A stretch of DNA of 64,000 nucleotides, from contig CACYGT010000001.1 of the NCBI GenBank assembly GCA_902774075.1, positions 7,820-71,819 of the forward strand, written 5' to 3'. The stretch is from an uncultured Bacteroidales bacterium. Lineage in GTDB: Bacteria > Bacteroidota > Bacteroidia > Bacteroidales > Paludibacteraceae. Below are positions 1 to 64,000 of this stretch, one piece after another. The notes beneath the pieces were generated by a model that worked only from the letters and a program-made list of their open reading frames with translations, did not search any database and had not been told where the DNA came from. A program made the translations under genes and the position numbers. How positions within the stretch are numbered: the stretch's first letter is position 1; each line of letters begins with the position of its first letter.

Positions 1-2
1 AT

Positions 3-3000
3 GTGTCGGTAGATGTGGAGGGTGATATGTCACAGCTTAAAGCACTTTATGCTGATTTTGATTTGCCTGCAACGAAATTTGCTGAAGATGAAGAAGGCGA
101 GTGGACTTGGGCATTAGGCGCTACTCCGGCAGAAGTCTTAACTCCGATGAAAGGGCGTGCTAATTTAGTAATCACATATACCGCTAAAGCGGGCATCGAG
201 GCAGGAACAAAGCGAGCAACCTTTGTGGCTAAGATGCAAGGAACCAATCCGTCAACGATCAATATTCCTTTGTCCGTTGAGGTTCGTCCGGCCAGCGTCA
301 ATGAGGCAAGTGTAAAAATAGGAGATGCAGAGCCAGTTGGATATGCCACATTGGCAGAAGCTGTAACGGCAGCTAATGCTGCATCCGGTGATGTTACTTT
401 GACCTTGTTGCGCGATGTTTCCGATGCTGTTGTACTGAGCAATAAGATGAAGTTAGATTTGAACAGTTATACACTCAGTAATAATCTGGCAATCGGCTCC
501 GGAGGTGATGTAGAATTGGTTTACAATAAACAAGGTGGTAAAATCACTAAGACAGTTGCTGTTCAGAACGGAGCCACACTAACATTGAATGGCGGTACAA
601 TAGAAGTGAGCGGAACGGGTAGTATGAATCCCGCACAAGCTGTAGTTGCAGTTAATGTGGCCGACGGAGGTAAACTCATCCAAAACGGCGCAACCATTAG
701 CGCAACTGCTTCGACTTGTTATGCCATCGGTATCAATATTGACGGAGAAGCAGAGATAAAAGAGGGTTCTGTTACGGCCCATGCAAATTATACGGCCGCT
801 TTTGCAACGCAAGTTAGTGCAACAGGTAAACTGACTACTACCGGTGGTACGATGAATGCCTCTGTGGATCAGTCGCACAACCCAACAGCCAATCCGGCCG
901 ACCAATCCACATGGTCGAATGCATATGCAGTATATATAACTGCCACAACCGGTAAGGCTGATATTCAAGGTGGTACATTCTATTCTACTTCATCGTACAG
1001 TGGCGCTTTTGCTGTTAGTGCCATCGCGTCATTCGGTAAGTTGACTATCGGGAAGAATGCAGTAGTCTCAGCTCATACAGTTAGCAGTAGTCCTGTGGCA
1101 TATGCGGTTGGTTGTATGGGTAATGCGGACTTGACGGTAAACGGAGGTCGATTCTCTGCTACATATGTAAAAAGCGAACAGACTACACCGTGTCCTCCGT
1201 TCCTTTGCGCAGCCTTTGACAAACTTGATTTCAAAGCCGGAATTATTAAAGCTGATTCGGCTTTTGTGCGTGCCGGCATGTTCCCTGTTACAATGACCTT
1301 GGTTCAGCCAAAACTCTACAATGTGGTAAAGGGTAGCAAAGATTATAACGATGGTTATCGCTATATTGCCGTGTCAAGTTCCATTACAGCTCAAAACGAT
1401 TTAATTGCTATTGGCATTCCGGCAGCACGTATCGGTACAGTGGGTTATACCAAACTAGAGGATGCTATCGCATATGCCAACAACAATCCGAATGAAGAAT
1501 TGGTAATCTTCTTGCAGAATAACTATACGTTACCTGCCGGTTATTACACGATACCCGCCAAAGCGACATTGGTTATCCCGATGAGTGACGAACAATCAAA
1601 GGAAGCTAATGCTTTTCCTCCTCGCGTTTCGTATAATGACATGGATGATTCGCATCCGTATGTAGAACCAACAGAGTTCCGTCGTTTGACTTTTGCAAGC
1701 GGTGTAAACATGGATGTGTTTGGAGATGTAGAGATGACCTGTACGCAGTTTGCTACTAATGAGGCTTATTCCGGTCAGCCGGTAGGTCCTTATGGACACT
1801 TAGTCATGGAAGAGGGAAGTCATATGACACTGCAAGCCGGTTCGGAACTGCGCGCATGGGGATATATGACAGGAAAGGGAGAGACGGATGCTCGTCGTGA
1901 TGCCACCGTTCGCGAGATGTTCCAATTAGGAGACTGGAAGGGAGCTATGACATCGGTAAAGATAACGGGCATGGCGCCTGGTTTTGTGGCAGATGATAGT
2001 GACAAAAAAATCTTCCCGGTTTCTCAATATTTCATCCAGAACGTAGAGTCTCCTGTGAAGTACCATCCGGGAGCAGTACTTTCCACTTCGGCGATGGTAT
2101 CCGAGGGATTATCAGGTTTCTTGGCAGTCACGATGTCTGCTTCCGACATTAAGGTAGTAGGCGTTTCGAACCGCACCGGAGGTGTTAGCGATGAAGCCAT
2201 CTTCCTCCTGGATAATGGAGCAGATGCTGACAATACATGGATACGTAAATGGTATGACGCCGAAAATGACATTCAAGTCTATGATGTCAATAGTGCCGCA
2301 CATATCGGTTCTATGGTATTGGATATGGGAGAATTGGACGTGTCGTTCATTATACCAGGAGCAAAACTTCCGGTGCGCCTCAATTCCGCAAAGTTCGATT
2401 TACCTATCACATGTAATATGAAGATTCACCTTCTTTCTGGTTCGATGGACTTCTTGCAAAATACCAGCCTATTGCCAGGTGCGGAAGTGGAGGTGGATAA
2501 GGAGTCGATAGTACAAGTAGCTAAAGACGATGAAGATCCCGAACATACCGGTGCACTTTATGTCTATGATGCCGAAGACTGGGACACATACGCCTTTTGT
2601 AAAGCCGTAGGCGAGCCTGATGGCGAAGCTTACACCAAGACAGTGCGTTACGCGCCAAGTTGGAACGGTCGTCCCACCAAGCGCGCAGAGAATGTATGTC
2701 CTCCTTCTGCTGCTATTAATGTGCATGGTACGTTCACTACGGCCACCGGATTTGTATACTGTTCGGAGCATGGCGCTAATATTTTCTCGAGTAATGAAGA
2801 TGCTGGTACATTTATCTTTAACGAAGACGCATCAGCAGCAGGCACCAGGATAGTCAATAATGTAAAAGGGGAGAGCACTTATGAGGAACGCACTTTCTAT
2901 CCTGCTAAACTGAAACATAAAGATGGAACGTTTGCGGATACTGAGTCTGCCGTTAGCGGTGATTCCTATTGCTATCAAGAAAATCGCTGGGAAAGTATGC

Positions 3001-5909
3001 GTGTGGATGGTTGCTTCATGGTTAACCATGGAATATATTATGCAAAACCACAAGAATATGTGGCTTTGGCCAATGGTATGACGGAGAATAGCGACCATAC
3101 GTATAGCGATGCTGCCGGAGCCGGACGACTCTTTATTTTGATGGGCGACGAAAGCTGTCAGTGGTGGGAGGTTGAGAAAAAAGACAATCTATACCATTGT
3201 ATCCATCCTGATAATGATACGTATTATTACTGGAAACCAGAAGAGCATGATCCGGACGATCCGGATGCTGTTATTCCTGCTCATTGGGAGGAGAAAAAAT
3301 ATACTATCTCTTGGAAAAACTGGGATGGTACGTTATTAGAGACTATCGGTCCGAAGGAATTGCCGGTAACCAGCTATGAAGTGACCTATGGTACAATGGC
3401 GGAATACCTCGGCACGAACCCGACGCGTGAAGCTACTATCGACTATACGTATGACTTCACCGGTTGGTCTCCGACGCCGGGCAGAGTAACGAGTGACGTG
3501 ACTTATACGGCTACTTACACCGAGAAACCGCGTATGTACACCATCATCTTCTGCCAAGAAGGCGGCGTGGAGATTGAGCGCCATTTCCTTACGCATAACG
3601 AAGTGCCCGTCTGCGAGAACGTACCCACAAAGGTAGGTCATATCTTGCAGTGGAGTCCGGCTATCGCCGCTGTGACGGGTGATGCGACCTACACGGCTAC
3701 CTGGCTTGAGGAGCCACCTACGGAGTTTGAGATTAAGTTCGTTGATTATGATGGTACAACCGAGCTGCAGAAGAGCAACGTAGCAGTAGGCACCATACCG
3801 GCATACACCGGTGAGACTCCGAGTGGAAAACCCGCCACAACTGAGTTTACGTATGTCTTTGACCACTGGTCGCCGACGGTGACAGAAGTGACACAAGCGA
3901 TGACCTATACGGCTGTCTATCGAGAGCAGCAAAAGACCTATGAGATTATCTTCTTGGATGAAGATGATAGCGAAATAGAGCGTCATAACTACACCTACGG
4001 TTCGACACCGGTTTGTGCCGATCTGCCAACGAAGGCTAACACAGCCGAATGGACCTATAAACTGTCATGGGATCCTCAGATTGAAACCGTGCGAGAGAAT
4101 GCCACATACAAGGCCGATTTTGATGCGCTCAAGACAAAGAACAAATATACCGTCTCGGCTAAATGCAGTCCTGCCGGTGCGGCTACTATTACCGGCAATG
4201 GTATATATGAGTATAATACCGCCTCCAACGCGGTAACAATTACGCTGACAGCTAATACAGGCTTTACTTTCCAAGGATGGCAAGATCTCAGCGATAAGAC
4301 CATCACCAACCGTACAACAGCTGTGACGGGCGATGTAAACTTGTTGGCCGTCTTCACTGTAGCCGATCCAGACTATACCATCACGTGGAAGAGTGAGGAT
4401 GGTAATACCACTTTGGCCTCTGTTGGTCAGAAAGCCAATACGGTAACAACCTACACCGGCGCAACGCCGACGAAGGAAGCGACTTCGGCTTATATTTATA
4501 CCTTCGACGGCTGGACGACCGGCGCGAATGGAACAGGTACGTTCTACAAGAACAACCAGACTCCAAAGGCAACAGCCAATGCGACATATTTTGCACACTT
4601 TGCAGAGGAGGCTATCCCGAGTTTGGAGATCTCGAGCGGAACAACGGTATTGACCGAACCGGTAGAGTATCAGAACCTGATTATTAGTTCGGATGGTGTT
4701 AACTCCGGAGAGTTGTTGGGTATTGACAAACTGAGTCTCACAGGTGATGCGTTCTTCGATTTTAAAGTAAACATGAAGACGCATACATGGTATGCAGTGG
4801 CTGTACCCTGGGAAGTTGATTTAACTGACGGCGGCGTACTACTGAATGGTCGTCCATTAACCATCACCACAGAGTACGATGTGATTTATTACAACGGCGA
4901 ACGCCGTGCCGAAGTGGGCCCGCAAAAGACATGGGCTTATGAAACAAGCACGATGCATCCAGGCACTTTGTATTTAGTTGCACTCATGGGTTCTGCACCA
5001 AATGGCCTTCGCTTCAAAGCAAAATCGCACAATATGGCTGATCTGATGAACACCAGTGCCTCTGTTCATCAATATCCGGAGTCAACGGAAAATGATGGTA
5101 AAGATGCGGGATGGAATGGTGTGGCTAACCCTGCTATTTTCCAAGCGTTTGTCAATGCAGGAGCAACTGTTGGTCAGGCCTTTAATTCAGAGACTGGGGG
5201 ATACGATGTAGTGCCGTTACAGACGACAAGGATGGTTGTAGGACAAGGTGTATTCATCCAAGCGCCTGCTGATGCGACCGTCAATGTAGCATATGGTGCT
5301 TCGTATAATAGTTCCGCACCAATTGCAGCTGCACCGCGTCGCGCTGCCGAAGAAACAAATCTGAATGCTTATTACGAAGTTCGTATTTCTCCGATGGAAA
5401 AGCCATACACAGATCGCCTCTTTGTACAAGTTAACGACGATAAAGAGGAAGATGTCTATACGATAGGGAAGGACCTTATCAAAATGGGTATCAGTGATCA
5501 AAAAGCGCAAATGTGGATTAAGCGCTATGATACCAAATTGTGTCTCAATGCAATGAAACCGTCCGACGACAAGGCTGAGTTCCCATTGGGTATCTATGTG
5601 CCTGAAACCGGCGATTACACGATCGGCATTAAGCATGAGGCAGATGAGGAGTCGTCGATCTATCTGACTCGTGATGGAGAGGCTATTTGGAACCTAAGCA
5701 AGGGCGCATATACCACCGAAATGGCATCCGGAACGACGGAACAATATGGTCTGCGTGTGATTGCGAAAGCACCAACGGTTATCACCGGCTTCGACGAAGC
5801 GGTTGTAGACAGTAGAGATACTATTGCGACCAAAGTGCTGATTGGCAACCAAGTATATATAATCCGCGGTGATGAGGTGTACACCATTACCGGTATGAAA
5901 GTGAAATAA
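3..5909 (+). CDS. Giant secreted adhesin-like surface protein, 5'-partial (ORF open to the window edge; at least 1968 aa)
   Basis: Uninterrupted 5.9-kb ORF with no signal peptide at the window-edge N-terminus, so it is truncated. It has a G/T/A/N-rich beta-helix-like region and about six tandem Listeria-Bacteroides-type repeats. A ~400-aa C-terminal module (WYAVAVPW, DAGWNGVANP, APRRAAEE, AQMWIKRYDTKLC) is colinear with the 6305..10369 product. Confidence 0.85.
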   Translation: MSVDVEGDMSQLKALYADFDLPATKFAEDEEGEWTWALGATPAEVLTPMKGRANLVITYTAKAGIEAGTKRATFVAKMQGTNPSTINIPLSVEVRPASVNEASVKIGDAEPVGYATLAEAVTAANAASGDVTLTLLRDVSDAVVLSNKMKLDLNSYTLSNNLAIGSGGDVELVYNKQGGKITKTVAVQNGATLTLNGGTIEVSGTGSMNPAQAVVAVNVADGGKLIQNGATISATASTCYAIGINIDGEAEIKEGSVTAHANYTAAFATQVSATGKLTTTGGTMNASVDQSHNPTANPADQSTWSNAYAVYITATTGKADIQGGTFYSTSSYSGAFAVSAIASFGKLTIGKNAVVSAHTVSSSPVAYAVGCMGNADLTVNGGRFSATYVKSEQTTPCPPFLCAAFDKLDFKAGIIKADSAFVRAGMFPVTMTLVQPKLYNVVKGSKDYNDGYRYIAVSSSITAQNDLIAIGIPAARIGTVGYTKLEDAIAYANNNPNEELVIFLQNNYTLPAGYYTIPAKATLVIPMSDEQSKEANAFPPRVSYNDMDDSHPYVEPTEFRRLTFASGVNMDVFGDVEMTCTQFATNEAYSGQPVGPYGHLVMEEGSHMTLQAGSELRAWGYMTGKGETDARRDATVREMFQLGDWKGAMTSVKITGMAPGFVADDSDKKIFPVSQYFIQNVESPVKYHPGAVLSTSAMVSEGLSGFLAVTMSASDIKVVGVSNRTGGVSDEAIFLLDNGADADNTWIRKWYDAENDIQVYDVNSAAHIGSMVLDMGELDVSFIIPGAKLPVRLNSAKFDLPITCNMKIHLLSGSMDFLQNTSLLPGAEVEVDKESIVQVAKDDEDPEHTGALYVYDAEDWDTYAFCKAVGEPDGEAYTKTVRYAPSWNGRPTKRAENVCPPSAAINVHGTFTTATGFVYCSEHGANIFSSNEDAGTFIFNEDASAAGTRIVNNVKGESTYEERTFYPAKLKHKDGTFADTESAVSGDSYCYQENRWESMRVDGCFMVNHGIYYAKPQEYVALANGMTENSDHTYSDAAGAGRLFILMGDESCQWWEVEKKDNLYHCIHPDNDTYYYWKPEEHDPDDPDAVIPAHWEEKKYTISWKNWDGTLLETIGPKELPVTSYEVTYGTMAEYLGTNPTREATIDYTYDFTGWSPTPGRVTSDVTYTATYTEKPRMYTIIFCQEGGVEIERHFLTHNEVPVCENVPTKVGHILQWSPAIAAVTGDATYTATWLEEPPTEFEIKFVDYDGTTELQKSNVAVGTIPAYTGETPSGKPATTEFTYVFDHWSPTVTEVTQAMTYTAVYREQQKTYEIIFLDEDDSEIERHNYTYGSTPVCADLPTKANTAEWTYKLSWDPQIETVRENATYKADFDALKTKNKYTVSAKCSPAGAATITGNGIYEYNTASNAVTITLTANTGFTFQGWQDLSDKTITNRTTAVTGDVNLLAVFTVADPDYTITWKSEDGNTTLASVGQKANTVTTYTGATPTKEATSAYIYTFDGWTTGANGTGTFYKNNQTPKATANATYFAHFAEEAIPSLEISSGTTVLTEPVEYQNLIISSDGVNSGELLGIDKLSLTGDAFFDFKVNMKTHTWYAVAVPWEVDLTDGGVLLNGRPLTITTEYDVIYYNGERRAEVGPQKTWAYETSTMHPGTLYLVALMGSAPNGLRFKAKSHNMADLMNTSASVHQYPESTENDGKDAGWNGVANPAIFQAFVNAGATVGQAFNSETGGYDVVPLQTTRMVVGQGVFIQAPADATVNVAYGASYNSSAPIAAAPRRAAEETNLNAYYEVRISPMEKPYTDRLFVQVNDDKEEDVYTIGKDLIKMGISDQKAQMWIKRYDTKLCLNAMKPSDDKAEFPLGIYVPETGDYTIGIKHEADEESSIYLTRDGEAIWNLSKGAYTTEMASGTTEQYGLRVIAKAPTVITGFDEAVVDSRDTIATKVLIGNQVYIIRGDEVYTITGMKVK
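3300..4605 (+). repeat. About six tandem 65-75 aa Listeria-Bacteroides (InlB B-repeat-like) units inside the giant CDS
   Basis: Recurring pattern Y(T/E)IxF/W..(D)G......YG..P......P(T)K......Y.F.GW.P....V..(D)ATYTA.Y. Examples: YTISWKNWDG...TYTATYTE, YTIIFCQEGG...TYTATWLE, FEIKFVDYDG...TYTAVYRE, YEIIFLDEDD...TYKADF, YTITWKSEDG...TYFAHF. Confidence 0.6.
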
Positions 5910-5926
5910 TGTAAAATTGAAATAGT

Positions 5927-6058
5927 ATGAAAAAGAAAATGTATGTAGCACCTCAAGTAGAGAAAGTGCAATTGATGGCAATGGGTATCTTTATGGGTAG
6001 TACTGAGCCACCCATAGATCCCAACCAGGCTCCTAAGAATGGCGCTCCTATTCCCTAA
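5927..6058 (+). CDS. Micro-ORF (43 aa), MKKKMYVAPQVEKVQLMAMGIFMGSTEPPIDPNQAPKNGAPIP, paired with the upstream giant gene
   Basis: Hand-translated (below the ORF-track length cutoff). ATG lies 17 nt after the giant gene's stop and is followed by a strong terminator. Its N-terminus is conserved with the micro-ORF at 10372..10515 (M-x-K-K/R-M-Y-V/I-A/S-P-x-V-E), with synonymous codon differences at P, V and E. Confidence 0.5.
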   Translation: MKKKMYVAPQVEKVQLMAMGIFMGSTEPPIDPNQAPKNGAPIP

Positions 6059-6079
6059 CATGGAAATTTAGAGCGAATG

Positions 6080-6120
6080 AAAAATCGCATATGCGTGAGG
6101 CGTGTGTGCGATTTTTTTTT
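6080..6120 (+). terminator. Rho-independent terminator ending the giant-gene + micro-ORF unit
   Basis: AAAAATCGCATATGCG-tgagg-CGTGTGTGCGAT followed by T9. Roughly 12-bp stem (6084-6095 / 6101-6112, some G-U pairs), 5-nt loop, A-run before and T-run after. Confidence 0.8.
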
Positions 6121-6183
6121 GTTTGCTAAAATGTTAGTTTTGCGTTGCAAAATGTAGATTTTTCGCATTTTTTTGATCTTTTT

Positions 6184-6215
6184 CTTGCGTATTTCCAAAA
6201 AAAATTGTACCTTTG
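6184..6215 (+). promoter_or_regulatory. Bacteroidetes sigma-A type promoter (-33 cTTG, -7 TAccTTTG) for the 6305 gene
   Basis: TACCTTTG at 6208-6215. CTTGCGTAT at 6184-6192, 20 nt upstream, with an A8 tract in the spacer. Same extended pattern as the other promoters in this window. Confidence 0.6.
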
Positions 6216-6304
6216 CAGCGCTTTTTAGCGTTGCACGCCTATTTTCGTGTGCATGTGCGCGAGAGGCGAAAGAGAAAATAGAGAAATATTTAAATGCATG
6301 AAAT

Positions 6305-9300
6305 ATGAAAATAAAAGTGTTTGATATGAGAAAGTTTTTTTACACACTGAGCGTATTAGTTTGTTTGCTCGGGGTGAGTGGAAATGCGTGGGCAGGAGGT
6401 AGTACTACTTATTACTCTGCCTTGAAGGCAACAGTGTCTTCAACGGGTGGCGGAAAAGTATATGCCGGAACATCCAATAGCGCCGGAACGTATGTGGAAG
6501 GCACTTCGACATCCGACAAGCAGTCCTCAACAACGCAAAATGAAGCAAAAAATTTCTATGCTTTTGCGCAATCCAATGACGGCTACTCTTTTACGGGCTG
6601 GAGCACTACAAAAGGAGGGGATGTCGTTTCGACGGACAACCCGTATAAGGTAACCGTAAACTGCTCGTCTTCTACGGAAAGCAGTCCTACGACTACAACG
6701 GTGTTTGCTAATTTTGTAGAGAACGTTGCCATTTCTGTTAATTTTGTGCCGGGTACGAACGGTTCTTATACCGTCAATGGTACCAAAGTGAGCACTTCGC
6801 CTTCTCAGGCAATCACCTGCGAGGGAGAGGTTTCTTTGGCGGCAACCCCTGCTTCGGGATATAAGTTCTTTGGCTGGTACACCAGCACCGATGGCGGAAC
6901 GACGAAGAACTATTTCTCCTATTCGGCATCTACTTCCCATACTTTCTTGGCGGCCGCGACGGTATATGCTGAGTTTATTTCGTCGTCCGTAGCCACCTTT
7001 ACTGTAAAAGGGACGTCGGACTATTATTACGACTTGGCGAAAGGACTCACAGCAGCAGCTTCTTCGTCTTCTAAAGTGTTGGTTGTAGCGACAAATGGTA
7101 CTGTGGCTGCGGGTAATTATACCATCCCAAGTGGAGTGACGTTGCTGGTGCCTTATAATGATGGATATACGGTTAAGACTACATTGCCGGCGTACGAGAA
7201 TAATAACAATAATGTAAAGACGCGCTCGCTGTTCAGACAACTTACGCTAACGAGTGGAGTAAGTTTAACGGTAAGTGGATCTATGTGCGTTGGTGGTAAT
7301 TTGCATGCGAGAAATGGTGGCCAAATGACCGCTACAGTGTTGGATAACTATGGACGTCTTCAGCTGGAAAGCGGAAGTAATGTTATTTTGAATGGTAACT
7401 TATACTGTTGGGGGTATATTACAGGAAGCGGTGCTATAGATGCACGAAATGGTTCTGTAGTTTATGAACCATTCCAAATGGATTTCCGTGGAGGTACACA
7501 CTGTTCAAATACCTATAAGAGCGCTTTCCCTATGTGTCAATATTACGTTCAAAACATAGAGGCTCCTATAACTTTTAATAATGGCGCAACGGAAACGTTA
7601 GTTACATGTTGTTATGCGAGCTATTCGTTGTATGATGGTACGGCATCGTTCATAGGTAGTAACGGCATGTTTAGATTGGAGCCTGGGTCGAAGCTTACGC
7701 GCCATTATGATGGTGCAAAAGATAGGCAATGTTATGATTTGTATGGTAATGCTTCTATACAAGACATATCCGTTTCGGTAAGTGTTATGAAGTTGGCTTC
7801 AAAAGACTATGTCCTTCCTATTAATAATAATATGGATTTGACAATTCATAGCGGCACAACAACAATTTACTATGATTTATCTTTGTTGCCGGATTCAAAA
7901 GTGATTATTGAAGAGGGGGCTACTGTGGAAGTGAAGAAGAATCTATATATCTACGACAGAAGTGATTGGCGTAATGAAGAAACCGGTTATGGTTATTTTG
8001 GAATAGGCGCAGATATAAATCCTGTTCCTTATTCCCCGACAAAAACAGGAAGCAGAACGTCTGCAGGGCTTACTGATGCACATGTGGTTGTGAATGGCAC
8101 ATTAAAATCGTTGAGTTCGAGCGGGAAAATCTATACGACTACGCATGGAGCAGACATTTGTTCAACAGGTGATGGTAAAATCGTTTTGGGTGTTGCACCG
8201 ACAAGTACATCTTCTTTTAAACAGGGTATTTCCACGGCAAGTAGTGTACAAGACGTTCCTGTGAATGCTGCCAAACTACAAAATGCCGATGGTTCTTATC
8301 TCGCCACATCAGGATCTGCTGCCAATACCACCATCAACTACAAGAACGGTCACTGGGGATGGGTTGGAATATGGAAGAACGGAGATGAAGTTCTCAAGAC
8401 AGTGAATGTTTGTACAGAAAATCTTTTAGTAGTAGACAGTGCTCCGGCACTCCCCCAACCATATTCTGATGAGGATTACGAATACATATGCGAAGGATGG
8501 ACTCCGGTTAGAAACGGAGACAAGCAGGAAATCGTTTATACGCCCAACTTTAGAGATCTTCCTATTATTAAGTTTAAGATGGGAACGAATCATAAATCAG
8601 AACACAAACAAGCTTATGACTACGACTCAATTCCTTCTTATAACGCTCCCAACTGCTATGGAAAAAATAATAAGTATATCTATGAGTTTATTGGATGGAG
8701 CGAGACTGCAGATGGAGAAATATTGGAGACTTTATTGCCAGTCACGGGTCCTAAAACGTATTATGCACAATATAGGGAAATTCCGAACCTCGAAATAGGT
8801 AATGTACAAACAGGCGAGGAACAGGGAGAGCCACAGTCTGATCCAGAGGTAGAAGAAAGAACGGTGAATGAGTCCTTTACTGTCGACACGACAACGATTG
8901 GAGATAATGGTTCATTGATTGTAACGACCAAAAATGACAATCATGTTACTCTTGAAACAGAAGTAATAACAGTACAAGACGGAGGTTCGATTACTATTGA
9001 AGAAGGTGCTTCTATTAAGACGGATGAGTTCGTGCTGGAAGCTACTCTCGGAGTTATCGAAGATACTAATGGAGATAACATTACCGTCATACCGAACAAT
9101 TCTTCCGGCCAGGTAAATGGTGGTGACAATATTAAAGGCAGACCGGCAGAACCGACTGCAGAACCGACAGAGCCAAAAGTTTACTTCAAGCTCGCTCATA
9201 AAGGAGGTTTCAAGAAGCGCACTTGGTATGCTATTGCAGTACCTTGGACAATCGATGTACCTCACCACGCAGAGGGTGGTATCTCCATCTACAAAAATGG

Positions 9301-10369
9301 TGAATACAAGCCTCAAAAATTAAGTATAGATTTCGACGTTCTTCGTTATGACGGAGCAATGCGTGCATCGATGGGCAATGTGTCGGATTGCTGGACTTAC
9401 ATTGATGATGTAGAAGGATATGACAAAACGATGAAGCCGGGTGTATTCTATATGATTTATCTGACAGAAGATGCAGATGCTATTCGTTTTGAGAAAAAAG
9501 CCGACACTAATTTCCATTTTGGCAATGAGGTAGTAACGACTCCGGCTCCCACAGACGAAACAGGCGATGCTAACTGGAATGGCGTTGCGAACCCGAACAC
9601 CTACAACGCCACCGTTAACAGTCCTGGTGTGTTGGTAGGTCAATGCTATGTGGTAGATAGTGAAGGCCAAGGAAGCTATCACTCGATTACTTTCGCTGAC
9701 GAACAACTAAGTGTTGGTGTGCCTGTCTTTATCCAAACGGAGGCTACATCGATTGTGGTTAACAATCCGTCATCAACACCGGCTAGCGCTCCTCGTCGTT
9801 TGCTCGAGGCAGAACAGAAGCACGATGGTCTTGTTGAAGTACAGATTGCGCCGAAGGGCCTGCACTATAGCGACCGTGTATTCTTGCAGACTGAAGAGGG
9901 AAAGAAAGATATCTATTCTATCGGTCAGGATGTAGTAAAAGCCGGTACTAGCCGCCGTATGGCTCAAATGTGGATTGATCGATACGATAGTAAGCTTTGT
10001 ATGAACACCGCTTCGGCGGTAGACAACACCGCTACATATCCGTTAGGCATTTCCATCCCGAACGCTGGCACGTTTACTATCAGCGTTCCTGCTGATAAAC
10101 TGAATGGAGACGAGGTTTATCTTACTAAAAATGGTAGAATCCTTTGGGATCTGAGTGCAGGTGAATATACTGCAACGTTCGAAAAGGGCACGACGACCGA
10201 ATACGGATTATTGCTTGTTCGCAACAAAGCACCTGAAGCTACGCAGGGCGTAGATGAAATCAACGCAGGAGCAGACGGTCAAGGCGCTATGAAAGTGCTG
10301 CTGAATAACCAAGTTTATATCATCCGTGGTGGTGAGATGTACACCATTACCGGTTCTAACGTACAGTAA
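6305..10369 (+). CDS. Giant secreted adhesin-like surface protein (1354 aa), paralog of the 3..5909 product
   Basis: Signal peptide (best from the Met at 6326: MRKFFYTLSVLVCLLGVSGNAWA). GYxFxGW repeat units. A central block colinear with the paralog (LFRQLTLTSG.., CWGYITGSGAIDARNGS.., CQYYVQNIEAPI). C-terminal module: WYAIAVPW, DANWNGVANP, APRRLLEAE, AQMWIDRYDSKLC, NQVYIIRGGEMYTITG. Confidence 0.9.
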   Translation: MKIKVFDMRKFFYTLSVLVCLLGVSGNAWAGGSTTYYSALKATVSSTGGGKVYAGTSNSAGTYVEGTSTSDKQSSTTQNEAKNFYAFAQSNDGYSFTGWSTTKGGDVVSTDNPYKVTVNCSSSTESSPTTTTVFANFVENVAISVNFVPGTNGSYTVNGTKVSTSPSQAITCEGEVSLAATPASGYKFFGWYTSTDGGTTKNYFSYSASTSHTFLAAATVYAEFISSSVATFTVKGTSDYYYDLAKGLTAAASSSSKVLVVATNGTVAAGNYTIPSGVTLLVPYNDGYTVKTTLPAYENNNNNVKTRSLFRQLTLTSGVSLTVSGSMCVGGNLHARNGGQMTATVLDNYGRLQLESGSNVILNGNLYCWGYITGSGAIDARNGSVVYEPFQMDFRGGTHCSNTYKSAFPMCQYYVQNIEAPITFNNGATETLVTCCYASYSLYDGTASFIGSNGMFRLEPGSKLTRHYDGAKDRQCYDLYGNASIQDISVSVSVMKLASKDYVLPINNNMDLTIHSGTTTIYYDLSLLPDSKVIIEEGATVEVKKNLYIYDRSDWRNEETGYGYFGIGADINPVPYSPTKTGSRTSAGLTDAHVVVNGTLKSLSSSGKIYTTTHGADICSTGDGKIVLGVAPTSTSSFKQGISTASSVQDVPVNAAKLQNADGSYLATSGSAANTTINYKNGHWGWVGIWKNGDEVLKTVNVCTENLLVVDSAPALPQPYSDEDYEYICEGWTPVRNGDKQEIVYTPNFRDLPIIKFKMGTNHKSEHKQAYDYDSIPSYNAPNCYGKNNKYIYEFIGWSETADGEILETLLPVTGPKTYYAQYREIPNLEIGNVQTGEEQGEPQSDPEVEERTVNESFTVDTTTIGDNGSLIVTTKNDNHVTLETEVITVQDGGSITIEEGASIKTDEFVLEATLGVIEDTNGDNITVIPNNSSGQVNGGDNIKGRPAEPTAEPTEPKVYFKLAHKGGFKKRTWYAIAVPWTIDVPHHAEGGISIYKNGEYKPQKLSIDFDVLRYDGAMRASMGNVSDCWTYIDDVEGYDKTMKPGVFYMIYLTEDADAIRFEKKADTNFHFGNEVVTTPAPTDETGDANWNGVANPNTYNATVNSPGVLVGQCYVVDSEGQGSYHSITFADEQLSVGVPVFIQTEATSIVVNNPSSTPASAPRRLLEAEQKHDGLVEVQIAPKGLHYSDRVFLQTEEGKKDIYSIGQDVVKAGTSRRMAQMWIDRYDSKLCMNTASAVDNTATYPLGISIPNAGTFTISVPADKLNGDEVYLTKNGRILWDLSAGEYTATFEKGTTTEYGLLLVRNKAPEATQGVDEINAGADGQGAMKVLLNNQVYIIRGGEMYTITGSNVQ

Positions 10370-10371
10370 CT

Positions 10372-10515
10372 ATGAGCAAGAGAATGTATATTTCCCCGAT
10401 AGTTGAAGTGCTGAACGTGCTGACAACTGAAGTTATGCAGGATCATGCATCCACCGGTGGCAAGCCGGAAGGACCCACATCTGTGATAACACTCAAAGGT
10501 TTTGCTATTGAGTAA
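10372..10515 (+). CDS. Micro-ORF (47 aa), MSKRMYISPIVEVLNVLTTEVMQDHASTGGKPEGPTSVITLKGFAIE, paired with the upstream giant gene
   Basis: Hand-translated. ATG lies 2 nt after the stop of 6305..10369 and is followed by a terminator homologous to the one at 6080..6120. N-terminal motif shared with the 5927..6058 micro-ORF. Confidence 0.5.
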   Translation: MSKRMYISPIVEVLNVLTTEVMQDHASTGGKPEGPTSVITLKGFAIE

Positions 10516-10538
10516 AAGGTCATAATCCAAGTATTCGC

Positions 10539-10576
10539 AAAAATCCCATATTCGCGAGAGCGGATGTGGGGTTTTT
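10539..10576 (+). terminator. Rho-independent terminator, homologous to 6080..6120
   Basis: AAAAATCCCATATTCG-cgagag-CGGATGTGGGGT followed by T5. Roughly 12-bp stem (10543-10554 / 10561-10572). Same layout as the first terminator, with paired substitutions that keep the stem intact. Confidence 0.75.
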
Positions 10577-10648
10577 GTATGCAACTTGGTGATTTTTTGT
10601 ATATTTGTTACACAAATAATACAATTTTGACTTTTTTTTCTTAAAAAA

Positions 10649-10680
10649 TTTGGCATTTTCAAAAAAAAAATGTAACTTTG
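10649..10680 (+). promoter_or_regulatory. Sigma-A type promoter (-33 TTTG, -7 TAacTTTG) for the 10708 operon
   Basis: TTTG at 10649-10652, 20-nt spacer containing A10, TAACTTTG at 10673-10680. The ATG at 10708 gives a short leader. Confidence 0.65.
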
Positions 10681-10707
10681 CACGCTTTTATGTGCAAAGG
10701 TTAACAA

Positions 10708-13527
10708 ATGAGTATGAAACGATTATATAAAATGGTTTATACATGCGCTCTTTTTTTAGGACTGAGCGCTGGTATTTATGCGCAAAAACCCGGAGAAGCC
10801 TGCGAGACGGCTATTGAAATGACAGAGGATTTTGCCGTACAGATTACCAAGCCTCAAACGGTGTGGTATTCGGCATGGACGTTCGATCTGCCATTGACGG
10901 TTCAGTTTGCCCCGCAGAACAACAACAAAGACCCCAAGTATGCGCCGGATGTGGAGATGGATTTTACTTGCACTCCCGGCTTTTATGAGGATACGATTTT
11001 GTGTCGTCTGTTCTGCGAGACAAGCGGTCAGAGTGGTATTTCTTATGACCTGCCGCATAAACCTAAGCTCAACACAAAGACTTTGGATGACGGAACATAT
11101 GTGTATTATCTTTCGTTAGGCAAGCAATATCGCGACCTGCTCTTGATGGTGGGTATCAGCTACAACATACAAGTATTCGTCAAAGTGAACTTCAAGTGCG
11201 CAGGCGAGTTGAGTCTGGCGCCGGATGATTTGTTCTCCAACTGTGTGGATGGCGCTAAGTTCATTCGCTTGGGTGATACAGTACAAGTAAAACCGCAAGA
11301 TAAGAAACGTCACGTGATTGTTCCTTACGTACAATGGCAGAACGATACGATCCGCTATAAATGGGAGGGCGCAAAACCTTGCACCTTGGCAATAGCGAAC
11401 AAATGCGATTTTGACCCGACGATATCAGATCCAGAAATTCTGGATAGCAGAGTGCTGAAAAACGGGGATTCCTTGACGGTTTCTTCTGCCTTGATGACGG
11501 AATATGTGAACAACCAAATAGACTATCCGAACGAAGCAGGTATGTACTTTGCTAAGTTCTATAGCGAAGAGGCCGGCACCATGCATATCGTTTTGGCTCC
11601 TCCTGCTCCTGTTCGCGGCGGTGCAACCTTATTGCGTCATAACAAGACCTACGCGCTAAATGCAAATGAGAAAGCGATTTTTGCCCTTCCGGATTATTGG
11701 AATGACAATACGATGCATACGTATTTCTCTACACCTACAGAACATACCTTCCGTATGACGATAGCCACCGATCCGGACTTCTCTCAAGAGCACGTATTGA
11801 AGACCTATCAATTCGAGCAAGCCTCGAGTGGACACTGGTTAGGTATCTTGGGTAAAGAGATGAAGACTTTGTGGGAAAAAACAAGTGAGAAATATCTCTA
11901 CGTGCGATTCGATTGCTCAGAGGCAACGACAATTTCGATTTCCAATTGGAATCCGTCATCCTGTCTTAAGAATACAGCCAACTATATTAATTCTTCAGAC
12001 ACCACCTTTACTGTACAAAGAGATTCTCGAGATGGAGTGTATAAACTGAATTATGCCAAATGGGTGGGAGGCGACATGATCCTTACTTTCTCTGTGAAAA
12101 ACGTCTGCAAGGTTTTTGTAGCGACGGATTGTAATATTACATTGGGAACCAATACCACAGAAGCTCCCAATCTGCTGTATTATAAGCAATTCACACAAAC
12201 AGTTGATAAAATTACCATAGCCGAACAAACTGTTGCTTCATGGGCCGAACGCGTGGATGAGGAAGGTTTTATCTACATGCGTATAAATCACACACTGCAA
12301 GGTTCCGGTTATAAAATACGTATCGAATCCAAGGCCCCGGCTGATGCGGATCCTGTTTATGAAAAAGCTACCCTATCTGTCGCGTGTGATGATAACAATA
12401 ACGTGGTTGTAAACGTAAGCGAATCGCAGTATGTAACCGTCAAAGATAATGCAGGCACTACGGTTGATTCATGGAATGCAACACCAGAGACGTCGCATGC
12501 GCTTGACCTGGATGCAGAAACCTACACCGTTATTGGATACGACGAAGAGATTACTATCAATCCTTCCGCTCACCGCGCTATCGTTCCGGCTCAACGTGCT
12601 GCAGGTACAACCGCGGATATGCCTACCCGCGTGACAGACACAACAGCACTAACCGTACAAAGCGGAAGTAACTATATTCGTCTGCAGCCTATCAACACGC
12701 CGGCGACTATTACCTATCTGCCGAAGGCTGCTTTTGGTACAAAGCCTTCTGCCTACATAGGAGAGGAAGAGATTGCAGCCCAAGCAGAGTTCGCAGATTG
12801 TGCTACGGCATGGAAATGGGGAATCACCCGTTTCGATGAAGCACAAACGATAGAGATCAAGGCGCATGAGTATGCCACAATCTTTGTAGAACCCTATGTG
12901 TGCCCAAGAAGCACTTTTGAGCAAATAGAAGCATGGGATAGTCTGGAATGGAGAGGAACTACCTATACTAAGGGCGGTAAATATGTGCTGCAGCACACGA
13001 ACGATCACGGTTGCGAGTGGAGCCATACATTGCAACTCACCATCCGCAAAGCCTCTTATTTCTGCGAGGGATTTAACTACGAGCATGATGAAAACGGAGA
13101 TGGCGTTCTTATTTCGTACAGACAATACATCTACGAATCGCCAGCGGAATGGGATTATATGGACGGTGTAGAATTGCAGCATGATGGCGGAAAAACATTG
13201 ATGGACTTGCATAAAGCGGAAGAGAACTTGTATAAACATTATACGGACAGCCTGATGCCGATCACAGCCATCTCGTGGAGTCACCGCCCTGAAGGCAAGA
13301 AGACCTACGAGCCGATTACGGTGGAAGACGAACCGCAATGGATAGAGGCCGGTTCACTGGCGCTGCGCTTGCAGTTCCTCTGCGGCGAGACGTACAGCAC
13401 GAGTTATGTGACGGACATCGATAACGTGGATGCAGATGCGACGCCGGTTAAGCGTATTGAGAACGGCCGCGTCATCATCCTCCGCGGTGGTGTCAGATAT
13501 GATATGCTGGGGAATGTAATTAAATGA
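10708..13527 (+). CDS. Secreted multidomain surface protein (939 aa) of the 'WY-domain / GC-x-S' family
   Basis: Signal peptide MSMKRLYKMVYTCALFLGLSAGIYA. N-terminal C..A......WY domain (GEACETAIE...TVWYSAW...FTCTPG). A C-proximal module, W.G.TYT.GG.Y....N..GC.WS..L.LTI. Terminal motif KRIENGRVIILRGGVRYDMLGNVIK, shared with neighbouring proteins. Confidence 0.85.
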   Translation: MSMKRLYKMVYTCALFLGLSAGIYAQKPGEACETAIEMTEDFAVQITKPQTVWYSAWTFDLPLTVQFAPQNNNKDPKYAPDVEMDFTCTPGFYEDTILCRLFCETSGQSGISYDLPHKPKLNTKTLDDGTYVYYLSLGKQYRDLLLMVGISYNIQVFVKVNFKCAGELSLAPDDLFSNCVDGAKFIRLGDTVQVKPQDKKRHVIVPYVQWQNDTIRYKWEGAKPCTLAIANKCDFDPTISDPEILDSRVLKNGDSLTVSSALMTEYVNNQIDYPNEAGMYFAKFYSEEAGTMHIVLAPPAPVRGGATLLRHNKTYALNANEKAIFALPDYWNDNTMHTYFSTPTEHTFRMTIATDPDFSQEHVLKTYQFEQASSGHWLGILGKEMKTLWEKTSEKYLYVRFDCSEATTISISNWNPSSCLKNTANYINSSDTTFTVQRDSRDGVYKLNYAKWVGGDMILTFSVKNVCKVFVATDCNITLGTNTTEAPNLLYYKQFTQTVDKITIAEQTVASWAERVDEEGFIYMRINHTLQGSGYKIRIESKAPADADPVYEKATLSVACDDNNNVVVNVSESQYVTVKDNAGTTVDSWNATPETSHALDLDAETYTVIGYDEEITINPSAHRAIVPAQRAAGTTADMPTRVTDTTALTVQSGSNYIRLQPINTPATITYLPKAAFGTKPSAYIGEEEIAAQAEFADCATAWKWGITRFDEAQTIEIKAHEYATIFVEPYVCPRSTFEQIEAWDSLEWRGTTYTKGGKYVLQHTNDHGCEWSHTLQLTIRKASYFCEGFNYEHDENGDGVLISYRQYIYESPAEWDYMDGVELQHDGGKTLMDLHKAEENLYKHYTDSLMPITAISWSHRPEGKKTYEPITVEDEPQWIEAGSLALRLQFLCGETYSTSYVTDIDNVDADATPVKRIENGRVIILRGGVRYDMLGNVIK

Positions 13528-14813
13528 AAGTACTGAGAGACATAGTAATCGTGATGGCGCTCGTTTGGGGTGCGATGAACGCGCAAGCACAGACGACGAT
13601 GGTGGCTGTACCTGCTTCGGCGGAGGACTCGTGCGACTTTTGGATTGACTGGTACAATGCGCAGTATTGGTTTTGCGATTGTCATTACCACTCTATCCCA
13701 TTTGCCTTCCCGCTGGACGAAGTGATTTCGGATACGGTGTGGTACAAAGCGACCTTTGATGACTTGCGTCAAGGTGTCACGGCGTTCTGGTTCTCGGATG
13801 TAGCGGTGACCTTAGAGGTCTATCCGCTCTGCGTCAGCACCTCGCCGGCTATCTCGCTCACGATAGGACCCAACCAGATGCACGAGATGGATGTGACGGA
13901 GATAAACGCACAAATAGATCAGATAGGAAACGTCGATTATCTGAAAGTGCTATCTCCTGCGATCCGCGTCTATCCGCACGACGGCGGCTCAGGACATGTC
14001 TATTGCTATCCGTATGGCTACGGTCCGGAGGCCAAGTGCGCCGATTCGCTCATTCTCCAACCGCGTATGACCTATGTCTGCTCGGCGCCGGAGAACGTCT
14101 ATCGGCTGAAGTATGACAAGATTGCATCGTCCGGCAAAGCTATTGTGCATTGGCAGCAAGATGACAACGCGCGTGCAGATATATGGTTCACGCGCGGCGC
14201 GTGCGAGGGAAACGAAGTAGCACGTCATACGCTGAGCGATTCGCTCCACGTATGGACCTTGGATCCTGCGATGCTCTTAGACGCGCGCGAGGCGAAGCAA
14301 GACCTCTGGCTGCATGTGAAGCACGAGAACGGCAAGACCGGACGCTTACGTTACTACGACAACCCGAAATATACAGACCCGGCTACGCCTATTACCATGA
14401 AGACCTGTCAGGGAAAGACCTTGAGTGCGAACGGGCAGACGTTTAGTGCCGACACCGCCTTCACAGATACCCTCTGGGTAGCACGTGACACGCTGCAGAC
14501 CGTAGATATATCGCTGACATTCACTGCGCCGGAGTTGGAATATGATACGGTTTGGATATCCGCTATCGAGCTTTCGCGCGGCTACCGCTATACAGCGTCA
14601 GGCACGATCTTCTACGAGTACGGCGACTCCATCGTGGAGATCAAGAAGAAAAATACTTGCACGCGCATTGTCCAAGTGACGCTGCTCAATCCGGAAGGAG
14701 TGGAGAGTATTACCGACGGACGACGCAAAGCATATAAGATGATAGAGAACGGGCAACTGTTTATCATCGTGGATGAAAGAAAATACAATGTCTTTGGACA
14801 ACAATATAACTAA
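13524..14813 (+). CDS. Secreted Cys-rich surface protein (429 aa), same family
   Basis: ATGA start/stop overlap with the upstream gene. Signal peptide ...GAMNAQA. DTVWYKATFDDL motif. Terminal motif KMIENGQLFIIVDERKYNVFG. Confidence 0.8.
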   Translation: MKVLRDIVIVMALVWGAMNAQAQTTMVAVPASAEDSCDFWIDWYNAQYWFCDCHYHSIPFAFPLDEVISDTVWYKATFDDLRQGVTAFWFSDVAVTLEVYPLCVSTSPAISLTIGPNQMHEMDVTEINAQIDQIGNVDYLKVLSPAIRVYPHDGGSGHVYCYPYGYGPEAKCADSLILQPRMTYVCSAPENVYRLKYDKIASSGKAIVHWQQDDNARADIWFTRGACEGNEVARHTLSDSLHVWTLDPAMLLDAREAKQDLWLHVKHENGKTGRLRYYDNPKYTDPATPITMKTCQGKTLSANGQTFSADTAFTDTLWVARDTLQTVDISLTFTAPELEYDTVWISAIELSRGYRYTASGTIFYEYGDSIVEIKKKNTCTRIVQVTLLNPEGVESITDGRRKAYKMIENGQLFIIVDERKYNVFGQQYN

Positions 14814-14846
14814 TTAATATTAATATTAACAAACATTATTAACAAC

Positions 14847-17800
14847 ATGAAAAAGTTTCTACTACTGACCATGGTTTCGATGATGACCGTCTTCGCGATG
14901 GCTATCGGTCGTAACGATGGTAGTACCAAAGCCAATGCTATTGACTTTGATTGGGACGGCGGTCATGTACAAGTAGGCGACACGGTCAAATGGTACCGTG
15001 TGGATCTTACTCCGCTCTACTCGGAGGAGAATCCGGCGCTGACACTGTATATGGTCAGCCAGAGCTTGTTGGACACGGTAGATTGTAAATTGAATGCTAC
15101 TGTGGCAGGCCAGTCTGAGGAGAAAACGTACACGATCATGCCGGGTAAGACAATGAGCTGGACGGCTAACGCCAGTATGCTCGTTCGTCTGAAACAGACG
15201 GAGGTGTACCTCACCCTTAAGACGACGCCGAGAAATGCAGATTCCGAGTCTGCACGTATCAAGCTGAGTGCTAAAGTGTATGATGCGATCGACTTGGATG
15301 AAGCTTGTAAGAATGCGAAGCTCTTCGACTGGACGAATGGTATCACGCAGAGCCGCGGCGCTATGCAGTGGTTCAAAGTGGACCTGAAGAAAGCGAAAGC
15401 AAAAGACAGTGTGGATGTCTGCATTGCTATCACGAACACCGGTTCGGGTACGCTCAACCTGCGTGCCGGTCAGTCGCTTGACTGCCCGTCATCCGGTATG
15501 ACCAAACGTTCCTTCGTGATCGCTGCCGGCAAGACCGTTTACGACACCATTCCTCTGTCCATGATTAAGAGTGTGGCTGCTGACGAACTCTATGTCACGT
15601 TCGACAACAACCAGCCTATCGCTGTGAAAGCTAACTATGTGGCTTGGCCGCCCGTGCCACTGCTCGATTGCGATGCAGTGACCTGGGATTCGCTGCCCGT
15701 AGTGACCAACCAGGTTCTAAACCCGGGTAAACACTACCTCAAGATCAATGTGCAGCAGATGAATGACTCGGCGAAGTATGAGCCGGAGTTCACCTTCCGC
15801 AACAATGGTGATGCAGATGCTACCATCAACCGTAAGATGTCGTTCGAGTGCCCTGTATGGGGTTGGCAAGGCGATGAGATTACGCTGGCTGCAGGCGCAG
15901 AGAAGATTGAGGTAATCAAGAAGAACGTAGTTGAGGGTATCACCGTACCGTATATCTACCTCGTTATCGAGAACGACCAGCCGTTTACCCTTATCGGCCG
16001 CTACAAACACGTTCGTGAAGGTAAGGCTTGTAAGAGTAATATCGACTTCAACTGGGAGACCGGTCATACGCAGGACGGTAAGACAACTCAATGGTATGCT
16101 ATCGACGTAACAGAGGCGAAAGATGATATCCGCGACATCAAGATCACGGTGAAGAACCTCGGTTATGACAAAGCAACAGTTAGTGCTTCCTTGGCATTCA
16201 GCTGCCCGTATATCGACCTTCAGGAGATCACTCGTACCTTGGCAAAAGATGAGTCGATTACCCGTAAGATCGGTTATTCGACCTACGCCATGATGTCCGA
16301 TACTATCTGGGTAGGTGTTACCACCGACCAGGATATCCAGATCTTGGCTGACACCTCTTCTATTGAGACCAAACCGGCAGACCCGAACGATCCGTGTTTG
16401 GAGGCTATTGAGTTCAACTGGGAAGACGGCGCAAAGCAGAGCGCAAATGATACCGTATGGTATAAGCTCGGTATGGACGAAGTACGTGAGTTGCAACAGT
16501 TCCCGACCATTTACGTACGTAACCTGAGCTCGGAGAACGAGGCAACGATCTACGGCGCATTGTCGTTGGAGTGCCCGGATACGATTCCTAACCAGGAGCG
16601 TAGTCTGAAGATTGCGAAGAACGGAACCTACTCGAAGAAGATCTCGCGTAACATGTTTGAGAACATCAAGCAGGATACGATCTATCTGCGCGTGGTTGCT
16701 ACAGAGGATGTTGCCTTTGAGATCCGTCTGACCGAAGAGGCCGAAGGTGCAAGCTGTACCTCTGCGATCCGTTTCAACTGGGTATCCGGTAATGACCAAG
16801 CAGCTAACGCGAACCTCTGGTACGCAGTTGACCTGCGCGAGGCTATGCAGAGCAACAAGGATATCCATATCAAGGCGGTGAACAAGGGTGATACCGTTTG
16901 TAAGGGTACAGTCGAGATGGCCTATACTTGTCCTTACGAGTCCACTCAGTCGGCTGGCTTTAAGATCAACCCGAAAGACTCTGTTACCAAGACGATGCCG
17001 CACAGCTCGCTGGAGACCTTGACCGACAGCACGCTTTATGTACGTGTATATGGTAACACACCACTGCACTTCGATGTACGCATGGTAGATCCTGCTCATT
17101 TCGATACCATCGAGTGCGCTGAGATTGAAGCTAACCTCACCGAGCTGAAGTGGAACACACTGTATACCCAGAAGACAGATACCGCTTGGTACCTGCTGAA
17201 GAAAGAGTCCTTGGATTCGCTCTTTAGCGGCGAAGTAACTCCGGAGGCACATGCATGGGATACACTCGGTCGTCCGATTAAGATTAAGGCTGAGATTGCA
17301 TACCACTGCCCGGTTACTGCTACGATGATGAACAAGCAGATCACTCTCACGGACGGTGAATATGTGAAGAAGATCGACCCGAGTACGGCTCAACAGCTGG
17401 CCGGTCGTGACACGGTTCTCGTTCGTATCATCACCGATGGCGCATTCAAGTTCGAGGCTCGCCTCGTATCGCCGTGGACCGGTAACAAACCGAAAGACGC
17501 TATCCGTATCGATTGGAACAAAGAGTACGTACAAGAGGCGAACACCATCATGTGGTATCGTATCCGTTCGTACGAACTCAAGCAACTGGAGAATCTGGAC
17601 GGCAGAAGCCTCCACGTCTTCTCGAAGAACCATGGAGGTAAAGCTACCATGGAGGTGGCTGTATATGAGGACATCGCTCAGACCGACAAAGAGGATATGA
17701 TCGAGTACTACACCGGTCGCAAAGAGGTTCGTAAGATCCCTGCAGGTCACACCGTAAGCAGAAATATCCCGTCGTACGTGATCAAGGGCTTGGCTGACAA

Positions 17801-20033
17801 AGAGTTGTATATCCGCATCAAGACCGATCAGAAACTGACCATCTCTTCTTCGACGCCGATGTACAGCACCCTGACCACTCCGATCAACACAGCCGAGTTG
17901 GCTCAGTTAGCTGTTCCGAACGTTGATTATGACGTTCCTGCCGGCGGTAAATGGTTTGCTGTTTGCTTACCGTACATCCGTAACAACTATAAGATTACGA
18001 AAGAATCCAAGTTCACTGTTACCAACCCGCATGCGGAGGCAGTGAAGGTGAGCGGTACGGCTACATGGATGGATACATTGATCTATGATATCCCGAGACG
18101 CGAGCGTTCTATCAAAGCGAATGCAAGCTACGAGAAGACCTTCTACCGCGCTATTGAGAAAGGTCTCGAACGCGCAGGCTTTAACTACTCGTTAGAAGAG
18201 ACGAACCCGACATTCGTAGATAGCATCGTACGTGAGTATGTCACCGATGATTCGCTAACAATGTACATCTATTTCAATGCAGAGAAAGATCTGAAGTTCC
18301 GCATTGACTTAGAGCGTACGACCGCTGAGTCTTGCAACAACGCAATGATGTTCGACTGGGAGCACGGTAATGTCAATGAGGCCGATACGTGCATGTGGTA
18401 TAAGGTAGAACTGGATTCGACCTTCATCCCCAAGGATAAGGATATCTTGCTGCATGTAGAGAACTGGAGCAGTACAGCAGAGAACACGACAGCGGAGATC
18501 CGCTTCATGTGCGATGATGTGCCGACGACCATAAACCAGACGATTGCTGCTAACGGCGAGAAATCGCACTCGATTGACCGCGACTTGATTGATCGTATGG
18601 AGTGGCCGAACTACATGTTCATTAAGTTCACTTCCGAGCAAGCTACTCATATCTGGGCAGAACTCGTTCCCGCTAAGCCACGTGATAGCCTTGTATTCAA
18701 CGAGAAACTGTATCTCTGCGACGGCGCTACCTATACGGATACCTTGGTTATCCCGAACGTAGATCACGTGATCAACTATGCAGACGCTTCGACGCTGAAA
18801 TGGACCGATAAGATTGAGTTCCAGAACGATACAGCGGTTGCTGTTTGGGATTCGATTGTACACTTCACCGTGATTCCGTTGGTTGACCCGACGATGTACA
18901 ACTTCGCAGACATTCCTGCTGAGTCGAAGCCTGTTATCAAGAAGGGCAACCCGATTGATGTAACGGCTGCAACGACCTGGCTGAACGGTAAGTTCGCTGA
19001 GGAGCAAGCGGCTGCAACGGGTGACTCGATCAAGAAAGTAGATACGCTCCTCTGGGAGTGGAAGTGCAAAGACTGCACCGAGTTTGCAGCACTGCCGGCT
19101 ACGGCGCTTGACCACGAGGCAGTCGTGCTCCGCTTCGTCGCAGTGACACAGTGTGAGGACTCCCTCTATTCGGATGACCTCTACCATCATATCCACGACA
19201 CCGTAGAGGTAGAGAGCTGTAAGGCATACAAGTGGGATGCTACCGGTGTAACCTATACCGAGAGTACCACCGATTCTGCAACCTACCATAAGTATGTAAA
19301 CGGTTGTGACAGTATTTCCGTTCTCGACCTGACGATCACTCCGCTTACTCCGGGTGACACCACTGCTACGGCTTGTAACTGGTTCATCTGGCATGTGACG
19401 GGTGATACGCTCACCGCAACCGGTGACTATGTAGGTCATATCGACGTAGACGGTTGCGACAGTACGGTTACGTTGCACCTCACGGTTAACAATCCGTATA
19501 TCGCTACCCTTCCGGCTCTAGCACGTTATGGCAACCGTCTGTTGATGATTGACCGCAACGCTATCAAGGACATGGGTTGGAACCTGCCGGATTCGATTGA
19601 CGCAGGCTATGTACAGTGGTTCAAAGAGCTGCTGCCGAACGACAGCCTCGTCGGAACCGGTTACTACTACACCTCTAAGGACGGTAGCCCGCTGGTAGGT
19701 ACGTACTATGCACGTATCGAGATTGCTGCTACTACCGAAGGCGAGTGCGGACAGATCGGTGAAACGAACCGTCTGGTATGCGCTCCGGCTGCAGGTGCTC
19801 CGGCACTGATGCCGTCGCTGGCTAAGCCGAACGAGGATATCTTAGTGATCAACCTCGATCCGGAGAAAGAGACCGTCATTCGTGTATTCACCACCGAGGG
19901 CTTGGTACAGAGTCAATACGTCGTTCGCGGCGAATCGACCTACACCATCAAGGCTGCGGCTGATCACGGCTTCTATCTCGTTGAGCTGAGCAATGACAGC
20001 ATGAATTCAACATTACGTTATATTGTTAAATAA
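14847..20033 (+). CDS. Giant T9SS cargo protein (1728 aa) with about ten tandem WY domains and a type-A C-terminal sorting domain
   Basis: Signal peptide MKKFLLLTMVSMMTVFAMA. Repeated ~120-130 aa units. Two GCDS modules near the C-terminus. The C-terminal ~73 aa resemble a T9SS CTD. Confidence 0.9.
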   Translation: MKKFLLLTMVSMMTVFAMAIGRNDGSTKANAIDFDWDGGHVQVGDTVKWYRVDLTPLYSEENPALTLYMVSQSLLDTVDCKLNATVAGQSEEKTYTIMPGKTMSWTANASMLVRLKQTEVYLTLKTTPRNADSESARIKLSAKVYDAIDLDEACKNAKLFDWTNGITQSRGAMQWFKVDLKKAKAKDSVDVCIAITNTGSGTLNLRAGQSLDCPSSGMTKRSFVIAAGKTVYDTIPLSMIKSVAADELYVTFDNNQPIAVKANYVAWPPVPLLDCDAVTWDSLPVVTNQVLNPGKHYLKINVQQMNDSAKYEPEFTFRNNGDADATINRKMSFECPVWGWQGDEITLAAGAEKIEVIKKNVVEGITVPYIYLVIENDQPFTLIGRYKHVREGKACKSNIDFNWETGHTQDGKTTQWYAIDVTEAKDDIRDIKITVKNLGYDKATVSASLAFSCPYIDLQEITRTLAKDESITRKIGYSTYAMMSDTIWVGVTTDQDIQILADTSSIETKPADPNDPCLEAIEFNWEDGAKQSANDTVWYKLGMDEVRELQQFPTIYVRNLSSENEATIYGALSLECPDTIPNQERSLKIAKNGTYSKKISRNMFENIKQDTIYLRVVATEDVAFEIRLTEEAEGASCTSAIRFNWVSGNDQAANANLWYAVDLREAMQSNKDIHIKAVNKGDTVCKGTVEMAYTCPYESTQSAGFKINPKDSVTKTMPHSSLETLTDSTLYVRVYGNTPLHFDVRMVDPAHFDTIECAEIEANLTELKWNTLYTQKTDTAWYLLKKESLDSLFSGEVTPEAHAWDTLGRPIKIKAEIAYHCPVTATMMNKQITLTDGEYVKKIDPSTAQQLAGRDTVLVRIITDGAFKFEARLVSPWTGNKPKDAIRIDWNKEYVQEANTIMWYRIRSYELKQLENLDGRSLHVFSKNHGGKATMEVAVYEDIAQTDKEDMIEYYTGRKEVRKIPAGHTVSRNIPSYVIKGLADKELYIRIKTDQKLTISSSTPMYSTLTTPINTAELAQLAVPNVDYDVPAGGKWFAVCLPYIRNNYKITKESKFTVTNPHAEAVKVSGTATWMDTLIYDIPRRERSIKANASYEKTFYRAIEKGLERAGFNYSLEETNPTFVDSIVREYVTDDSLTMYIYFNAEKDLKFRIDLERTTAESCNNAMMFDWEHGNVNEADTCMWYKVELDSTFIPKDKDILLHVENWSSTAENTTAEIRFMCDDVPTTINQTIAANGEKSHSIDRDLIDRMEWPNYMFIKFTSEQATHIWAELVPAKPRDSLVFNEKLYLCDGATYTDTLVIPNVDHVINYADASTLKWTDKIEFQNDTAVAVWDSIVHFTVIPLVDPTMYNFADIPAESKPVIKKGNPIDVTAATTWLNGKFAEEQAAATGDSIKKVDTLLWEWKCKDCTEFAALPATALDHEAVVLRFVAVTQCEDSLYSDDLYHHIHDTVEVESCKAYKWDATGVTYTESTTDSATYHKYVNGCDSISVLDLTITPLTPGDTTATACNWFIWHVTGDTLTATGDYVGHIDVDGCDSTVTLHLTVNNPYIATLPALARYGNRLLMIDRNAIKDMGWNLPDSIDAGYVQWFKELLPNDSLVGTGYYYTSKDGSPLVGTYYARIEIAATTEGECGQIGETNRLVCAPAAGAPALMPSLAKPNEDILVINLDPEKETVIRVFTTEGLVQSQYVVRGESTYTIKAAADHGFYLVELSNDSMNSTLRYIVK
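14925..18690 (+). repeat. About ten tandem protein-domain repeats (~120-130 aa each) inside the 1728-aa CDS
   Basis: Each unit opens with (C)..A..F.W..G.......(W/H)(Y/F).(V/I)(D)L. Examples: ANAIDFDWDGG..VKWYRVDL, ACKNAKLFDWTNG..MQWFKVDL, ACKSNIDFNWETG..TQWYAIDV, PCLEAIEFNWEDG..TVWYKLGM, SCTSAIRFNWVSG..NLWYAVDL, KDAIRIDWNKE..IMWYRIRS, SCNNAMMFDWEHG..CMWYKVEL. Most units have a mid-unit x-C-P (LDCPSSG, FECPVWG, FSCPYID, LECPDTI, YTCPYES, YHCPVTA) and close with (L)Y(V/I)R(V/I). The units are diverged at the DNA level. Confidence 0.7.
19812..20030 (+). other. T9SS type-A C-terminal sorting domain (CTD) of the 1728-aa protein
   Basis: PSLAKPNEDILVINLDPEKETVIRVFTTEGLVQSQYVVRGESTYTIKAAADHGFYLVELSNDSMNSTLRYIVK. 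This fits the remembered CTD pattern (P-N-x-x-x-l-x-i near the start, an i-x-v-f-x-x-x-G mid strand, G-x-Y-l-v and a K-terminal strand). Not HMM-verified. Confidence 0.65.
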
Positions 20034-20050
20034 GAATAGGAGGTAGCACA

Positions 20051-21514
20051 ATGAAGACTTTTAAATCAATTCTGATTGCAGCCACCCTGATATGCGCTTC
20101 TGCGTCGATGCTTTCGGCGCAGGAAGCAGCGCAGCCCGCACAAGGCCATCAATGGAAAGTGGCTATCGGCGACTCCGTAAAGATTAAACCTGAGTGCCAA
20201 GAGTACCTCACCGGTGAGACTCCCTCCAGCTGGGTATGGGATAAGATTCACACCGTTCGTCAGCTGGGAACCAAACGTTTCCCGGAAGGCGTACTGCTGA
20301 TGAATATCTACTCCTGGATCTGCGAAGACTGCTTAGTTCCTGCCGGTCAAACCGAGGAAGAGGCAGCACAAGCAGCCAAAGGTCAAAAGACTGAAGTAGC
20401 CAATGAGGCACCGAACAAAGCTAAAGAAGCTGTAGCTCCGGCAGAAGCAGAAGCCGCAGCTGCAGCTGCATCCGCAGCCGCAGCCGCTGGTGCGGCAACC
20501 GAACAAGCTCAAGCTGCTGAAGGCGCACAAGCAGCAGCACAACCTGCTGAAGGCGCACAAGAGGCACAACCGGCTGAGGCGGCTCAAGAAGCAGCTCCTG
20601 CTGCAGAGCAACCTGCTGAGCAGGCTGCCGCAGAAGGTGACTCGATTCGCACCAAGCAGAACTTCGACCACAACTACCATCGCTTCACCATCGGTGTTCG
20701 CGGCGGTGCCGCTTCGCTCTTGCACGAGACCACAAACGGTCATTGGGCTTGTGGTGGCGAAGGTGTTCTCGACCTGCAGTATGCACATTACTGGTCCAAG
20801 GACGGTCGTCCTGTTGATCTCGGTTTGATCACCGGTATCGGTATCGGTTATTCGCAGAGCGGTATGAACGCCAATGTGGATACCTACAAGCAGATTCCGG
20901 ATCCTACCAGCGGCAAGAACATCGACTATACCGTGCATGTAGACAACGTCAACGAACGTGACGGTGTCGTAGTATTGGAGATCCCGTTGATGTTCTCGCT
21001 CATCCATGAATCCGGATTCTTCTTCAATGTAGGTCCTCGATTCATGTTGCCGGTTTATCTGCCCTATACGCAAACCCTCTCCAACAATGCCAACACGTAT
21101 ATCTCGGCCTTCTTTGAGGAGACCGGCGTGCTGGTGTCGAACGAGGTGATCACCGGTCTGTTGAAAGAGACGGATTATACCACCAAGGGTAGTCCTGTTA
21201 ACCCGGTATCGTTCAATCTTCTTTTGGGCGCAGAGTTAGGATACGAGTGGACGCTGAAGAACGGTAACTCGCTCGGTCTGGGTGTATACGGTAACTATGG
21301 TGTATATCATAGCTTCACCAACAACACGACAGACAAATCGCTGGTTGAGGTTACTCCTCCGACAGATAGCGACGTAGCTGCCATCAATGTTCATTCTGCC
21401 ACGAGCACTTATGCGAACAAATTGGGTTACTTCGGAGCCGGTATCAAGTTGGCATACCACTTCAACTTTCCCAAGAAGAACGCGAAGAACTACCGTGCAC
21501 AAAAGTTATTCTGA
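20051..21514 (+). CDS. Outer-membrane beta-barrel protein (487 aa) with a small N-terminal globular domain and an Ala/Glu/Gln-rich spacer
   Basis: Signal peptide ...ASMLSAQ. ~70-aa Cys-containing N-domain and ~100-aa low-complexity linker. The C-terminal ~290 aa have alternating-hydrophobic strands, end in aromatic F (..YRAQKLF) and are rich in G/Y/N, as in porin-like barrels. Confidence 0.75.
   Translation: MKTFKSILIAATLICASASMLSAQEAAQPAQGHQWKVAIGDSVKIKPECQEYLTGETPSSWVWDKIHTVRQLGTKRFPEGVLLMNIYSWICEDCLVPAGQTEEEAAQAAKGQKTEVANEAPNKAKEAVAPAEAEAAAAAASAAAAAGAATEQAQAAEGAQAAAQPAEGAQEAQPAEAAQEAAPAAEQPAEQAAAEGDSIRTKQNFDHNYHRFTIGVRGGAASLLHETTNGHWACGGEGVLDLQYAHYWSKDGRPVDLGLITGIGIGYSQSGMNANVDTYKQIPDPTSGKNIDYTVHVDNVNERDGVVVLEIPLMFSLIHESGFFFNVGPRFMLPVYLPYTQTLSNNANTYISAFFEETGVLVSNEVITGLLKETDYTTKGSPVNPVSFNLLLGAELGYEWTLKNGNSLGLGVYGNYGVYHSFTNNTTDKSLVEVTPPTDSDVAAINVHSATSTYANKLGYFGAGIKLAYHFNFPKKNAKNYRAQKLF
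20342..20638 (+). repeat. Low-complexity A/E/Q/P-rich coding repeat (imperfect tandem AEGAQ / QPAE units)
   Basis: Encodes ..AEAEAAAAAASAAAAAGAATEQAQAAEGAQAAAQPAEGAQEAQPAEAAQEAAPAAEQPAEQAAAEG. The DNA shows reiterated gctgaaggcgcacaag and related units. Confidence 0.8.
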
Positions 21515-21521
21515 TTAGCGC

Positions 21522-22193
21522 ATGACGATACTTTGTTGCGAAACAAGTACATCTGTTTGTTCGGCCGCCATCTGCAAGGATGGCGAGCCGATTAAGCAGT
21601 GTATCTGCCGTGAGGGAAGCAACCACGCCCGGTTGCTACCTCTCTATATAGAGGAGTTGCTCTCGTTCGCGCGAGAGCAATCCTTCTCTATAGACGCGGT
21701 GGCCTTGTCCGAAGGTCCGGGCAGTTATACCGGCCTCCGTATCGGCACGGCAACCGCCAAAGGACTCTGCTACGGACTCAATGTCCCACTGATACCTGTG
21801 CCGACGCTGGAGGTGCTCAAAGTAGCGTCCGGTATAAAGGAAGGAATCCTCATTCCCATGATTGACGCACGCCGAATGGAAGTGTATACTTCGGTGAGCG
21901 GTGAGGGGTTACCGGTTAGCGGAGCTCGCGCTGTCATAGTGGAGAATGAAGAAAGTCTCTATTCCGGTAACGGGGAGATCTATTACTTCGGTGACGGAGC
22001 AGAAAAGTGCTTAAAAGTCTTGACAAAGTCTAATTGGCACTATATCCCCGATATCGTGCCCGAAGCGCAATACGTAGGCCTGTTAGCCGAATGCGGTCAA
22101 CGAAAAGTAGAAAGTAAGGACTTGGCGTACTACGAGCCGTTCTATCTGAAAGAGTTTGTGGCCGCACAAAGTCATGTCAAAGGTTTGAAATGA
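21522..22193 (+). CDS. tsaB: tRNA threonylcarbamoyladenosine (t6A) biosynthesis protein TsaB (YeaZ)
   Basis: 223 aa. Has SEGPGSYTGLRIGTATAKGL, typical of TsaB/YeaZ, plus an N-terminal ILCCETST ASKHA-fold start. Confidence 0.85.
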   Translation: MTILCCETSTSVCSAAICKDGEPIKQCICREGSNHARLLPLYIEELLSFAREQSFSIDAVALSEGPGSYTGLRIGTATAKGLCYGLNVPLIPVPTLEVLKVASGIKEGILIPMIDARRMEVYTSVSGEGLPVSGARAVIVENEESLYSGNGEIYYFGDGAEKCLKVLTKSNWHYIPDIVPEAQYVGLLAECGQRKVESKDLAYYEPFYLKEFVAAQSHVKGLK

Positions 22194-24793
22194 AAATATC
22201 AAATCTTAAATATCAAATTGTAAATATCATCATTTTAATGATGATCCTCTCCTCGTGTTCGACAACGAAGAACACCTGGGCAAGTCGTTCCTTTCACCAG
22301 ACGAAAGTCAAATATAACATCCTTTATAACGGCAATGTGGCATATGAGGAAGGCCTCAAAGCAATCCGCGATGCCAACACCGACGACTATAGTCGTATCC
22401 TAAACCTTTATCCGGTATCTAACCATCAAGCGGCTGCAGCAGCCAGCTCTCAGATGGACCGAACGATTGACAAATGCCGCAAGTGCATCAAGCTGCACTC
22501 TATTAAAACGAAACCAAAACGTAACCCAAAGAAGGTTAACGATCCCAAATACAAACTGTGGTTGCAATCGGAGGAGTTCAATGCCAACATGGACTTGGCC
22601 TGGATACGTCTGGGCGAAGCGGAGTTCCATAAAGGCGATTTCCTCGGCGCCGTCAGTACGTTCAATTATATCATCAACCACTACCAGAACGACCCGGATA
22701 TGATTGCGCAATGCCAGTTATGGATTGCGCGTGCGTATGCAGAGATGGGCTGGCAGTACGAGGCGGAAGACATGCTCAACCGCGTCAACCTGGATGCACT
22801 GAGCCGTAAGCATGCACGTCTCTTTTCTGCTGTCAAAGCGGATGTGCTCTTGCACGGCGAGCATTACCACGAAGCTATTCCATTCGTCAAGATAGCTATC
22901 CCGTATGAGAAACGCAAGATCTACCGTCCGCGGTTTGTGTATGTGTTAGGTCAGTTATACGAGCGCGAAGGCAAACGCGAAGAAGCTATCCGCGCATATA
23001 AGTACGTTATTCGTATGGCGCCACCCAATGAGATGGATTTCAATGCGCGCATTCATATGGCGGAGCTGGGCGGCAAGAGTTCGCTGAGATCCTTGCGTGC
23101 GATGTCCAAACAGTCCAAACACAAAGACCGGTTAGACCGGATCTACGGCGCGATGGGTAATATCTACTTGCAGTCAAAGGACACCTCCAAAGCGCTGGAG
23201 ATGTACGAGGAGGCGATAGCCAAAGCAACACAAGCAGGGACGGCCAAAGCCGCTGTGCTCGTGCGCGCGGGCGATATATATTATGAACAACGCGCGTACG
23301 TGAAGGCGCAACCTTGTTACCGCGAAGCCGTGACTATCCTCACGGCGGAGAATGATGCTTTTGCACGCGTGCAGAAGCGCTCGGAAGTGCTGGACGAATT
23401 GATTGTCGCTTATACCCAAGCCCAACTGCAGGACTCGCTGCAACGCCTGGGTCATATGACTGAAGCCGAACAGCGCGCAATAGTGGATAAGATCATTGCG
23501 GACTTGATAGCAGCAGAGAAAGCCGATTCGATCAAGCAGACAGAGGACGCGCGTGAGTTGGCACGTGGTGACTCCCGACCGCGCAGTGTGAACACAGCGA
23601 ACATGTTAGGCGGCTCGGGGGCGCAGAAAGGTGAGTGGTATTTCTACAATCCGCAACTCATCAAACAAGGCCAGCAGGAGTGGCGTCGCCGTTGGGGAAA
23701 CCGTCCGCTGGAGGATAACTGGCGAAGACAGAACAAACAGGTTTTCATAACGGATGAAGGAATGAACGGTGAAGGGACGAACGGTGATATACAGGCAGGA
23801 GACTCTACCAAGTTGGCCGGTGATTCGATCGTTTCTCGTCCGGCTCTGGAGACCGATACGCATAAGCCGGAATACTACCTGCAGCAGATACCGTGCACCG
23901 AAGAGGATTATGCCATCAGCGACAGTCTGTGGCGAGAGGCGATGGTGGCGCTCTATTATATCTACCGCGACAAGGTAGAAGATGAGTCGCTGGCACAAGA
24001 GACCTTGCAGGAACTGGAGAAACGCTTCCCGCACCATGCTTGTGTACAAGCTATCCATGAGGATGAAGAGCTGCGCGCCTTGCGGCATGATGCCGCTTAT
24101 ATCGCGCGTATGCGGAAGCTCTTAGCGGAGCAAGACTCGCTTTATGCCGCTACGTATCGGGCGTATACCAAAGGACAGTATGCCATCGTCAAGGCCAATA
24201 AACAACAGGCTCAGACCGAGTTTCCGGAAAGCCGTCTGATGCCGCGATTCCTGTTCCTCAACGCCGTGTCTGTGGCTCGTACGGAAGGACAGGACGCTTT
24301 CGTGGTAGAGCTGCAAGACCTGGTAACCAAGTACGGCGAGACCGAGTTAGGTACGATGGCCAAGGATATGTTAGCGATGTTAGGTCAGGGTCGCGAGAGC
24401 CAGACCGGCGGTTCGACAGGCAGCTTGGCCGACATGCGCGGACAGGTTGAGGAAGAACCCGAAGATACGACGGCAGCGCAAGAGTGGTCGGAGGACCGCA
24501 AGCAACCGTCTGTAGTGCTGCTTATCATGGCGAAAGCCGACGAGCAGGCCCTGAACGAACTGCTGTACGAAGTGGCATTGTTTAACTTCTCGCAGTTCCT
24601 GATTCGCGATTTCGAACTACAGAAACTGCCTGTTTGGGGTGAAGGATGCGCATTGCGTGTCAGCGGCTTTGCCGACCTCGACGAAGCCGAATGGTGGGTG
24701 GACCTTGTTAACAAGAACGCCGAGATGAAGGCGGTACTGGCGAATATACAAATAAAGGCAGTTACCGAAGTCAACCTCCCCTTATTGAAATAA
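22190..24793 (+). CDS. porW: TPR-repeat lipoprotein, likely the T9SS component PorW/SprE
   Basis: 867 aa. Lipobox LSSC, then NTWASRSFHQTKVKYNILYNGN and TPR-like helical repeats. Size and N-terminal motif match my recollection of SprE/PorW. ATGA overlap with tsaB. Not search-verified. Confidence 0.6.
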   Translation: MKISNLKYQIVNIIILMMILSSCSTTKNTWASRSFHQTKVKYNILYNGNVAYEEGLKAIRDANTDDYSRILNLYPVSNHQAAAAASSQMDRTIDKCRKCIKLHSIKTKPKRNPKKVNDPKYKLWLQSEEFNANMDLAWIRLGEAEFHKGDFLGAVSTFNYIINHYQNDPDMIAQCQLWIARAYAEMGWQYEAEDMLNRVNLDALSRKHARLFSAVKADVLLHGEHYHEAIPFVKIAIPYEKRKIYRPRFVYVLGQLYEREGKREEAIRAYKYVIRMAPPNEMDFNARIHMAELGGKSSLRSLRAMSKQSKHKDRLDRIYGAMGNIYLQSKDTSKALEMYEEAIAKATQAGTAKAAVLVRAGDIYYEQRAYVKAQPCYREAVTILTAENDAFARVQKRSEVLDELIVAYTQAQLQDSLQRLGHMTEAEQRAIVDKIIADLIAAEKADSIKQTEDARELARGDSRPRSVNTANMLGGSGAQKGEWYFYNPQLIKQGQQEWRRRWGNRPLEDNWRRQNKQVFITDEGMNGEGTNGDIQAGDSTKLAGDSIVSRPALETDTHKPEYYLQQIPCTEEDYAISDSLWREAMVALYYIYRDKVEDESLAQETLQELEKRFPHHACVQAIHEDEELRALRHDAAYIARMRKLLAEQDSLYAATYRAYTKGQYAIVKANKQQAQTEFPESRLMPRFLFLNAVSVARTEGQDAFVVELQDLVTKYGETELGTMAKDMLAMLGQGRESQTGGSTGSLADMRGQVEEEPEDTTAAQEWSEDRKQPSVVLLIMAKADEQALNELLYEVALFNFSQFLIRDFELQKLPVWGEGCALRVSGFADLDEAEWWVDLVNKNAEMKAVLANIQIKAVTEVNLPLLK

Positions 24794-24823
24794 CAAAAAA
24801 AAGAACAGCCGAAACTGTTCTTT
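24794..24823. terminator. Bidirectional hairpin terminator between porW-like gene (+) and tRNA-Pro (-)
   Basis: A-run, then AGAACAG-ccgaaa-CTGTTCT, then TTT. The T-run needed for the minus-strand tRNA transcript is the complement of the upstream A8. Confidence 0.7.
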
Positions 24824-24825
24824 CG

Positions 24826-24899
24826 TCGGGGAGACGTGATTCGAACACGCGACCTCCGGTCCCCCAGACCGTTGCGCTACCGGGCTGCGCCACTCCCCG
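24826..24899 (-). tRNA. tRNA-Pro (anticodon GGG)
   Basis: The reverse complement CGGGGAGTGGCGCAGCCCGGTAGCGCAACGGTCTGGGGGACCGGAGGTCGCGTGTTCGAATCACGTCTCCCCGA folds by hand into a 74-nt cloverleaf. Acceptor stem 7 bp (CGGGGAG/CTCCCCG), D stem GCGC/GCGC, anticodon loop CTGGGGG (GGG at positions 34-36), T arm GCGTG-TTCGAAT-CACGT, discriminator A. CCA is not encoded. Confidence 0.9.
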
Positions 24900-24926
24900 A
24901 AGCTTTTGATTTTTCAAAAGCGGGTG

Positions 24927-24958
24927 CAAAGGTACTACAAAAAAATGACATACGCAAA
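24927..24958 (-). promoter_or_regulatory. Sigma-A type promoter for tRNA-Pro (minus strand)
   Basis: Reverse complement reads TTTGCGTATGTCATTTTTTTGTAGTACCTTTG. The -7 box TACCTTTG is at 24927-24934 and the -33 at 24955-24958. The box lies 28 nt upstream of the mature tRNA 5' end. Confidence 0.6.
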
Positions 24959-24973
24959 TTTTATTGCAAAATA

Positions 24974-26317
24974 ATGACTAAAAAATTCTATATTGAGACA
25001 TATGGCTGCCAAATGAACGTCGCGGACAGCGAAGTAGTAGCTGCTATTTTGCAGACAACGGACGCTGAGCTGACGGAACAATGGGAGGACGCCGATATCA
25101 TCTTACTCAACACCTGCTCCATCCGTGACAACGCGGAACAGAAAGTAGGCGCACGCCTTCGGGAACTCAAAGCTCTAACAGCGAAGCGGTCTAACAGTCC
25201 GAAGGACGGTCTCACTTCTAACAGGCGCAGCCGGCCTATTATCGGTGTCATCGGCTGCATGGCGGAGCGAATCGGACAGGAGTTGATTGATGATTTCGGG
25301 ATAGATTTTGTAGCCGGACCGGATGCATATCTGGACATCCCGAATCTGCTGGCGCAGTGCGAGCAAGGCCACAAGGCAATGAACGTGGAGTTGAGTACGA
25401 CCGAGACCTATCGTCAGATTATTCCGGCGCGTATCGGTCGGTCGATCAGCGGTTTTGTGTCTATCATGCGCGGCTGTAATAACTTCTGCTCCTATTGCGT
25501 AGTACCCTACACCCGCGGTCGCGAGCGCAGCCGGGACGTGGAGTCGATCCTGAACGAAGTGAAGGACCTGCAAGCCCGGGGCTACAAGGAAGTGACGCTA
25601 CTGGGCCAGAATGTCAACTCGTATAAGTTTGGAGATATCGACTTCGCCGACCTCTTGGAGATTGTAGCGGATGCTGTACCGGATATGCGTATTCGTTTTA
25701 CGACGAGTCACCCGAAGGATATGAGCGACAAGACGCTCGAGGCCATCAGTCGGCATAAGAACCTCTGTAAGTTCATTCATCTGGCTGTTCAGTCGGGTTC
25801 GAACCATATTCTCAAATTGATGAACCGCAAGTACACACGCGAATGGTATCTGGATCGCATCGCGGCTATCCGTCGTATCCTGCCCACAGCTGCTATCAGC
25901 ACCGACATCTTCTGCGGTTTCCACGATGAGACGCTCGAAGATCATGCTCAGACGCTTAGCCTGATGCGCGAGGTAGGTTTTGACAGCGCATTCATGTTCA
26001 AGTATTCGGAGCGCCCGGGTACGTATGCCCACAAGCACCTGCCGGACAATATCCCGGAAGAAGAGAAGATCCGCCGCCTGAATGAGATCATCGCCCTGCA
26101 GACCCAGTTGTCGCTTGAGTCCAACCAACGCGAGATAGGTAAGACGGTGGAAGTGCTCGTGGAAGGTTTCTCCAAACGCAGCCGGGATGACATGTACGGA
26201 CGCACAGAGCAGTACAAGACGGTAGTCTTCCCGCGTACCGACCAGAAGATCGGCGATTTCGTCAACGTACGTATTTTGGAAGCCTCAGCGGCAACATTGA
26301 GAGGCGAAATAGTATAA
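24974..26317 (+). CDS. miaB: tRNA-2-methylthio-N6-dimethylallyladenosine synthase MiaB (radical SAM methylthiotransferase)
   Basis: Starts MTKKFYIETYGCQMNVADSE (UPF0004 domain). Radical-SAM CNNFCSYC motif and a C-terminal TRAM-like domain. The ORF-track start at 24836 runs through the tRNA gene and is rejected. Confidence 0.9.
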   Translation: MTKKFYIETYGCQMNVADSEVVAAILQTTDAELTEQWEDADIILLNTCSIRDNAEQKVGARLRELKALTAKRSNSPKDGLTSNRRSRPIIGVIGCMAERIGQELIDDFGIDFVAGPDAYLDIPNLLAQCEQGHKAMNVELSTTETYRQIIPARIGRSISGFVSIMRGCNNFCSYCVVPYTRGRERSRDVESILNEVKDLQARGYKEVTLLGQNVNSYKFGDIDFADLLEIVADAVPDMRIRFTTSHPKDMSDKTLEAISRHKNLCKFIHLAVQSGSNHILKLMNRKYTREWYLDRIAAIRRILPTAAISTDIFCGFHDETLEDHAQTLSLMREVGFDSAFMFKYSERPGTYAHKHLPDNIPEEEKIRRLNEIIALQTQLSLESNQREIGKTVEVLVEGFSKRSRDDMYGRTEQYKTVVFPRTDQKIGDFVNVRILEASAATLRGEIV

Positions 26318-26351
26318 AAAGTGCGAAAAAAAACATTTTTTTGTCGAAATA

Positions 26352-26383
26352 TTTGGTTATATCAAATAAAAGCAGTACTTTTG
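26352..26383 (+). promoter_or_regulatory. Sigma-A type promoter upstream of the greA leader
   Basis: TTTG at 26352-26355, 20-nt spacer, TACTTTTG at 26376-26383. Confidence 0.6.
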
Positions 26384-26427
26384 CACTGAAAACAAAAATT
26401 TTCATAGTTAAGGTTTAGGTTTAATGG

Positions 26428-26460
26428 CGAAAGGAGGCTGTGAAGTTTCCTTTCGTTTTT
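26428..26460 (+). terminator. Intrinsic-terminator-like hairpin inside the greA leader (candidate attenuator or short sRNA 3' end)
   Basis: CGAAAGGA-ggctgtgaagtt-TCCTTTCG followed by TTTTT. It lies ~40-75 nt downstream of the predicted TSS and ~150 nt upstream of the greA ATG. Confidence 0.5.
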
Positions 26461-26502
26461 AAACAAAAAGAACAAAAATCGGGGCGGAGGCCTCCTTTTT
26501 AT

Positions 26503-26601
26503 ATGGCAGAGGAAAATCAAAATATCATTCCGGATTTGACGGATATAGAGGAGGTTCGCAAGGCGATTATTGCGAATGAGATACTAAATAGAAAATATTA
26601 A
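26503..26601 (+). CDS. Candidate micro-ORF (32 aa), MAEENQNIIPDLTDIEEVRKAIIANEILNRKY, just upstream of greA
   Basis: Hand-translated ATG..TAA ending 12 nt before the greA start. No recognisable motif and no supporting comparison available. Confidence 0.25.
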   Translation: MAEENQNIIPDLTDIEEVRKAIIANEILNRKY

Positions 26602-26613
26602 AATAATATATAC

Positions 26614-27084
26614 ATGGCAGTAACGTACATGACCGAAGAAGGTCTGCAAAAATTGAAAGAGGAGCTCCATCGTTTGGAGACAGAAGAGCGCCCACGTATC
26701 ATTGCCGCTATTGCAGAGGCACGTGAGAAGGGTGATTTGAGTGAGAACGCGGAGTATGACGCCGCAAAAGAGGCACAGGGAGTGCTGGAAACGAAGATAG
26801 CACAGATGAAAGCCCGTCTGATGGAAGCGCGTGTGTTGGACGCTGCGGATATCCGTACTGATGAGGTTCAGATCCTTACCAAAGTGCGCGTACGTATGCG
26901 CAGCACCGGTATGGTGAAGACCTATCAGCTGGTGACGGAAGGCGAGGCGAATGCGCTGGAAGGTAAGATCTCCGTGACCACTCCTATCGCCAAAGGCTTG
27001 ATGGGCAAGAAAGTGGGTGACATCGCACAAGTGCAAGTGCCGGCTGGACTGATTGAGTTTGAAATCCTTGAAATATCCCTCTAA
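26614..27084 (+). CDS. greA: Transcription elongation factor GreA
   Basis: 156 aa. MTEEGLQKLKEELHRLE..RPRIIAAIAEAREKGDLSENAEYDAAKE coiled-coil N-domain plus a C-terminal FKBP-like domain (ISVTTPIAKGLMGKKVGD). Confidence 0.95.
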   Translation: MAVTYMTEEGLQKLKEELHRLETEERPRIIAAIAEAREKGDLSENAEYDAAKEAQGVLETKIAQMKARLMEARVLDAADIRTDEVQILTKVRVRMRSTGMVKTYQLVTEGEANALEGKISVTTPIAKGLMGKKVGDIAQVQVPAGLIEFEILEISL

Positions 27085-27085
27085 T

Positions 27086-27493
27086 ATGACACTCTTTACG
27101 CGTATTATCAAAGGTGAGATCCCGAGCTACAAAGTAGCTGAGAACGACAAGAACTATGCTTTTCTGGATATCAATCCGCTGGTTAAGGGCCATACCTTGG
27201 TAGTGCCCAAACTGGCAGAGCCGGAGGCAGATTATATCTTTGACTTGACTGACGAGCAGCTTAAGAGCCTGATGACGTTTGCCAAGAAAGTAGCGAAGGG
27301 CATCAAAGCCGCAACAGGCTGTAAGCGCGTAGGTGTGGCTGTGCTGGGCATGGAGGTTAACCATGTGCATGTACATTTGGTGCCGATGAACTCGGAGAAG
27401 GATATGCTCTTTACCAACCCCAAATTATCTTTACCCGCGGAGGAAATGGCTTTCATCGCCAACTCCATCGCTGAGGCTATCGATAAAATTTAA
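27086..27493 (+). CDS. HIT-family (histidine triad) nucleotide hydrolase
   Basis: Start MTLFTRIIKGEIPSYKV one nt after the greA stop. Histidine triad HVHVHLVP. The ORF-track start at 27053 overlaps greA and is rejected. Confidence 0.9.
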   Translation: MTLFTRIIKGEIPSYKVAENDKNYAFLDINPLVKGHTLVVPKLAEPEADYIFDLTDEQLKSLMTFAKKVAKGIKAATGCKRVGVAVLGMEVNHVHVHLVPMNSEKDMLFTNPKLSLPAEEMAFIANSIAEAIDKI

Positions 27494-27525
27494 TTTTTTT
27501 TACTAACTTCAAATCACTTAACGTT

Positions 27526-27885
27526 ATGACAAAACAGGAATTAGCTGCAACATTGAACGTTGCTTATGCTGTAGCAGGCGTAGATGGCTTCGCTGATGAA
27601 GAAAAAGATCAATTGGCAAAGGAGTTGGCAAGTTACAACTTGTCGGAGGAGGATAACAATCTGATCATCCAGGCTTACAACGAGATGAGCATTCTGGAGG
27701 CTGTGAACATCATTGCACAGGCTAACGAGGATGTAAAGAAAGAGGCTTCAGCTCTTATCATCTATGCAATCATCGCTGACCGCAATGCCACGGAGATGGA
27801 GACCGGCGCTCATCGTCTAATGGTTAAACTCCTCGACCTGCCTTTGATTGAGTTCGAAGAGGCACAACGTATTTTAGGTTTCTAA
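27526..27885 (+). CDS. Small acidic helical protein (119 aa), possibly TerB-fold; function unknown
   Basis: Clean ORF followed by a strong terminator. Helical, Asp/Glu-rich pattern (VAGVDGFADEEKDQL...) weakly reminiscent of TerB-like domains. Confidence 0.5.
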   Translation: MTKQELAATLNVAYAVAGVDGFADEEKDQLAKELASYNLSEEDNNLIIQAYNEMSILEAVNIIAQANEDVKKEASALIIYAIIADRNATEMETGAHRLMVKLLDLPLIEFEEAQRILGF

Positions 27886-27888
27886 TAA

Positions 27889-27918
27889 CAAAAAATCCCG
27901 CGGTTGCGGGATTTTTTA
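27889..27918. terminator. Bidirectional intrinsic terminator
   Basis: AAAAAATCCCGC-ggtt-GCGGGATTTTTT between convergent genes (27526..27885 on + and the M13 peptidase on -). Confidence 0.85.
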
Positions 27919-29934
27919 TTACCATATTGACACCCTTTCTTCCGGGGCGATATACATAGGCGAGTCTTCTTGGACATCCCATGCCTCGTACCATGCGCCG
28001 ATCTGCGGCAGGGCGCCGTTCACACGCCATCTGCCGAGCGAGTGCGGGTCAGATTTTGTGCGCTGGAGAATCTCCTCGGGGCGGATATTTCCCGCCCATA
28101 CGTTGGCGTACGCGAGGAAGAAACGCTGTGCCGGCGTAAAGCCATCGCGTTTCTGTAAGCGCTCGGTCTCCGGCTTTGCGGCTTCGTTGTTGCAGAACGC
28201 CAGATAGGACACCTGCAAGCCTCCGTGGTCGGCGATGTTCTCACCCAGCGTGAAGGCGCCGTTAGCGTGCACACCCGGAGCTACCTCGATCTTGTTGAAC
28301 GCCTCCTCCATCACTTTTGTGCGGGCGTCGAAAGCCGCCTTGTCTTCGGCTGTCCACCAATTGACCATGTTACCGTCCTTGTCGAACTGACAGCCTTGGT
28401 CGTCAAAGCCGTGCGTCATCTCATGACCGATCACCACACCGATAGCGCCGTAGTTGAACGCATCGTCTGCGCGCATATCAAAGAACGGATACTGAAGAAT
28501 ACCGGCCGGGAAGCATATCTCGTTGGACGAGGGGTTATAGTACGCGTTCACGGTCTGCGGGGTCATATACCACTTGGTCTTATCCACCGGTTTGCCTAAG
28601 AAACTGAGGCTGTAGTCCTGCTCGAACTTCGCTGCACGCTGGAGGTTGGCATAGTAGGTGTCAGCTGCATTGATATCCAGCGCCGTATAGTCGCGCCAGG
28701 TGTCCGGATAGCCGATCTTAATGGTCATCGCGTTCAGTTTCCCGAGTGCTTTGGCTTTGGTCTCAGCCGACATCCACGCGAGGTTCTCAATACGTTGACC
28801 GAGCGCCTTCTGGAGATTATGTACCAGTGCCAGCATACGCGCTTTGTTCTCCTCCGGGAAATACTTCTTGACGTACATCTGTCCTACCGCTTCGCCGAGT
28901 GTTCCGTTGACCATGCTCACCGCACGTTTCCACAGCGGACTCGGTTCTTCTTTTCCGGACAGAACGCGGCCGTAGAAATCAAACGAAGCCATGAAGATCT
29001 CATTGGTCAGGAACGATGCTGCACCGTCAATGACCTGCCAAGCGAACAAGGTCTTGAGGTCCTCGAGCGGTTCGTCAGCCAGCATCCGACCGGCTTCCTG
29101 GAGATGAGGGATCTGACCGACAGAGAGGCTGTCGAGCGTAACACCCATCGCGAAGAAATACGTTCTCCAATCGACCTGCGGAACCAGTTTCTGCAGTTCG
29201 TCGATAGACAGCTTGTTGTAGTTACGCTGCGGGTCGCGGAGCTCTACATTGGAGTAAGCGGCTTTGGCCAGACGGGTCTCCATACGCAGAACGGTCTGCG
29301 CACGCGCAGCGGCATTGTCATACTCAAAGAGCGTGAACAGCTTCTCGATATATTTGACATACGCCTCGCGGATCGAGCGGGTGTGCTCGTCCTCGTCCAG
29401 GTAGTACTCTTTCTCTCCGAGTGCAAAACCGGCCTGGTACTCGTTGAGGATGTTCATGGAGCTGTTCATCGCATCCGCGTCCACGTACATCGCCCATAAC
29501 TGGAAGTCCATGGCTTTACCGAGCACCTCGGATAACTGGTCGCGGGACTGAATAGCGTCTATCTCAGCGAGGGTCGGTAACACCGGAGCGATACCTTCCC
29601 GGTCACGGCGCGCCGTGTCCATCGCGAGGTTGTAGACATCGCCTATCTTCTGCGCAATAGAGCCCTGCTCGTGTTGCTTGGCAGCAATGTCTTTGATGAG
29701 TCCATTCACTTGCTCCAAGTTCTGCAAGCCCAGTTTGTCAAACGAGCCGAAGCGGCTATACTCCGGGGTAAGAGGGTTGTTGGCCATCCAGCCGCCACAA
29801 GCGAACTGATAGAAATCGCATTGTGGAGCGGCGGTCATGTCTAAGTTAGCCAGGTCAATACCTGTTGTCTGTTGTTTAGTGCATGCTGTTGTCATAAGTA
29901 CAAACGCTGCAAGCGTAAAAAGAATTTTTTTCAT
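27919..29934 (-). CDS. pepO: M13-family zinc metallo-endopeptidase lipoprotein (PepO / neprilysin-like)
   Basis: Start MKKILFTLAAFVLMTTAC (lipobox) at 29934. HEMTHGFD zinc motif, NAYY, GENIADHGG, C-terminal ..ERVSIW. The longer ORF-track N-terminus (to 30201) overlaps the feoB-like gene and is rejected. Confidence 0.9.
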   Translation of the reverse strand: MKKILFTLAAFVLMTTACTKQQTTGIDLANLDMTAAPQCDFYQFACGGWMANNPLTPEYSRFGSFDKLGLQNLEQVNGLIKDIAAKQHEQGSIAQKIGDVYNLAMDTARRDREGIAPVLPTLAEIDAIQSRDQLSEVLGKAMDFQLWAMYVDADAMNSSMNILNEYQAGFALGEKEYYLDEDEHTRSIREAYVKYIEKLFTLFEYDNAAARAQTVLRMETRLAKAAYSNVELRDPQRNYNKLSIDELQKLVPQVDWRTYFFAMGVTLDSLSVGQIPHLQEAGRMLADEPLEDLKTLFAWQVIDGAASFLTNEIFMASFDFYGRVLSGKEEPSPLWKRAVSMVNGTLGEAVGQMYVKKYFPEENKARMLALVHNLQKALGQRIENLAWMSAETKAKALGKLNAMTIKIGYPDTWRDYTALDINAADTYYANLQRAAKFEQDYSLSFLGKPVDKTKWYMTPQTVNAYYNPSSNEICFPAGILQYPFFDMRADDAFNYGAIGVVIGHEMTHGFDDQGCQFDKDGNMVNWWTAEDKAAFDARTKVMEEAFNKIEVAPGVHANGAFTLGENIADHGGLQVSYLAFCNNEAAKPETERLQKRDGFTPAQRFFLAYANVWAGNIRPEEILQRTKSDPHSLGRWRVNGALPQIGAWYEAWDVQEDSPMYIAPEERVSIW

Positions 29935-31604
29935 ATAAATAATAAACCTATTTGATAGACGAGGAACGAGATCAGCCATGCGAGGATCAGGGAGTGAAAG
30001 ACGGTGAACCACGCCCACTGTTTGCCGGCTTCCCGATGGAGCGTGGCGATGGTGGCTACGCAGGGGAAGTAGAGTAGCACGAAGAGCATGAAGCTGAATG
30101 CCGTCAGCGGTGTAAAACCGGCCGCGGTGATGTCTCCACCATAGAGGATAGCCAGGGTCGAGACGATGGCTTCTTTTGCGGGCAGACCGGTCAGGAGACA
30201 TACCGACATCTTCCAGTCAAAGCCCAGCGGCTCCATGAGCGGGGAGACGAACTGACCGATAGCAGCCAGATACGAGTGCTCCAGGTCGTTGAGATCCTGC
30301 GTCGGGAAATACTCGAGTGCCCAGATGATGATAGATGCCCACAGGATGACCGTGCATATCTTCTGCAGATAGTCCGCCACGCGCTCCCAGATATGCGCCG
30401 CCGTGTTACGCGCCTTGGGGATACGGAACTCAGGTAACTCGTTGACCGTATCGTCATTATCCTGTTTGAACCACCGCGTGCGCTTCATGATGATGGCGAA
30501 AATCACGGACAGACAGATACCTATCGCATAGAGCGAGATCATCACCAGCGCTTTGTGGCGCTCAAAGAACGTATCCACGAACAGCATATAGACCGGCAGA
30601 CGGGCCGAGCAGGACATGAACGGCACCATGAGCATGGTCAGCACACGGTCCTTGGGGTTCTGGATGTCACGCGCGGCCATGATCGCCGGCACGTTGCAAC
30701 CGAAGCCCATCAGCATCGGAATAAAACTACGTCCGTGCAAGCCCACGCGGTGCATGATCGTATCCATGATAAACGCCTCACGGGCCATGTATCCGGAGTC
30801 CTCCATGAGCGAGATAAAGAAGAAGAGGATGATGATGTTTGGTACGAACGCGAGCACTGCGCCCACTCCGGCTAACACGCCGTCTATCAGCAGTGAGGAG
30901 AACCAACCTTCGGCCATGACACCTCTCGCCCATTCGCTCAACCAATCCACGCCGCTCTCAATCCACTCCTGCGGATACGCACCGAGCGTGAACGTGCACC
31001 AGAATACGAGATAGAGGATAGCCATCATGATCGGGAAACCCAACCACGGGTTCGTCAGCACCTTATCGATCTTCTCCAGCCGCGTCTGATGCTTGTCATC
31101 TTTCGCATGCGTGAGCGTCTCTGTCAAAATACCGTGCACATACGCGCGGTAGGTATCTTCATCACCCTCCTGGTCACGCAGGTGGTAGATAGGGTGCGCC
31201 TTGGATACAGGCCGAGCTGCCACTTCCTGCAGCAGTGACAAGCAGTTAGGCAGACCGTAGTTCAGTCGCACGGAGACACGGCAGGTAGGTACACCGATCA
31301 GTTGCTCCAACTTAGGGATATTGAGCGAGTGGTCGGTCTTGAGCAAGAGGTCATACCGACCGATGGCCAGAACGATTTTCTCCTGCTCATCGATGATATG
31401 GGGCGTGAGCATCAGGGACTCCTCCAGGCGTGTGGAGTCCACCACCTGCAGGATCACATCATAGGAATGGCCATGTAGCTCGTCGGAGTTATATAACTCC
31501 GTGAAATGCATCGCTCGCTGTTCCTTATCCGCCAAGGATTGTAAGGCTTGGCTCAGGGAACTTTTTCCGCTCTGCGGAAGCCCTATGACCGCAATCTGAA
31601 TCAC
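29931..31604 (-). CDS. feoB: FeoB-family transporter (557 aa) with a shortened, degenerate N-terminal G domain
   Basis: Membrane core matches FeoB signatures (NPWLGFPIMMAILYLVF, FVPNIIILFFFISLMEDSGYMAREAFIMD, GFGCNVPAIMAARD, MSCSARLPVY). The N-terminus keeps only a P-loop (GLPQSGKS). GTG start; TGA overlaps the pepO ATG. Confidence 0.8.
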   Translation of the reverse strand: MIQIAVIGLPQSGKSSLSQALQSLADKEQRAMHFTELYNSDELHGHSYDVILQVVDSTRLEESLMLTPHIIDEQEKIVLAIGRYDLLLKTDHSLNIPKLEQLIGVPTCRVSVRLNYGLPNCLSLLQEVAARPVSKAHPIYHLRDQEGDEDTYRAYVHGILTETLTHAKDDKHQTRLEKIDKVLTNPWLGFPIMMAILYLVFWCTFTLGAYPQEWIESGVDWLSEWARGVMAEGWFSSLLIDGVLAGVGAVLAFVPNIIILFFFISLMEDSGYMAREAFIMDTIMHRVGLHGRSFIPMLMGFGCNVPAIMAARDIQNPKDRVLTMLMVPFMSCSARLPVYMLFVDTFFERHKALVMISLYAIGICLSVIFAIIMKRTRWFKQDNDDTVNELPEFRIPKARNTAAHIWERVADYLQKICTVILWASIIIWALEYFPTQDLNDLEHSYLAAIGQFVSPLMEPLGFDWKMSVCLLTGLPAKEAIVSTLAILYGGDITAAGFTPLTAFSFMLFVLLYFPCVATIATLHREAGKQWAWFTVFHSLILAWLISFLVYQIGLLFI

Positions 31605-31632
31605 GCTTTTCTTTTTCTCTTAATTGCGGCTG

Positions 31633-31664
31633 CAAAATTACTGCTTTTTCTGCACATACACAAT
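31633..31664 (-). promoter_or_regulatory. Sigma-A type promoter for the feoB-like/pepO unit (minus strand)
   Basis: Reverse complement reads ATTGTGTATGTGCAGAAAAAGCAGTAATTTTG. The -7 box TAATTTTG is at 31633-31640. Confidence 0.55.
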
Positions 31665-31714
31665 ACCTATTTATGGGGATTTTATGCAAATAGCGCGATA
31701 AAGTGCACATAAGT

Positions 31715-31746
31715 CTTGCATATTTCAAAAAAATGTAGTAAATTTG
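31715..31746 (+). promoter_or_regulatory. Sigma-A type promoter for the six-gene signalling operon
   Basis: CTTGCATAT at 31715-31723, A7 spacer tract, TAAATTTG at 31739-31746. The ATG is at 31765. Confidence 0.6.
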
Positions 31747-31764
31747 CAGCGAATTTGAACGAAT

Positions 31765-33798
31765 ATGGCTCAGAAGAAGAATCTTTCAGGTATATGGATC
31801 ATGGTGGTAGCCGCCATTTTGCTGGAGGCTATCTCGTGCGTGATGTATTTCACCAGTCGTGCGGCAATCAAGCATGAAGCCGAACAGCTGGCCAAGACAG
31901 AGTTGCGCAAAGCAGAACTGGAGATCGAGAATCATACCATCGAGATGGAGACGGCCGTGAAGACCTTGGTGATGCTGAGCGAGAAACACATCGATTATCC
32001 GGATTCTATTTTCTCCGCTACGCGCCTGGCTGTCCGGACACTGAACGACTACACCAGCATGGCGGTAGCGTTTGTTCCCAATTACTACCGCAAGCAAGGC
32101 CGATGGTTCGAGGCGTGCAGCAGCCGTATCACAGAAGACAGCGTTTATACGCGCCAGATAGGCAGTGCGGAGCACGATTATTTCCAAGCCGAGTGGTATC
32201 AGAACGGTTTCTTGCGTGACAGCTGCTGGTGGAGCGAGCCGTATCTGGATGATTCGGGTTCGAAGACATGGGTGGTCAGTTGTTCGCACCCGGTACGTGA
32301 CCGCAAAGGCGAGATCGTGGCCGTTGTATGCTGCGACTTATCCTTGGATTATTTGCAAAAGGTATCGGAATACCTGCAGATCTACCCCAAGAGCCACTAT
32401 TCGATTCATTCGCATGACGGATTGGCTATTGTTCCTACTCCCGACACGATCCCCGGCGCCAAGTATCAGATCTACAACGAAGAGATCGATGCCACCGGTT
32501 GGCAGATATCAATTATCATTCCGGAAGATGTCATTTTTGCCGATTTGAACCGCATGGGATTGATCATCGGAATACTGATGATTATCGGTTTGGCGGTGCT
32601 GGCGTTGATGGTATGGCATTCGGCTATCACTACTCGTAAGATGATTGATTTTGCGGAAAAGAACCAACGTATAGAAGGCGAACTGGAAGTGGCACAGACG
32701 ATACAGAATGCGATGTTGCCGAAGGTCTTCCCGCCCTTTACGGACCGCCCGGATATCAACCTCTATGGTATGGTCGATCCCGCCAAGGAGATAGGCGGTG
32801 ACCTATATGATTTCTATATCCGTCACGGCAAGCTCTTCTTCTGCGTAGGTGACGTGAGCGGCAAGGGTGTTCCCGCGGCGCTGGTGATGGCGATGACGCG
32901 TTCGCTATTCCGCAGTATCACGGCGCACGAGGAGGCACCGGACTTGATCATGCGCAAGATGAACAGGGCGTTGGTGGACCAGAATGCACAGAATATGTTC
33001 CTTACTTTTTTCCTGGGTATTCTGGATTGCGAAACGGGACGGTTGGATTATTGTAATGCAGGGCATAACGCGCCTGTTTTGATTCGTCGTGAAGGCACCA
33101 AGATGGAGCATTTTGAGGATCTGATATCTAACTTACCGTTAGGTGTAGAGACGGATTTTGTTTTCAAGGCGCAACACACACAAATGGCCTACGACGACGT
33201 GCTGTTCCTCTATACGGACGGACTGACGGAGGCGGAGAAGAGCGACCACGAGCAGTACGGCGAAGAGCGGATGTACAAGGCCCTGGAGGCCGACGAGGCA
33301 AGAGACCTATCGCCGCGTGAACTGGTGGCGCACATGCAGCACGAGGTGGAGCAGTTCGTGGACGGCGCCCCGCAGAGCGATGATTTGACGATGTTGGTAG
33401 TTCGCTATCAGAAGCCCTCTCTGTTCATGCGCAACGACATCCAGCAGATTCCTACCTTGGCCGAATGGATCGAAGGATTGGATCTCCCGACCGAACTGAG
33501 TATGCCGATTAACCTGGCGCTGGAGGAGGCGGTGAGCAACGTGATGCTGTACGCCTATCCCGGGCAGCACGGACAGGTCTTGATCGAGTTCTCCAAAGAG
33601 AAGAGTATCATCTTCACTATCACCGACAGCGGAATACCGTTTGACCCCACTCAACAACGCGAGGCCGACACGACCCTGTCGCTGGAAGAGCGGCAGATAG
33701 GCGGATTGGGTATTCACCTCGTACGCCAATTGATGGACGAGATCTATTATCGCCGCGAAGATAACAAAAACGTATTGACTTTAATTAAACATATATGA
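31765..33798 (+). CDS. Membrane sensor fusion: extracytoplasmic domain + PP2C/SpoIIE-type Ser phosphatase + RsbW/SpoIIAB-type anti-sigma-like Ser kinase (HATPase)
   Basis: 677 aa with two TM segments (IWIMVVAAILLEAISCVMYF and GLIIGILMIIGLAVLALMVW) flanking a ~250-aa domain. PP2C motifs GGDLYDF, GDVSGKGVPAALVMA, YTDGLTEA, SDDLTMLVV. C-terminal ATPase motifs EEAVSNVMLYAY (N-box), DSGIPFDP, GGLGIHLVRQLMD. Confidence 0.85.
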   Translation: MAQKKNLSGIWIMVVAAILLEAISCVMYFTSRAAIKHEAEQLAKTELRKAELEIENHTIEMETAVKTLVMLSEKHIDYPDSIFSATRLAVRTLNDYTSMAVAFVPNYYRKQGRWFEACSSRITEDSVYTRQIGSAEHDYFQAEWYQNGFLRDSCWWSEPYLDDSGSKTWVVSCSHPVRDRKGEIVAVVCCDLSLDYLQKVSEYLQIYPKSHYSIHSHDGLAIVPTPDTIPGAKYQIYNEEIDATGWQISIIIPEDVIFADLNRMGLIIGILMIIGLAVLALMVWHSAITTRKMIDFAEKNQRIEGELEVAQTIQNAMLPKVFPPFTDRPDINLYGMVDPAKEIGGDLYDFYIRHGKLFFCVGDVSGKGVPAALVMAMTRSLFRSITAHEEAPDLIMRKMNRALVDQNAQNMFLTFFLGILDCETGRLDYCNAGHNAPVLIRREGTKMEHFEDLISNLPLGVETDFVFKAQHTQMAYDDVLFLYTDGLTEAEKSDHEQYGEERMYKALEADEARDLSPRELVAHMQHEVEQFVDGAPQSDDLTMLVVRYQKPSLFMRNDIQQIPTLAEWIEGLDLPTELSMPINLALEEAVSNVMLYAYPGQHGQVLIEFSKEKSIIFTITDSGIPFDPTQQREADTTLSLEERQIGGLGIHLVRQLMDEIYYRREDNKNVLTLIKHI

Positions 33799-34097
33799 AA
33801 ACAGAAATTGTAGAATCCGGTAACCAACTTATTGCCCGTTTCTCCGGTCGTTTGGACACCGCGGCCGCTGTGCAGACGGCAGAGGATGTCAAGCCTTTGC
33901 TGGAAGCCGCTAACAAGGAGATTATCCTGGACTGCACCGCCTTGGAGTATATCTCTTCGTCGGGTCTGCGTATCTTCCTCAGCATCCGCAAGGAGGCTGC
34001 AACCAACGGCAGTAAGGTGATTGTACGCAACATCAACGCCGACATCCGCCAAGTATTCATGATGACGGGATTTGTCAGTCTCTTCGTAATCGAATAA
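33795..34097 (+). CDS. STAS-domain anti-sigma-factor-antagonist-like protein (RsbV/SpoIIAA family)
   Basis: 100 aa. LDCTALEYISSSGLRIFL carries the conserved phosphorylatable Ser. ATGA overlap with the upstream gene. Confidence 0.85.
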   Translation: MKTEIVESGNQLIARFSGRLDTAAAVQTAEDVKPLLEAANKEIILDCTALEYISSSGLRIFLSIRKEAATNGSKVIVRNINADIRQVFMMTGFVSLFVIE

Positions 34098-34099
34098 GT

Positions 34100-35146
34100 A
34101 TGGATTTACATTGCGAAATGATGCTGGAGGAGTTCCAATCCGCGTTACCGGAATTGGAGCGTCTTCGGGAAGAGGTGCTGACCAAGCTGCGTGAGGCGTT
34201 GGAGCGCAACGAGATGCTGGTGACTACCATCGAAGGACGTGTGAAGACACAGAAATCGTTGGAAGGAAAGCTTGCGTTGAAGGGCGGTAAGTATGCCACA
34301 TTGAGTGACGTGACCGACCTGGTGGGCGCACGTATCGTGACCTTCTATACGGACGATGTGGACCGTATCGCCGCGATGGTGGAGCAGTTGTTTGAAGTGG
34401 ACTGGGACAACTCGGTGGACAAACGGATGTTGCACCAGTTGGACACGTTTGGCTACAACTCGTTGCATTATGTCTGTAAGTTACCCGGTTACAACTACCG
34501 GTTTGAGTTACAGTTACGCACGACCCTGCAGCACGCCTGGGCATCGATCAACCACGATATCGGTTACAAGACCGGCGTGGAGATCCCGCGCGAGTACCTG
34601 AGGCGTATCAACCGTCTGTCGGGACTGCTGGAGATGGCGGACGATGAGTTCAGCCGTATCCGTACGGAGATCACGGACTACCGTCGCCGCGTGCAGGCCT
34701 TGGTGCAAAACGGCAAGTTGGACGACGTGCAGTTAGACGGCGATACCTTCGGCAGTTACTTGCAGGTCCGCCCGTTCGACAGACTCAACAAACGTATTGC
34801 TGCCATCAACCAGGCGGAGATACAGGACGTGCCCCTGAGCCGCTATCTGAGAGTGTTCAAACTGTTGGACTGCAAGACGCTGGGCGATGTCGACCGCATA
34901 CGCAAGCAATATACGGAAGACGCCTACCTGCTGGCGCGGCATCAGTTGGGCAACACCGATCTGGATATCATCTCCTCAGCCGTGGGCGTGCAGAATATAT
35001 GCATCGTCTATATCCTGAATTCAGGAGGTGGCAAATTAGGTATCGTTCGTATGCTGGATGCTATCAACGGACATAATATTCAAAACGATGAACTGGCGGA
35101 GATGATCTATCGTCAGGCCGTCGCATTACCTTTTATCAAACAATAA
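34100..35146 (+). CDS. RelA/SpoT-domain nucleotide pyrophosphokinase (small alarmone synthetase-like) with a ~180-aa C-terminal extension
   Basis: 348 aa. Synthetase signatures: RVKTQKSLEGKL, DLVGARIVTFY, GYNSLHYVCKL, ELQLRTTLQHAWASINHDIGYK. Starts 2 nt after the STAS stop. Confidence 0.85.
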   Translation: MDLHCEMMLEEFQSALPELERLREEVLTKLREALERNEMLVTTIEGRVKTQKSLEGKLALKGGKYATLSDVTDLVGARIVTFYTDDVDRIAAMVEQLFEVDWDNSVDKRMLHQLDTFGYNSLHYVCKLPGYNYRFELQLRTTLQHAWASINHDIGYKTGVEIPREYLRRINRLSGLLEMADDEFSRIRTEITDYRRRVQALVQNGKLDDVQLDGDTFGSYLQVRPFDRLNKRIAAINQAEIQDVPLSRYLRVFKLLDCKTLGDVDRIRKQYTEDAYLLARHQLGNTDLDIISSAVGVQNICIVYILNSGGGKLGIVRMLDAINGHNIQNDELAEMIYRQAVALPFIKQ

Positions 35147-35150
35147 TACA

Positions 35151-35990
35151 ATGGAACCTATTCTAATTGATTTGAATGATTACGAGCGCACCGGTGAAGG
35201 AGCCAACGGCGCTAGTTATAACCACAAAACGGATAAGAACATCATGATGAAGATGTACTTCCGTAATTTCGAAGCGGCTAAACTGGAGTTGGAGGTAGCC
35301 CAAAAAGTGTATGCCTTGGGAATCCCGACACCGGAGCCGGGTGACCTGGTAACGGACGGAGAAAGAATGGGTATCCGTTTCCGCCGTATCGAGGGGAAGA
35401 AATCCTATTCCCGTGCCTGCGGAGATAATCCGGAGATGGCGCCTGAGTACGGACGTGAGTTTGCGCAACTGTGCAAGAAACTGCATTCTACCCATGTGGA
35501 TACTACGCAGTTTGAAAGCGTCAAGGACCGGTTATATAAAATGTTAGCCGACAATCCGGATTTTACGGCAGAGCAGAAACAGAAACTCCATGATTATATT
35601 GCCGCTGCGCCCGAAGTTGACACAGCGATACACGGTGACCTGCAGTTCGGAAACGGTATCTTCACCGAGAAAGACGGAGTCCGTACCCCTTATTTCATTG
35701 ACCTTGGTGATTTCTGCTACGGCTATCCGATGTTTGATATCGGCATGGTGTATCTGTGTTGCTGCCTGAATGATGAGGCATGGACAATGGAGGTCAACCA
35801 CATGACCAATGCTACCGCAGCGCGTTTCTGGGATGGTTTTGCGGAAGAATATTTCGGTCCGGACGCTGATATGGAGAAGGTGATGAAAGAGGTGAAGATC
35901 TATGCCGGTCTGAAAACGATTCTTATTGAGCGAGACACGCACTGTCCAATGCCGCAGTTCCGGGCGATGCTGGAAGGAACGATTTATTAA
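35151..35990 (+). CDS. APH/choline-kinase-fold phosphotransferase (eukaryotic-like kinase fold)
   Basis: 279 aa. Gly-rich loop GEGANGASY, catalytic HGDLQFGN, metal-binding FIDLGDF. Confidence 0.75.
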   Translation: MEPILIDLNDYERTGEGANGASYNHKTDKNIMMKMYFRNFEAAKLELEVAQKVYALGIPTPEPGDLVTDGERMGIRFRRIEGKKSYSRACGDNPEMAPEYGREFAQLCKKLHSTHVDTTQFESVKDRLYKMLADNPDFTAEQKQKLHDYIAAAPEVDTAIHGDLQFGNGIFTEKDGVRTPYFIDLGDFCYGYPMFDIGMVYLCCCLNDEAWTMEVNHMTNATAARFWDGFAEEYFGPDADMEKVMKEVKIYAGLKTILIERDTHCPMPQFRAMLEGTIY

Positions 35991-35996
35991 GGGATT

Positions 35997-36590
35997 ATGG
36001 CAAATAAATATTTAGATACCGACCTGCTGGACCGCGCGATCGTTTTTGCTGTCAAGGCGCACCATAACACGGAGCGTCGCGGCAAAGGTTTTCCGTATAT
36101 CGTGCATCCGATGGAGGCGGTGGAGATAGTCGCGAGCATCACACCGGACCAGGAACTGCTGGCTGCTGCGGCTTTGCATGACACGATCGAAGATACAGAC
36201 GTGACGGTGGAGCAAATACGTGCCGAGTTTGGCGAGCGTATTGCAGAGTTGGTGCATGCAGAGAGTGATCAGATTGACGGCGAAGTGTTCACGGGCGGCG
36301 GAAACGAAGAAGAGACCTGGCACGCACGCAAGCAAGCAGCCATAGACCGTTTGGCAGCTGCGCCACATGATGCGAAGATAGTGGCCATGGGCGACAAACT
36401 AAGCAATATGCGGGCTATCTGGCGCGACTATCAGATCAAGGGCGATGAACTATGGTCTATCTTCCACGCCAAAGACAAAGCATCCCACGAATGGCATTAC
36501 CGCGGTCTGGCAGCATCGTTAAGCGAGCTGAGCGATACGTTTGCGTTTCAGGAGTTCGTTCGCCTCATTGATGAGGTGTTTCCTAAATGA
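35997..36590 (+). CDS. HD-domain (p)ppGpp-hydrolase-like protein (small alarmone hydrolase, Mesh1/SpoT-type)
   Basis: 197 aa. AVKAHHNTERRGKGFPYIVHPMEAVEIV...AAALHDTIEDTDVT..FGERIAELVHAESD matches the SpoT/Mesh1 hydrolase HD signature. Confidence 0.8.
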   Translation: MANKYLDTDLLDRAIVFAVKAHHNTERRGKGFPYIVHPMEAVEIVASITPDQELLAAAALHDTIEDTDVTVEQIRAEFGERIAELVHAESDQIDGEVFTGGGNEEETWHARKQAAIDRLAAAPHDAKIVAMGDKLSNMRAIWRDYQIKGDELWSIFHAKDKASHEWHYRGLAASLSELSDTFAFQEFVRLIDEVFPK

Positions 36591-37390
36591 AGATCGTTTT
36601 CGATAAAATAGATAATGCCCGAGACTTGGGCGGTATTGTAGGAGCGGGAGGCCGAGCGATCCGTCCGCACAGGTTGCTTCGTACGGCCCATCTGCATGAC
36701 GCTACCGATGCCGACGTGGCACGACTCAAAGAAGAGTACCAACTCTGCCGTATCTTTGATTTTCGTTCGTTAGGGGAGTTTGAGGCGGTGCCGGACAGAG
36801 AGATAGAAGGTGTACAGCATCATCTGTTGCCTACTATCGACATGCGTGCCGAACAGCAGACCGGCAAACCGATACCGGATGAGGCTTTTCTGGAACTGGA
36901 CCGCCATATCGTTAACTATTCGTTCTATCCGGAAGTGCAGATGATGGCTGCGAATATGTACCCGTCCTTGATACAAAGCGAGTTCAGCCAGTTGCAGTAC
37001 GCCGCTTTCTTACGCTTGATCGTGGAAGCACCGGAAGACGGCGGTATCCTTTGGCATTGCGCACAAGGAAAAGACCGCACCGGTTGGGGTGCAGCCTTCC
37101 TGATGTTCGCTTTGGGAGTGGACAGAGAAACGATTATTACTGATTTCAACGAGAGTAATGAGGCTTATCTGCCGATCGTTACCAAACTGAATAACGATGT
37201 GATTGCCCGCGGAGGAGGAGAAGCGGAGATGGCCGTTATTCAGGCCTTTATGGGTGTCTCTACCCCTAACTTCATCTCCACGCTTGACCTCATTGACCGC
37301 AAGTACGGAGGCATGACGAATTACCTGTATGAGATACTCTGTCTCACGCATGACGATATCCAGTTGTTGCGAAAAAGATACTTGCAATAA
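36587..37390 (+). CDS. CX5R phosphatase of the bacterial tyrosine-phosphatase-like family (Y_phosphatase3-like)
   Basis: 267 aa. NARDLGG near the N-terminus, IFDFRS..E, active site HCAQGKDRTGW. ATGA overlap with the HD gene. Confidence 0.75.
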   Translation: MKIVFDKIDNARDLGGIVGAGGRAIRPHRLLRTAHLHDATDADVARLKEEYQLCRIFDFRSLGEFEAVPDREIEGVQHHLLPTIDMRAEQQTGKPIPDEAFLELDRHIVNYSFYPEVQMMAANMYPSLIQSEFSQLQYAAFLRLIVEAPEDGGILWHCAQGKDRTGWGAAFLMFALGVDRETIITDFNESNEAYLPIVTKLNNDVIARGGGEAEMAVIQAFMGVSTPNFISTLDLIDRKYGGMTNYLYEILCLTHDDIQLLRKRYLQ

Positions 37391-37396
37391 ACCTTC

Positions 37397-39472
37397 TTAG
37401 CCTACCTGACTGCCGTTCTTCACAGGCGCAGTCACCGTAGTCACTACCAACTTACCATCCGCATCTACCGCAGAGAGGATCATTCCCTGCGACTCGATAC
37501 CCATCATCTTACGTGGCGGGAAATTAGCAATGAAGAGCACCTGCTTGCCAACGAGTACCGACGGGTCCGGATAACTCTGTGCGATACCGCTCAAGATCGT
37601 TCGTTCGCCCATACCGTCGTCCAGTTTGAACTGCAGCAGGCGGTCGGATTTCTTGACGTTGGTGCACTCCAGCACGGCCGCTACGCGGATATCCGTCTTG
37701 TCAAACTCATCGATAGTGGTTGGGGCTTTGATAGGCTCGGGACGCCAGTTCTTGAGTGCCTCGGCTTGCGCTGCGGCTTCGTTCTCTTTCTTGATACGCT
37801 CGAGTTTGTCAAGTTGGGCCTGGATCGCCGCATCTTCGATCTTCTCAAAGAGCAGGCTGATCTCACCCAGTTGTTGGCCGGCAGCCAGCAGGTCGATACG
37901 ACCCAGATCATCCCATCCGATGCGGGCATCCAGTTGCAGCATATTGCGCAGTTTATGAGACGAGAACGGCAGGAAGGGCTCAAAAGCGACCGCCAGATTA
38001 GCCGCTATCTGAAGCGCCAAATGGAGTACGGTAGCCGTACGGTCCATATCCGTCTTGGCCAGTTTCCAAGGTTCGGTGTCGGCGAGGTATTTGTTACCGA
38101 TACGGGCAAGGTTCATTGCCTCCTTGAGGGCATCGCGGAAACGGAAATTCTCTATCAACTGCTCCAAGGTAGCCTTGACGTTCTTGAACTCTTCGATGGT
38201 CGCATTATCGTACTCGGTCAGTTCTCCGCACGCTGGTACGCGGCCTTCAAAATACTTACTCGTGAGCACGAGCGCACGGTTGACGAAATTACCGTAGATA
38301 GCCACCAACTCGTTGTTGTTACGCGCCTGGAAGTCCGCCCAGGTGAAGTCATTGTCTTTGGTCTCCGGAGCATTGGCGGTAAGCACATAACGCAGCACGT
38401 CTTGTTTGCCTGGGAAATCGTCGAGGTATTCATTGAGCCATACCGCCCAGTTGCGGGACGTGGAGATCTTGTCGCCCTCGAGGTTGAGAAACTCGTTGGA
38501 CGGCACATTGTCCGGCAAGTTGTATCCTTGCGCCTTGAGCATAGCGGGGAAGACGATGCAGTGGAAGACGATGTTATCTTTGCCGATGAAATGGAGCATT
38601 CTCGTATCTTCCTGCTTCCACCATTTCTCCCAGTTACCGAATTTCTCCGGCTCTTTCTCGCATAGCTCGATGGTGTTGGAGATATAGCCGATGGGGGCAT
38701 CGAACCACACGTACAGCACTTTCCCTTCCGCACCTTCTACCGGCACAGGAATACCCCACTCGAGGTCACGGGTCACGGCACGCGGCTTGAGTCCGCCGTC
38801 CAACCAGGACTTACACTGTCCATAGACGTTCGAGCGCCACTCTTTATGATTATTGAGGATCCAGTCCTCGAGCCATGCCTGGTATTGATCCAGCGGCAAG
38901 TACCAGTGTTTGGTGGCTTTCTTGGTCAGCGCATTTCCGGTCTCGGCGTTATAGGGGTTTATCAACTCATCCGGTGAGAGTGTTGCACCGCATTTCTCGC
39001 ACTGGTCGCCGTATGCGCCCAAGGAATGACAGCGCGGGCACTCGCCGCGGATGTTACGGTCGGTGAGGAAATGTCCGGTCTCGGGGTCATAGAACTGCTC
39101 CGAGGTCTCTTCTACGAACTGGCCGGCATCGTACATCTTACGGAAATAGTCCGAAGCGAACTTATGATGTATCTCAGACGTCGTACGAGAGTAGATATCG
39201 AAAGATACCCCGAAGTCCGCGAACGAGCGCTTAATCAGTTCGTGATAACGGTCCACAACCTGCTGGGTGGTGATCCCCTCTTTGCGGGCACGAATGGTCA
39301 CAGGAACACCGTGCTCGTCACTACCGCAAACGAATAATACTTCTTTACCTTTCAAACGCATGTAGCGGGCGTAGATGTCCGCCGGAACGTAAACTCCTGC
39401 CAGGTGACCGATATGCACCGGACCATTGGCATAGGGAAGAGCTGCTGTAATTAAAGTGCGATTAAATGCCAT
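37397..39472 (-). CDS. metG: Methionyl-tRNA synthetase
   Basis: 691 aa. HIGH-type motif ([14 protein letters not shown]), Zn knuckles CPRC..CEKCG, KISTS (KMSKS-type) motif, C-terminal tRNA-binding (EMAP-like) domain. Confidence 0.95.
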
Positions 39473-39517
39473 ATTTTGTGTAAATTTTATTCTAAATTAT
39501 AAAAAATATCAAAAAAT

Positions 39518-39549
39518 TTTGCGTATATCAAAAAAAAGCAGTACTTTTG
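39518..39549 (+). promoter_or_regulatory. Sigma-A type promoter for the 39615 gene
   Basis: TTTGCGTAT at 39518-39526, A8 tract, TACTTTTG at 39542-39549. Confidence 0.6.
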
Positions 39550-39576
39550 TGGCGCTTTTTTAAGCGAAATCGGGTG

Positions 39577-39608
39577 CAAAGTTACAACAAAAAATCCGAA
39601 TACGCAAG
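39577..39608 (-). promoter_or_regulatory. Sigma-A type promoter for metG (minus strand), lying to the right of the + promoter
   Basis: Reverse complement reads CTTGCGTATTCGGATTTTTTGTTGTAACTTTG. The -7 box TAACTTTG is at 39577-39584. Confidence 0.6.
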
Positions 39609-39614
39609 AGAAAC

Positions 39615-40667
39615 GTGAAAAATACGAATATTTTTATAGTGTTTGCATTCGTACTCTGTTGTTCATGGAGTACGTTGGCAGCCCAGCAGAGAGCAGCCGC
39701 AGTGTCTAGTTATATAGGCGCTCAGGCTCAGGTAGGCGAATGGTCTTTATTACCTTCCGAGAGCAAATTCGGTCCGAGCGTCGGTGCGTCCGGAGGTGTG
39801 GGGTTTGTATATGAACTGCAGGTGGGTCGTACGTATCGTCCGACACGTTTCTTGTTGGATGTAGGTCTGAGCCTTGTCGGCGGACAGACGGCTTTTACGC
39901 AGAACGGCCTGGCGGTGGATACGCTCTTGAGAAATCAGGAAGATATATTATACAATCAGCAAGGTTGGAAGTTCGATTATGTGTACGAAAGGGCCTATCG
40001 TCGTGATGCGTACAACAACATCGCCTTACAGATCCCGGTGATGGTGGGTCTGCAGCATAAGAAGTTCTATATGCTCGCCGGCGTCAAGTTAGGCGCTAAC
40101 ATGTGGACCAAGACGAACTTAAGCGCTGTCTACAATACCTACGGTCAGTATGCAATGCTGGAGGGAGACGGAATTGTGCGGGACAACAAGCGATTCCAGT
40201 TTTTCGAGGGATATCAATTGGATACGGTCACGACGACCAATTTCAATATGAATGTAGATTTGAGTTTCGAGATTGGTTGCCGCCTCGGTGTAATAGCCAG
40301 CGAGACCGGCTACGATGTGCCGAAACGTAAGACCGAATGCCGCTTAGCGCTTTTCGCAGACTATGGCCTGACGGACATCCATAAAGCAGGAAAGAATAAG
40401 GCGCTGGAGATCCCGTCCAAATATGATACGGATCCGTTCTCTGATAATTATGTCTATGACAAGCAGAACATGGTGAACAGCCTCGTGCTGAACGACATCA
40501 TGTCCACTTCTAGTTTTGCGAATGCGGTAAAGAATCTGGTGGTAGGCGTGAAACTCACGATCCTCTTCCGCGCTCCGGAAAAAGGCAAGTGCGTGCTCTG
40601 TAATGAGGCTTACCGCAGCTCAGTCCTCCACTATCCCGGCGGAGGAGGAGTGCAGTACGAGGAATAA
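39615..40667 (+). CDS. Putative outer-membrane beta-barrel protein (350 aa)
   Basis: GTG start, then signal peptide KNTNIFIVFAFVLCCSWSTLAAQ. Alternating-hydrophobic strands rich in G/Y. The 3' end overlaps the convergent cdaA by 48 nt. Confidence 0.55.
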   Translation: MKNTNIFIVFAFVLCCSWSTLAAQQRAAAVSSYIGAQAQVGEWSLLPSESKFGPSVGASGGVGFVYELQVGRTYRPTRFLLDVGLSLVGGQTAFTQNGLAVDTLLRNQEDILYNQQGWKFDYVYERAYRRDAYNNIALQIPVMVGLQHKKFYMLAGVKLGANMWTKTNLSAVYNTYGQYAMLEGDGIVRDNKRFQFFEGYQLDTVTTTNFNMNVDLSFEIGCRLGVIASETGYDVPKRKTECRLALFADYGLTDIHKAGKNKALEIPSKYDTDPFSDNYVYDKQNMVNSLVLNDIMSTSSFANAVKNLVVGVKLTILFRAPEKGKCVLCNEAYRSSVLHYPGGGGVQYEE

Positions 40668-41405
40668 CTCGTCTTCCTTCACCTCTCGTATTTTCCCTTC
40701 AGCGGCCACAGATATATGACCGTTCTCTTCGGACACAACGATACAGGTTGCGTCCGTTTTTTCTGCAAGACCTAAGGCTGCGCGGTGACGCAGACCGTAA
40801 TGCTGCGGTATCGTCTGGTCTTTGCTGACCGGTAGTATACAAGCCGCAGCGATCATCTTTCCGTCACGAATGATCAGCGCGCCGTCGTGCAAGGGGGTGT
40901 TCTTGAAGAAGATGTTCTCGATCAGTCGTGCCGATACGTTGGCATCCAAGCGCTCGCCGGTATCCGCTATCTCCTTCAGACTTCCTCCTCCGGCCAACAC
41001 GATCAGTGCACCCGTCTTGGTGGAGGCCATATGACGGCAGGCCTGCGTGATCTCCAAGATCTGTTGACGCGCACGGGGGTCTTCTTCGGTCGTTCTCGGT
41101 TGGAAGATCTTCCAGGACGAGAAACGCGAACCGATACGGTAAAAGAACATACGTATCTCTTCTTGGAAGATGACGATCAGGGCGATTGCGCCGACAGATA
41201 TGATGCGGTCAAAGAGCGCGCCGGTAAGGTCCAGTTTGAACACAAACGAAACAAGGAACCATACAATGATAAACGCCAAGATACCCCAGAAGAGGTTGGA
41301 GGCACCTGTTCGCCGCAAGAGTCGATAGGTCTCATATAGAATAATAGCGACCAACAGGATATCTATCAGATCTTTGAATCCAAAGGAAAAAGCTAAGAGT
41401 TGCAT
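40620..41405 (-). CDS. cdaA: Diadenylate cyclase CdaA (c-di-AMP synthase)
   Basis: 261 aa. Three N-terminal TM helices and a DAC domain (GALIVLAGG, TPLHDGALIIRDGKMIAAACILPVS, GLRHRAALGLAEKTDATCIVVSEENG). Confidence 0.9.
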   Translation of the reverse strand: MQLLAFSFGFKDLIDILLVAIILYETYRLLRRTGASNLFWGILAFIIVWFLVSFVFKLDLTGALFDRIISVGAIALIVIFQEEIRMFFYRIGSRFSSWKIFQPRTTEEDPRARQQILEITQACRHMASTKTGALIVLAGGGSLKEIADTGERLDANVSARLIENIFFKNTPLHDGALIIRDGKMIAAACILPVSKDQTIPQHYGLRHRAALGLAEKTDATCIVVSEENGHISVAAEGKIREVKEDELFLVLHSSSAGIVED

Positions 41406-42094
41406 AAGTCAAATATTTTTATCGTTTGCCGCGTGGCGGCTACATCATGTGTTCGTAATATGGTTGCGCCGTGCTCCAAGGCATACATCTGCAGGGCTTG
41501 GGTGGCATTGAGACAGGTCTCCGGAGTCAAACCTAAAGGTTTGTACAGCATCGACTTGCGACTCACACCTACCAAGACAGGTCTATTGTATGCCTTTAAC
41601 TCGTCTATTCGCCTCAAGCACGCATAATCGGCCTCTACCCCACCGCAGAACCCGAGTCCCGGGTCCAGAATCCATTTCGCACTCTGTGTGACGTTTAGGA
41701 CATCCAGTTTCTCGTATCTCCCCCGGAAGGTCAATATATACGGAACGTCATAACGCTGTACCACCTCGTACATCTCGTCACATCCGCCGGATATGTCATT
41801 GATGATCAGGGGACCGAACTGTTCCAGCACGCGGCGGGCTATCTCCACTCGGAAAGTGTCCACGGACAAACAGGCATCTGGGAAGTTCTCTTTGATCGTA
41901 CGCAAAGCCGGCTCGAGACGACGCCACTCTTCCTCCTCGTCTACGGGGGTGCTACCGGGTCGGGTCGAGCAAGCGCCCATATCCAACATATCCGCTCCGT
42001 CCTCCAATGCCTGACGTGCCCACTCCAAGACCTTATCGTGCGTCAACCTCGATGCCGCATAAAAACTATCCGGCGTCACGTTCCCTATGGCCAT
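41393..42094 (-). CDS. folP: Dihydropteroate synthase
   Basis: MAIGNVTPDSFYAASR.., DMLDMGACSTRPGS, INDISGG. The start is set at the ATG at 42094. The ORF-track GTG at 42109 lies within 5 nt of the -7 box and would be upstream of the TSS. Confidence 0.85.
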   Translation of the reverse strand: MAIGNVTPDSFYAASRLTHDKVLEWARQALEDGADMLDMGACSTRPGSTPVDEEEEWRRLEPALRTIKENFPDACLSVDTFRVEIARRVLEQFGPLIINDISGGCDEMYEVVQRYDVPYILTFRGRYEKLDVLNVTQSAKWILDPGLGFCGGVEADYACLRRIDELKAYNRPVLVGVSRKSMLYKPLGLTPETCLNATQALQMYALEHGATILRTHDVAATRQTIKIFDLCNS

Positions 42095-42113
42095 TATTTG
42101 TGCTTTCACGGCA

Positions 42114-42121
42114 CAAAGGTA
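42114..42121 (-). promoter_or_regulatory. -7 box (TACCTTTG on the minus strand) for the folP-cdaA unit
   Basis: Reverse complement of CAAAGGTA. The -33 element is weak (TCGTCAT). Confidence 0.45.
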
Positions 42122-42191
42122 CTACATTTTTTGCAAAAAAATGACGATTTTGGGAGAAAAATACATTTTTTTGATTTTTTTTGCCAAAAAG

Positions 42192-42224
42192 TTTGGTGTG
42201 TTTGAGAAAAAAATAGTATCTTTG
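42192..42224 (+). promoter_or_regulatory. Sigma-A type promoter for the GldJ-like gene
   Basis: TTTG at 42192-42195, 21-nt spacer with A7, TATCTTTG at 42217-42224. Confidence 0.55.
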
Positions 42225-42279
42225 CAGGCTGAAACGTGTGTACGTTCGTGTATAGGAATTACAAATCAACAAAAAATAT

Positions 42280-43881
42280 ATGAAAAACGTAGTAAAGTAT
42301 TTATGTATCGTATCGGTGGTAATAGCTTTTGCGTCGTGCCAACAGCGTGAGTTGAACACCCGTGTTAGCAACACTACCGGTTGGAACTATTTTGATCAGA
42401 AGACCACTAACTTCCAGGCTAACGAAGGCGTGGGAAATGTCAATCCTGTCGGAATGATACCTATTCAGGGTGGTTCGTTCACCGTAGGCGAGAAGGATGA
42501 GTTCATCACTGCTCCGCGTAACAACGAGACGCGTACGCTGACCGTTAGTTCGTTCTACATGGACAAATACGAGATCACCAACCTGAACTGGAACGAGTAC
42601 CTGCACTGGTTAGAAGTTGTCTTTGGCCCGGTAGCACCGGAGTTGGTTGCTCAAGCTCGTCCCGACCACACCGTATGGCGTGAGGACCTGGCATACAATG
42701 ATCCGTACGAGGATAACTATTTTGATCATCCTGCGTTCTCTTTCTATCCTATCGTAGGTGTTACATGGGAGCAAGCGATGGCTTATTGCCAGTGGCGTAC
42801 CGACCGTGTGAACGAGATGGCGCTTATCAATGCCGGCGCTATCACAGTGCCTGCTTTCGGTGACTTGCAGCCGACAGACGACGAGACCGAGAAATCGGAG
42901 TGGGAGCAAGAGACCGGTTACGAGATGTACTCGTACGAAGAGGTAAGCCCCGAGGATCCTACCCAGCAGGTGACGATGTATCGCCCAAGCTATGAGTGGA
43001 TTCGCGATAAGTTTGTGTTCAACACCGAGAAATATCTGTTGGACGACACCTACGTACCTGAGTTCGGCCGTCATCCGAAACGTGACAGCTATGGTGCGGA
43101 GCGCAAGGTCAACAGAGCCGACGGTATCTTTGTTACCGGCTATCGTCTGCCGACTGAGGCGGAATGGGAGTTTGCTGCATACGCACCTGTTGCCGGCGAA
43201 GACGGTTTGACCGTGGAGGGTAAGATATATCCGTGGTCGGGCTATCATCCGCGCGAGATGTCGAAGAGAAACATCGGTCAGATGCAGGCTAACTTCGTTC
43301 GCGGTCGTGGCGACATGATGGGTGTGAGCGGTGCGCTCAATGACGGTCATGTGATCACCAACGCCGTAGATGCTTTTGCTCCAAACGACTTCGGTCTGTA
43401 TAACATGGCAGGTAATGTGAACGAATGGGTGCTCGATGTATACCGTGAGACCACCTATCAGGACATCAGCGAGTATAACGCTTACCGCGGTAACATCTAC
43501 AGCAAACCGGTAGCTAATGCGAACGGCAAATACGAGCTTGACTCCGTAGGCTGCATCAAGCTCTCTTGGGACAAAGAGGATGACAAACGTGACGTGCTGG
43601 ATGGTGATTGGTCCAGTAAGTTCGACACCGATTATCCGCTGGACACCACGGGTATTGAGAATCCGGCTGCCGTTAAGATTGACCCGACCGATATCCTTGC
43701 ACCGCGGGTAACCAAGAAGAGCCGCGTGTACAAAGGTGGTTCGTGGGCTGACCGTATCTACTGGCTCAACCCGTCCACTCGCCGTTATCTAGACCAAGAC
43801 AAGGCTTCGTCTAAGATCGGTTTCCGTTGTGCTATGTCCACGCTGGGCAACCAGATTCCGGGCGTAGTAGCTACTAGATAA
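42280..43881 (+). CDS. gldJ: FGE-sulfatase (SUMF1-like) domain lipoprotein of the GldJ/GldK family, likely GldJ
   Basis: 533 aa. Lipobox FASC, then NTTGWNYFD and IQGGSFTVG, YMDKYEITNLNW, WEFAA, RVYKGGSW, GFRC. It is not followed by porL/M/N-like genes, so GldJ-like rather than PorK. Not search-verified. Confidence 0.6.
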   Translation: MKNVVKYLCIVSVVIAFASCQQRELNTRVSNTTGWNYFDQKTTNFQANEGVGNVNPVGMIPIQGGSFTVGEKDEFITAPRNNETRTLTVSSFYMDKYEITNLNWNEYLHWLEVVFGPVAPELVAQARPDHTVWREDLAYNDPYEDNYFDHPAFSFYPIVGVTWEQAMAYCQWRTDRVNEMALINAGAITVPAFGDLQPTDDETEKSEWEQETGYEMYSYEEVSPEDPTQQVTMYRPSYEWIRDKFVFNTEKYLLDDTYVPEFGRHPKRDSYGAERKVNRADGIFVTGYRLPTEAEWEFAAYAPVAGEDGLTVEGKIYPWSGYHPREMSKRNIGQMQANFVRGRGDMMGVSGALNDGHVITNAVDAFAPNDFGLYNMAGNVNEWVLDVYRETTYQDISEYNAYRGNIYSKPVANANGKYELDSVGCIKLSWDKEDDKRDVLDGDWSSKFDTDYPLDTTGIENPAAVKIDPTDILAPRVTKKSRVYKGGSWADRIYWLNPSTRRYLDQDKASSKIGFRCAMSTLGNQIPGVVATR

Positions 43882-43906
43882 GTATCAAATTTAAACACAT
43901 AGCATT

Positions 43907-44281
43907 ATGAATTTTCCTGTAGATATTCGCTATACAAGCGAGCATGAATGGATTCGCGTAGAGGGTGATGAAGCGTTTGTCGGCATCACGGACTACGCGC
44001 AATCGGAGTTAGGCGAGATTGTTTTCATCGACGTGCCCACATTGGGTGAGACGGTTGGTCAAGGCGAGGTGTTCGGTTCTATCGAAGCCGTTAAGACGGT
44101 CAGCGACCTCAATATGCCTGTTACGGGCGAGGTGCTCGAGATCAACGGTGCGCTGGATGCACAGCCGGAGTTGGTGAACAACGACCCGTACGGAGAAGGT
44201 TGGATCATCCGCATCGCTGTCAAAGATGCAGCTGAGTTGGAGAGTCTGATGGACGCTAAGGCTTACCAAGCGATCCTCTAA
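43907..44281 (+). CDS. gcvH: Glycine cleavage system protein H
   Basis: 124 aa. VGITDYAQSELGEIVFID, lipoyl-lysine context IEAVKTVSDL, DPYGEGWII. Confidence 0.95.
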   Translation: MNFPVDIRYTSEHEWIRVEGDEAFVGITDYAQSELGEIVFIDVPTLGETVGQGEVFGSIEAVKTVSDLNMPVTGEVLEINGALDAQPELVNNDPYGEGWIIRIAVKDAAELESLMDAKAYQAIL

Positions 44282-44307
44282 TTCACATCGATTGTATATT
44301 CAATCAG

Positions 44308-44333
44308 TGGAGTCGCTTCGTGCGACTCCATTT
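44308..44333 (+). terminator. Intrinsic terminator after gcvH
   Basis: TGGAGTCGC-ttcgt-GCGACTCCA followed by TTT. Confidence 0.75.
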
Positions 44334-44353
44334 GATATAGAAAGCAATAGCAC

Positions 44354-45187
44354 ATGCGCAAAGCTCTTACCCAACTTCTTGTTTGGCTCGGTATCATGGC
44401 CGGGTTGACACTTCTGTCTGTCGTCATCTGGATGCTTTTCTGGGGCGGTTCATCCACCACATCGCTCAAGTGGATGCAATGTCTGCAGGCAGTCGGTTCT
44501 TTCCTGTTTCCTCCGCTCTTATGCGCGTGGATGTGGGCAGATAATCATCGCCCGTTTGTATGGCTGAAGATGGACAAGTGTCTGTCCTGGCAAGAAGCAC
44601 TGCTCGCGGTGGCTATCATGGTGTGTGCTATACCGGCTATCAACCTACTGGCTGACTGGAACAGCCAGATCGTACTGCCGGATTGCCTTAAGGGTTTCGA
44701 GCAATGGGCCAAGCAGCAGGAAGAGACAGCGGCTCGCCTGACGGAGCGGTTCTTAAAGGCCGATAACGTTGGTGTATTACTGATTAATATAGGTCTGATG
44801 GCACTCTTGCCGGCCATAGCAGAAGAGTTGTCTTTCCGCGGTACGCTGCAGCAGATCTTCGGGAATCAACATGCAGCTATATGGACCACCGCCATCATCT
44901 TCTCTGCCATCCATATGCAGTTTTACGGTTTCATCCCGCGCATGCTGATGGGCGCCATGTTCGGCTATGTCTTTGTGTGGACAGGCAATCTGTGGGTGCC
45001 GATCCTGATGCATTTCACCAACAACGGCTTGGCGGTGCTGGTCTATTATCTCGTTGGCGAGAGTGCAGACGGCAAAAATTATGCCGACACGATAGGTGCC
45101 GGCACAACTTGGTGGTTAGGCTTGATAAGCCTGGTGATTACATCTCTGGGTCTACTAATATTCTACCGCAGAACTCACACACGATGA
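44354..45187 (+). CDS. CPBP-family intramembrane glutamic endopeptidase (CAAX protease / Abi family)
   Basis: 277 aa, multi-TM. Motifs AIAEELSFRGTLQ, FSAIHMQ, HFTNN. Confidence 0.85.
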   Translation: MRKALTQLLVWLGIMAGLTLLSVVIWMLFWGGSSTTSLKWMQCLQAVGSFLFPPLLCAWMWADNHRPFVWLKMDKCLSWQEALLAVAIMVCAIPAINLLADWNSQIVLPDCLKGFEQWAKQQEETAARLTERFLKADNVGVLLINIGLMALLPAIAEELSFRGTLQQIFGNQHAAIWTTAIIFSAIHMQFYGFIPRMLMGAMFGYVFVWTGNLWVPILMHFTNNGLAVLVYYLVGESADGKNYADTIGAGTTWWLGLISLVITSLGLLIFYRRTHTR

Positions 45188-45872
45188 TTTTCTTGCGTGT
45201 GCGGATGTCGAGTTGCTGCTGAGCAGGTATCTTCGCGTGGCAACCTCCGCACGAGTCGCGCTCTACCTTCACCACTGCCAAGCCGTTGTGGGCATTCTTA
45301 CGAATACGCTTAAAACCGGCTAACAGACGCTCGTCGATCTTCTTCTCCAACTCGCTGGCACGAAGGATCAGTGCCTCGGTCTCAGATTTGGTCTCAGCCA
45401 AGATCTGGTCCAACTCAGAACGTTTCTGATTCAGATCTACCGTACGCTCCTCGATGTCCTTGGTCGTTTTGGCCTTATCTGCCATACGTGCCTCGAGTTC
45501 GGCCGTGTAATGTTTGATCTTACGCTGACTCGCTTCGATCTCCAACTCCTGATACTCAATCTCTTTGTTCAAATTATCGAACTCGCGATTGTTACGTACG
45601 CTGTTCTGCTGCTCTTTGTAACGCGAGATAGATGCATTCGCATTCTCGGTACGTACGCGGTGGTCAGAAATCTGCGTCTCGCACTCTTTGATTTCGTTCT
45701 CGATATTAGCTAGACGGGTCTTAAGACCTTCTACTTCGTCTGCCATATCTTTTACTTCTTGGGGCAGTTCGCCTGCAAGGGTACGCAGTGCATCAATTTT
45801 AGAATCTACTTGCTGCAGTTCATAGAGGATCTTCAGTTTATCCTCAACGGTCAATTCTTTTGTTCTTGCCAT
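45138..45872 (-). CDS. Coiled-coil protein with C-terminal C4 zinc ribbon (DUF164-like, usual Nif3 neighbour)
   Basis: 244 aa. Long heptad-like region, then CGGCHAKIP...CEFCGRIL. Confidence 0.75.
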   Translation of the reverse strand: MARTKELTVEDKLKILYELQQVDSKIDALRTLAGELPQEVKDMADEVEGLKTRLANIENEIKECETQISDHRVRTENANASISRYKEQQNSVRNNREFDNLNKEIEYQELEIEASQRKIKHYTAELEARMADKAKTTKDIEERTVDLNQKRSELDQILAETKSETEALILRASELEKKIDERLLAGFKRIRKNAHNGLAVVKVERDSCGGCHAKIPAQQQLDIRTRKKIIVCEFCGRILVDPEM

Positions 45873-46648
45873 AATTGTATTGGTGTTTTATCTTGTTTGC
45901 TAATGATACATTGTACGCCGAGCGGCTCTATGATATCTCTAAATATCTCCCGTGCATGGCGCTCGGATATCCAGTGGTCGATGTCTACCAGCCCGATCTG
46001 TCCTTCAGCGTCCTGGAACTCATGGTACTTGCAGTCGGCAGTCAGATACGCATCAGCGCCTTGCGCTATCGCTTCGGGGATGAACTCCGCTCCGCTTCCA
46101 CCGCACAGTGCCACGGTCTCTACCATCTCTTTTTTCGGGCGCGTGTAGCGCATGTACGTACATTGTAAAGTTTCGCGTACATGCGCGAGAAAAGCGTCAT
46201 AAGCCATCGGTTGCGACAGTTTGCCGATAATACCGAGTCCTGTCGGGATACCGGTATGCTGGGATCCCGGTATAAGAATCCGCTGCTCCACAATACCTAG
46301 TTTGTCAGCCAAACGCGTATTGATACCTCCTATGACGGAATCAAGACTCGTATGCGCCGAATAGATGGCGATATCGTGCTTGACAGCCATCTCTACGACC
46401 TTAGCCTGCGGCGTTTGTCCGCACACTTGTTTGAGTCCGTGAAAAAGAAGTGGATGATGAGACACTATCAATTGGCAACTGCATAGAATAGCCTCACTGA
46501 CCACATCCTGTGTTACGTCTGTGGTCAAGAGAACGGACTGGATGTCTCGTCCCGTGTCACCTACCTGCATTCCCGAGTTATCCCACTCCTCCTGGGCACT
46601 CCGTGGCGCTACAGATTCTATGCTATTGATAATGGCTCGTAAGAGCAC
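45851..46648 (-). CDS. Nif3-like dinuclear metal-centre protein (GTP cyclohydrolase 1 type 2 homolog)
   Basis: 265 aa. ..EEWDNSGMQVGD.., VSHHPLLF, AIYSAHTSLD, TADCKYHEF. GTG start abutting the stop of the upstream gene. Confidence 0.85.
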   Translation of the reverse strand: MLLRAIINSIESVAPRSAQEEWDNSGMQVGDTGRDIQSVLLTTDVTQDVVSEAILCSCQLIVSHHPLLFHGLKQVCGQTPQAKVVEMAVKHDIAIYSAHTSLDSVIGGINTRLADKLGIVEQRILIPGSQHTGIPTGLGIIGKLSQPMAYDAFLAHVRETLQCTYMRYTRPKKEMVETVALCGGSGAEFIPEAIAQGADAYLTADCKYHEFQDAEGQIGLVDIDHWISERHAREIFRDIIEPLGVQCIISKQDKTPIQLWQEQKN

Positions 46649-47071
46649 TTATTTCGCTTCCTCTTCAGCGGCTTCTTCTTCCACGGTGAAGTCCGTGATG
46701 CCCGCATGAATGAGGATATTATACCACTGGATCAGTTTGCGTATATCCGAAGGATAGACACGGTCGCGGTCCCACTCGGGAAGCACCTCGTCAAACCAAG
46801 CCTGCAACTCCGCATTGCTCGCTTTCTTCGGTTCTAACGCCACTTCTTTCAATCCCTCTTTCTTGCCGGCATTGATCAGCACTTCGCTCAAAGGTACATC
46901 GTCGGCATTGGTGAACATCGACACATCGCTCAACGCAACGATCTTATCACGTGCATAAGTAGGCATACGTTTACCGTCCACAAGCGACTCAACAATCAGC
47001 ATGTTCGTACCACGACTAACCAGTTTGTACAAACCCGGTTTACCGGTAATTGCAAGGATATTTTTCAACAT
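46649..47071 (-). CDS. Conserved Bacteroidetes protein (DUF5606-like)
   Basis: 140 aa. MLKNILAITGKPGLYKLVSRGTNMLIVESL... matches my recollection of the DUF5606 family. Unverified. Confidence 0.55.
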   Translation of the reverse strand: MLKNILAITGKPGLYKLVSRGTNMLIVESLVDGKRMPTYARDKIVALSDVSMFTNADDVPLSEVLINAGKKEGLKEVALEPKKASNAELQAWFDEVLPEWDRDRVYPSDIRKLIQWYNILIHAGITDFTVEEEAAEEEAK

Positions 47072-47100
47072 AAACGGTTGCTCTTTTTAAAAATCGGCTG

Positions 47101-47132
47101 CAAAATTAGTAAAAAAATATCACATACGCAAG
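47101..47132 (-). promoter_or_regulatory. Sigma-A type promoter for the 47071..45138 minus-strand unit
   Basis: Reverse complement reads CTTGCGTATGTGATATTTTTTTACTAATTTTG. The -7 box TAATTTTG is at 47101-47108. Confidence 0.6.
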
Positions 47133-47148
47133 AGTAAGCAAAAAAATA

Positions 47149-47180
47149 TTTGCATATATCAAAATTTTGTAGTAAATTTG
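47149..47180 (+). promoter_or_regulatory. Sigma-A type promoter for the long + strand array starting at 47230
   Basis: TTTGCATAT at 47149-47157 and TAAATTTG at 47173-47180, 20-nt spacer. Confidence 0.6.
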
Positions 47181-47229
47181 CAGCCAAATTGAGAGAAATC
47201 AATACAAGATACAACAAATCATAGCGATT

Positions 47230-47781
47230 ATGGTATATAAATTTACTTTTTCTTGCGAAGAGGGTGACCCCAGTTTCCGCCGCGTTTTTGAGGCAGACTC
47301 CGATGCTACTTTCCTGCAGTTACACGAAGCTATCTTGAAGAGTGTCGGCTATCCGGATGACCAGATGACCTCTTTCTTCCTGTGCAACGATGAGTGGGAG
47401 AAAGGCCAGGAGGTGACATTGGTCGAGATGGGTTCGAACTTCGAGTATGACAACATGGTCATGAACGAGACACGTCTGAGCGACCTGATTGAGGAGCAGG
47501 GCCAGCGCCTTATCTACATCTTTGACCCGATGTTTGAGCGCTATTTCTTCGGTAGCCTGAAGGAGATCAAACCGGGTTCGATGAATGGCGTGGAGTGCGT
47601 AGAGTCCAAGGGGAAAGCGCCCAAACAGCTCAAATCGGAAGACCCATTAGCCGGCCTTGGAGGCAAAGGCGGGGATGACGATTTCATGCTGGATGACGAG
47701 TTCAAAGACGAGTACGACCTCGGCGACATCGACATGGAAGGCTTCCAAGACTTGTCCTTTGATGATGGAACAATGTTTTAA
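47230..47781 (+). CDS. Hypothetical protein (183 aa) with an acidic C-terminal tail
   Basis: Clean ORF downstream of the promoter. The N-domain FRRVFEADSDATFLQLHEAILKSVGYPDDQMTSFF is vaguely like pRiA4b ORF-3-type domains. The C-terminus is D/E-rich. Confidence 0.55.
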   Translation: MVYKFTFSCEEGDPSFRRVFEADSDATFLQLHEAILKSVGYPDDQMTSFFLCNDEWEKGQEVTLVEMGSNFEYDNMVMNETRLSDLIEEQGQRLIYIFDPMFERYFFGSLKEIKPGSMNGVECVESKGKAPKQLKSEDPLAGLGGKGGDDDFMLDDEFKDEYDLGDIDMEGFQDLSFDDGTMF

Positions 47782-48700
47782 AACATTGTTGCTCATACTA
47801 GGCCCTACAGGAGTCGGCAAGACGGAGTTGTCCTTGCGGGTCGCGGAGCATTACGCCTGTCCGATTCTCAACTGTGACAGCCGTCAGATTTATCGCGGGA
47901 TACCGATAGGGACAGCCGCTCCCACCGCCGAAGATCAAGCGCGGGTAAAGCATTATTTTGTAGCTACGCGAGACCTGGAGGAGGACTATAATGCCGGCCA
48001 GTATGAGCGGGACGCACTGACCCTCTTGGACGAATTGTTTAAGACCCACGATGTGGTGGTGATGACCGGAGGTTCTATGCTGTATGCGGATGCGGTATGT
48101 AAGGGATTGGACGATTTGCCGCAAGTTCCTTTTTCTATACGCGCGAGCGTGCAAGACGCGTACGAGAAGAACGGACTGGAGTGGCTTCAAGAGGAAGTGC
48201 AACGCTTGGATCCCGACTATTGGAACGAAGTGGACCAACAAAACCCGGCGCGCTTGGCGCATTGCATCGAGTTATGCCTGACAACCGGAAAACCCTACTC
48301 GTCACTGCGTACCAAGACCGCCAAACGACGACCGTTCCGTATCGTCAAGATAGGACTGGACAGGCCACGGGAGGAGTTATACGAACGCAACAATAGCCGC
48401 GTTCTGCAGATGATACAGGACGGGTTAGAGGACGAAGCGAAAGCGGTCTATGACAAGAGACATCTCAACAGCCTGCAGACCGTCGGATACCGCGAGATGT
48501 TCGGATACATAGCTGGGGAGTACGGGTTCGAAAGAGCGATAGAATTGATACAACAGAATACACGCCATTATGCCAAACGTCAATTGACGTGGTTTAGGCG
48601 AGACAAAGAGATACATTGGTTAAACGCCAACGATGAATATGAAAAAAACATACTTAGCATTGATGCTTTGCTGCACGCTGATAGCTTGTCAGAAGAATGA
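47762..48700 (+). CDS. miaA: tRNA dimethylallyltransferase MiaA
   Basis: Start MMEQCFKTLLLILGPTGVGKTELS (P-loop). CDSRQIYRGIPIGTAAPT, YAKRQLTWFRR. Overlaps the upstream gene by 20 nt. The longer ORF-track N-terminus is rejected. Confidence 0.9.
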   Translation: MMEQCFKTLLLILGPTGVGKTELSLRVAEHYACPILNCDSRQIYRGIPIGTAAPTAEDQARVKHYFVATRDLEEDYNAGQYERDALTLLDELFKTHDVVVMTGGSMLYADAVCKGLDDLPQVPFSIRASVQDAYEKNGLEWLQEEVQRLDPDYWNEVDQQNPARLAHCIELCLTTGKPYSSLRTKTAKRRPFRIVKIGLDRPREELYERNNSRVLQMIQDGLEDEAKAVYDKRHLNSLQTVGYREMFGYIAGEYGFERAIELIQQNTRHYAKRQLTWFRRDKEIHWLNANDEYEKNILSIDALLHADSLSEE

Positions 48701-49670
48701 CGTCAGCTTCACGTATAGCCCGGAGGCCCCCAAGGCCGGACAGAAGGTAAGTTTCACCAACCATACCACCACAGGTCAAGACTGGTCGTGGGACTTTGGT
48801 GATAATGGTACCTCCACGCTTAAGTCTCCTTCGCACACCTACAAGAAACCCGGCACGTACCGCGTGGTACTGAGGGTAGATAACAGGTCATATTGGACGG
48901 CAACGCAACAGATCACCGTTTATGACACCGTCCCTACCTTCACCTGCGAGGACTCCGTTTTCTATGTGTACAAGGATTTTACGTTCAAGGCAAACGTGTA
49001 TAACCCCTTCAACTACGACATCCAATATCAATGGGTCCTCAATACGGCCTATTGTCTGCCGGCAGATACCGCAGAGACCTATGACGGCTCTTCGATCTCT
49101 GTCTATTTCACACGACCCATGGACGAAGCGCTGCTGAGCTTACGTCTCACGATAGAGGGTGATACCATTCCCACTATCGAGAAGACCTTCCTTATTCAAG
49201 ACCGCCAGACGAACTCTCTCTTGTTCCGTACCCCTAATGGTGACTACCGTCAGCGTATCTTCAACAGCCGTGCGGAGGATCCGAAATTAGACGAATCCGG
49301 CTCGTATATACTGGATCTTGAGCAAGATACTTTCCAGACTTATAACGGACATGATTTTACTCTTAGTGAGATAAAGGAAGTATTCCCCGAAGTAGAAGGT
49401 TTCCATATCGCCAATCGTAAGATTTATTTGCGCGCAGAAGGCCTATGGGTAGCGAATATCGATGGTGCCAACCTGGTACAGATAGACGAGACTCCTTGTG
49501 CAGCTATGACGCTGGACACCAAAGACAGCCGTATCTATTGGGCGAATGAGAATGGAGTATGGGCGATGCCGTTTATCGGTTCGGATAACAACAAGTTCGT
49601 TTCGTCGCCTTACGCCTTGAATCCTATGACTAATGTAACTAAAATCGCTGTAGACAGCGAACCTAAATAA
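48633..49670 (+). CDS. PKD-domain lipoprotein with a C-terminal beta-propeller-like region
   Basis: MNMKKTYLALMLCCTLIAC lipobox. PKD signature VSFTNHTTTGQDWSWDFGDNGTSTLKSPSHTYKKPGTYRVVLRV. Start overlaps the miaA 3' end by 62-68 nt. Confidence 0.8.
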   Translation: MNMKKTYLALMLCCTLIACQKNDVSFTYSPEAPKAGQKVSFTNHTTTGQDWSWDFGDNGTSTLKSPSHTYKKPGTYRVVLRVDNRSYWTATQQITVYDTVPTFTCEDSVFYVYKDFTFKANVYNPFNYDIQYQWVLNTAYCLPADTAETYDGSSISVYFTRPMDEALLSLRLTIEGDTIPTIEKTFLIQDRQTNSLLFRTPNGDYRQRIFNSRAEDPKLDESGSYILDLEQDTFQTYNGHDFTLSEIKEVFPEVEGFHIANRKIYLRAEGLWVANIDGANLVQIDETPCAAMTLDTKDSRIYWANENGVWAMPFIGSDNNKFVSSPYALNPMTNVTKIAVDSEPK

Positions 49671-51179
49671 ATGCAACCGGATTATATTTTTGAAACATCT
49701 TGGGAAGTGTGCAACCGCGTAGGCGGTATCTATGCTGTGCTAAGTACACGCGCGGCTTCTATGCAAGCAGAGCATCCCGATAAGGTCTTTTTCTTCGGAC
49801 CGGACTTTGGCGATCATAGCGATATCTATTTTCGCGAAGACAAGACCCTGTTTAAAGAATGGAAGAAACCGGCAGATATCCCTGTTCGCATAGGCCGTTG
49901 GCAAGTGCCGGGTGAACCGATAGCTATCCTGCTTAAGTTCGATGCCCTATGGGCTAAGAAAGACGAGATTTATGCGTGGGCGTGGAACAAGTTCCAGGTG
50001 CAGAGCCACGCCGCTTACGGTGACTACGACGAGTCCTGTCTCTTCGGCTATGCCACCGGTATGGTCATGGAGAGTCTGTATAAATGCTTACCCAAAGGGC
50101 AAGTCTGCATGCACGCCAACGAGTGGCAAACGGCGTTCTCTATCTTCTATCTCCAGGACCACTGCCCGAAGATAGCAACACTCTTCACCACCCACGCCAC
50201 CGGTATCGGTCGATCGATCGCCGGCAATGGCAAACCCCTCTACGACTATTTCGAGGGCTATAACGGCGATCAAATGGCGTACGAACTGAATATGGTCAGC
50301 AAGCACTCCGTGGAGAAACAGGCTGCCCATTGGGCAGATTGCTTCACGACCGTGAGCGACATCACCGCCCGCGAGTGCATGCAACTGCTTGACAAACCCG
50401 TGGATATCGTTACGCCCAATGGTTTTGAGCCTACCTATGTGCCAAAAGGCAAGACTTTCGATGAGAAACGCAAAGTAGCGCGTGAGGCGCTGCATAAAGT
50501 GGCCGGTCAGTTGCTGGGCGGTGTCGTACCGCAGAACGCGTTGCTGGTCGGTATCTCCGGACGCCTGGAGGTAAAAAACAAAGGTATTGATGTGTTTGCT
50601 GAGGCTTTGGACAAACTGGCACAGAAAATCTACCATAGCGATCAACCGGAGAAAGAAGTGGTGGCTTTCGTCATGATTCCTTACCTCGATCGCGCACCTG
50701 CTCGTAAAGGCAAAGTGAGTGCGGTCTTTGTACCTTATTATCTCGATGGCCAGGATCCGCTCTTCGGCATGAAGTACTATGACCTGTTGCTCGGTTTGGA
50801 CGTCACCGTCTTTCCCTCGTACTACGAACCATGGGGTTATACGCCGCTAGAGTCCTGCGCTTTCCATGTGCCTACGATCACGACCTCACTGGCAGGCTTC
50901 GGTGCCTGGGCTTCACAACAGAAAGACCAATACGGCGTAGTGGTCATTGACCGCAATGACTCCAATTTTGATCAAGTGGCAGAACAGATAGCGGATAGCC
51001 TTTGGCGTTATGACCGTCTGTCGGGCGAAGAAAAAGCGCACGCACGCAAAGCGGCAGAGGCGATCGCTAAGAAAGCCGACTGGAAGCATTTCTTCAAATA
51101 CTACCGCAAAGCCTATGAGATAGCGCTTAAGAAAAGAGATAATCGAATCAACGAACTCCAAAATCCCAGATTATTATGA
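49671..51179 (+). CDS. Glycogen synthase-like glycosyltransferase (GT3-type, eukaryote-like)
   Basis: 502 aa. N-terminus FETSWEVCNRVGGIYAVLSTRA is typical of GT3 glycogen synthases. EPWGYTPLE is near the C-terminal Rossmann domain. Confidence 0.7.
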   Translation: MQPDYIFETSWEVCNRVGGIYAVLSTRAASMQAEHPDKVFFFGPDFGDHSDIYFREDKTLFKEWKKPADIPVRIGRWQVPGEPIAILLKFDALWAKKDEIYAWAWNKFQVQSHAAYGDYDESCLFGYATGMVMESLYKCLPKGQVCMHANEWQTAFSIFYLQDHCPKIATLFTTHATGIGRSIAGNGKPLYDYFEGYNGDQMAYELNMVSKHSVEKQAAHWADCFTTVSDITARECMQLLDKPVDIVTPNGFEPTYVPKGKTFDEKRKVAREALHKVAGQLLGGVVPQNALLVGISGRLEVKNKGIDVFAEALDKLAQKIYHSDQPEKEVVAFVMIPYLDRAPARKGKVSAVFVPYYLDGQDPLFGMKYYDLLLGLDVTVFPSYYEPWGYTPLESCAFHVPTITTSLAGFGAWASQQKDQYGVVVIDRNDSNFDQVAEQIADSLWRYDRLSGEEKAHARKAAEAIAKKADWKHFFKYYRKAYEIALKKRDNRINELQNPRLL

Positions 51180-52846
51180 GAAAAAGTTTACTGATAATTG
51201 CACTCGTATTACCCTTAGCAGCATTCGCTTGCACTAATTTTGTAGTAGGCAAGGACGCTTCCTCTGACGGCTCCACGATCCTCTCTTATGCAGCCGACTC
51301 GTATGGCATGTTCGGTTTCCTGCATTTTGCGCCGGCACAAGACTGGCCCGAAGGAGCGATGCGTGAAGTCAAAGACTGGGATACCGGACGTCCTCAAGGC
51401 GTTATACCGCAAGTAGCCCACACATATACCGTAGTAGGTAACATGAATGAGAACCAGGTGGCTATCGGTGAGACCACATGGGGTGGTCGAGAAGAACTCT
51501 GGGACACTGTCGGAGTGGACTACGGAAGCCTCATCTATATCGCGCTTGAGCGCAGTAAGACCGCTCGCGAAGCCATCGAATGGATGATCACCCTCGTCAA
51601 CGAATACGGCTATGCCTCCGAAGGAGAGTCGTTCTCCATCGGTGACCCCAACGAGGTGTGGATAATGGATCTTATCGGTAAAGGACCGGGACAGAAAGGT
51701 GCTGCATGGGTAGCCGTGCGTATCCCCGATAACGCTATAAGCGGACACGCCAACCAGGCGCGTATCACCACCATCCCGCAAGGCAAAGCCAAACTGACCA
51801 AGGAGCAGAAACGGCTCCAGAAAAAACTCAATTGTATCTGCAACGGCGACTGGATGTACGACAAAAATCTCATCGCTTTCGCACGCGAGAAAGGTTACTT
51901 TTCCGGCGCAGACAAGGACTTCAGTTTCCAGGCTGCTTTTAATCCCTTCGACTTCAGCGGTTTCTATGCCTGTGAGGCACGCGTTTGGTCGTTCTTCAAC
52001 CATTTCAGCACAGACATGGATAAGTACTTCGACTACGCTACTGGCGCTAACTTCCGCGCTACCGAAGGCAAAGACGAAGGCGAGCATATGCCGCTCTGGA
52101 TCATCCCGAACAAGAAAGTGAGTGTGCAAGATATAAAAGAGTGTATGCGTGACGAGTATAAAGGTACGCCGCTCGATATCACCCAAGGCACTGATGCCGG
52201 ACCGTGGAACAGCAAACTGCGTTTCGGTGGTCTGGGTTTCCAACTGGACTCTACCCAATATTGGTACGAACGTCCTGTAGCTACCCAGCAGACCGCATGG
52301 TCTTTCGTGGCACAGATGCGTCGCGACAAACGCGGTATCTTCTGGTTTGGTGTGGACGACGCGGCATGTAGCTGCTACGCGCCGATGTACTGCTGTATCA
52401 ACCATGTGCCTGAGTGCTTTGCCGAAGGCAATGGAGACAGTTATACTTTTTCCCCGACGAGCGCTTGGTGGACCTTCAACCTCGTCGCTAACTGGGCATA
52501 CACCAAGTACAGCCGCATGTACCCGCATATCCGCGAGCAACAGCAGGCTTGGGACGATAAGTTCAACACCCAGATAGCAGGTGTAGATGAGCAAGCGGCG
52601 CAACTCAACGAAGAGGAGGCACGTGAGTTCCTCACTTCTTACTCCTGCTCGCAGGCAGAGAACCTCGTGGCCGATTGGCAGCGACTCTATATCTACCTTG
52701 TTACCAAGTTCATTGATGGCCAGGAGCGCAAGGAAGAGAACGGACAGTTCAAACGCAATCCGTACGGTAACAGCTGCGGACCGAACCGTCTGCCTCTGCC
52801 GGAGAAAGAGCTGCGCCGCATCGCACCCGAGATCAATCACGAATAA
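51176..52846 (+). CDS. C69-family (Ntn) dipeptidase
   Basis: 556 aa. Signal peptide, then the nucleophile Cys in ACTNFVVGKDASSDGSTILSYAADS. ATGA overlap with the upstream gene. Confidence 0.85.
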   Translation: MRKSLLIIALVLPLAAFACTNFVVGKDASSDGSTILSYAADSYGMFGFLHFAPAQDWPEGAMREVKDWDTGRPQGVIPQVAHTYTVVGNMNENQVAIGETTWGGREELWDTVGVDYGSLIYIALERSKTAREAIEWMITLVNEYGYASEGESFSIGDPNEVWIMDLIGKGPGQKGAAWVAVRIPDNAISGHANQARITTIPQGKAKLTKEQKRLQKKLNCICNGDWMYDKNLIAFAREKGYFSGADKDFSFQAAFNPFDFSGFYACEARVWSFFNHFSTDMDKYFDYATGANFRATEGKDEGEHMPLWIIPNKKVSVQDIKECMRDEYKGTPLDITQGTDAGPWNSKLRFGGLGFQLDSTQYWYERPVATQQTAWSFVAQMRRDKRGIFWFGVDDAACSCYAPMYCCINHVPECFAEGNGDSYTFSPTSAWWTFNLVANWAYTKYSRMYPHIREQQQAWDDKFNTQIAGVDEQAAQLNEEEAREFLTSYSCSQAENLVADWQRLYIYLVTKFIDGQERKEENGQFKRNPYGNSCGPNRLPLPEKELRRIAPEINHE

Positions 52847-52862
52847 TTAAAATTTCATACAT

Positions 52863-53318
52863 ATGATACTGGACAAATTAGAGAACGCCGATTGGTATTA
52901 CGACAGCGTTCCGGGCTTGAAAGAGTTCATGAAGTTCTTCCAAGAGAACGACCTCGAAGAATTACCTGCATGTAAGATCTACCTGGATGGTAATGACTTG
53001 ATTGTCAACATCAATGACTTTAAAGGCAAGGAGGAATCCAAATGCCGTATGGAGGCGCACAAAGACTACCTGGACATCCAGATTCCGCTGGGTGACGATG
53101 AGATTATGGGTTGGAAAGCACAAGTGGACTGCCAAGATGTGACCCAAGAGTATGACGAAGGCAAAGACGTGGAGTTCTACGGTGACAAAGCAACCGCCAA
53201 GTTCACTGTGCCTGCCGGACACTTCGCAGTCTTCTTCCCCTCCGACGCCCACCAACCGGGTATCGCACCGGGCAAAGAGTACCGCAAGATCATCGTCAAA
53301 GCAAGAGTGAATAACTAA
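52863..53318 (+). CDS. YhcH/YjgK/YiaL (EbgC-like, DUF386) family protein
   Basis: 151 aa. MILDKLENADWY..., HKDYLDIQIPLGDDE, FAVFFPSDAHQP. Confidence 0.8.
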   Translation: MILDKLENADWYYDSVPGLKEFMKFFQENDLEELPACKIYLDGNDLIVNINDFKGKEESKCRMEAHKDYLDIQIPLGDDEIMGWKAQVDCQDVTQEYDEGKDVEFYGDKATAKFTVPAGHFAVFFPSDAHQPGIAPGKEYRKIIVKARVNN

Positions 53319-53334
53319 AAAAATCTATACTACC

Positions 53335-55395
53335 ATGGCAACCAAGAAAGAAAAACACTTAAGAATCGTAGAGCGCGACCCGTATCTGCAGCCCTACGAA
53401 GGAGCGTTGCAAGCACGCGCAGAGTACGCCGCTCGTAAGGAGCAAGAGATAACAGGCGGCCAAGCCCTCAGCGAGTGGGCGACCGGCTATCTGTATTTTG
53501 GTCTCCACCATACCCCCGAAGGATGGGTACTGCGTGAGTGGGCGCCGAATGCGACCGCCATCTATATAAAGGGCGATATGAACAACTGGCAAAAAGACGA
53601 GGCTTATCGTCTCCAACCCATCGGTAACGGTGTGTGGGAAGCCAAACTGCCGGAAGAGGCTATCAAGCACGAGCAGCTCTATAAGCTCCTTGTGGAGTGG
53701 AACGGCGGCTACGGAGAGCGTATCCCGTCTTATGTGCGCCGCGTCGTACAGGACGAGCAGACCAAGATCTTCTCCGCACAGGTGTGGAACGAACCCGAGT
53801 ACCAGTGGAAAAACCGCGGTAAGAAGTTCAAGGAGAAAGGCGGTCTTTATATCTACGAATGCCATATCGGTATGTCGTCTGAGCAGGAGAAAGTGAACTC
53901 TTACGAGGAGTTCCGTCGCGACGTATTACCGCGTATCGCCGAACTGGGCTATAACTGCATCCAGATCATGGCCATCCAAGAGCACCCCTACTACGGCTCC
54001 TTTGGATACCATGTATCCAATTTCTTCGCAGCCTCCAGCCGTTTCGGTACGCCGAATGAACTCAAGGCGTTGATAGACGACGCCCATGGTCGTGGTATTC
54101 ATGTCATCATGGATCTCGTGCACAGCCATGCAGTAAAGAACGAACTCGAGGGCCTCGGCAATTTCGACGGCACGCCCTATCAGTATTTCCATGACGGCGC
54201 ACGCCGTGAGCACCCGGCTTGGGACTCCCTCTGCTTCAACTACGGCAAGAACGAAGTGCTGCATTTCCTACTCTCCAACTGTAAGTTCTGGCTCGACGAG
54301 TATGACTTCGACGGTTTCCGTTTCGACGGCGTGACCTCGATGATCTACCGTAGTCACGGTCTGGGCGAGGACTTCAACGGCTATCCTTCGTACTTCAGCG
54401 GTAACGAGGACGGCGACGCGCTGATGTATCTAACGCTCGCCAACAAGGTCATCCACGAAGTAAAACCGGAGGCCATCACGATCGCCGAAGAGATGTCCGG
54501 TATGCCGGGCCTCGCTGCGTCTATCGAAGACGGCGGTATCGGCTTTGACTACCGCCTTGCGATGGGTATCCCCGATTTCTGGATCAAGTATATCAAAGAG
54601 GTTAAGGACGAAGACTGGAAAGCCGGACATATCCTCTATGAGATGACGAACCGCCGCGAGGACGAGAAGACCATCTCGTATGCCGAGTCGCATGACCAGG
54701 CACTGGTTGGCGACAAGACCATCATCTTCCGCCTCGTGGACGCTGACATGTACTGGCATTTCGAGCACGGTCACTCTACCTACATGGCCGACCGCGGAAT
54801 CGCGCTCCATAAGATGATCCGCCTCATCACGGCGTCCACCATCAACGGAGGATACCTCACCTTCATGGGTAATGAGTTCGGTCACCCCGAATGGATCGAT
54901 TTCCCGCGTGAGGGTAACGGCTGGAGCTACAAGTACGCTCGTCGTCAATGGAGCCTCGTGGACAACCCCAACTATTTCTTCGCGGACCTCAACCGCTTCG
55001 ACGAGGCGATGATTCATCTCCTGAAGAAACATATCCTCACGCAAGCTCCGACGGCCGAAGAGAAGAAGTACAACGTCGGCAAACACCTGCCGTGGGTAAT
55101 GAAATGGTGGGATAACGAAGGTGATCAAGTCGTGGCTTACCAGCGTAACGACCTCCTGTTTATCTTCAACTGGAACGGCCAAAAGTCCTTCCCCGACTAC
55201 GGTATCCTTGTGCCGGAAGGTAAGTACAAAGTGGTACTCAATACCGACGATCCGAAGTTCGCCGGTTTCGGCCTCGCAGACGACTCCGTAGAGCACCTAA
55301 CCCAGTACGACCCGCTCTATCAGAAGGACGGTAAGGGCTGGCTCAAGATGTACCTCCCTGCACGTAGTGCAGTCGTATTACAAAAAATTGATTAA
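53335..55395 (+). CDS. glgB: 1,4-alpha-glucan branching enzyme (GH13, eukaryote-like type)
   Basis: 686 aa. GH13 regions HVIMDLVHSH, GFRFDGVTSM, IAEEMSG, YAESHDQ. Confidence 0.85.
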   Translation: MATKKEKHLRIVERDPYLQPYEGALQARAEYAARKEQEITGGQALSEWATGYLYFGLHHTPEGWVLREWAPNATAIYIKGDMNNWQKDEAYRLQPIGNGVWEAKLPEEAIKHEQLYKLLVEWNGGYGERIPSYVRRVVQDEQTKIFSAQVWNEPEYQWKNRGKKFKEKGGLYIYECHIGMSSEQEKVNSYEEFRRDVLPRIAELGYNCIQIMAIQEHPYYGSFGYHVSNFFAASSRFGTPNELKALIDDAHGRGIHVIMDLVHSHAVKNELEGLGNFDGTPYQYFHDGARREHPAWDSLCFNYGKNEVLHFLLSNCKFWLDEYDFDGFRFDGVTSMIYRSHGLGEDFNGYPSYFSGNEDGDALMYLTLANKVIHEVKPEAITIAEEMSGMPGLAASIEDGGIGFDYRLAMGIPDFWIKYIKEVKDEDWKAGHILYEMTNRREDEKTISYAESHDQALVGDKTIIFRLVDADMYWHFEHGHSTYMADRGIALHKMIRLITASTINGGYLTFMGNEFGHPEWIDFPREGNGWSYKYARRQWSLVDNPNYFFADLNRFDEAMIHLLKKHILTQAPTAEEKKYNVGKHLPWVMKWWDNEGDQVVAYQRNDLLFIFNWNGQKSFPDYGILVPEGKYKVVLNTDDPKFAGFGLADDSVEHLTQYDPLYQKDGKGWLKMYLPARSAVVLQKID

Positions 55396-55396
55396 T

Positions 55397-56164
55397 ATGA
55401 AAAAATATGTAATGATCATAGCAGCTGTGCTGATGATGGCAAGCTGCGCAAAGAAACAACAGTACGCGGACGTGAAGCCTACATTCGAAGGCATGTGTCA
55501 ACGTCTCGAGAGCACGTATGAGTCGGCGCAAACACCTGAAGAAGAAAAACAGATTGCGCAGACCTTCATAGATTCTGTCTATCTCTTATTGGACGAGAAC
55601 ATGGGGGCTCCCTATACCGACACGCTTTTCTCGATGATGTTTGGTGCCTTTAGCATGGAGCAGCGTCAGGCTTTGTTTGACAAGATGCCGTTGGACATGA
55701 AGGAGAGTGAATTGATCAAACCGGCCTATGAGAACTTCCTTATACAAGTGCAGACAAGTTCAGGCCAATTCATCGACTTCACCGCTGTGACTCCTGAAGG
55801 CAACGAACTGTCCCTCAGCGACCTCGTCGGCAAAACCGACTACGTCCTTGTGGATTTCTGGGCCTCTTGGTGTGGCCCTTGCCGTCGTCTGATCCCGGTC
55901 CTCAAAGAGATCTATGCCGGCCTGCCTGATGGTCGTCTGCAGATCTTCAGCTGTTCTGTGGACCAAGACAAAGCCGCTTGGCTGCAGGCCCTCGACGAGG
56001 AACAAATGCCTTGGCCGCAAGCACGTGAGGACGAAGCACATGAGTGTTCCGACAAATATGGGGTACAGTATATCCCTTATACCATCCTCATTGACCGTGA
56101 CGGCCATATCGTCGGCATCAACCTCGAAGAGCCCGAGATAGAAGAAATACTTTTAGGAGAATAA
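55397..56164 (+). CDS. TlpA/ResA-like thioredoxin-fold lipoprotein (thiol-disulfide oxidoreductase)
   Basis: Start [17 protein letters not shown] (lipobox). Active site WASWCGPC. The ORF-track start at 55367 overlaps glgB and is rejected. Confidence 0.85.
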
Positions 56165-56180
56165 AAAATACACAACAACA

Positions 56181-56990
56181 ATGAGAGTAATTATTGAACC
56201 TTCGTATGACCTGCTCAGTCAGTGGGCTGCGAATTATGTAGCAAAACGTATCAATGAGTTTGATCCCAAAGAGAGCAAACCCTTCGTATTGGGTCTCCCG
56301 ACCGGCTCGTCACCGCTGGGTATGTACCGTGCGCTCATCGAACTCAACAAAGCCGGTAGGGTATCCTTCCGCAATGTGGTTACCTTTAATATGGACGAGT
56401 ATGTCAACCTGCCCGAAGAGCATCCTGAGAGCTATCATAGCTTTATGTGGAATAATTTCTTCTCGCATATTGATATCCGCAAGGAGAACGTCAATATCCT
56501 TAACGGTAATGCTCCCGACCTCGCAGCCGAGTGTGCACGTTACGAGCAGAAAATCAAAGATATAGGTGGTATCCATCTCTTCCTCGGCGGTATCGGTCCG
56601 GACGGACATATCGCGTTCAACGAACCGGGTTCATCGCTCACTAGCCGCACCCGTAAGAAAGAGCTTACCACCGATACCATCATCGCTAACAGCCGTTTCT
56701 TCGATAACGATGTGAATAAAGTGCCCAAGACGGCCCTCACCGTAGGTGTAGGTACGGTCATGGACGCCAAAGAGGTGCTCATCATGGTCAACGGCCACAA
56801 CAAAGCACGTGCCCTCCAGCATGCTATCGAGGAGCCGATCAGCCACATGTGGACCGTTTCTGCACTTCAGATGCACCAACACGGTATCATCGTCTGCGAC
56901 GAAGCTGCTTGCGAGGAACTCAAAGTGGGTACCTTCAACTACTTCAAGGACATCGAGCGTAATAACTTAGATCCGAAAACATTGTTATAA
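56181..56990 (+). CDS. nagB: Glucosamine-6-phosphate deaminase
   Basis: 269 aa. [39 protein letters not shown]. Confidence 0.95.
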
Positions 56991-58453
56991 TGCTGGAGAT
57001 TTATAATTCATTATCGCGATTCAAGGAAACGTTCAAGCCGTTACATGAAGGACACGTAGGCATGTATGTCTGCGGTCCTACCGTGTACGGTGATGCCCAC
57101 CTGGGACATGCACGCCCGGCGATCACGTTTGACCTCCTCTACCGCTATCTGCAGTACTTAGGTTATAAGGTACGCTACGTGCGTAACATCACCGATGTGG
57201 GTCACCTCGAGCATGATGCAGATGAAGGCGAGGATAAGATTGCCAAGAAAGCACGACTCGAGCAACTCGAACCGATGGAGGTAGTGCAGTATTACACCAA
57301 CCGTTATCATCGTGACATGGCCGCGCTGAACGTGCTTCCGCCGTCTATCGAACCGCACGCTTCAGGTCATATCATTGAGCAGATAGCGTTCGTACAAAAG
57401 ATTCTGGATAAAGGCTATGCCTACGTTTCCAACGGATCGGTTTATATGGACGTAGAGAAATACGCCAAAGACTATCCGTACGGCAAACTCTCCGGACGAA
57501 ACCTCAATGATATCGTTACCGAGACCCGCGAACTGGACGGACAGGATGAGAAAAAGCACAGTTATGACTTCGCCCTCTGGAAGAAAGCGGCACCCGAGCA
57601 TATCATGCACTGGCCCTCTCCCTGGTCGGAAGGCTTTCCCGGATGGCACATGGAATGCTCCACGATGGGAACGAAGTACCTCGGCGAGAAGTTCGATATC
57701 CACGGCGGTGGACTGGATCTTATCTTCCCGCACCACGAAGCGGAGATCGCGCAGTCTTGTGCTGCACTCGGTCATGAGACCGTGCACTACTGGATGCATA
57801 ACAACATGATCACTATCGCCGGCAAGAAGATGGGTAAGAGTTACAATAACTTCATCACCCTCGAGCAGTTCTTCAAGGGCGACCACCCGCTGCTGTCGAA
57901 ACCTTTCGGACCGATGGTCATTCGTTTCTTCATCCTGCAAGCTCATTACCGCTCGACAGTCGATTTCTCTTCAGAAGCCCTCGAAGCGGCTGAGAAAGGC
58001 CTCCAGCGTATGCAAGAGGCGTATGCACGTCTGCAGAAGCTGCAGGCAGGCAAAGAAACGACCGTGGAGATAGAAGGTCTGCGCCAGCGTTGTATGGACG
58101 CTATGGATGATGACCTCAACACGCCGTTTGTGATTGCAGCGCTCTTCGATTCCACCCGTGCTATCAACACCGTCTATGACGGTAAGGGTACGATCTCTGA
58201 AGCCGACCTTAAGGAACTGCGCGAAGTATGGAAGACTTTCGCTATCGACATCTTAGGTCTGCGCCTCGAAGAGCAAGGCGGGGATGCCGGCAAGCAGAAA
58301 GCCTTCAACGGCGCGATCGACCTGCTGCTCGGTATTCGTTTGCAAGCCAAGCAGAACAAAGACTGGACTACATCCGATAAGATCCGTAATGAACTGACTG
58401 CTCTCGGTTTCCAAATCAAGGATACCAAAGACGGCTTTGAGTGGAGCATCTGA
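56990..58453 (+). CDS. cysS: Cysteinyl-tRNA synthetase
   Basis: 487 aa. [18 protein letters not shown] (HIGH-type), HMEC, KMGKS. TAATG overlap with the nagB stop. Confidence 0.95.
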
Positions 58454-58454
58454 G

Positions 58455-59459
58455 ATGCTATGCGATAATATACATAGTGCCTTAGCTCCATTCCTTGCTC
58501 GATATGAGCAAGTGTGCGTTGTGGCCGATGAGGTGCTGACGATTCCGGATTGGCCGTTTCCAACCCTGCGCATGCGCGTGAGCGAAGAAACCAAAAGTAT
58601 CGATTCTATCGAACAAATATGGGACTTCTTCTTGTCGAACGGACTCACGCGTAAGGGTCTTGTGATCGCTATAGGCGGAGGCGTGCTTACCGATATGGTA
58701 GGCTTTGCCTCCGCCACATATAAACGTGGTGTTGATTATATCAATATCCCCACCTCCTTGCTGGCTATGGTGGATGCTTCCACGGGCGGTAAAACCGGCA
58801 TCAACCACCGTGGCATCAAGAATAGTATCGGCGCCTTCCACGCCCCTATAGAGACACTCATCTGCCCGCAATGGTTAAACACTCTGCCTCCGCAACAGTT
58901 CCTCAGCGGCTTCGGAGAGATGCTGAAAATGGGACTGATAGTGAACGGTGAAAAGTTATGGGACGCATTGCTGCAATATGATCTGGACAGGATGGATGTA
59001 AAAACGCTTACTCCTCTGATAAACTCGTGCGTACGCGCGAAAGAGGAGATAGTAGCGGCTGATCCGCACGAAGAAGGGCTGCGTAAAGTCCTTAATTTCG
59101 GTCACACCTTTGGTCACGCCTTAGAAGAATTAAGCCTTACAGGGAAAGCCGGCCTCTTACATGGCTACGCTGTGGTCTATGGACTGATCGCAGAGTTATA
59201 CCTGAGTGTTACCAAACTCGGTTGCCCGCGTGAACCGTTACAACAGCTCACGCAACTCATGCTGCATTATTACGGCAAACCGCAATGTAAGTGCACAGAC
59301 CGCGAGCGTCTCATTGCGCTCATGCAACAAGACAAAAAAAATGAGCGTGCTGCTGAAATCAACTGCACACTCATCAAGAACATCGGTTCGCCGCTTATCA
59401 ATCAAGTCATCTCGACTGACGAAGCCAACGAATCGCTCGATTATTTGTTCTCGCTGTAA
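58455..59459 (+). CDS. aroB: 3-dehydroquinate synthase
   Basis: GGGVLTDMVGFASATYKRGVDYINIPTSLLAMVDASTGGKTGIN, FGHTFGHALE. The start is taken as MLCDNIH one nt after the cysS stop; an alternative ATG is at 58437. Confidence 0.9.
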   Translation: MLCDNIHSALAPFLARYEQVCVVADEVLTIPDWPFPTLRMRVSEETKSIDSIEQIWDFFLSNGLTRKGLVIAIGGGVLTDMVGFASATYKRGVDYINIPTSLLAMVDASTGGKTGINHRGIKNSIGAFHAPIETLICPQWLNTLPPQQFLSGFGEMLKMGLIVNGEKLWDALLQYDLDRMDVKTLTPLINSCVRAKEEIVAADPHEEGLRKVLNFGHTFGHALEELSLTGKAGLLHGYAVVYGLIAELYLSVTKLGCPREPLQQLTQLMLHYYGKPQCKCTDRERLIALMQQDKKNERAAEINCTLIKNIGSPLINQVISTDEANESLDYLFSL

Positions 59460-60373
59460 GCCGCTACGATATGTTTCACGAGCGGGTGGCGTACGATATC
59501 TTTCTCGTTGAATTCGATGATTTTTATACCTTTGATGCCTTTGAATCGCTCCATGGCATCCTTCAAACCGGACTTCTGAGTCGGCGGTAGATCTATCTGC
59601 GTCATATCGCCCGTCACAATCATCTTACCACCAAAACCAAGTCGGGTAAGGAACATCTTCAACTGCAGAGCCGTGGTGTTCTGCGCCTCGTCTAGAATAA
59701 CCACCGCATCGGAGAGTGTACGACCACGCATGAAAGCCAACGGCGCTATCTGAATCGTCCCTTTCTCCATGTATTCCGTCAACTTAGCTGCAGGAATCAT
59801 ATCCTGTAGCGCATCGTAGAGCGGTTGCAGATACGGATCTATCTTCTCTTTCATATCACCGGGCAGGAATCCCAGTTTCTCTCCGGCTTCTACAGCAGGA
59901 CGCGAAAGGATGATACGTCTCACTTCTCGGTTCTTCAGTGCCCGTACTGCCAAAGCAATCGCCGTATAAGTCTTACCGCTACCGGCCGGTCCTACTGCAA
60001 AAAGCAGGTCATTCTCTTCGTATGCCTTCACCAGCGCCTGTTGGTTGGTTGAACGGGCATAGATAGACTTACCGTTCACACCGTGCAGAATCAGATTATC
60101 GGTGGCCTGTTCCTGCGGCTTATCGCCATGCAAAAGCATGAGTATATCCTGCTCTGTCAAACGATTATTACGGATACAGAAGTTCTCACACAGATGCAGC
60201 GATTTCTCAAAACTCTCAATCGCTTTCTCCGCACCCGTCACTTTGACTTGGTATCCGCGCGCGACCACACGCACGTCAGGATGCTGGTTCTTAAGGCAAA
60301 GGATATTGTTGTTGTTCACGCCGTAGAACGTCGGCGTATCTAAAGAATCATGAAGCGTGATTATATATTCCAT
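59441..60373 (-). CDS. phoH: PhoH-family ATPase (PhoH-like / YbeZ)
   Basis: 310 aa. Walker A GPAGSGKTYTAIALAV, DEAQN, GDMTQIDLP. Confidence 0.9.
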   Translation of the reverse strand: MEYIITLHDSLDTPTFYGVNNNNILCLKNQHPDVRVVARGYQVKVTGAEKAIESFEKSLHLCENFCIRNNRLTEQDILMLLHGDKPQEQATDNLILHGVNGKSIYARSTNQQALVKAYEENDLLFAVGPAGSGKTYTAIALAVRALKNREVRRIILSRPAVEAGEKLGFLPGDMKEKIDPYLQPLYDALQDMIPAAKLTEYMEKGTIQIAPLAFMRGRTLSDAVVILDEAQNTTALQLKMFLTRLGFGGKMIVTGDMTQIDLPPTQKSGLKDAMERFKGIKGIKIIEFNEKDIVRHPLVKHIVAAYSENK

Positions 60374-60390
60374 CTAAAAGGATCGTATTT

Positions 60391-61746
60391 TTAATTCTTG
60401 ATAAGCATTCGGAATGCATCCGTTACTTTCTTAACCGACACTATCTCAATATCAAATCGTTTTGGGTCTATCTTCTGCTCTGCAGGGATCATGATGCGTC
60501 TAAAGCCCAGTTTCTGCGCCTCAGCAATACGCTGCTCTATGCGGTTGACCGAACGTATCTCACCCGCCAGCCCTACTTCTCCGCACAGACAAGTACCGGC
60601 ATCGAGTGCGATGTCCATATTACTGCTCAGCACAGCCGCCAATACCGCCAAGTCAATAGCCGGATCGTCTACCCGCAAGCCTCCGGCGATATTGAGGAAC
60701 ACATCTTTCTGGAGCAGTTTAAAACCTACACGTTTCTCAAGCACCGCCAGCAACATGTTGAGTCGTCTGCCGTCAAAACCCGTGGACGAACGTTGCGGAG
60801 TACCATAGGCAGCACTGGATACCAAGGCTTGCACCTCGATCAAGAATGGTCGTACACCTTCCACAGCTGCCGCTATCGCAATACCCGACAAGCCCTCACG
60901 TGCGGTAGAGAGTAGCAACTCCGACGGGTTCGTCACTTCGCGCAAGCCCTCTTGACGCATCTCATAGATACCAATCTCGGACGTCGAACCGAAGCGGTTC
61001 TTCTGCGCCCGGAGAATACGGTACATATACTGTTGGTCTCCCTCGAACTGCAGCACCGTATCCACGATATGTTCCAGCACTTTCGGACCGGCCAACGAAC
61101 CTTCTTTATTGATATGCCCGATAATGATAAATGGGATGTTACGCGTTTTAGCGAACTCCAGAATACGTGCGGCGCACTCGCGTACTTGCGTCAGGCTACC
61201 GATAGAAGCTTCCACGGCTTCCGTACCAATCGTCTGTATGGAGTCAATCACCACAATCTCCGGCTCTAACTCTTTGACCTGCTCCAAGATACGTTCCAGC
61301 GAAGTCTCGGAGGAGATGAAGAGGTTCTCTGCATTACCGGCTAAACGTTCAGCGCGTAACTTGATCTGCCGAGCGCTCTCTTCGCCCGAAGCGTAGAACG
61401 TCTTGCGTTCGCCTTGCTGCATAAGCACCTGCAATGCCAGCGTGGACTTGCCAATACCGGGTTCACCTCCTAACAGTACCAGACTGCCGGGAACTAAACC
61501 GCCGCCTAACACACGATTGAACTCGCCGTTACGCATATCCAACCGCATCTCCTCGGTAGCTACCACGTCCTGAAGACGTTGAGGCAATGTACCGGAAGAT
61601 AAACCCTTAACCGCTAACCGTTCACCTTTCACTGTTACTTCCTCCGCATACGTGCCCCATTCACCGCAAACCGGGCAACGACCCAGCATCTGCGGGGCTT
61701 TGGCACCACAGGATGAACAGACATATTGGATAGTTGGCTTTGCCAT
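60391..61746 (-). CDS. radA: DNA repair protein RadA (Sms)
   Basis: 451 aa. Zn finger CSSCG..CPVCG, Walker A GGEPGIGKSTL, KNRFG motif, C-terminal Lon-like domain. Confidence 0.95.
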   Translation of the reverse strand: MAKPTIQYVCSSCGAKAPQMLGRCPVCGEWGTYAEEVTVKGERLAVKGLSSGTLPQRLQDVVATEEMRLDMRNGEFNRVLGGGLVPGSLVLLGGEPGIGKSTLALQVLMQQGERKTFYASGEESARQIKLRAERLAGNAENLFISSETSLERILEQVKELEPEIVVIDSIQTIGTEAVEASIGSLTQVRECAARILEFAKTRNIPFIIIGHINKEGSLAGPKVLEHIVDTVLQFEGDQQYMYRILRAQKNRFGSTSEIGIYEMRQEGLREVTNPSELLLSTAREGLSGIAIAAAVEGVRPFLIEVQALVSSAAYGTPQRSSTGFDGRRLNMLLAVLEKRVGFKLLQKDVFLNIAGGLRVDDPAIDLAVLAAVLSSNMDIALDAGTCLCGEVGLAGEIRSVNRIEQRIAEAQKLGFRRIMIPAEQKIDPKRFDIEIVSVKKVTDAFRMLIKN

Positions 61747-61752
61747 AAAATA

Positions 61753-62562
61753 TCAAATCTCAAATGTCAAATGCTCTTCAGCTAAAACGGTATTGTCAAA
61801 TATCGGTTTGGCTTCATTCAGGAAAAGCGAATGGTCTTCCACGCGTGCTGAGTAATGGCCTAAGATCAGTTTGCCTACGTTGGCTTTCTTAGCAATCATA
61901 GCCGCCTCAGCAGCCGTAGAGTGCATGACTTCTTTACTGCGTACCCCCATCTCGGTCAGGAACGTAGACTCATGATAGAGCGTCTCCACGCCTTCGATGA
62001 TCGGGATGATCTTCTCGGAGTACATCGTATCCGAGCAGTACGCATAACGCTTGCGCGTCACATGGTAGAACGAACCGTCCTCGGCCATCTTACGCCGCGT
62101 CTCCTTGAAGAGAAATCCGCAAGTGGGCACACCATGCTTAAGCGGTATGGTCTCCACACTTACCGTCCGATCTTCAAAGATCACCTCGTGCTTACGCGGA
62201 TTAATCGGATGAAAAACGATATCAAAGAGCCTGTCACCGCAGTGGTAATCCAAGAGCGGTTGGAGCAGTTTCTCCAAGTCTTTATGCGCATAGATATGCA
62301 TCGGCTGCGTACGCTTGAGCATACTCAGGGTACTCAGTAAGCCGATCAGACCGAAACAGTGGTCACCATGCAGGTGCGTGATGAAGATGTTATATAGCCG
62401 CGCAGTACGCAAACCCAGTTTCTGCATCGCCAGTTGTACACCTTCTCCGCAGTCAATGAGAAACGACTTATCGCACAAGTCCAACCACTGTCCCGAGGGG
62501 GACGTGGTCTTCGTCGGCTTGGCGCTTCCGCAGCCTAATATGGTAACCTTCGCTTCGCTCAA
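61753..62562 (-). CDS. rnz: Ribonuclease Z (MBL-fold tRNA 3' endonuclease)
   Basis: 269 aa. VTILGCGSAKP.., FLIDCGEGVQ, ITHLHGDHCFGLIGLLST, and a C-terminal HST..EA metal-ligand region. Confidence 0.75.
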   Translation of the reverse strand: MSEAKVTILGCGSAKPTKTTSPSGQWLDLCDKSFLIDCGEGVQLAMQKLGLRTARLYNIFITHLHGDHCFGLIGLLSTLSMLKRTQPMHIYAHKDLEKLLQPLLDYHCGDRLFDIVFHPINPRKHEVIFEDRTVSVETIPLKHGVPTCGFLFKETRRKMAEDGSFYHVTRKRYAYCSDTMYSEKIIPIIEGVETLYHESTFLTEMGVRSKEVMHSTAAEAAMIAKKANVGKLILGHYSARVEDHSLFLNEAKPIFDNTVLAEEHLTFEI

Positions 62563-63998
62563 TGGATCTCTGCTAATAAAGCTAACATCTTATTACCCAG
62601 TTGGGTCTTTTTCTCGATATGTTCCAGCACGGCCTTAACGAAAGAGTTGGACTCAAACGACCCACGCACCTCTTCGAAGTCTGCTTCCGCCTGCTCACGA
62701 TCACCGTCTGCACCAAAACCGGTCTGGCTGTTGAGATCGAACTCCTTGCGCGCATCGTCATAGACCATCTGGTCCAGTTTGACTACCGCATTACGCCAGT
62801 CTTGTACGGTCTTGCGGATCTGATCCAGCGTCACATTCTCTACGCTGCAACCCCATACCTTCTCCAGTTTATCCAGCGCCCATGTCCATTCGTACGAATA
62901 ATAGTTCGTGTGCATCTCCACGAGACGTGCCTGGATCTGCTCGAGATTGACTGCACCGGCTTCTATATCGTCAGCCAAACGTGTCACTTCGCTACGAGGC
63001 GCAATCAGTCCGGCCATATCGACCCAGTCCCCCAAGCCTCGCTCACTGTCCGGCCGCAATGCGGCACGCAGTTCCGCCATCGAGTGCCATTCGGCTTTCT
63101 CCAGACGGCTGATGAGACTATTACCTAAGAACTTTTGAATACCAATCGTATAGAGTTCGCGACCGTGACGAAGCGAGGTGTTACGGATCTTACAGTTCTT
63201 GTAGCCGTATACCTCGGTGTTCTCACCGCTCAGCGCTTGCAGTTCGTCCAGCACCTCACGACCACGCCACATCTTTTGTACCGTGTACGGACTCAGAAGA
63301 TTGAAGTTAATCAAATCCAACTGATGCGGGTCCTTGCGATTATCACGCTTCGGCCATTTCTGTGCATCACGGATCGTACCTACGGTACGCAGGTTAGCGC
63401 CCGGCACCAGATAACTCTCAGCGTTGTTCTCTATCAGGTACGAGAACGGCAGGTCAGACGTGTCGGCATGATGGGTATGACGACCCATCACCAGACTGAA
63501 GGCACCGATCTTAGACGGCCATAAGAGGTAACTGTCACTTGTTGTCTTCGCGCCTCGCTCAGCTATACCCTGGTGGATAGGACCGAGTTTGTACATGTGG
63601 TTCGACTGGTTAGAACCCGAACCGGCATTGAGGAATGAGAACATACCGGCAATCAAGAGCGTGCTCTTGTGGTGCGTCACAGTGTATGGACCTGCGAAGA
63701 TAGCACAAGCCTCTCCGTGCATGCCTTGGCAGTTACTGAAGAACAGACTCTCCCCTGCCGAGTAGTGCTTGTCGAAGATCGTTCCTTGACCCACAAAACA
63801 CTTATCTACCAGCGTAGAGTCACCGATCTCTACTCCCGAAGCAATGATGAAATCCATACATTTCACACCGCTACCCAGACGAACCGGCGCCGAGGCGTTC
63901 GAGTTAACCGTTCCGTTCTTAAGACGACTCACACCGCTCAGTTCGGCATAGTCTCCGATACGGACGTTCTTGATGCTTCCGCAGTTCAAGATTCTCAC
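62559..63998 (-). CDS. Left-handed beta-helix-like protein (DUF4954-like), 5'-partial (start lies beyond the window end)
   Basis: ORF open to the window edge. The N-terminal visible part has hexapeptide-like turns (IKNVRIGDYAELSGVSRLKNGTV..). The C-terminal half is helical. Family name is from memory only. Confidence 0.45.
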   Translation of the reverse strand: MRILNCGSIKNVRIGDYAELSGVSRLKNGTVNSNASAPVRLGSGVKCMDFIIASGVEIGDSTLVDKCFVGQGTIFDKHYSAGESLFFSNCQGMHGEACAIFAGPYTVTHHKSTLLIAGMFSFLNAGSGSNQSNHMYKLGPIHQGIAERGAKTTSDSYLLWPSKIGAFSLVMGRHTHHADTSDLPFSYLIENNAESYLVPGANLRTVGTIRDAQKWPKRDNRKDPHQLDLINFNLLSPYTVQKMWRGREVLDELQALSGENTEVYGYKNCKIRNTSLRHGRELYTIGIQKFLGNSLISRLEKAEWHSMAELRAALRPDSERGLGDWVDMAGLIAPRSEVTRLADDIEAGAVNLEQIQARLVEMHTNYYSYEWTWALDKLEKVWGCSVENVTLDQIRKTVQDWRNAVVKLDQMVYDDARKEFDLNSQTGFGADGDREQAEADFEEVRGSFESNSFVKAVLEHIEKKTQLGNKMLALLAEIH

Positions 63999-64000
63999 GT

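Follow-up and report, generated by a model that had tools for sequence, protein, structure and literature searches.

The forward strand of the 64,000-nucleotide stretch analysed here (hereafter the window), which originates from an uncultured gut or rumen Bacteroidales bacterium of the family Paludibacteraceae, opens with about 25 kb of same-strand genes encoding giant or large secreted proteins, an outer-membrane barrel and a type IX secretion system (T9SS) component. This raises the question of whether these genes form one dedicated export module, as proposed in an earlier note on this DNA, and of how the barrel relates to its neighbours. In T9SS models, proteins with type A C-terminal domains (CTDs) are all taken up by the general shuttle PorV, and those with type B CTDs by dedicated PorP/SprF-like barrels whose genes lie alongside; a private barrel beside a type A cargo is not expected by current type IX models. 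We propose, with a probability of about 0.55, that these 25 kb comprise three units, of which the last would carry an autonomous T9SS surface cassette, with a short C-terminal tail serving as an export signal and the barrel as a carrier or anchor.

The nine open reading frames reported in the earlier note were all found in place, together with the junctions it described: neighbouring genes overlap by ATGA at 13524 and at 22190, and the other junctions measure 33, 17 and 7 nt. The first gene (g1, 3–5909, plus strand, 5′ end cut by the window edge) encodes a giant adhesin-like protein of at least 1968 aa with weak matches to Listeria-Bacteroides repeats, and is followed after 17 nt by a small ORF of 43 aa (MKKKMYVAPQVEKVQL..., 5927–6058, plus strand) and by a terminator-like hairpin with a T-run (6079–6120, plus strand) at the end of the g1 unit. 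A promoter motif (TAccTTTG, 6206–6215) then precedes the second giant (g2, 6305–10369, plus strand, 1354 aa, with a signal peptide), whose paralogy to g1 was corroborated by 39% identity across the final ~400 aa. It is trailed after 2 nt by a small ORF of 47 aa (MSKRMYISPIVEVLNV..., 10372–10515, plus strand), a paralogue of the one at 5927, and by a hairpin with a T-run (10539–10576, plus strand) at the end of the g2 unit. Each of the two giants has its own terminator and promoter and constitutes a separate transcription unit, and the reading of the earlier note needs to be split. The 25 kb would hold three transcription units, the first two each encoding one adhesin-like giant with a small ORF behind it. 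No invertible-promoter repeats, as in phase variation, were found near the g2 and g3 promoters.

The third unit would extend from a promoter at ~10.65–10.68 kb through g3, g4, g5, g6, tsaB and porW to a hairpin at 24.8 kb. A Bacteroidetes-type promoter match (TTTG...TAacTTTG, 10649–10680, plus strand) displays full −33/−7 motifs upstream of g3 and is the last of its kind on the plus strand ahead of 25624; between 10673 and 25624, no TAnnTTTG promoter motif was found, for ~3.4 expected. The absence of terminators inside the array, as read earlier, stands only in a weaker form, since hairpins do occur there, but they are weak and at chance frequency (17 vs 15.8 expected). The array ends with porW, where a hairpin (24801–24822, without assigned strand) abuts a convergent gene for tRNA-Pro(GGG) (24825–24899, minus strand) that bounds the array, and this hairpin is likely the end of the transcription unit. 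Unit 3 is thus predicted to be co-transcribed.

The seventh gene (g7, 21522–22193, plus strand) was rightly named tsaB, a housekeeping gene of t6A synthesis (TIGR03725, 134 bits vs a cutoff of 69). The eighth (g8, 22190–24793, plus strand) encodes the T9SS lipoprotein PorW/SprE, as suspected: it matches the equivalog model NF052312 with 583 bits vs a cutoff of 250 (E = 1e-174), starts with a lipoprotein N-terminus (...MMILSSC/STTK, with an LSSC lipobox) and matches several TPR Pfam families. The earlier note had staked its claim on this orthology and on a conserved gene order; both were found to be true, and the claim therefore survives on these two grounds. Among the 79 loci with downstream DNA, tsaB-porW follow g6 in 54 and are absent in 25, including one locus with 53% g6 identity. 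Where they are absent, g6 is the last gene of the cassette, and what comes after it is unrelated or lies on the opposite strand, as seen for the latter in the distant loci. Furthermore, tsaB-porW-(tRNA-Pro)-miaB-greA-HIT-M13 peptidase constitutes a syntenic housekeeping block, which the cassette adjoins in one clade only.

One could still regard the genes from g3 to porW as one export module, with PorW dedicated to, or stoichiometrically coupled with, the cargo and the barrel. The tight junctions, the promoter-free interval between g3 and porW and the adjacency retained in those 54 loci speak for it, and a periplasmic partner for the N-terminal domain of g6 is conceivable because PorW links the PorK/N ring to the Sov translocon, bridging the two in Porphyromonas gingivalis, where secretion requires it (PMC8754138). 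However, the cassette does without tsaB-porW in 25 of the 79 loci, the intervening tsaB has nothing to do with secretion, PorW is a core component, present in one copy, on which all T9SS cargo depends, and the genes downstream (miaB, greA, HIT and M13 peptidase) are syntenic housekeeping genes, which makes this reading quite improbable. Since tsaB-porW follow in only part of the loci, the PorW link is a lineage-specific adjacency and not a functional requirement, and in the clade of the window both genes would be housekeeping neighbours read through from the cassette promoter. From the initial proposal we thus retain a cassette, as opposed to random adhesin genes, but not an export module marked by PorW.

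The remaining four genes, g3-g4-g5-g6, form a self-contained cassette that is conserved across Paludibacteraceae. As anticipated for the 939/429/1728-aa and barrel genes, comparative genomics recovered the order g4-like, full-length g5-like and g6 in 62 of the 67 evaluable loci, i.e. those with at least 7.5 kb of upstream DNA, down to 35% barrel identity. In the other five, a different cargo precedes the barrel and has only its last ~200–295 aa in common with g5. Relatives of g6 were detected in 154 species genomes, the best 80 of which all belong to Paludibacteraceae or uncultured Bacteroidales. Because the order recurs in dozens of species, such an arrangement is far beyond chance. The cassette would most likely serve a cell-surface structure built through the T9SS, with its proteins presumably located on the surface. 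A search for publications on the T9SS in Paludibacteraceae returned none.

The core of this structure would be g5 (14847–20033, plus strand, 1728 aa), whose signal peptide (MKKFLLLTMVSMMTVFAMA/IG...) is followed by ten tandem modules of ~120 aa (14910–18692), a Cys-rich region (18693–19796) and a predicted type A CTD (19821–20030) running to the last residue. The earlier description of this CTD as canonical was too generous: in the window it reaches 20.4 bits against TIGR04183, below the cutoff of 23, but covers model positions 3–72 of 72, and it matches PF18962 with E = 0.009, while all 28 orthologous C-termini tested match TIGR04183 (best E 6e-11). The type B CTD model was not among the reported family matches for g5-type partner C-termini. 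Judged by its sequence and by its orthologues, g5 would be a cargo of the type A CTD class, and after Sec export the T9SS would recognise it by this CTD. The number of modules is fixed at about ten among 67 orthologues, and the module has no Pfam, NCBIfam or PDB sequence match; PDB sequence searches were likewise empty or spurious for g2, g3, g5 and g6. On the cell surface, g5 would display ten beta-sandwich modules and a Cys-rich stalk.

Upstream of g5, two beta-sandwich proteins of accessory kind with signal peptides are encoded: g3 (10708–13527, plus strand, 939 aa) and g4 (13524–14813, plus strand, 429 aa), the latter forming a stack of beta-sandwich/jelly-roll domains. The domain families that the earlier note saw in common between g3, g4 and g5 are invisible to BLAST and emerge only at the profile level, through g3: its N-terminal domain resembles the g5 module and its C-terminal domain is common to g4 and g5. 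The HMM of the g5 module matched neither g3 nor g4, and with ortholog alignments hhalign linked g3 to the g5 module, the comparison of g4 with this module being negative. In many relatives, g3 is split into two genes; in a set comprising the C-termini of the split N-terminal genes and other sequences, 6 of 17 matched TIGR04183, and our own CTD HMM gave E = 0.03–1.

A short C-terminal tail common to g1–g4, absent from the earlier note, was revealed with a dedicated HMM (5826–5906 in g1, 10286–10366 in g2, 13447–13524 in g3 and 14730–14810 in g4), and the view that g5 alone bears a secretion signal overlooks it. Of the 112 matches to this model, 111 lie at most 8 residues from the stop codon, and signal peptides open the tail proteins g2–g4. 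The tail core measures ~27 aa, or ~37–41 aa with an upstream G-[IV]-[DE] motif; in the form [GDTSAE][IVLMF][DE], this motif stands 10–11 residues upstream of the core in 54 of 91 tails, at a median of 37 aa from the C-terminus (41 aa in g1 and g2). The structural model of the g4 tail is a three-stranded beta-meander (strands 401–408, 411–416 and 419–421, pLDDT 69–83) sitting behind a low-confidence hinge. No match to TIGR04183, PF18962 or other CTD models was obtained at E up to 10, and a search of the 42-aa tail alignment against a database of 5.8 billion proteins returned 17 short fragments without taxonomic or domain information. The idea that the tail is a type A CTD in condensed form was considered and discarded, since the profile-profile alignment was not significant (hhalign probability 3%, with only a Y...G motif aligned).

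Across 79 CTD ORFs and 111 tail ORFs, none carries both elements, and each replaces the other in orthologues: the tail stands in place of the CTD, at the same junction, in the g5 orthologues of five loci (L071, L073, L077, L080 and L084), and a CTD-like end stands in place of the tail in the g4 orthologues of L055 and L062. Three of the loci with a tail-bearing g5 (L073, L077 and L084) have an added CTD protein of 267–285 aa, and in every cassette, those with a tail-bearing g5 included, tail proteins are accompanied by one CTD protein or more. On this purely genetic evidence, that the two elements never co-occur and replace each other in orthologues, the tail would be functionally equivalent to the long CTD. 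Its mode of action is most likely that of the short CTDs known from Prevotella intermedia, which are 43–55 aa long, three-stranded, cleaved at PT/GI, with processing seen experimentally, and said to be mostly detectable by classical CTD models (PMC11969387). The tail on g3, g4 and the unlinked g1 and g2 would most likely be a short T9SS export signal, and secretion of the tail proteins through this system is probable.

Alternatively, the tail could be a docking or assembly peptide rather than a secretion signal, joining g1–g4 by beta-strand addition to one of three partners (the modules of g5, g6 or a small CTD protein) and resulting in a scaffold with plug-in subunits. Such a function would suit a hinge-separated mini-meander without detectable similarity to CTD models, the near-fixed ten modules that g5 keeps and the constant company of at least one CTD protein. 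It would, however, leave proteins of 1,350–1,970 aa with Sec signals only and no evident route across the outer membrane; moreover, the tail takes the place of the CTD at the exact orthologue junction, as expected of alternative sorting signals, and short three-stranded CTDs are a proven class of T9SS signals (PMC11969387). We therefore hold docking to be unlikely. Its most elaborate version is very unlikely: g5 as a cell-anchored scaffold of ten equivalent sockets held in the outer membrane by g6, into which g3, g4 and unlinked giants like g1 and g2 plug by their tails, i.e. a Bacteroidales surface organelle of modular, cellulosome-like build put together downstream of the T9SS, with the Shine-Dalgarno-like junction between g5 and g6 setting their stoichiometry.

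The earlier note described a linker-bearing barrel, and the AlphaFold model of g6 (20051–21514, plus strand, 487 aa, with a signal peptide) bears it out, with a small N-terminal domain, a disordered Ala/Glu/Gln/Pro linker of ~100 aa and a C-terminal beta-barrel. These parts correspond to an N-terminal beta domain (20144–20347), the A/E/Q/P linker (20348–20644) and an outer-membrane beta-barrel (20663–21475), the N-terminal domain being the best conserved (0.64 identity vs 0.54 for the barrel). Barrel topology rules predict that this domain is suspended in the periplasm by a flexible linker of the TonB/TolA kind. No match to PorP/SprF (PF11751, TIGR03519) was found for 36 family members searched against Pfam and NCBIfam at E up to 1, nor for the barrel segment at E up to 10. 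In the NCBIfam comparison of these 36 members at E up to 1, PorV, PorQ, PorT and PorG models were not among the 25 of 61 family matches listed, which mostly reflect the low-complexity linker (TonB, TolA, DnaX). These comparisons place g6 in an unnamed and undescribed family of outer-membrane barrels. Remote barrel-only relatives, equally unnamed and with sub-threshold OMP_b-brl matches only, occupy the last position of surface-protein operons, directly after a ~260-aa protein that ends in a CTD of the same ...LRYIV subtype.

The coupling of g6 to its cargo gene is tight. Its start lies 13–17 nt after the cargo gene in all 41 loci compared, and the 17-nt g5-g6 spacer of the window holds an AGGAGG Shine-Dalgarno (SD)-like core (20038–20043, plus strand) which is conserved before g6, within a spacer that is near-invariant between species. 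Ribosomes of this phylum normally ignore SD sequences, and those of the class have been described as blind to them. From this conserved junction, g6 would be translated directly after the cargo gene. Since g6 still follows g5 where the latter bears the tail, it is therefore not tied to one type of signal.

A more ordinary role would be that of a plain structural or porin-like outer-membrane protein, following an OmpA-like logic and simply co-inherited, with g3–g5 as ordinary adhesins relying on PorV, PorU and A-LPS only. Foldseek indeed retrieved only generic 8–12-strand barrels with TM-scores <0.55, g6 has weak matches to generic OMP_b-brl models only, and a private barrel is not needed for type A export, because all type A CTDs use PorV (PMC12618676). 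This reading nevertheless has to accommodate a junction held at 13–17 nt with a spacer conserved at the nucleotide level, and a pairing that persists after replacement of the cargo (5 loci) and in the remote barrel-only relatives; generic porins are not normally tied to a single cargo gene over so much divergence. We consider it improbable, and favour the view that g6 would be g5's cognate carrier or anchor, working as PorP/SprF do for type B cargo while lying outside that family.

The cysteines of g6 bear on a last possibility. In the clade of the window, the N-terminal domain contains a C-x-x-C pair, recalling the twin cysteines of SprF (PMC12635249). They are kept in only 52–56 of 78 orthologues and lost in the distant ones, so that a disulfide tether of the SprF/PorG kind, which we had envisaged and have downgraded for this reason, cannot be general. 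The pair is also one of the arguments for a gliding-type mobile adhesin system, in which g5 would be SprB-like and g6 an SprF-like carrier tethered to a GldJ/K track; the operon logic resembles that of sprCDBF, and a GldJ-like lipoprotein is encoded at 42280–43881. The match of the latter is nonetheless below the cutoff (348 vs 458 bits), the CTD of g5 is type A and not type B, g6 lacks a PorP/SprF match and loses these cysteines in distant orthologues, and no gliding is reported for Paludibacteraceae, for which no relevant literature was found. Gliding is thus barely plausible here.

The cassette couples a giant protein with a type A CTD to a private barrel of a different, unnamed family in at least 80 species, and contains a short element at the C-terminus which trades places with the CTD among orthologues. 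Should our inferences be true, type B signals would not be the only ones with carriers or anchors specific to their cargo, minimal three-stranded signals would also exist outside Prevotella intermedia, and an AGGAGG start site would be conserved in a class whose ribosomes have been described as blind to such sequences. T9SS cargo would also be under-counted in these genomes, because the tail escapes CTD HMMs. In rumen and gut metagenomes, the family is found in abundance, and surface attachment to particles is of central ecological importance there.

Compared with known systems, g8 itself is not unusual, being like other PorW/SprE an equivalog match, a lipoprotein and a TPR protein; what is peculiar to the lineage is only that it sits immediately behind tsaB and the cassette. 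With PorV-dependent type A cargo, such as gingipains and the Tannerella S-layer proteins TfsA/TfsB, g5 has in common a Sec signal and a C-terminal type A domain, but those cargos have no private barrel gene coupled to theirs, and g5 consists of ten repeats of an undescribed module. The tail resembles P. intermedia's short CTDs in being a very short C-terminal element predicted as a three-stranded sheet after a G-[IV]-type coil motif, in coexisting with long CTDs in the genome and in its location on giant proteins, which are LRR or adhesin-like (PMC11969387); it differs by being shorter (core of 27 aa, ~37–41 aa from the motif), unseen by CTD HMMs and without motifs B, D and E aligned in order. 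For type B CTDs, the coupling of cargo and cognate barrel is established logic, and in SprB-SprF, PG1035-PorP and the sprCDBF operon, as here, the gene of a large surface protein is immediately followed by that of a barrel of ~280 residues (PMC9143113, PMC12618676). Unlike PorP/SprF, g6 has no match to the PorP/SprF models, its N-terminal domain is borne by a long linker, and its C-tail is free of Cys, where SprF has a C-terminal periplasmic twin-cysteine tail (PMC12635249). As in type B/PorP-SprF systems, the pairing survives a change of cargo and accessory genes lie upstream in the operon; the cassette departs from them in its cargo signal, which is type A-like or a short tail instead of type B.

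The eight plus-strand genes of the locus (g1 to g8) were recovered at the positions and with the minute junctions described in the earlier note. Two giant adhesin-like genes, g1 (3-5909, its 5' end truncated by the window edge) and g2 (6305-10369), precede three genes for large proteins, g3 (10708-13527), g4 (13524-14813) and g5 (14847-20033), a barrel gene, g6 (20051-21514), tsaB (g7, 21522-22193) and porW (g8, 22190-24793); g3/g4 and g7/g8 overlap by an ATGA, and 33, 17 and 7 nt separate the genes at the other junctions from g3 on. The identities proposed by that first reading also held: g1 and g2 are paralogues (39% identity across the final ~400 aa), g7 encodes TsaB (TIGR03725, 134 bits vs a cutoff of 69), and g8, thought to resemble PorW/SprE, is a bona fide member (NF052312, 583 bits vs a cutoff of 250) with a lipobox and TPRs. 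As whole proteins, g3, g4, g5 and g6 matched no family in Pfam and NCBIfam. At 0.43-0.475, the G+C content of g1, g2 and the first part of g3 (window 1-12000) is below that of the remaining window (~0.49-0.545), which could reflect protein composition or a more recent acquisition of the giants. Elsewhere in the window, a 279-aa protein (35151-35990, plus strand) scores 227.3 bits, just below the cutoff of 228.2, against TIGR02172, a family of paralogues originally described from Fibrobacter succinogenes.

The best-supported reading is that g3-g6 form a T9SS-dependent surface-protein cassette, in which g5 would be exported via a type A C-terminal sorting domain (CTD), g3, g4 and the unlinked g1 and g2 via a short C-terminal signal (the tail), and g6 would act as cognate carrier or anchor. 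A database search with g6 returned more than 850 relatives, all without annotation. When each GTDB species was represented by a single genome, 154 species encoded a relative; the best 80 consist entirely of Paludibacteraceae or uncultured Bacteroidales MAGs of rumen and gut origin. Gene order was assessed by tblastn of g1-g9 against 84 fetched loci (81 non-redundant). At least 7.5 kb of sequence before g6 was available for 67 loci. Of these, 62 carry a full-length g5-like gene directly upstream, preceded in 62/62 by a g4-like gene and usually, where the g4-g5-g6 order is present, by a g3-like gene; the remaining five encode a different, shorter cargo (the protein directly upstream of g6) with only the last ~200-295 residues common with g5. 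A true functional link of this cassette to PorW is a rival reading. In 54 of the 79 loci with downstream DNA, tsaB-porW follows g6, and miaB-greA-HIT-M13 peptidase come next, which is also the order in the window. The pair is absent from 25, one of them at 53% g6 identity, and distant loci have opposite-strand or unrelated genes downstream of g6. Given the conserved g4-g5-g6 order and these 25 loci, the cassette is autonomous and its adjacency to porW lineage-specific. The interpretation in the earlier note is thus partly supported: its 939/429/1728/barrel gene order stands as a cassette, and the dependence on PorW is not supported.

Downstream of both g1 and g2 lies the same trio of a small ORF, a hairpin with a T-run, and an A-tract with a promoter motif. 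The putative small ORFs, both on the plus strand (5927-6058, 43 aa, beginning 17 nt past the g1 stop codon; 10372-10515, 47 aa, beginning 2 nt past that of g2), are paralogous, have the motif M-x-K-[KR]-M-Y-[IV]-x-P-x-V-E in common and matched no NCBIfam family; one 50-aa ORF near position 3433 of a relative's locus (L054) resembles them. The hairpins lie at 6079-6120 and 10539-10576, and the Bacteroidetes-type TAnnTTTG motifs, each preceded by the A-tract, at 6206-6215 and 10671-10680. No TAnnTTTG occurs on the plus strand from 10673 to 25624 (~3.4 expected), and the terminator-like hairpins that occur within the array are weak and about as frequent as chance predicts. Together, the trios and the array free of this motif suggest that g1 and g2 are their own transcription units and that g3 to porW plausibly form a single one. 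A hairpin (24801-24822) follows porW, and a convergent minus-strand tRNA-Pro(GGG) (24825-24899) lies between porW and miaB. Because the miaB ORF as called (24836-26317, 493 aa, GTG start) overlaps this tRNA, it is over-extended at its 5' end, its true start being likely an ATG near 24974 (MTKKFYIETYGCQMN).

The cargo-g6 gap is 13-17 nt in 41/41 evaluable non-redundant loci, and its spacer, GAATAGGAGGTAGCACA (20034-20050), is nearly invariant in nucleotides across species between proteins that are only 40-55% identical. It contains a perfect Shine-Dalgarno-like (SD) AGGAGG core (20038-20043), found at the same position in the fetched loci, with GGAGG 6-9 nt upstream of the g6 ATG and retained down to 35% g6 identity. 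This element is unusual because Bacteroidia ribosomes are reported to be SD-blind, with rpsU of F. johnsoniae as known exception (PMC7797042, PMC9976891, PMC13000453); within the window, only g6, among 36 putative starts, has AGGAGG within 25 nt upstream. The element suggests that cargo and barrel are expressed in tight coupling.

The cargo g5 comprises a signal peptide, ten tandem ~120-aa modules (residues 22-1282, window 14910-18692), each beginning C..A..F.W..G..Q....WY.VDL, a Cys-rich region and a C-terminal domain. This last domain, which the earlier note took for a canonical T9SS CTD, aligns with TIGR04183, the type A sorting domain, over its full length at 20.4 bits, below the cutoff of 23. 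Since TIGR04183 matches 28/28 non-redundant C-termini from the proteins encoded upstream of g6 (best E = 6e-11), g5 is predicted to be a type A cargo whose own CTD copy scores low. Across 67 g5 orthologues the modules number 8-10, nearly always ten, despite only ~30-50% sequence identity. Repeat adhesins typically vary in copy number, unlike g5. The domain families said to be common to g3, g4 and g5 emerged at profile level and through g3: BLAST among the three found no common sequence, and hhalign with ortholog alignments linked g3 residues ~28-155 to the g5 module (probability 76%, E = 2e-5) and the g3 C-terminal region to that of g4 (95%, E = 3e-8) and, twice, to the g5 Cys-rich region (94% and 92%), with no match between g4 and the g5 module. 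In many relatives (L001, L005-L007, L010-L014 and others) g3 (939 aa) is two adjacent genes, a ~610-aa one without tail and a ~450-aa one with it, others having a fused form of 864-1057 aa; the conserved C-terminus of the split N-terminal gene, ...LPAGTYTLRGQNDEIELKL, looks CTD-like and is a candidate CTD. The g4 model stacks beta-sandwich/jelly-roll domains, and its Foldseek matches (SID-1 ectodomains, ColG tandem collagen-binding domains, CUB domains and glycosidase beta-sandwiches, at low TM-scores) include no catalytic fold, which suggests a role in binding or structure.

All four proteins g1-g4 terminate with the pattern K-x-[IL]-x-N-G-Q-x-[YF]-I-I-R-x-G-x-x-Y-x-x-x-G-x-x-[IV]. The HMM built for this tail core of 27 aa matched 112 ORFs in the window and loci, 111 of them no more than 8 residues from the stop codon, and only g1-g4 in the 64-kb window. 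Across the loci, 79 ORFs bear a CTD, 111 a tail and none both. The tail could alternatively be a docking peptide onto a ten-socket scaffold, a rival reading for which the near-constant ten modules of g5 speak. Five distant g5 orthologues (L071, L073, L077, L080, L084) themselves carry the tail exactly at the usual CTD site, and three of these loci have an additional CTD protein (267-285 aa) downstream of g6. Conversely, the g4 orthologues of L055 and L062 lack the tail and have a CTD-like domain in its place. As an export signal, the tail resembles the short CTDs of Prevotella intermedia, which are 43-55 aa long, form one 3-stranded sheet with a PT/GI cleavage motif, were cleaved and glycosylated in experiment and were modelled on PorV like long CTDs (PMC11969387): it is C-terminal, folds in the g4 model (pLDDT 88.8) as a 3-strand meander set off by a low-confidence hinge, and is preceded in 54/91 cases, 10-11 residues upstream of its core, by a G/D-[IVLMF]-[DE] motif. 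However, none of the CTD models matched it at E up to 10, and its profile alignment with CTDs was not significant, so we propose that the tail fits a functional analogue and claim no family membership.

The g6 model combines a small beta domain at the N-terminus (residues 32-99, pLDDT 80-90), a disordered A/E/Q/P linker (~100 aa in g6, 46-158 aa across orthologues) and a barrel (residues 205-475). Outer-membrane barrels generally have both termini in the periplasm, so the N-terminal domain and linker would be periplasmic. That g6 is a mere structural porin is a rival reading, in line with its Foldseek matches, generic 8-12-strand barrels only. Conservation is highest in the N-terminal domain (identity 0.64; barrel 0.54, linker 0.26). 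This domain contains C49, C91 and C94 (window 20195-20197 and 20321-20332), an invariant Cys and a C-E-D-C pair in the closer clade; they are present in 52-56 of 78 orthologues and replaced by H/V/N, G and D in distant loci. Among the NCBIfam matches listed for 36 family members, none was to PorP/SprF, PorV, PorQ, PorT or PorG, those seen reflecting linker composition (TonB, TolA, DnaX) besides a few marginal ones. An exhaustive profile search extended the family to 537 clusters at 50% identity, many being barrel-only proteins of ~290 aa. In the two inspected, the barrel gene is the last of an operon ordered [776-901-aa Flg_new_2/LRR]-[~370 aa]-[~260 aa]-[barrel], whose ~260-aa protein ends ...LRYIV, the same CTD subtype as g5. 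A locus fetched for a barrel-only relative (L085, 1-2838) also encodes another CTD-ending protein and, after a 4-nt overlap, a 286-aa protein ending ...SYVCRCVRDF; because this Cys-x-Cys C-tail resembles the SprF twin-cysteine motif, a classical PorP/SprF-type pair may lie beside the g6-type pair.

A gliding-type adhesin and carrier pair, the further rival, draws on a 533-aa FGE-sulfatase-fold protein at 42280-43881 (plus strand) whose best match is the gliding lipoprotein GldJ (TIGR03524), but at 348 bits this falls below the cutoff of 458; its match to PorK/GldK is weaker and no porL/M/N-sized genes adjoin it. In the T9SS-dependent cassette that we favour, the role of g6 is likened to that of PorP/SprF for type B cargo (PMC9143113, PMC12618676, PMC12635249), a family to which g6 does not belong. 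Known T9SS logic couples a cargo with a cognate barrel; what the locus would add is a variant of that pairing and, as a second new element, a candidate short C-terminal signal that current HMMs miss.

Follow-up and report, generated by a model that had tools for sequence, protein, structure and literature searches.

Micro-ORFs paired with giant surface-protein genes in a Bacteroidales genome: probable precursors of an LPP-like peptide pathway

Why should two genes for giant surface proteins each be followed, within 17 nt of the stop codon, by a reading frame of fewer than 50 codons? This arrangement lies on the forward strand of the 64,000-nt stretch of Paludibacteraceae DNA analysed here (the window). 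Giant 1 occupies positions 3..5909; the window start cuts the gene, which in full spans G000:C1:7141-13728 and encodes 2195 aa. It contains Listeria-Bacteroides repeats and ends in a C-terminal module of about 400 aa (~400–440 aa) and a short tail of 25 aa, together covering 4497..5906. Its paralogue, giant 2 (6305..10369, 1354 aa), ends in the same module and tail. Micro-ORF 1 (5927..6058, 43 aa) starts 17 nt past the stop codon of giant 1 (5907-5909), and micro-ORF 2 (10372..10515, 47 aa) only 2 nt past that of giant 2 (10367-10369), which makes translational coupling of micro-ORF 2 to giant 2 likely. Each giant gene and its micro-ORF form a unit closed by a strong intrinsic terminator, with hairpins at 6079..6117 (−21.3 kcal/mol, z −6.4) and 10537..10578 (−28.9 kcal/mol, z −9.0); the two terminators are related to one another. 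Upstream of giant 2, the sequence TAccTTTG at 6208..6215 reads as what we take to be a putative Bacteroidetes-type −7 promoter motif. The preliminary description of this locus had reported both frames, their lengths and spacing, their place ahead of a terminator, and seven identical residues among their first 12, and a recount returned the same values.

Neither window micro-ORF gave a match in Pfam or NCBIfam. A word-based homologue search with a three-peptide profile found the three peptides of this genome and no others, and sequence searches of the PDB, run with the peptide profile and with the PqqD protein described below, gave nothing useful. With a family HMM, exactly three of all 9313 small ORFs of the genome matched (E ≤ 2.5e-12), and the next best small ORF followed at E = 0.24, a 10^11-fold gap in E-value. 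The third match, micro-ORF 3, lies on another contig (G000:C36:17416-17550), 58 nt 3′ of a gene for a 3214-aa giant. The recurrence of the micro-ORF in this genome is thus far beyond chance. The preliminary description had also asked for homologous micro-ORFs behind homologous giants elsewhere; these are present in related species, and the family now comprises at least 48 small ORFs of 34–61 aa in Paludibacteraceae and other Bacteroidales. We estimate that it represents dozens to hundreds of unannotated genes, all under the usual annotation cut-offs.

The family shares the leader pattern K-K-x-Y-x-x-P-x-x-E, in which the Tyr and Pro occur in 48/48 members and the Glu in 43/48. At the position two past the Pro, the one constrained by the RRE-binding motif given below, the residues are T16/I12/V11/M3 (V, V and M in the three copies of this genome). 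A Ser follows at Y+17..23 in 47 of the 48 peptides, typically at about Y+19/20, and the tails align as hypervariable, Gly/Pro/Ser-rich stretches. Micro-ORF 1 would accordingly divide into a predicted leader of about residues 1–22/25 (K3, K4, Y6, P9, E12, with the conserved S25) and a predicted core of the last ~18–21 residues, ending in A-P-I-P. In micro-ORF 2, the leader has Y6, P9 and E12 with the conserved Ser at S27, and a divergent core of ~20 residues follows.

Two kinds of evidence indicate that selection acts on the peptide, as the preliminary description had proposed from synonymous differences between the two copies. In 30 family members whose codons were tallied, the Tyr and Pro never change, yet the Pro is written with all four codons (CCT 13, CCG 7, CCA 5, CCC 5), the Glu as GAG 16 and GAA 12, and the Lys as AAA 14 and AAG 13. 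Such synonymous variety at conserved residues means that conservation acts on the peptide. Strain variants point the same way: the leader shows 0 changes and the 48-nt core 7, next to about 1.1–1.3% per nt in the adjacent giant; every amino-acid change falls within the last 16 codons, and the single change in a strain variant of micro-ORF 2 is conservative and lies in the core. Frame-disrupting changes in close relatives, which had been named as a reason to drop the claim, were looked for, and the frame is intact in all strain variants. From these sequence comparisons we conclude that the micro-ORFs are genuine coding genes selected at the peptide level, not the DNA level. They could instead be chance or relic ORFs carried along with a duplicated giant 3′ end and giving no product, a reading to which the paralogy of giants 1 and 2 and the relatedness of the terminators behind the micro-ORFs lend some colour. 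Synonymous turnover at invariant residues, a frame that no strain variant has lost and that about 48 homologues from several families also keep, and only three matches among the genome's small ORFs before the E-value gap already disfavour it, and we regard it as very improbable.

What, then, ties these peptides to the giants? In this genome the ~400-aa C-terminal module occurs only in giants 1 and 2 and in the giant on C36, and all three have a micro-ORF behind them (3/3). The tie to giant genes seen in the preliminary description holds. Outside the genome, the module is found in proteins preceding the micro-ORFs of related species, and homologous cargo–peptide pairs occur in at least five families. 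We also considered the 25-aa tail by itself as a predictor of a micro-ORF and rejected it: the tail is found on 24 ORFs, and a micro-ORF stands behind only the three that also bear the module. The tail may be a lineage-specific sorting signal. Giants 1 and 2 show no match to PF18962/TIGR04183 (Por_Secre_tail, the T9SS type A C-terminal domain). The whole genome has three ORFs with PF18962 matches, PorV is present (424 bits), and Por_Secre_tail is borne, in other families, by the proteins encoded ahead of micro-ORFs. An AF2 model of the C-terminal 470 aa of the giant is a low-confidence all-beta structure (mean pLDDT 56.7 from a 13-row alignment), and Foldseek with this model returned generic Ig/FN3-like noise and no informative fold match.

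The leader itself offers a clue to function, for its YxxP is the motif bound by PqqD-type RiPP recognition elements. The conserved N-terminus may be read as the leader, recognised by a PqqD-type protein and removed by a signal-peptidase-like leader peptidase, and the variable tail as the product. The closest described system is that of the linear polyphosphorylated peptides (LPP), which Bacillota make from lppA-K-B-S-D-N clusters (Popov et al., Nat Commun 2026; PMC13381572). In these clusters LppS is signal-peptidase-I-like (SpI-like), LppB is the RRE, LppK is HprK-like and LppN is an NTP-transferase, and an exporter is encoded as well. The precursors, 35–200 aa long, have a YxxP leader that is conserved, are phosphorylated on the Ser at position 3 of the core and vary at their C-termini (PMC13381572).

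Candidates for all four core enzymes are present in our genome, split over three contigs (C36, C81 and C23). SpI-like peptidase genes lie at G000:C36:5582-6046 and C81:3-443; they match TIGR02228 at 6e-5, under its cut-off. The protein has no N-terminal membrane anchor and is predicted to be soluble, 28 homologues conserve Ser30, His73 and Asp93, and its AF2 model (pLDDT 84.6) best matches the LexA/signal peptidase I fold (SpsB, SipA, SEC11). A PqqD gene (C36:7052-7330; PF05402 1.1e-15, over cut-off) is present again on C81 and, as a fragment, at the edge of C17. On C36, peptidase and PqqD immediately precede giant 3 with its micro-ORF 3, and the giant gene in between puts that micro-ORF about 10 kb from them; the second peptidase–PqqD pair is that on C81. 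An NTP_transf_5 gene at C23:28086-29183 scores 117 bits with PF14907, over cut-off. The HprK-like gene at C23:40563-41438 matches the HprK-like protein of the sister-genus genome G319 at 1e-6 in tblastn; in Pfam it has weak P-loop/PEPCK matches, and all its HprK-like scores are far under the curated cut-offs. Beside these cassette genes we found no dedicated exporter, which counts against the LPP reading; the best ABC match, C2:32619-34484, adjoins lpxK and is probably a housekeeping MsbA. There are also no enzyme genes near the two window micro-ORFs, and upstream of giant 1 lie HipA/HTH and unrelated genes.

Other genomes bring peptides and enzymes together. In G319 the gene order is T9SS cargo, micro-ORF, PqqD (PF05402 1e-13), HprK-related kinase (TIGR04355 9e-10) and an S24-like/ABC fusion; in G191 a HprK-like gene follows the micro-ORF, and G033 has PqqD, HprK and S24/ABC in a row. 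G319, G033 and G278 encode peptidase and ABC exporter as one fusion protein, and the HprK-like homologues of the genus lie in a cassette adjoining the peptidase. The order SpI-like peptidase, PqqD, giant, micro-ORF recurs in the related MAGs L090, L096, L100-L103, L113, L125, L129 and L134. The peptidase was found in 13/14 genomes with a micro-ORF and in 38/287 without one (Fisher p = 3e-10, uncorrected for kinship), and the genomes in which both occur are spread over many families. The one genome with a micro-ORF and no peptidase match, G227, is 86% complete. PqqD occurs in 19 of the 24 genomes of the genus and in every genome with a convincing micro-ORF; six genus genomes have PqqD and gave no micro-ORF match with a weak first profile.

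Taken together, we consider it likely that the micro-ORFs are translated and that their products are precursor peptides for a RiPP pathway of the LPP-like kind. Lying before the terminator, the precursor would be co-transcribed with the giant gene. Its N-terminal leader (K-K-x-Y-x-x-P-x-V/T/I-E-V...) would dock as a beta-strand on the discrete PqqD-type protein, the HprK-like kinase would phosphorylate the conserved Ser 19–21 residues past the Tyr, and the soluble SpI-like Ser/His/Asp peptidase would cut the leader off a few residues before that Ser. The NTP_transf_5 enzyme may attach a further group, and an ABC pump would export the ~20-residue Gly/Pro-rich product. We infer that the enzymes act in trans, peptidase and PqqD from C36 and C81, kinase and nucleotidyltransferase from C23.

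The likeness to LPP extends to both enzymes and precursors. Shared are a soluble, archaeal-type SpI-like leader peptidase built on a Ser/His/Asp triad, a PqqD RRE that stands as a discrete protein and NTP_transf_5, to which a candidate HprK-like kinase with weak matches may be added; so are the lack of a B2 protease and, in the neighbourhoods inspected, of a cyclase, and short precursors with a YxxP leader, a conserved Ser soon past the predicted cleavage site and hypervariable C-termini. The N-terminal RRE-binding motif, defined as [Y/W]xxPx[L/V/I/F/A] (PMC13381572), is borne by the micro-ORF family, whose Tyr and Pro are invariant (48/48). However, compared with the extended Bacillota consensus YxxPxVLxHQxIxFETxxS (PMC13381572), the leaders here lack HQ and F-E-T, and the similarity is limited to a hydrophobic stretch and the Ser, which sits at Y+19/20 rather than Y+18. 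The host phylum is Bacteroidota instead of Bacillota. Precursors are scattered and mostly distant from the enzymes, and the enzyme genes of this genome are themselves divided among three contigs. The precursor stands directly behind a giant surface-protein gene with the C-terminal module, not in capsule loci, and some relatives have a fusion of peptidase and ABC exporter. The novelty lies in the phylum, the placement of precursors away from their enzymes and the strict pairing with the C-terminal module of the giants. The main text of the LPP study deals with Bacillota only, and its supplementary table merely lists, in SSN cluster 8, two SpI-ABC fusions from Bacteroidales that have an RRE next to them (PMC13381572). 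Paludibacter propionicigenes, a cultivable relative with an SpI-ABC fusion and an RRE, appears in that supplement. The micro-ORF system falls outside a 2023 survey of RiPP clusters in Bacteroidales (PMC10352776).

A different view takes the micro-ORF products for small, unmodified protein partners of the giants, helping for example in secretion, folding or anchoring, with their co-occurrence with the enzymes reflecting shared lineage. The strict pairing with one cargo module in 3/3 giants, the cargo–peptide pairs in at least five families and the distance of the window micro-ORFs from any enzyme gene are what such a partner would lead one to expect. We nevertheless find it unlikely, given a leader that bears the RRE-binding YxxP motif, homologues adjoining PqqD, kinase and peptidase–ABC genes in G319, G191 and G033, a peptidase in 13/14 micro-ORF genomes from many families, and a conserved N-terminus with a hypervariable C-terminus, which is typical of a leader and core, not of a folded partner.

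Could the peptides belong to some other RiPP pathway? A cluster on C48 encodes a radical-SAM protein, its own PqqD, two HprK-like proteins, an ABC exporter and NTP_transf_5, along with a 48-aa ORF with an M-K-K-S-Y-A-Q-P leader, so it could be the source of the enzymes, or the two pathways could be mixed. The cluster, however, already has a precursor beside it, whose Tyr/Cys-rich core does not resemble the tails of the micro-ORFs; the C48 PqqD is distant from that of C36 (E = 0.07), and the cluster lacks the SpI-like peptidase that micro-ORFs track across genomes. We therefore think this assignment improbable. A lasso-peptide precursor is more doubtful still, and we rejected this candidate. 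The leader does resemble the YxxPxL-type leaders bound by lasso B1/PqqD proteins, and the PqqD gene weakly matches lasso PqqD models (NF033530, 9e-5), but the B2 leader protease (PF13471) was not found in this genome (85.75% complete), no Asn-synthetase-like macrolactam cyclase was found in the inspected neighbourhoods (G319, G007, G012, C36 of this genome and 80 PqqD loci), and the leader peptidase here belongs to the signal-peptidase type. Among known systems, the paeninodin-type phosphorylated lasso peptides (Paenibacillus) come close in this respect, sharing the YxxP-type leader for PqqD/B1 and the HprK-like and NTP_transf_5 tailoring genes. Whereas that type has split B1/B2, we see here neither a macrolactam synthetase nor a B2 cysteine protease; a serine-type homologue of signal peptidases would take off the leader, leaving what is presumably a linear product.

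If the LPP-like reading is right, a kinase/peptidase/PqqD cassette found widely among Bacteroidales of the rumen and gut, with no precursor visible beside it, gains candidate substrates in the micro-ORFs. Their placement is non-random, being paired with homologous surface-protein modules across several families, and this pairing makes the role of the peptide testable. The biological role of LPP was called unknown by its describers (PMC13381572), and the pairing behind one giant surface-protein family in rumen Bacteroidales hints at a purpose. Of the roles suggested in the preliminary description, partner, chaperone-like factor or regulatory peptide, the list as such was not specific, and the evidence points to RiPP-type precursors, which it had not named; a functional partnership with the giant may exist all the same, and the conserved gene pairing even suggests one. 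We tentatively go one step further, to a proposal that we hold more doubtful than the precursor assignment: peptide and surface protein may be one functional unit, with the matured, probably phosphorylated peptide acting specifically on the ~400-aa module of the upstream giant, whether as ligand, anchor, assembly factor or signal. If true, this would give LPP-type peptides a first concrete function, in Bacteroidota cell-surface and adhesin biology. A parallel is presumably offered by SipW of Bacillus subtilis, the signal peptidase dedicated to the biofilm-matrix proteins TasA/TapA, which is likewise an archaeal-type signal-peptidase homologue genetically tied to surface or matrix proteins. Unlike SipW, the peptidase here has no N-terminal membrane anchor and is paired with PqqD, and its likely substrate is the small peptide, not the giant.

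The two small open reading frames that the preliminary description placed behind the window's giant surface-protein genes are found on the plus strand exactly where it put them. Micro-ORF 1 (5927-6058, 43 aa) starts 17 nt past the stop codon of giant 1, a gene truncated by the window start, and micro-ORF 2 (10372-10515, 47 aa) starts 2 nt past that of its paralogue, giant 2 (6305-10369, 1354 aa). As had been claimed, both precede the terminator: a strong hairpin with a U-run comes only after each micro-ORF (6079-6117, −21.3 kcal/mol, z −6.4; 10537-10578, −28.9 kcal/mol, z −9.0), which puts both within the giants' transcription units. Neither has a match in Pfam or NCBIfam. Scanning all 95 contigs of the assembly (1.8 Mb, 50% G+C) for the motif revealed a third copy, micro-ORF 3, on another contig (G000:C36:17416-17550), 58 nt past a 3214-aa giant (giant 3) and with a TAccTTTG promoter-like motif just 5' of it. 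When a family HMM was run against the genome's full set of 9313 small ORFs, the three micro-ORFs scored E <= 2.5e-12 and the next match E = 0.24. Judging from the sequence, a chance origin of the motif is excluded, and micro-ORFs 1 and 2 are very probably real translated genes.

The homologues in other Bacteroidales that the preliminary description proposed to look for exist. Six-frame profile searches of related genomes returned about 20 further members in the window's genus (Paludibacteraceae MAGs from ruminant guts), and members occur sporadically across the order (14 of 301 genomes, at least 11 families). Among 48 peptides (34-61 aa), the leader K-K-x-Y-x-x-P-x-x-E has an invariant Tyr and Pro, with the Glu in 43; a hydrophobic stretch follows, and 47 carry a Ser at Y+17 to Y+23 (mode +19/+20). 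The last ~19 residues are Gly/Pro/Ser/Asp-rich and unalignable, in keeping with the divergent Pro/Gly-rich tails noted earlier. All four codons occur at the invariant Pro, and Glu (GAG 16, GAA 12) and Lys (AAA 14, AAG 13) codons are mixed; constraint therefore acts on amino acids, as the synonymous differences between the window's two copies had been taken to indicate. Frame disruption in close relatives had been named as a further check; metagenomic strain variants of micro-ORF 1 all keep the frame, with codons 1-27 unchanged and 7 nucleotide changes, mostly non-synonymous, in the last 48 nt. Strain divergence in the adjoining giant gene is only about 1.1-1.3%, and the per-nucleotide difference in the last 16 codons (window 6002-6055 against loci L087 and L088) is ~10x the giant's. 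Such fast non-synonymous change points to diversifying selection, or to recombination, in the core. A leader that stays fixed ahead of a quickly changing tail is what marks a leader/core precursor.

The leader's Y-x-x-P motif pointed to a PqqD-type RiPP recognition element (RRE), and the gene neighbourhoods support that reading. In G319, from another genus of the family, a T9SS cargo gene (1194 aa) is followed by a micro-ORF (52 aa), PqqD (PF05402, 1e-13), an HprK-related kinase (TIGR04355, 9e-10) and an S24/S26-like peptidase-ABC exporter fusion. An HprK-like gene follows the micro-ORF in G191, a small contig of G033 carries PqqD-HprK-peptidase/ABC, and public MAGs hold additional members close to PqqD genes. 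Most species of the window's genus have one copy of a cassette, placed in a housekeeping region and comprising HprK-like, S24/S26-like (147 aa), PqqD (88 aa) and NTP_transf_5 (PF14907, 3e-28) genes. Across the order, the peptidase profile matches 51 of 301 genomes: 13 of the 14 with micro-ORFs, representing many families, versus 38 of the 287 others (Fisher p = 3e-10, kinship ignored). The one micro-ORF genome without a peptidase match, G227, has a completeness of 86%. Within the genus, 19 of 24 genomes have PqqD homologues; G033 has them too, and 15 other families that were sampled have none.

In the source genome, a peptidase homologue (G000:C36:5582-6046) and PqqD (G000:C36:7052-7330; PF05402, 1e-15) immediately precede giant 3 and micro-ORF 3. 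Between them is a PD-(D/E)XK gene (L001:1017-1871, that is G000:C36:6016-6870; PDDEXK_3, 9e-31) flanked by two near-identical ~200-nt stretches, an arrangement that resembles an insertion separating the peptidase and PqqD genes. Contig C81 has a second pair (73-75% identical), the end of a third PqqD gene lies at the start of C17, and C23 carries NTP_transf_5 (117 bits) and HprK-like genes with 11 kb between. Around micro-ORFs 1 and 2 we found no genes of any of these kinds; HipA/HTH and unrelated genes lie 5' of giant 1. In about 45 related MAG loci, genes for a ~770-aa tail protein and a ~180-aa secreted protein precede those for peptidase, PqqD, giant and micro-ORF, in that order. Where a giant of the same orthologous group (tail K-V-L-I-x-N-x-x-Y-I-I-T-P-E-G) ends within the fetched stretch, a micro-ORF ending A-P-x-x-x-x-P-V-F comes next. 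The ~180-aa protein, which ends C-N-C-F-x-Y-x-P and is without a family match (L090-L134; L001:20-586 in the source genome), always sits between the tail protein and the peptidase in the source genome's clade.

The micro-ORFs are also tied to a particular giant module. In the source genome, 24 ORFs (window 10708-13527 included) end in the 25-residue tail K-V-I-x-N-G-Q-L-x-I-I-R-x-G-x-x-Y-x-x-x-G-x-x-V, and a micro-ORF follows only three, exactly those with homologous ~400 residues ahead of the tail (38% identity over 365 aa, E 9e-64; 28% over 376 aa, E 1e-30; other matches only E ~1e-4). The Pfam T9SS C-terminal-domain model (Por_Secre_tail) misses this tail and matches only 3 ORFs of the genome, in which PorV is present. 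Across species, we grouped the C-terminal 450 residues of proteins ahead of micro-ORFs. Group I holds the window's giants, giant 3, L008, L018 and L024; Group II shares only a shorter stretch; Group III is bona fide T9SS cargo from four other families (31-36% identity over ~450 aa). What is conserved as a unit is therefore the surface-protein module with its precursor, and the enzymes may adjoin it, lie 10 kb off or lie more than 1 megabase off. In G278, for example, the peptidase-ABC fusion is 1.3 Mb from its micro-ORFs. In that complete genome two tandem micro-ORFs (L045:1286-1614; 48 and 55 aa), with L-M-D-N-D-I-S-L-A-L-E-S-P-F-G-D-P-E common to their leaders and with differing tails, follow a single T9SS cargo gene. 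Functional coupling of the peptide to the giant's C-terminal module would be the most interesting reading, and we hold it only tentatively, as rather unlikely. Another tail-protein class (F-I-K-x-x-Q-L-F-I-L-K-N-G-V-L-Y-N-A-x-G) has a 130-250-aa Cys-rich protein 100-200 nt downstream, which starts with or contains M-A-Q-A-P-V-A-S-M-x-S-T-S and is without the YxxP motif (L091:7939-8418, L094:15244-15645, L098:16186-16677, L105:16521-16967, L109:16556-17020, L124:16303-16785).

Chaperone-like or regulatory roles had been proposed for the peptides. The link of these real small genes to the giants stands; their anatomy and associations fit a RiPP precursor rather than a chaperone or regulator. The closest comparison is with linear polyphosphorylated peptides (LPP), a RiPP class described in Bacillota (Popov et al., Nat Commun 2026, PMC13381572). 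In their precursors (35-200 aa) the N-terminal YxxPxVLxHQxIxFETxxS is conserved and the C-termini vary; LppK poly-phosphorylates core Ser3, and cleavage by LppS requires leader presentation by LppB (PMC13381572). The same four types of enzyme make up the Bacteroidales cassette, with the HprK-like gene as a candidate kinase; the loci inspected contain neither a cyclase nor a B2 protease, and B2 protease (PF13471) was not found in the source genome. The peptidase homologues conserve Ser30, His73 and Asp93 and match TIGR02228 weakly; a confident structural model (pLDDT 84.6) best matches LexA/UmuD and type I signal peptidases, including SipA and SEC11. We consider it probable that the micro-ORFs encode LPP-type precursors with LPP-like maturation, which, as far as anatomy and associations say, would take place in trans. 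By analogy, the phospho-acceptor would be the conserved Ser at Y+19/20, and leader cleavage would fall about three residues N-terminal to it. Bacteroidota are absent from the main text of the LPP paper, whose supplementary table merely lists two Bacteroidales signal peptidase I (SpI)-ABC fusions with an adjoining RRE (PMC13381572). A Bacteroidales RiPP survey (PMC10352776) does not cover peptides of this kind, and the other literature searched does not mention them.

A second RiPP-like cluster lies outside the window at G000:C48:1997-11126 (L170). It opens with two radical-SAM genes and one PqqD-like gene, followed by a 48-aa ORF (C48:4213-4359) whose leader carries M-K-K-S-Y-A-Q-P and whose core is rich in Tyr, Cys and Gly. 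Next come two HprK-like genes, then one radical-SAM and one radical-SAM/SPASM gene, and finally genes for an ABC exporter and NTP_transf_5.

Follow-up and report, generated by a model that had tools for sequence, protein, structure and literature searches.

Background

STAS-type proteins under phosphorylation control regulate nucleotide second-messenger synthases (PMC8457831). In the RsbU–RsbV–RsbW and SpoIIE–SpoIIAA–SpoIIAB modules of Bacillus (sigma-B and sigma-F), a PP2C phosphatase and a GHKL-type serine kinase (HATPase_c_2) are combined with a single-domain STAS protein that carries a phospho-serine. Partner switches that act on a nucleotide-messenger enzyme are found in HptB–HsbR–HsbA/HsbD and SiaABCD of P. 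aeruginosa, the latter with the membrane PP2C sensor SiaA, and in BgrSTUWV/BgrR of S. meliloti (PMC8457831). In SypE–SypA of Vibrio fischeri a single polypeptide carries both the kinase and the phosphatase for the STAS protein, which is phosphorylated on a serine at about position 56, and the switch acts on something other than a sigma factor (PMC8256260). SypE is cytoplasmic and has the domain order kinase–REC–PP2C. Among small alarmone synthetases (SASs), RelQ and RelP (SAS1/SAS2) of Firmicutes are regulated transcriptionally and allosterically. In toxSAS systems such as FaRel/ATfaRel the SAS gene adjoins a gene for a small alarmone hydrolase (SAH), which is the antitoxin (PMC7229694).

Here we describe a six-gene cassette in a 64,000-nucleotide stretch of Bacteroidales DNA (the window). 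The reading that we prefer, with moderate confidence and clearly ahead of its alternatives, is a ligand-gated partner switch with a SAS rather than a sigma factor as its output; the protein contacts, the ligand and the product in this reading are inferred.

Organization of the cassette

The six genes, g1–g6, lie on the + strand at positions 31765–37390. The features are as follows.

31739..31746, + strand: candidate Bacteroidetes-type −7 promoter box, TAAATTTG (from inspection of the sequence; no experimental support)
31765..33798, + strand: g1, membrane sensor, 677 aa (Pfam; NCBIfam RsbW/SpoIIAB/SiaA-like matches; hydropathy)
32032..32361, + strand: extracytoplasmic MCP-like PDC/dCache domain of g1 (PF22673, 6.8e-18; weak PF02743 match)
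32824..33408, + strand: PP2C (SpoIIE-family) phosphatase domain of g1 (PF07228, 1.2e-51)
33457..33789, + strand: RsbW/SpoIIAB-type serine kinase domain (HATPase_c_2) of g1 (PF13581, 2.6e-22)
33795..34097, + strand: g2, single-domain STAS protein of the anti-sigma antagonist type, 100 aa (PF01740, 1.3e-17; TIGR00377, 1.6e-18)
34100..35146, + strand: g3, SAS, 348 aa (PF04607, 3e-18)
35151..35990, + strand: g4, APH-fold (TIGR02172-like) kinase of unknown substrate, 279 aa (PF01636, 1e-17; TIGR02172, 2e-67)
35997..36590, + strand: g5, SAH (HD_4, Mesh1/SpoT-type), 197 aa (PF13328, 1.1e-18)
36587..37390, + strand: g6, CX5R phosphatase (PTP; Y_phosphatase3, PtpB-like) of unknown substrate, 267 aa (PF13350, 4.4e-53)

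The observations in a preliminary description, made from the sequence alone, were upheld throughout. Its gene coordinates are identical to ours, with 4-nt ATGA overlaps at the g1/g2 and g5/g6 junctions and gaps of 2, 4 and 6 nt at g2/g3, g3/g4 and g4/g5, respectively. All of its domain assignments were confirmed by profile searches, each above the Pfam gathering threshold. The motifs that it quoted are all present, and across 45–83 species-level orthologs their catalytic and phospho-acceptor residues show little or no variation. Its promoter upstream of g1 (31715–31746) is supported by sequence only: the Bacteroides −7 consensus is TAnnTTTG, and TAAATTTG matches it perfectly 18 nt upstream of the g1 ATG, within the 160-nt gap that follows a divergent FeoB gene. 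The absence of an internal terminator also held, as terminator-like hairpins inside the cassette were not above chance (five found versus 5.2 expected). Expression as a single transcript is inferred from this operon-like packing, without transcript data.

A scan of the large ORFs from 22190 to 45184, and of the flanks of loci L001–L007, found no sigma-factor domain; the earlier statement that kinase and phosphatase share one sensor with no sigma factor nearby thus held. There were no Rfam matches in 31000–38000, and no phage or mobile-element genes in the flanks examined (the window and L001–L007).

Membrane sensor and STAS protein

The order of elements in g1 is TM1 (aa ~10–30), the Cache/PDC-like domain (aa 90–199), TM2 (aa ~265–287), PP2C/SpoIIE (aa 354–548) and HATPase_c_2 (aa 565–675). 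Hydropathy gives two hydrophobic segments, one on either side of the Cache-like domain, which together with the Pfam match bears out the two-TM sensor with an extracytoplasmic domain proposed earlier; this domain is presumed to be the ligand input. The NCBIfam RsbW and SpoIIAB matches of g1 fall under the family cut-offs, the SiaA match is weak and no REC domain was matched in Pfam. The metal-binding aspartates of the PP2C domain (Asp346, Asp363, Asp485, Asp539 and Asp540) are kept in all 54 g1 orthologs, and the kinase N box (Glu588, Asn592), G1 box (Asp621, Gly623) and G2 box (Gly646–Gly649) in 53 of the 54.

For g2 the TIGR00377 score is 66.5 bits, above the 53.45-bit cut-off. The phospho-acceptor is predicted to be Ser55 (codon 33957–33959), at the position equivalent to SpoIIAA Ser58 and RsbV Ser56; Ser54, Ser55, Gly57 and Leu58 are kept in 79 of 79 orthologs. 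With a PP2C domain, serine kinase boxes and a STAS serine, the cassette has the three protein components that define an RsbU/V/W-type partner switch, in which mutually exclusive binding remains an inference.

Alarmone synthetase

The PF04607 score of g3 is 66.6 bits, against a cut-off of 27 bits. The RelQ/RelP-like catalytic domain forms the N-terminal part (aa 1–200) and is followed by a C-terminal domain of ~145 residues (aa ~201–348; nt 34700–35143), for which there was no Pfam match and no solved-structure match (best PDB E = 2.5). An AF2 model of g3 reaches a pLDDT of 92 overall and of 95 in the C-terminal domain. PDB sequence matches to RelQ/RelP range from 2.5e-16 to 8e-9, and Foldseek places the fold close to 5dec/5ded (TM 0.8 relative to the target), with 6ewz also matched. 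By both sequence and fold the closest relatives are housekeeping RelQ/RelP, and CapRel ranks only 40th, with a poor superposition. The full RelQ/RelP active-site residue set is present, including the G-loop tyrosine and the ExQ motif. Arg47, Lys49, Asp73, Arg78, Tyr119, His123, Glu136 and Gln138 are kept in 83 of 83 sequences, so the possibility raised earlier that the synthetase is catalytically dead failed at the level of sequence; activity itself is inferred. The sequence alone does not distinguish between (p)ppGpp, (pp)pApp and a product of another acceptor, and (p)ppGpp-type synthesis is an inference without an enzyme assay. The C-terminal domain is common to stand-alone SAS relatives and is therefore not a dedicated docking module, a point against the SAS-output reading.

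Conservation across Bacteroidales

A genome scan yielded 80 species-level loci (L008–L087). The six-gene order is kept in ~50 Paludibacteraceae-like rumen species, with median intergenic gaps of 8–19 nt, and the FeoB, MetRS or M13 neighbours of the window occur in none of the 80 loci. Recurrence in ~50 species-level genomes with differing flanks puts the arrangement far beyond chance. This answers the neighbourhood survey (STAS, RelA_SpoT and HD_4) that the preliminary description had proposed: adjacency in this genome only is refuted. Co-conservation of all six genes held only in part.

Prevotella loci keep only kinase, STAS and SAS, with intact catalytic residues, and have no SAH within flanks of ~8 kb. 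Their orthologs are 50–55% identical to those of the window, compared with 59–85% for the Paludibacteraceae-like orthologs; this tracking of taxonomy is consistent with vertical inheritance. The order is shuffled to SAS–SAH–kinase–STAS–PTP in another Bacteroidales clade (L062/L087). In a small clade, represented by three diverged clusters (P0125, P0271 and P0272), a HATPase_c_2 domain is fused in frame to the SAS, with kinase boxes and SAS motifs intact. The g1 kinase domain shares ~45% identity with that of these natural fusions and 41–62% with stand-alone kinases from Prevotella and L062-type loci. As no STAS gene was found near the fusions, STAS is possibly not always needed, which counts against the SAS-output reading. 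Since kinase, STAS and SAS survive gene loss, shuffling and fusion, these three genes, with no sigma factor nearby, constitute the conserved core, and the SAH is clade-specific. Distant SAS relatives in other phyla (37–44% identity) stand alone in four of four cases, so the linkage arose secondarily and has been kept in one clade of Bacteroidales.

A STAS gene lies at or near the SAS gene in 77 of the 80 scanned loci. In L013 and L084, which have no STAS gene, the contigs begin at the SAS gene or a short way before it. In L085 there is no STAS match in ~8 kb upstream, and a PP2C–kinase sensor lies downstream.

These data bear on an alternative that had been offered earlier, in which a toxSAS-type toxin and its type IV antitoxin, an SAH, have come under sensory control, perhaps as a module for abortive infection or defence. 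In its favour, the adjacent SAS and SAH resemble FaRel/ATfaRel, the cassette has different flanks in different species, and the SAS catalytic domain has a weak, partial PADLOC match to the candidate PDC-S33 (5e-14). Against it, PADLOC gave no match for the other five proteins, the nearest relatives of g3 are housekeeping enzymes, identity follows taxonomy and the flanks examined show no phage or mobile-element genes. Prevotella orthologs with an intact SAS active site do without an adjacent SAH, which is thus not obligatory. We regard this explanation as very improbable. A two-gene toxin–antitoxin architecture with an obligatory neutralizer is not met, the unit being one of six or three genes.

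A stronger alternative, though still an unlikely one, is that the two modules share a transcript and otherwise work independently: the switch would act on an unlinked target (a sigma factor or regulator elsewhere, or a GerE-type regulator in Prevotella), and SAS and SAH would merely share its promoter, giving co-expression of alarmone metabolism and the switch without direct contact. Many partner switches have distal targets, the target of SypA is unknown (PMC8256260) and there is no interface evidence for contact with the SAS. Moreover, a conserved REC-like/GerE HTH gene lies directly downstream of the SAS gene in at least 16 Prevotella loci; it could be the real output there, which counts against the SAS-output reading. 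However, this gene is missing from the window (no tblastn match below E = 2), no non-switch gene other than the SAS accompanies kinase and STAS in all three locus types and through the shuffling of gene order, and the kinase is fused to the SAS in three diverged clusters. Alarmone output, as suggested earlier, is thereby supported by co-conservation, shuffling and fusion. The link itself rests on adjacency and fusion, which are indirect evidence, with no experiment or interface model, and contact and product are inferred.

Accessory enzymes

For g4 the TIGR02172 score (227.3 bits) is just under the 228.2-bit cut-off, and there is no sequence relative in the PDB; Lys34, His161, Asp163, Asn168 and Asp184 are kept in 51 of 51 orthologs. 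The g5 protein matches SAH, Rel and MESH1 entries in the PDB (best 6e-20, SAH 7qoc), and its metal ligands and ED motif (His37, His61, Asp62, Glu65, Asp66, Asp133 and Asn137) are kept in 53 of 53. PDB matches to g6 are 8dhi (2e-16) and M. tuberculosis PtpB (1ywf, 3e-13), with His157, Cys158 and Gln160–Gly166 kept in 45 of 45. The APH gene is found in the Paludibacteraceae-like clade and in L080; the PTP gene is translationally coupled to STAS in L062. Both are missing in Prevotella and are patchily lost even inside the core clade. APH, SAH and PTP are clade-specific accessories outside the conserved core.

These enzymes suggest a further explanation, that a SAS-like pyrophosphokinase, APH, HD hydrolase and CX5R phosphatase act sequentially on a non-canonical substrate ((pp)pApp, pGpp-type or another phosphorylated small molecule), with the switch only tuning flux. 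The operon holds two opposed enzyme pairs (synthetase/hydrolase and kinase/phosphatase), APH folds mostly act on small molecules, and RSH-family acceptors beyond GDP/GTP are known, namely ppApp and tRNA (PMC7229694, PMC11782079). Against this stand the dispensability of APH and PTP, the complete RelQ/RelP active site of g3 and the lack of substrate evidence for any of the enzymes; we consider a modification pathway unlikely.

Proposed mechanism

Under the SAS-output reading, the extracytoplasmic Cache-like domain of g1 would sense a small molecule and shift the balance between its PP2C and RsbW-type kinase domains. This balance would set the phosphorylation state of Ser55 in g2, which in turn would determine the choice of binding partner. 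Either the SAS is bound and kept silent by the kinase domain until unphosphorylated STAS displaces the kinase (anti-sigma logic), or STAS docks directly on the SAS (SiaC–SiaD/HsbA–HsbD logic); the former is favoured because natural kinase–synthetase fusions exist. Once released or activated, g3 would make a (p)ppGpp-type alarmone and the g5 hydrolase would reset the signal. The direction of regulation is inferred, as are the contacts. The g4 and g6 proteins may add a second, lineage-specific layer, whose unknown phospho-substrate would be either a module protein or the nucleotide. The SAS-output reading does not account for what APH and PTP do, which is a point against it. If true, the mechanism would be an undescribed route from an outside signal to a bacterial stress nucleotide in rumen and gut Bacteroidales.

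Comparison with known systems

The cassette shares with the RsbU/V/W and SpoIIE/SpoIIAA/SpoIIAB modules all three components with their motifs intact. It differs in that the cognate sigma factor usually co-encoded with such switches was not found nearby; a single membrane sensor with a Cache-like input combines phosphatase and kinase, and it is an alarmone synthetase that is conserved alongside.

Like SiaA, g1 is a membrane PP2C sensor, and the proposed action on a nucleotide-messenger enzyme recalls the HsbD, SiaD and BgrR switches. The output here would be a RelA/SpoT-family pyrophosphokinase and not a GGDEF cyclase. Pfam shows no GGDEF domain in the cassette, which is therefore not a member of the SiaABCD/HsbRA–HsbD family, though the mode may be alike. 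The existence of a kinase–SAS fusion is a hint that contact may run through the kinase instead of STAS, and the cassette adds a hydrolase and a second kinase/phosphatase pair. In contrast to SypE, which it resembles in its dual activity, g1 is a two-TM Cache sensor with the order PP2C–kinase, and the central REC criterion is not met.

The likeness of g3 to RelQ/RelP is in the catalytic fold and active-site residues, whereas its C-terminal domain has no solved structural relative and its clade places the SAS in a partner-switch operon. From toxSAS the cassette differs in not being bicistronic, in an SAH that is dispensable in Prevotella, in the housekeeping kinship of its SAS and in the lack of a defence-system signature.

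In agreement with the preliminary description, the literature searched contained no publication describing a kinase–STAS–SAS wiring. The dual kinase/phosphatase sensor has a precedent in SypE, and the nucleotide-messenger switch in HsbA–HsbD, BgrV–BgrR and SiaC–SiaD; the wiring to an alarmone synthetase is probably new.

Gene organization and flanking sequence

The ORF coordinates of the cassette agree exactly with the six + strand ORF positions in a preliminary description made from the sequence alone, and bear out the tight junctions claimed there (ATGA overlaps or gaps of 2-6 nt). The six genes and the two genes that flank them are as follows.

31765-33798, + strand: g1, membrane sensor with Cache, PP2C and kinase parts, 677 aa
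33795-34097, + strand: g2, STAS protein, 100 aa
34100-35146, + strand: g3, small alarmone synthetase (SAS), 348 aa
35151-35990, + strand: g4, APH-fold kinase, 279 aa
35997-36590, + strand: g5, HD_4 small alarmone hydrolase (SAH), 197 aa
36587-37390, + strand: g6, CX5R phosphatase (PTP), 267 aa
29931-31604, - strand: FeoB-like gene, divergent, on one side of the cassette
37397-39472, - strand: MetRS gene, convergent, on the other side

The g1/g2 and g5/g6 junctions are ATGA overlaps, and the remaining gaps are 2, 4 and 6 nt. Ahead of g1, TAAATTTG at 31739-31746 is a perfect match to the Bacteroidetes-type -7 box, as judged against the -7 promoter consensus of this phylum. Hairpin/T-run matches within the cassette were at chance level (five, with 5.2 expected), in keeping with the claimed absence of an internal terminator. 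A sigma-70 promoter scan of the + strand of the cassette returned no site; it was given zero weight for or against, because the method does not model Bacteroidetes promoters. An Rfam search of the cassette region for leaders or riboswitches matched no family. The large ORFs scanned (window 22190-45184) contained no sigma-factor domain, nor did the called neighbours of the cassette in seven other loci (L001-L007), so that the statement that no sigma factor is encoded nearby also held within this scope.

Several features of the surrounding sequence were recorded separately. The neighbourhood contains a second nucleotide-messenger gene: 3 kb downstream of the cassette (40620-42109, - strand), the gene for a CdaA-type diadenylate cyclase (c-di-AMP synthase) overlaps that for a FolP-like pterin-binding enzyme; the two are probably an ordinary housekeeping pair. 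An M13-peptidase ORF (27919-30201, - strand) carries an Arg/His-rich N-terminal extension of ~70 aa that overlaps the FeoB-like ORF, and its true start is likely to lie near 29982, where the signal-peptide-like MKKILFTLAAF begins. A very large ORF (14847-20033, + strand, 1728 aa) is followed by co-oriented ORFs to 26317, including a TPR protein and a MiaB-like radical SAM enzyme.

Domains and active sites

The domains previously assigned to all six proteins were confirmed using Pfam and NCBIfam.

g1, aa 90-199: MCP-like PDC/dCache (Pfam)
g1, aa 354-548: SpoIIE/PP2C (1e-51)
g1, aa 565-675: HATPase_c_2 (3e-22; RsbW/SpoIIAB matches sub-threshold)
g2: STAS (1e-17; score for TIGR00377, anti-sigma-antagonist, exceeds the cut-off)
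g3: RelA_SpoT (3e-18)
g4: APH (1e-17; TIGR02172-like, 2e-67, 1 bit short of the cut-off)
g5: HD_4 (1e-18)
g6: Y_phosphatase3 (4e-53)

Hydropathy places two membrane segments in g1 (~aa 10-30 and ~265-287), one on either side of the Cache-like domain. This domain is inferred to be extracytoplasmic and the phosphatase and kinase domains cytoplasmic, since both follow the second segment; the topology rests on sequence alone. For residue conservation, orthologs were pulled from 80 species-level loci and aligned. The PP2C aspartates of g1 are kept in 54/54 orthologs and the N, G1 and G2 boxes of its kinase in 53/54, and the STAS serine S55 of g2 is kept in 79/79. Also invariant are SAS residues R47, K49, D73, R78, Y119, H123, E136 and Q138 (83/83), APH residues K34, H161, D163, N168 and D184 (51/51), SAH residues H37, H61, D62, E65, D66, D133 and N137 (53/53) and, in the phosphatase, H157, C158 and Q160-G166, which include the CX5R Cys and Arg (45/45). 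No sequence relative of g4 was found in the PDB.

The synthetase and its family

The N-terminal half of g3 matches RelQ/RelP in sequence (PDB entries 3l9d, 2be3 and 5ded) and, as a model, in fold (TM ~0.8 relative to the target). As the RelQ/RelP-type catalytic residues are intact in every ortholog, the synthetase is very unlikely to be a dead enzyme, a state that the preliminary description had listed as refuting its proposal; this is inferred from the sequence, without an activity assay. The family comprises SAS proteins of ~350 aa, with 7,666 representatives at 50% identity for E <= 1e-3 and 936 for E <= 1e-30. Atkinson et al. 2011 (PMC3153485) listed no SAS in Bacteroidia.

Members share, by alignment, a C-terminal domain of ~145 aa, which in g3 spans:

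34700-35143, + strand: C-terminal domain of g3, aa 201-348

It was modelled with a pLDDT of 95, and a Foldseek search of solved structures in the PDB gave no match (best E = 2.5, TM 0.22). A sigma-like or other known docking domain was considered for this region and is not recognizable, because the high-confidence model matches nothing in the PDB. The domain also occurs in stand-alone family members of other phyla. Four distant members (37-44% identity) are stand-alone, without STAS or kinase neighbours; one of them sits in a spore-former context. A further database protein (P0151; L095 1208-2794, on a short contig of 3.3 kb) is an SAS fused to HD_4 in synthetase-hydrolase order, the reverse of long RSH enzymes.

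Conservation across Bacteroidales

A genome scan with one genome per species yielded 595 loci; the 80 top-ranking ones were retained and searched by tblastn with each window protein. The closest species-level genomes are rumen Bacteroidales/Paludibacteraceae MAGs, and ~50 such MAG species carry the six genes in the same order, with SAS proteins 59-85% identical to g3. Adjacency confined to this genome, which would have counted against the unit, is thereby excluded. Median intergenic gaps in this Paludibacteraceae-like clade are 8-19 nt, and there are sporadic losses of g4 (e.g. L015 and L017), g5 (e.g. L049) and g6 (e.g. L045, L047, L053 and L054). In one locus (L005 1-1871) the sensor gene apparently falls into two, a PP2C part and a 144-aa kinase gene of its own (stop 1434, restart 1437); it is whole in L006, which has an identical SAS, and the split is likely to be a mutation or an assembly error.

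In Prevotella (SAS 50-55% identical) kinase-STAS-SAS alone remains. The kinase has a gene to itself beside STAS or belongs to a Cache-HAMP-PP2C-kinase sensor encoded a few kb upstream, with transporter genes between. This Prevotella variant was recorded at L060 7359-7982 and 9088-9696, and similar ones are found in L061-L081; in L060 a tandem pair of STAS genes precedes SAS. A conserved gene of ~170-200 aa, REC-like with a GerE/LuxR HTH, lies immediately downstream of SAS in at least 16 Prevotella loci and is not present in the window; it might serve as a transcriptional output of the switch in Prevotella.

A third pattern is shuffled, with the order SAS-SAH-kinase-STAS-PTP and no PP2C gene nearby (L062 and L087); further permutations occur in L080 and L082. 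In both shuffled loci a weakly AsmA-like protein of ~1110 aa overlaps the SAS start codon (L062 2198-5530 and L087 4637-7975). It was considered as a sensor phosphatase and rejected, its similarity being only weakly AsmA-like.

The FeoB, MetRS and M13 neighbours of the window are missing from all 80 loci, and the flanks of L001 and L005 are unlike each other; the unit therefore stays together as its surroundings change. The proposed survey for co-occurrence found STAS at 77/80 SAS loci and, in the Prevotella pattern, no SAH within flanks of ~8 kb. Two STAS-negative contigs (L013 and L084) start at the SAS gene or a short way upstream of it; the third (L085) has ~8 kb of upstream sequence without a STAS match, and a PP2C-kinase sensor downstream.

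The kinase is also found fused to the synthetase. Three diverged clusters (P0125, P0271 and P0272; mutual identity 81-82%; NCBI and JGI sources) encode a HATPase_c_2-SAS fusion with intact kinase boxes and SAS motifs, the kinase domain being ~45% identical to that of g1. Two genomic contexts were available, both from one metagenome assembly (GCA_024712465.1), the third cluster being from JGI.

L088 6001-7566: in-frame RsbW-type HATPase_c_2-SAS fusion, 521 aa
L093 2282-3847: in-frame RsbW-type HATPase_c_2-SAS fusion, 521 aa

No STAS gene lies within 6 kb upstream or 1.3 kb downstream of the first, or within 2.3 kb or 8 kb, respectively, of the second. From the three locus patterns and the fusion, kinase, STAS and SAS emerge as the invariant core; SAH, PTP and APH are recurrent, dispensable accessories.

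Two other readings were weighed. The switch and the SAS might share an operon and have separate, mechanistically unlinked functions; this is unlikely and would need to account for the kinase-SAS fusion and the shuffled co-occurrence, but cannot be excluded without binding data. Alternatively, as the preliminary description allowed, the SAS could be a toxSAS-like toxin neutralized by the SAH. This is weakened on four counts and is very improbable: Prevotella loci lack an adjacent SAH and nonetheless keep an intact SAS active site, the closest relatives of g3 are housekeeping RelQ/RelP, a PADLOC defence screen gave a partial catalytic-domain match and no other defence signature, and SAS identity levels follow taxonomy.

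Proposed mechanism

The evidence best supports a ligand-gated partner switch in which alarmone synthesis is the output, a reading that we favour by a modest margin; the contacts, the ligand and the product are inferred. The earlier inference of alarmone signalling in place of sigma release is supported. The synthetase could be held by the kinase domain in an anti-sigma-like manner, as the fusion favours, or contacted by the STAS protein, as favoured by the near-universal STAS-SAS adjacency and by diguanylate cyclase precedents (SiaC-SiaD, HsbA-HsbD and BgrV-BgrR; PMC8457831). Without binding data, we weight the kinase domain slightly higher, though still short of probable, and regard STAS as a possibility. 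The simplest role of the SAH would be signal reset. In L062 the PTP is translationally coupled to STAS with no PP2C gene nearby, which suggests that the switch may be a target of the CX5R phosphatase too; this is speculation.

A bolder version of the partner-switch reading, possible and likewise without binding data, is that the RsbW-type kinase is an 'anti-synthetase' predicted to keep the SAS inactive at the membrane, like an anti-sigma factor holding sigma. The periplasmic Cache domain would detect a ligand, dephosphorylated STAS would free the synthetase, and the APH kinase and CX5R phosphatase would add a second phospho-control on enzyme or nucleotide. If true, this would be a ribosome-independent, extracellular-signal-gated (p)ppGpp route in abundant rumen/gut Bacteroidales (Paludibacteraceae-like and Prevotella).

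Comparison with known systems

Post-translational control of SAS enzymes, and why bacteria have them beside long RSH enzymes, are poorly understood, and outputs are unknown for most non-sigma partner switches. The locus pairs an extracytoplasmic sensor, a Ser-phospho switch and an intact SAS across many rumen/gut-dominant Bacteroidales species, including Prevotella, and offers a concrete link between these two questions; the cassette is robustly conserved in these ecologically dominant bacteria and the hypothesis is readily testable. If correct, it would bring the stringent-response nucleotide under partner switching, alongside sigma factors and c-di-GMP cyclases, and define a function for a widespread SAS subfamily with a structurally unmatched C-terminal domain.

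No description of STAS or a partner switch linked to an SAS was found in the open-access literature searched, and alarmone output is absent from a STAS review (PMC8256260); the claim that no characterized system has this wiring holds to that extent, and is not proven, as subscription journals lay largely outside the search. Non-sigma partner switches are already known, as are SypE, a dual kinase/phosphatase acting on a STAS protein, and partner switches controlling c-di-GMP cyclases. The switch types themselves thus have precedents, and what is likely to be new is the SAS as a co-conserved partner of the STAS/kinase switch.
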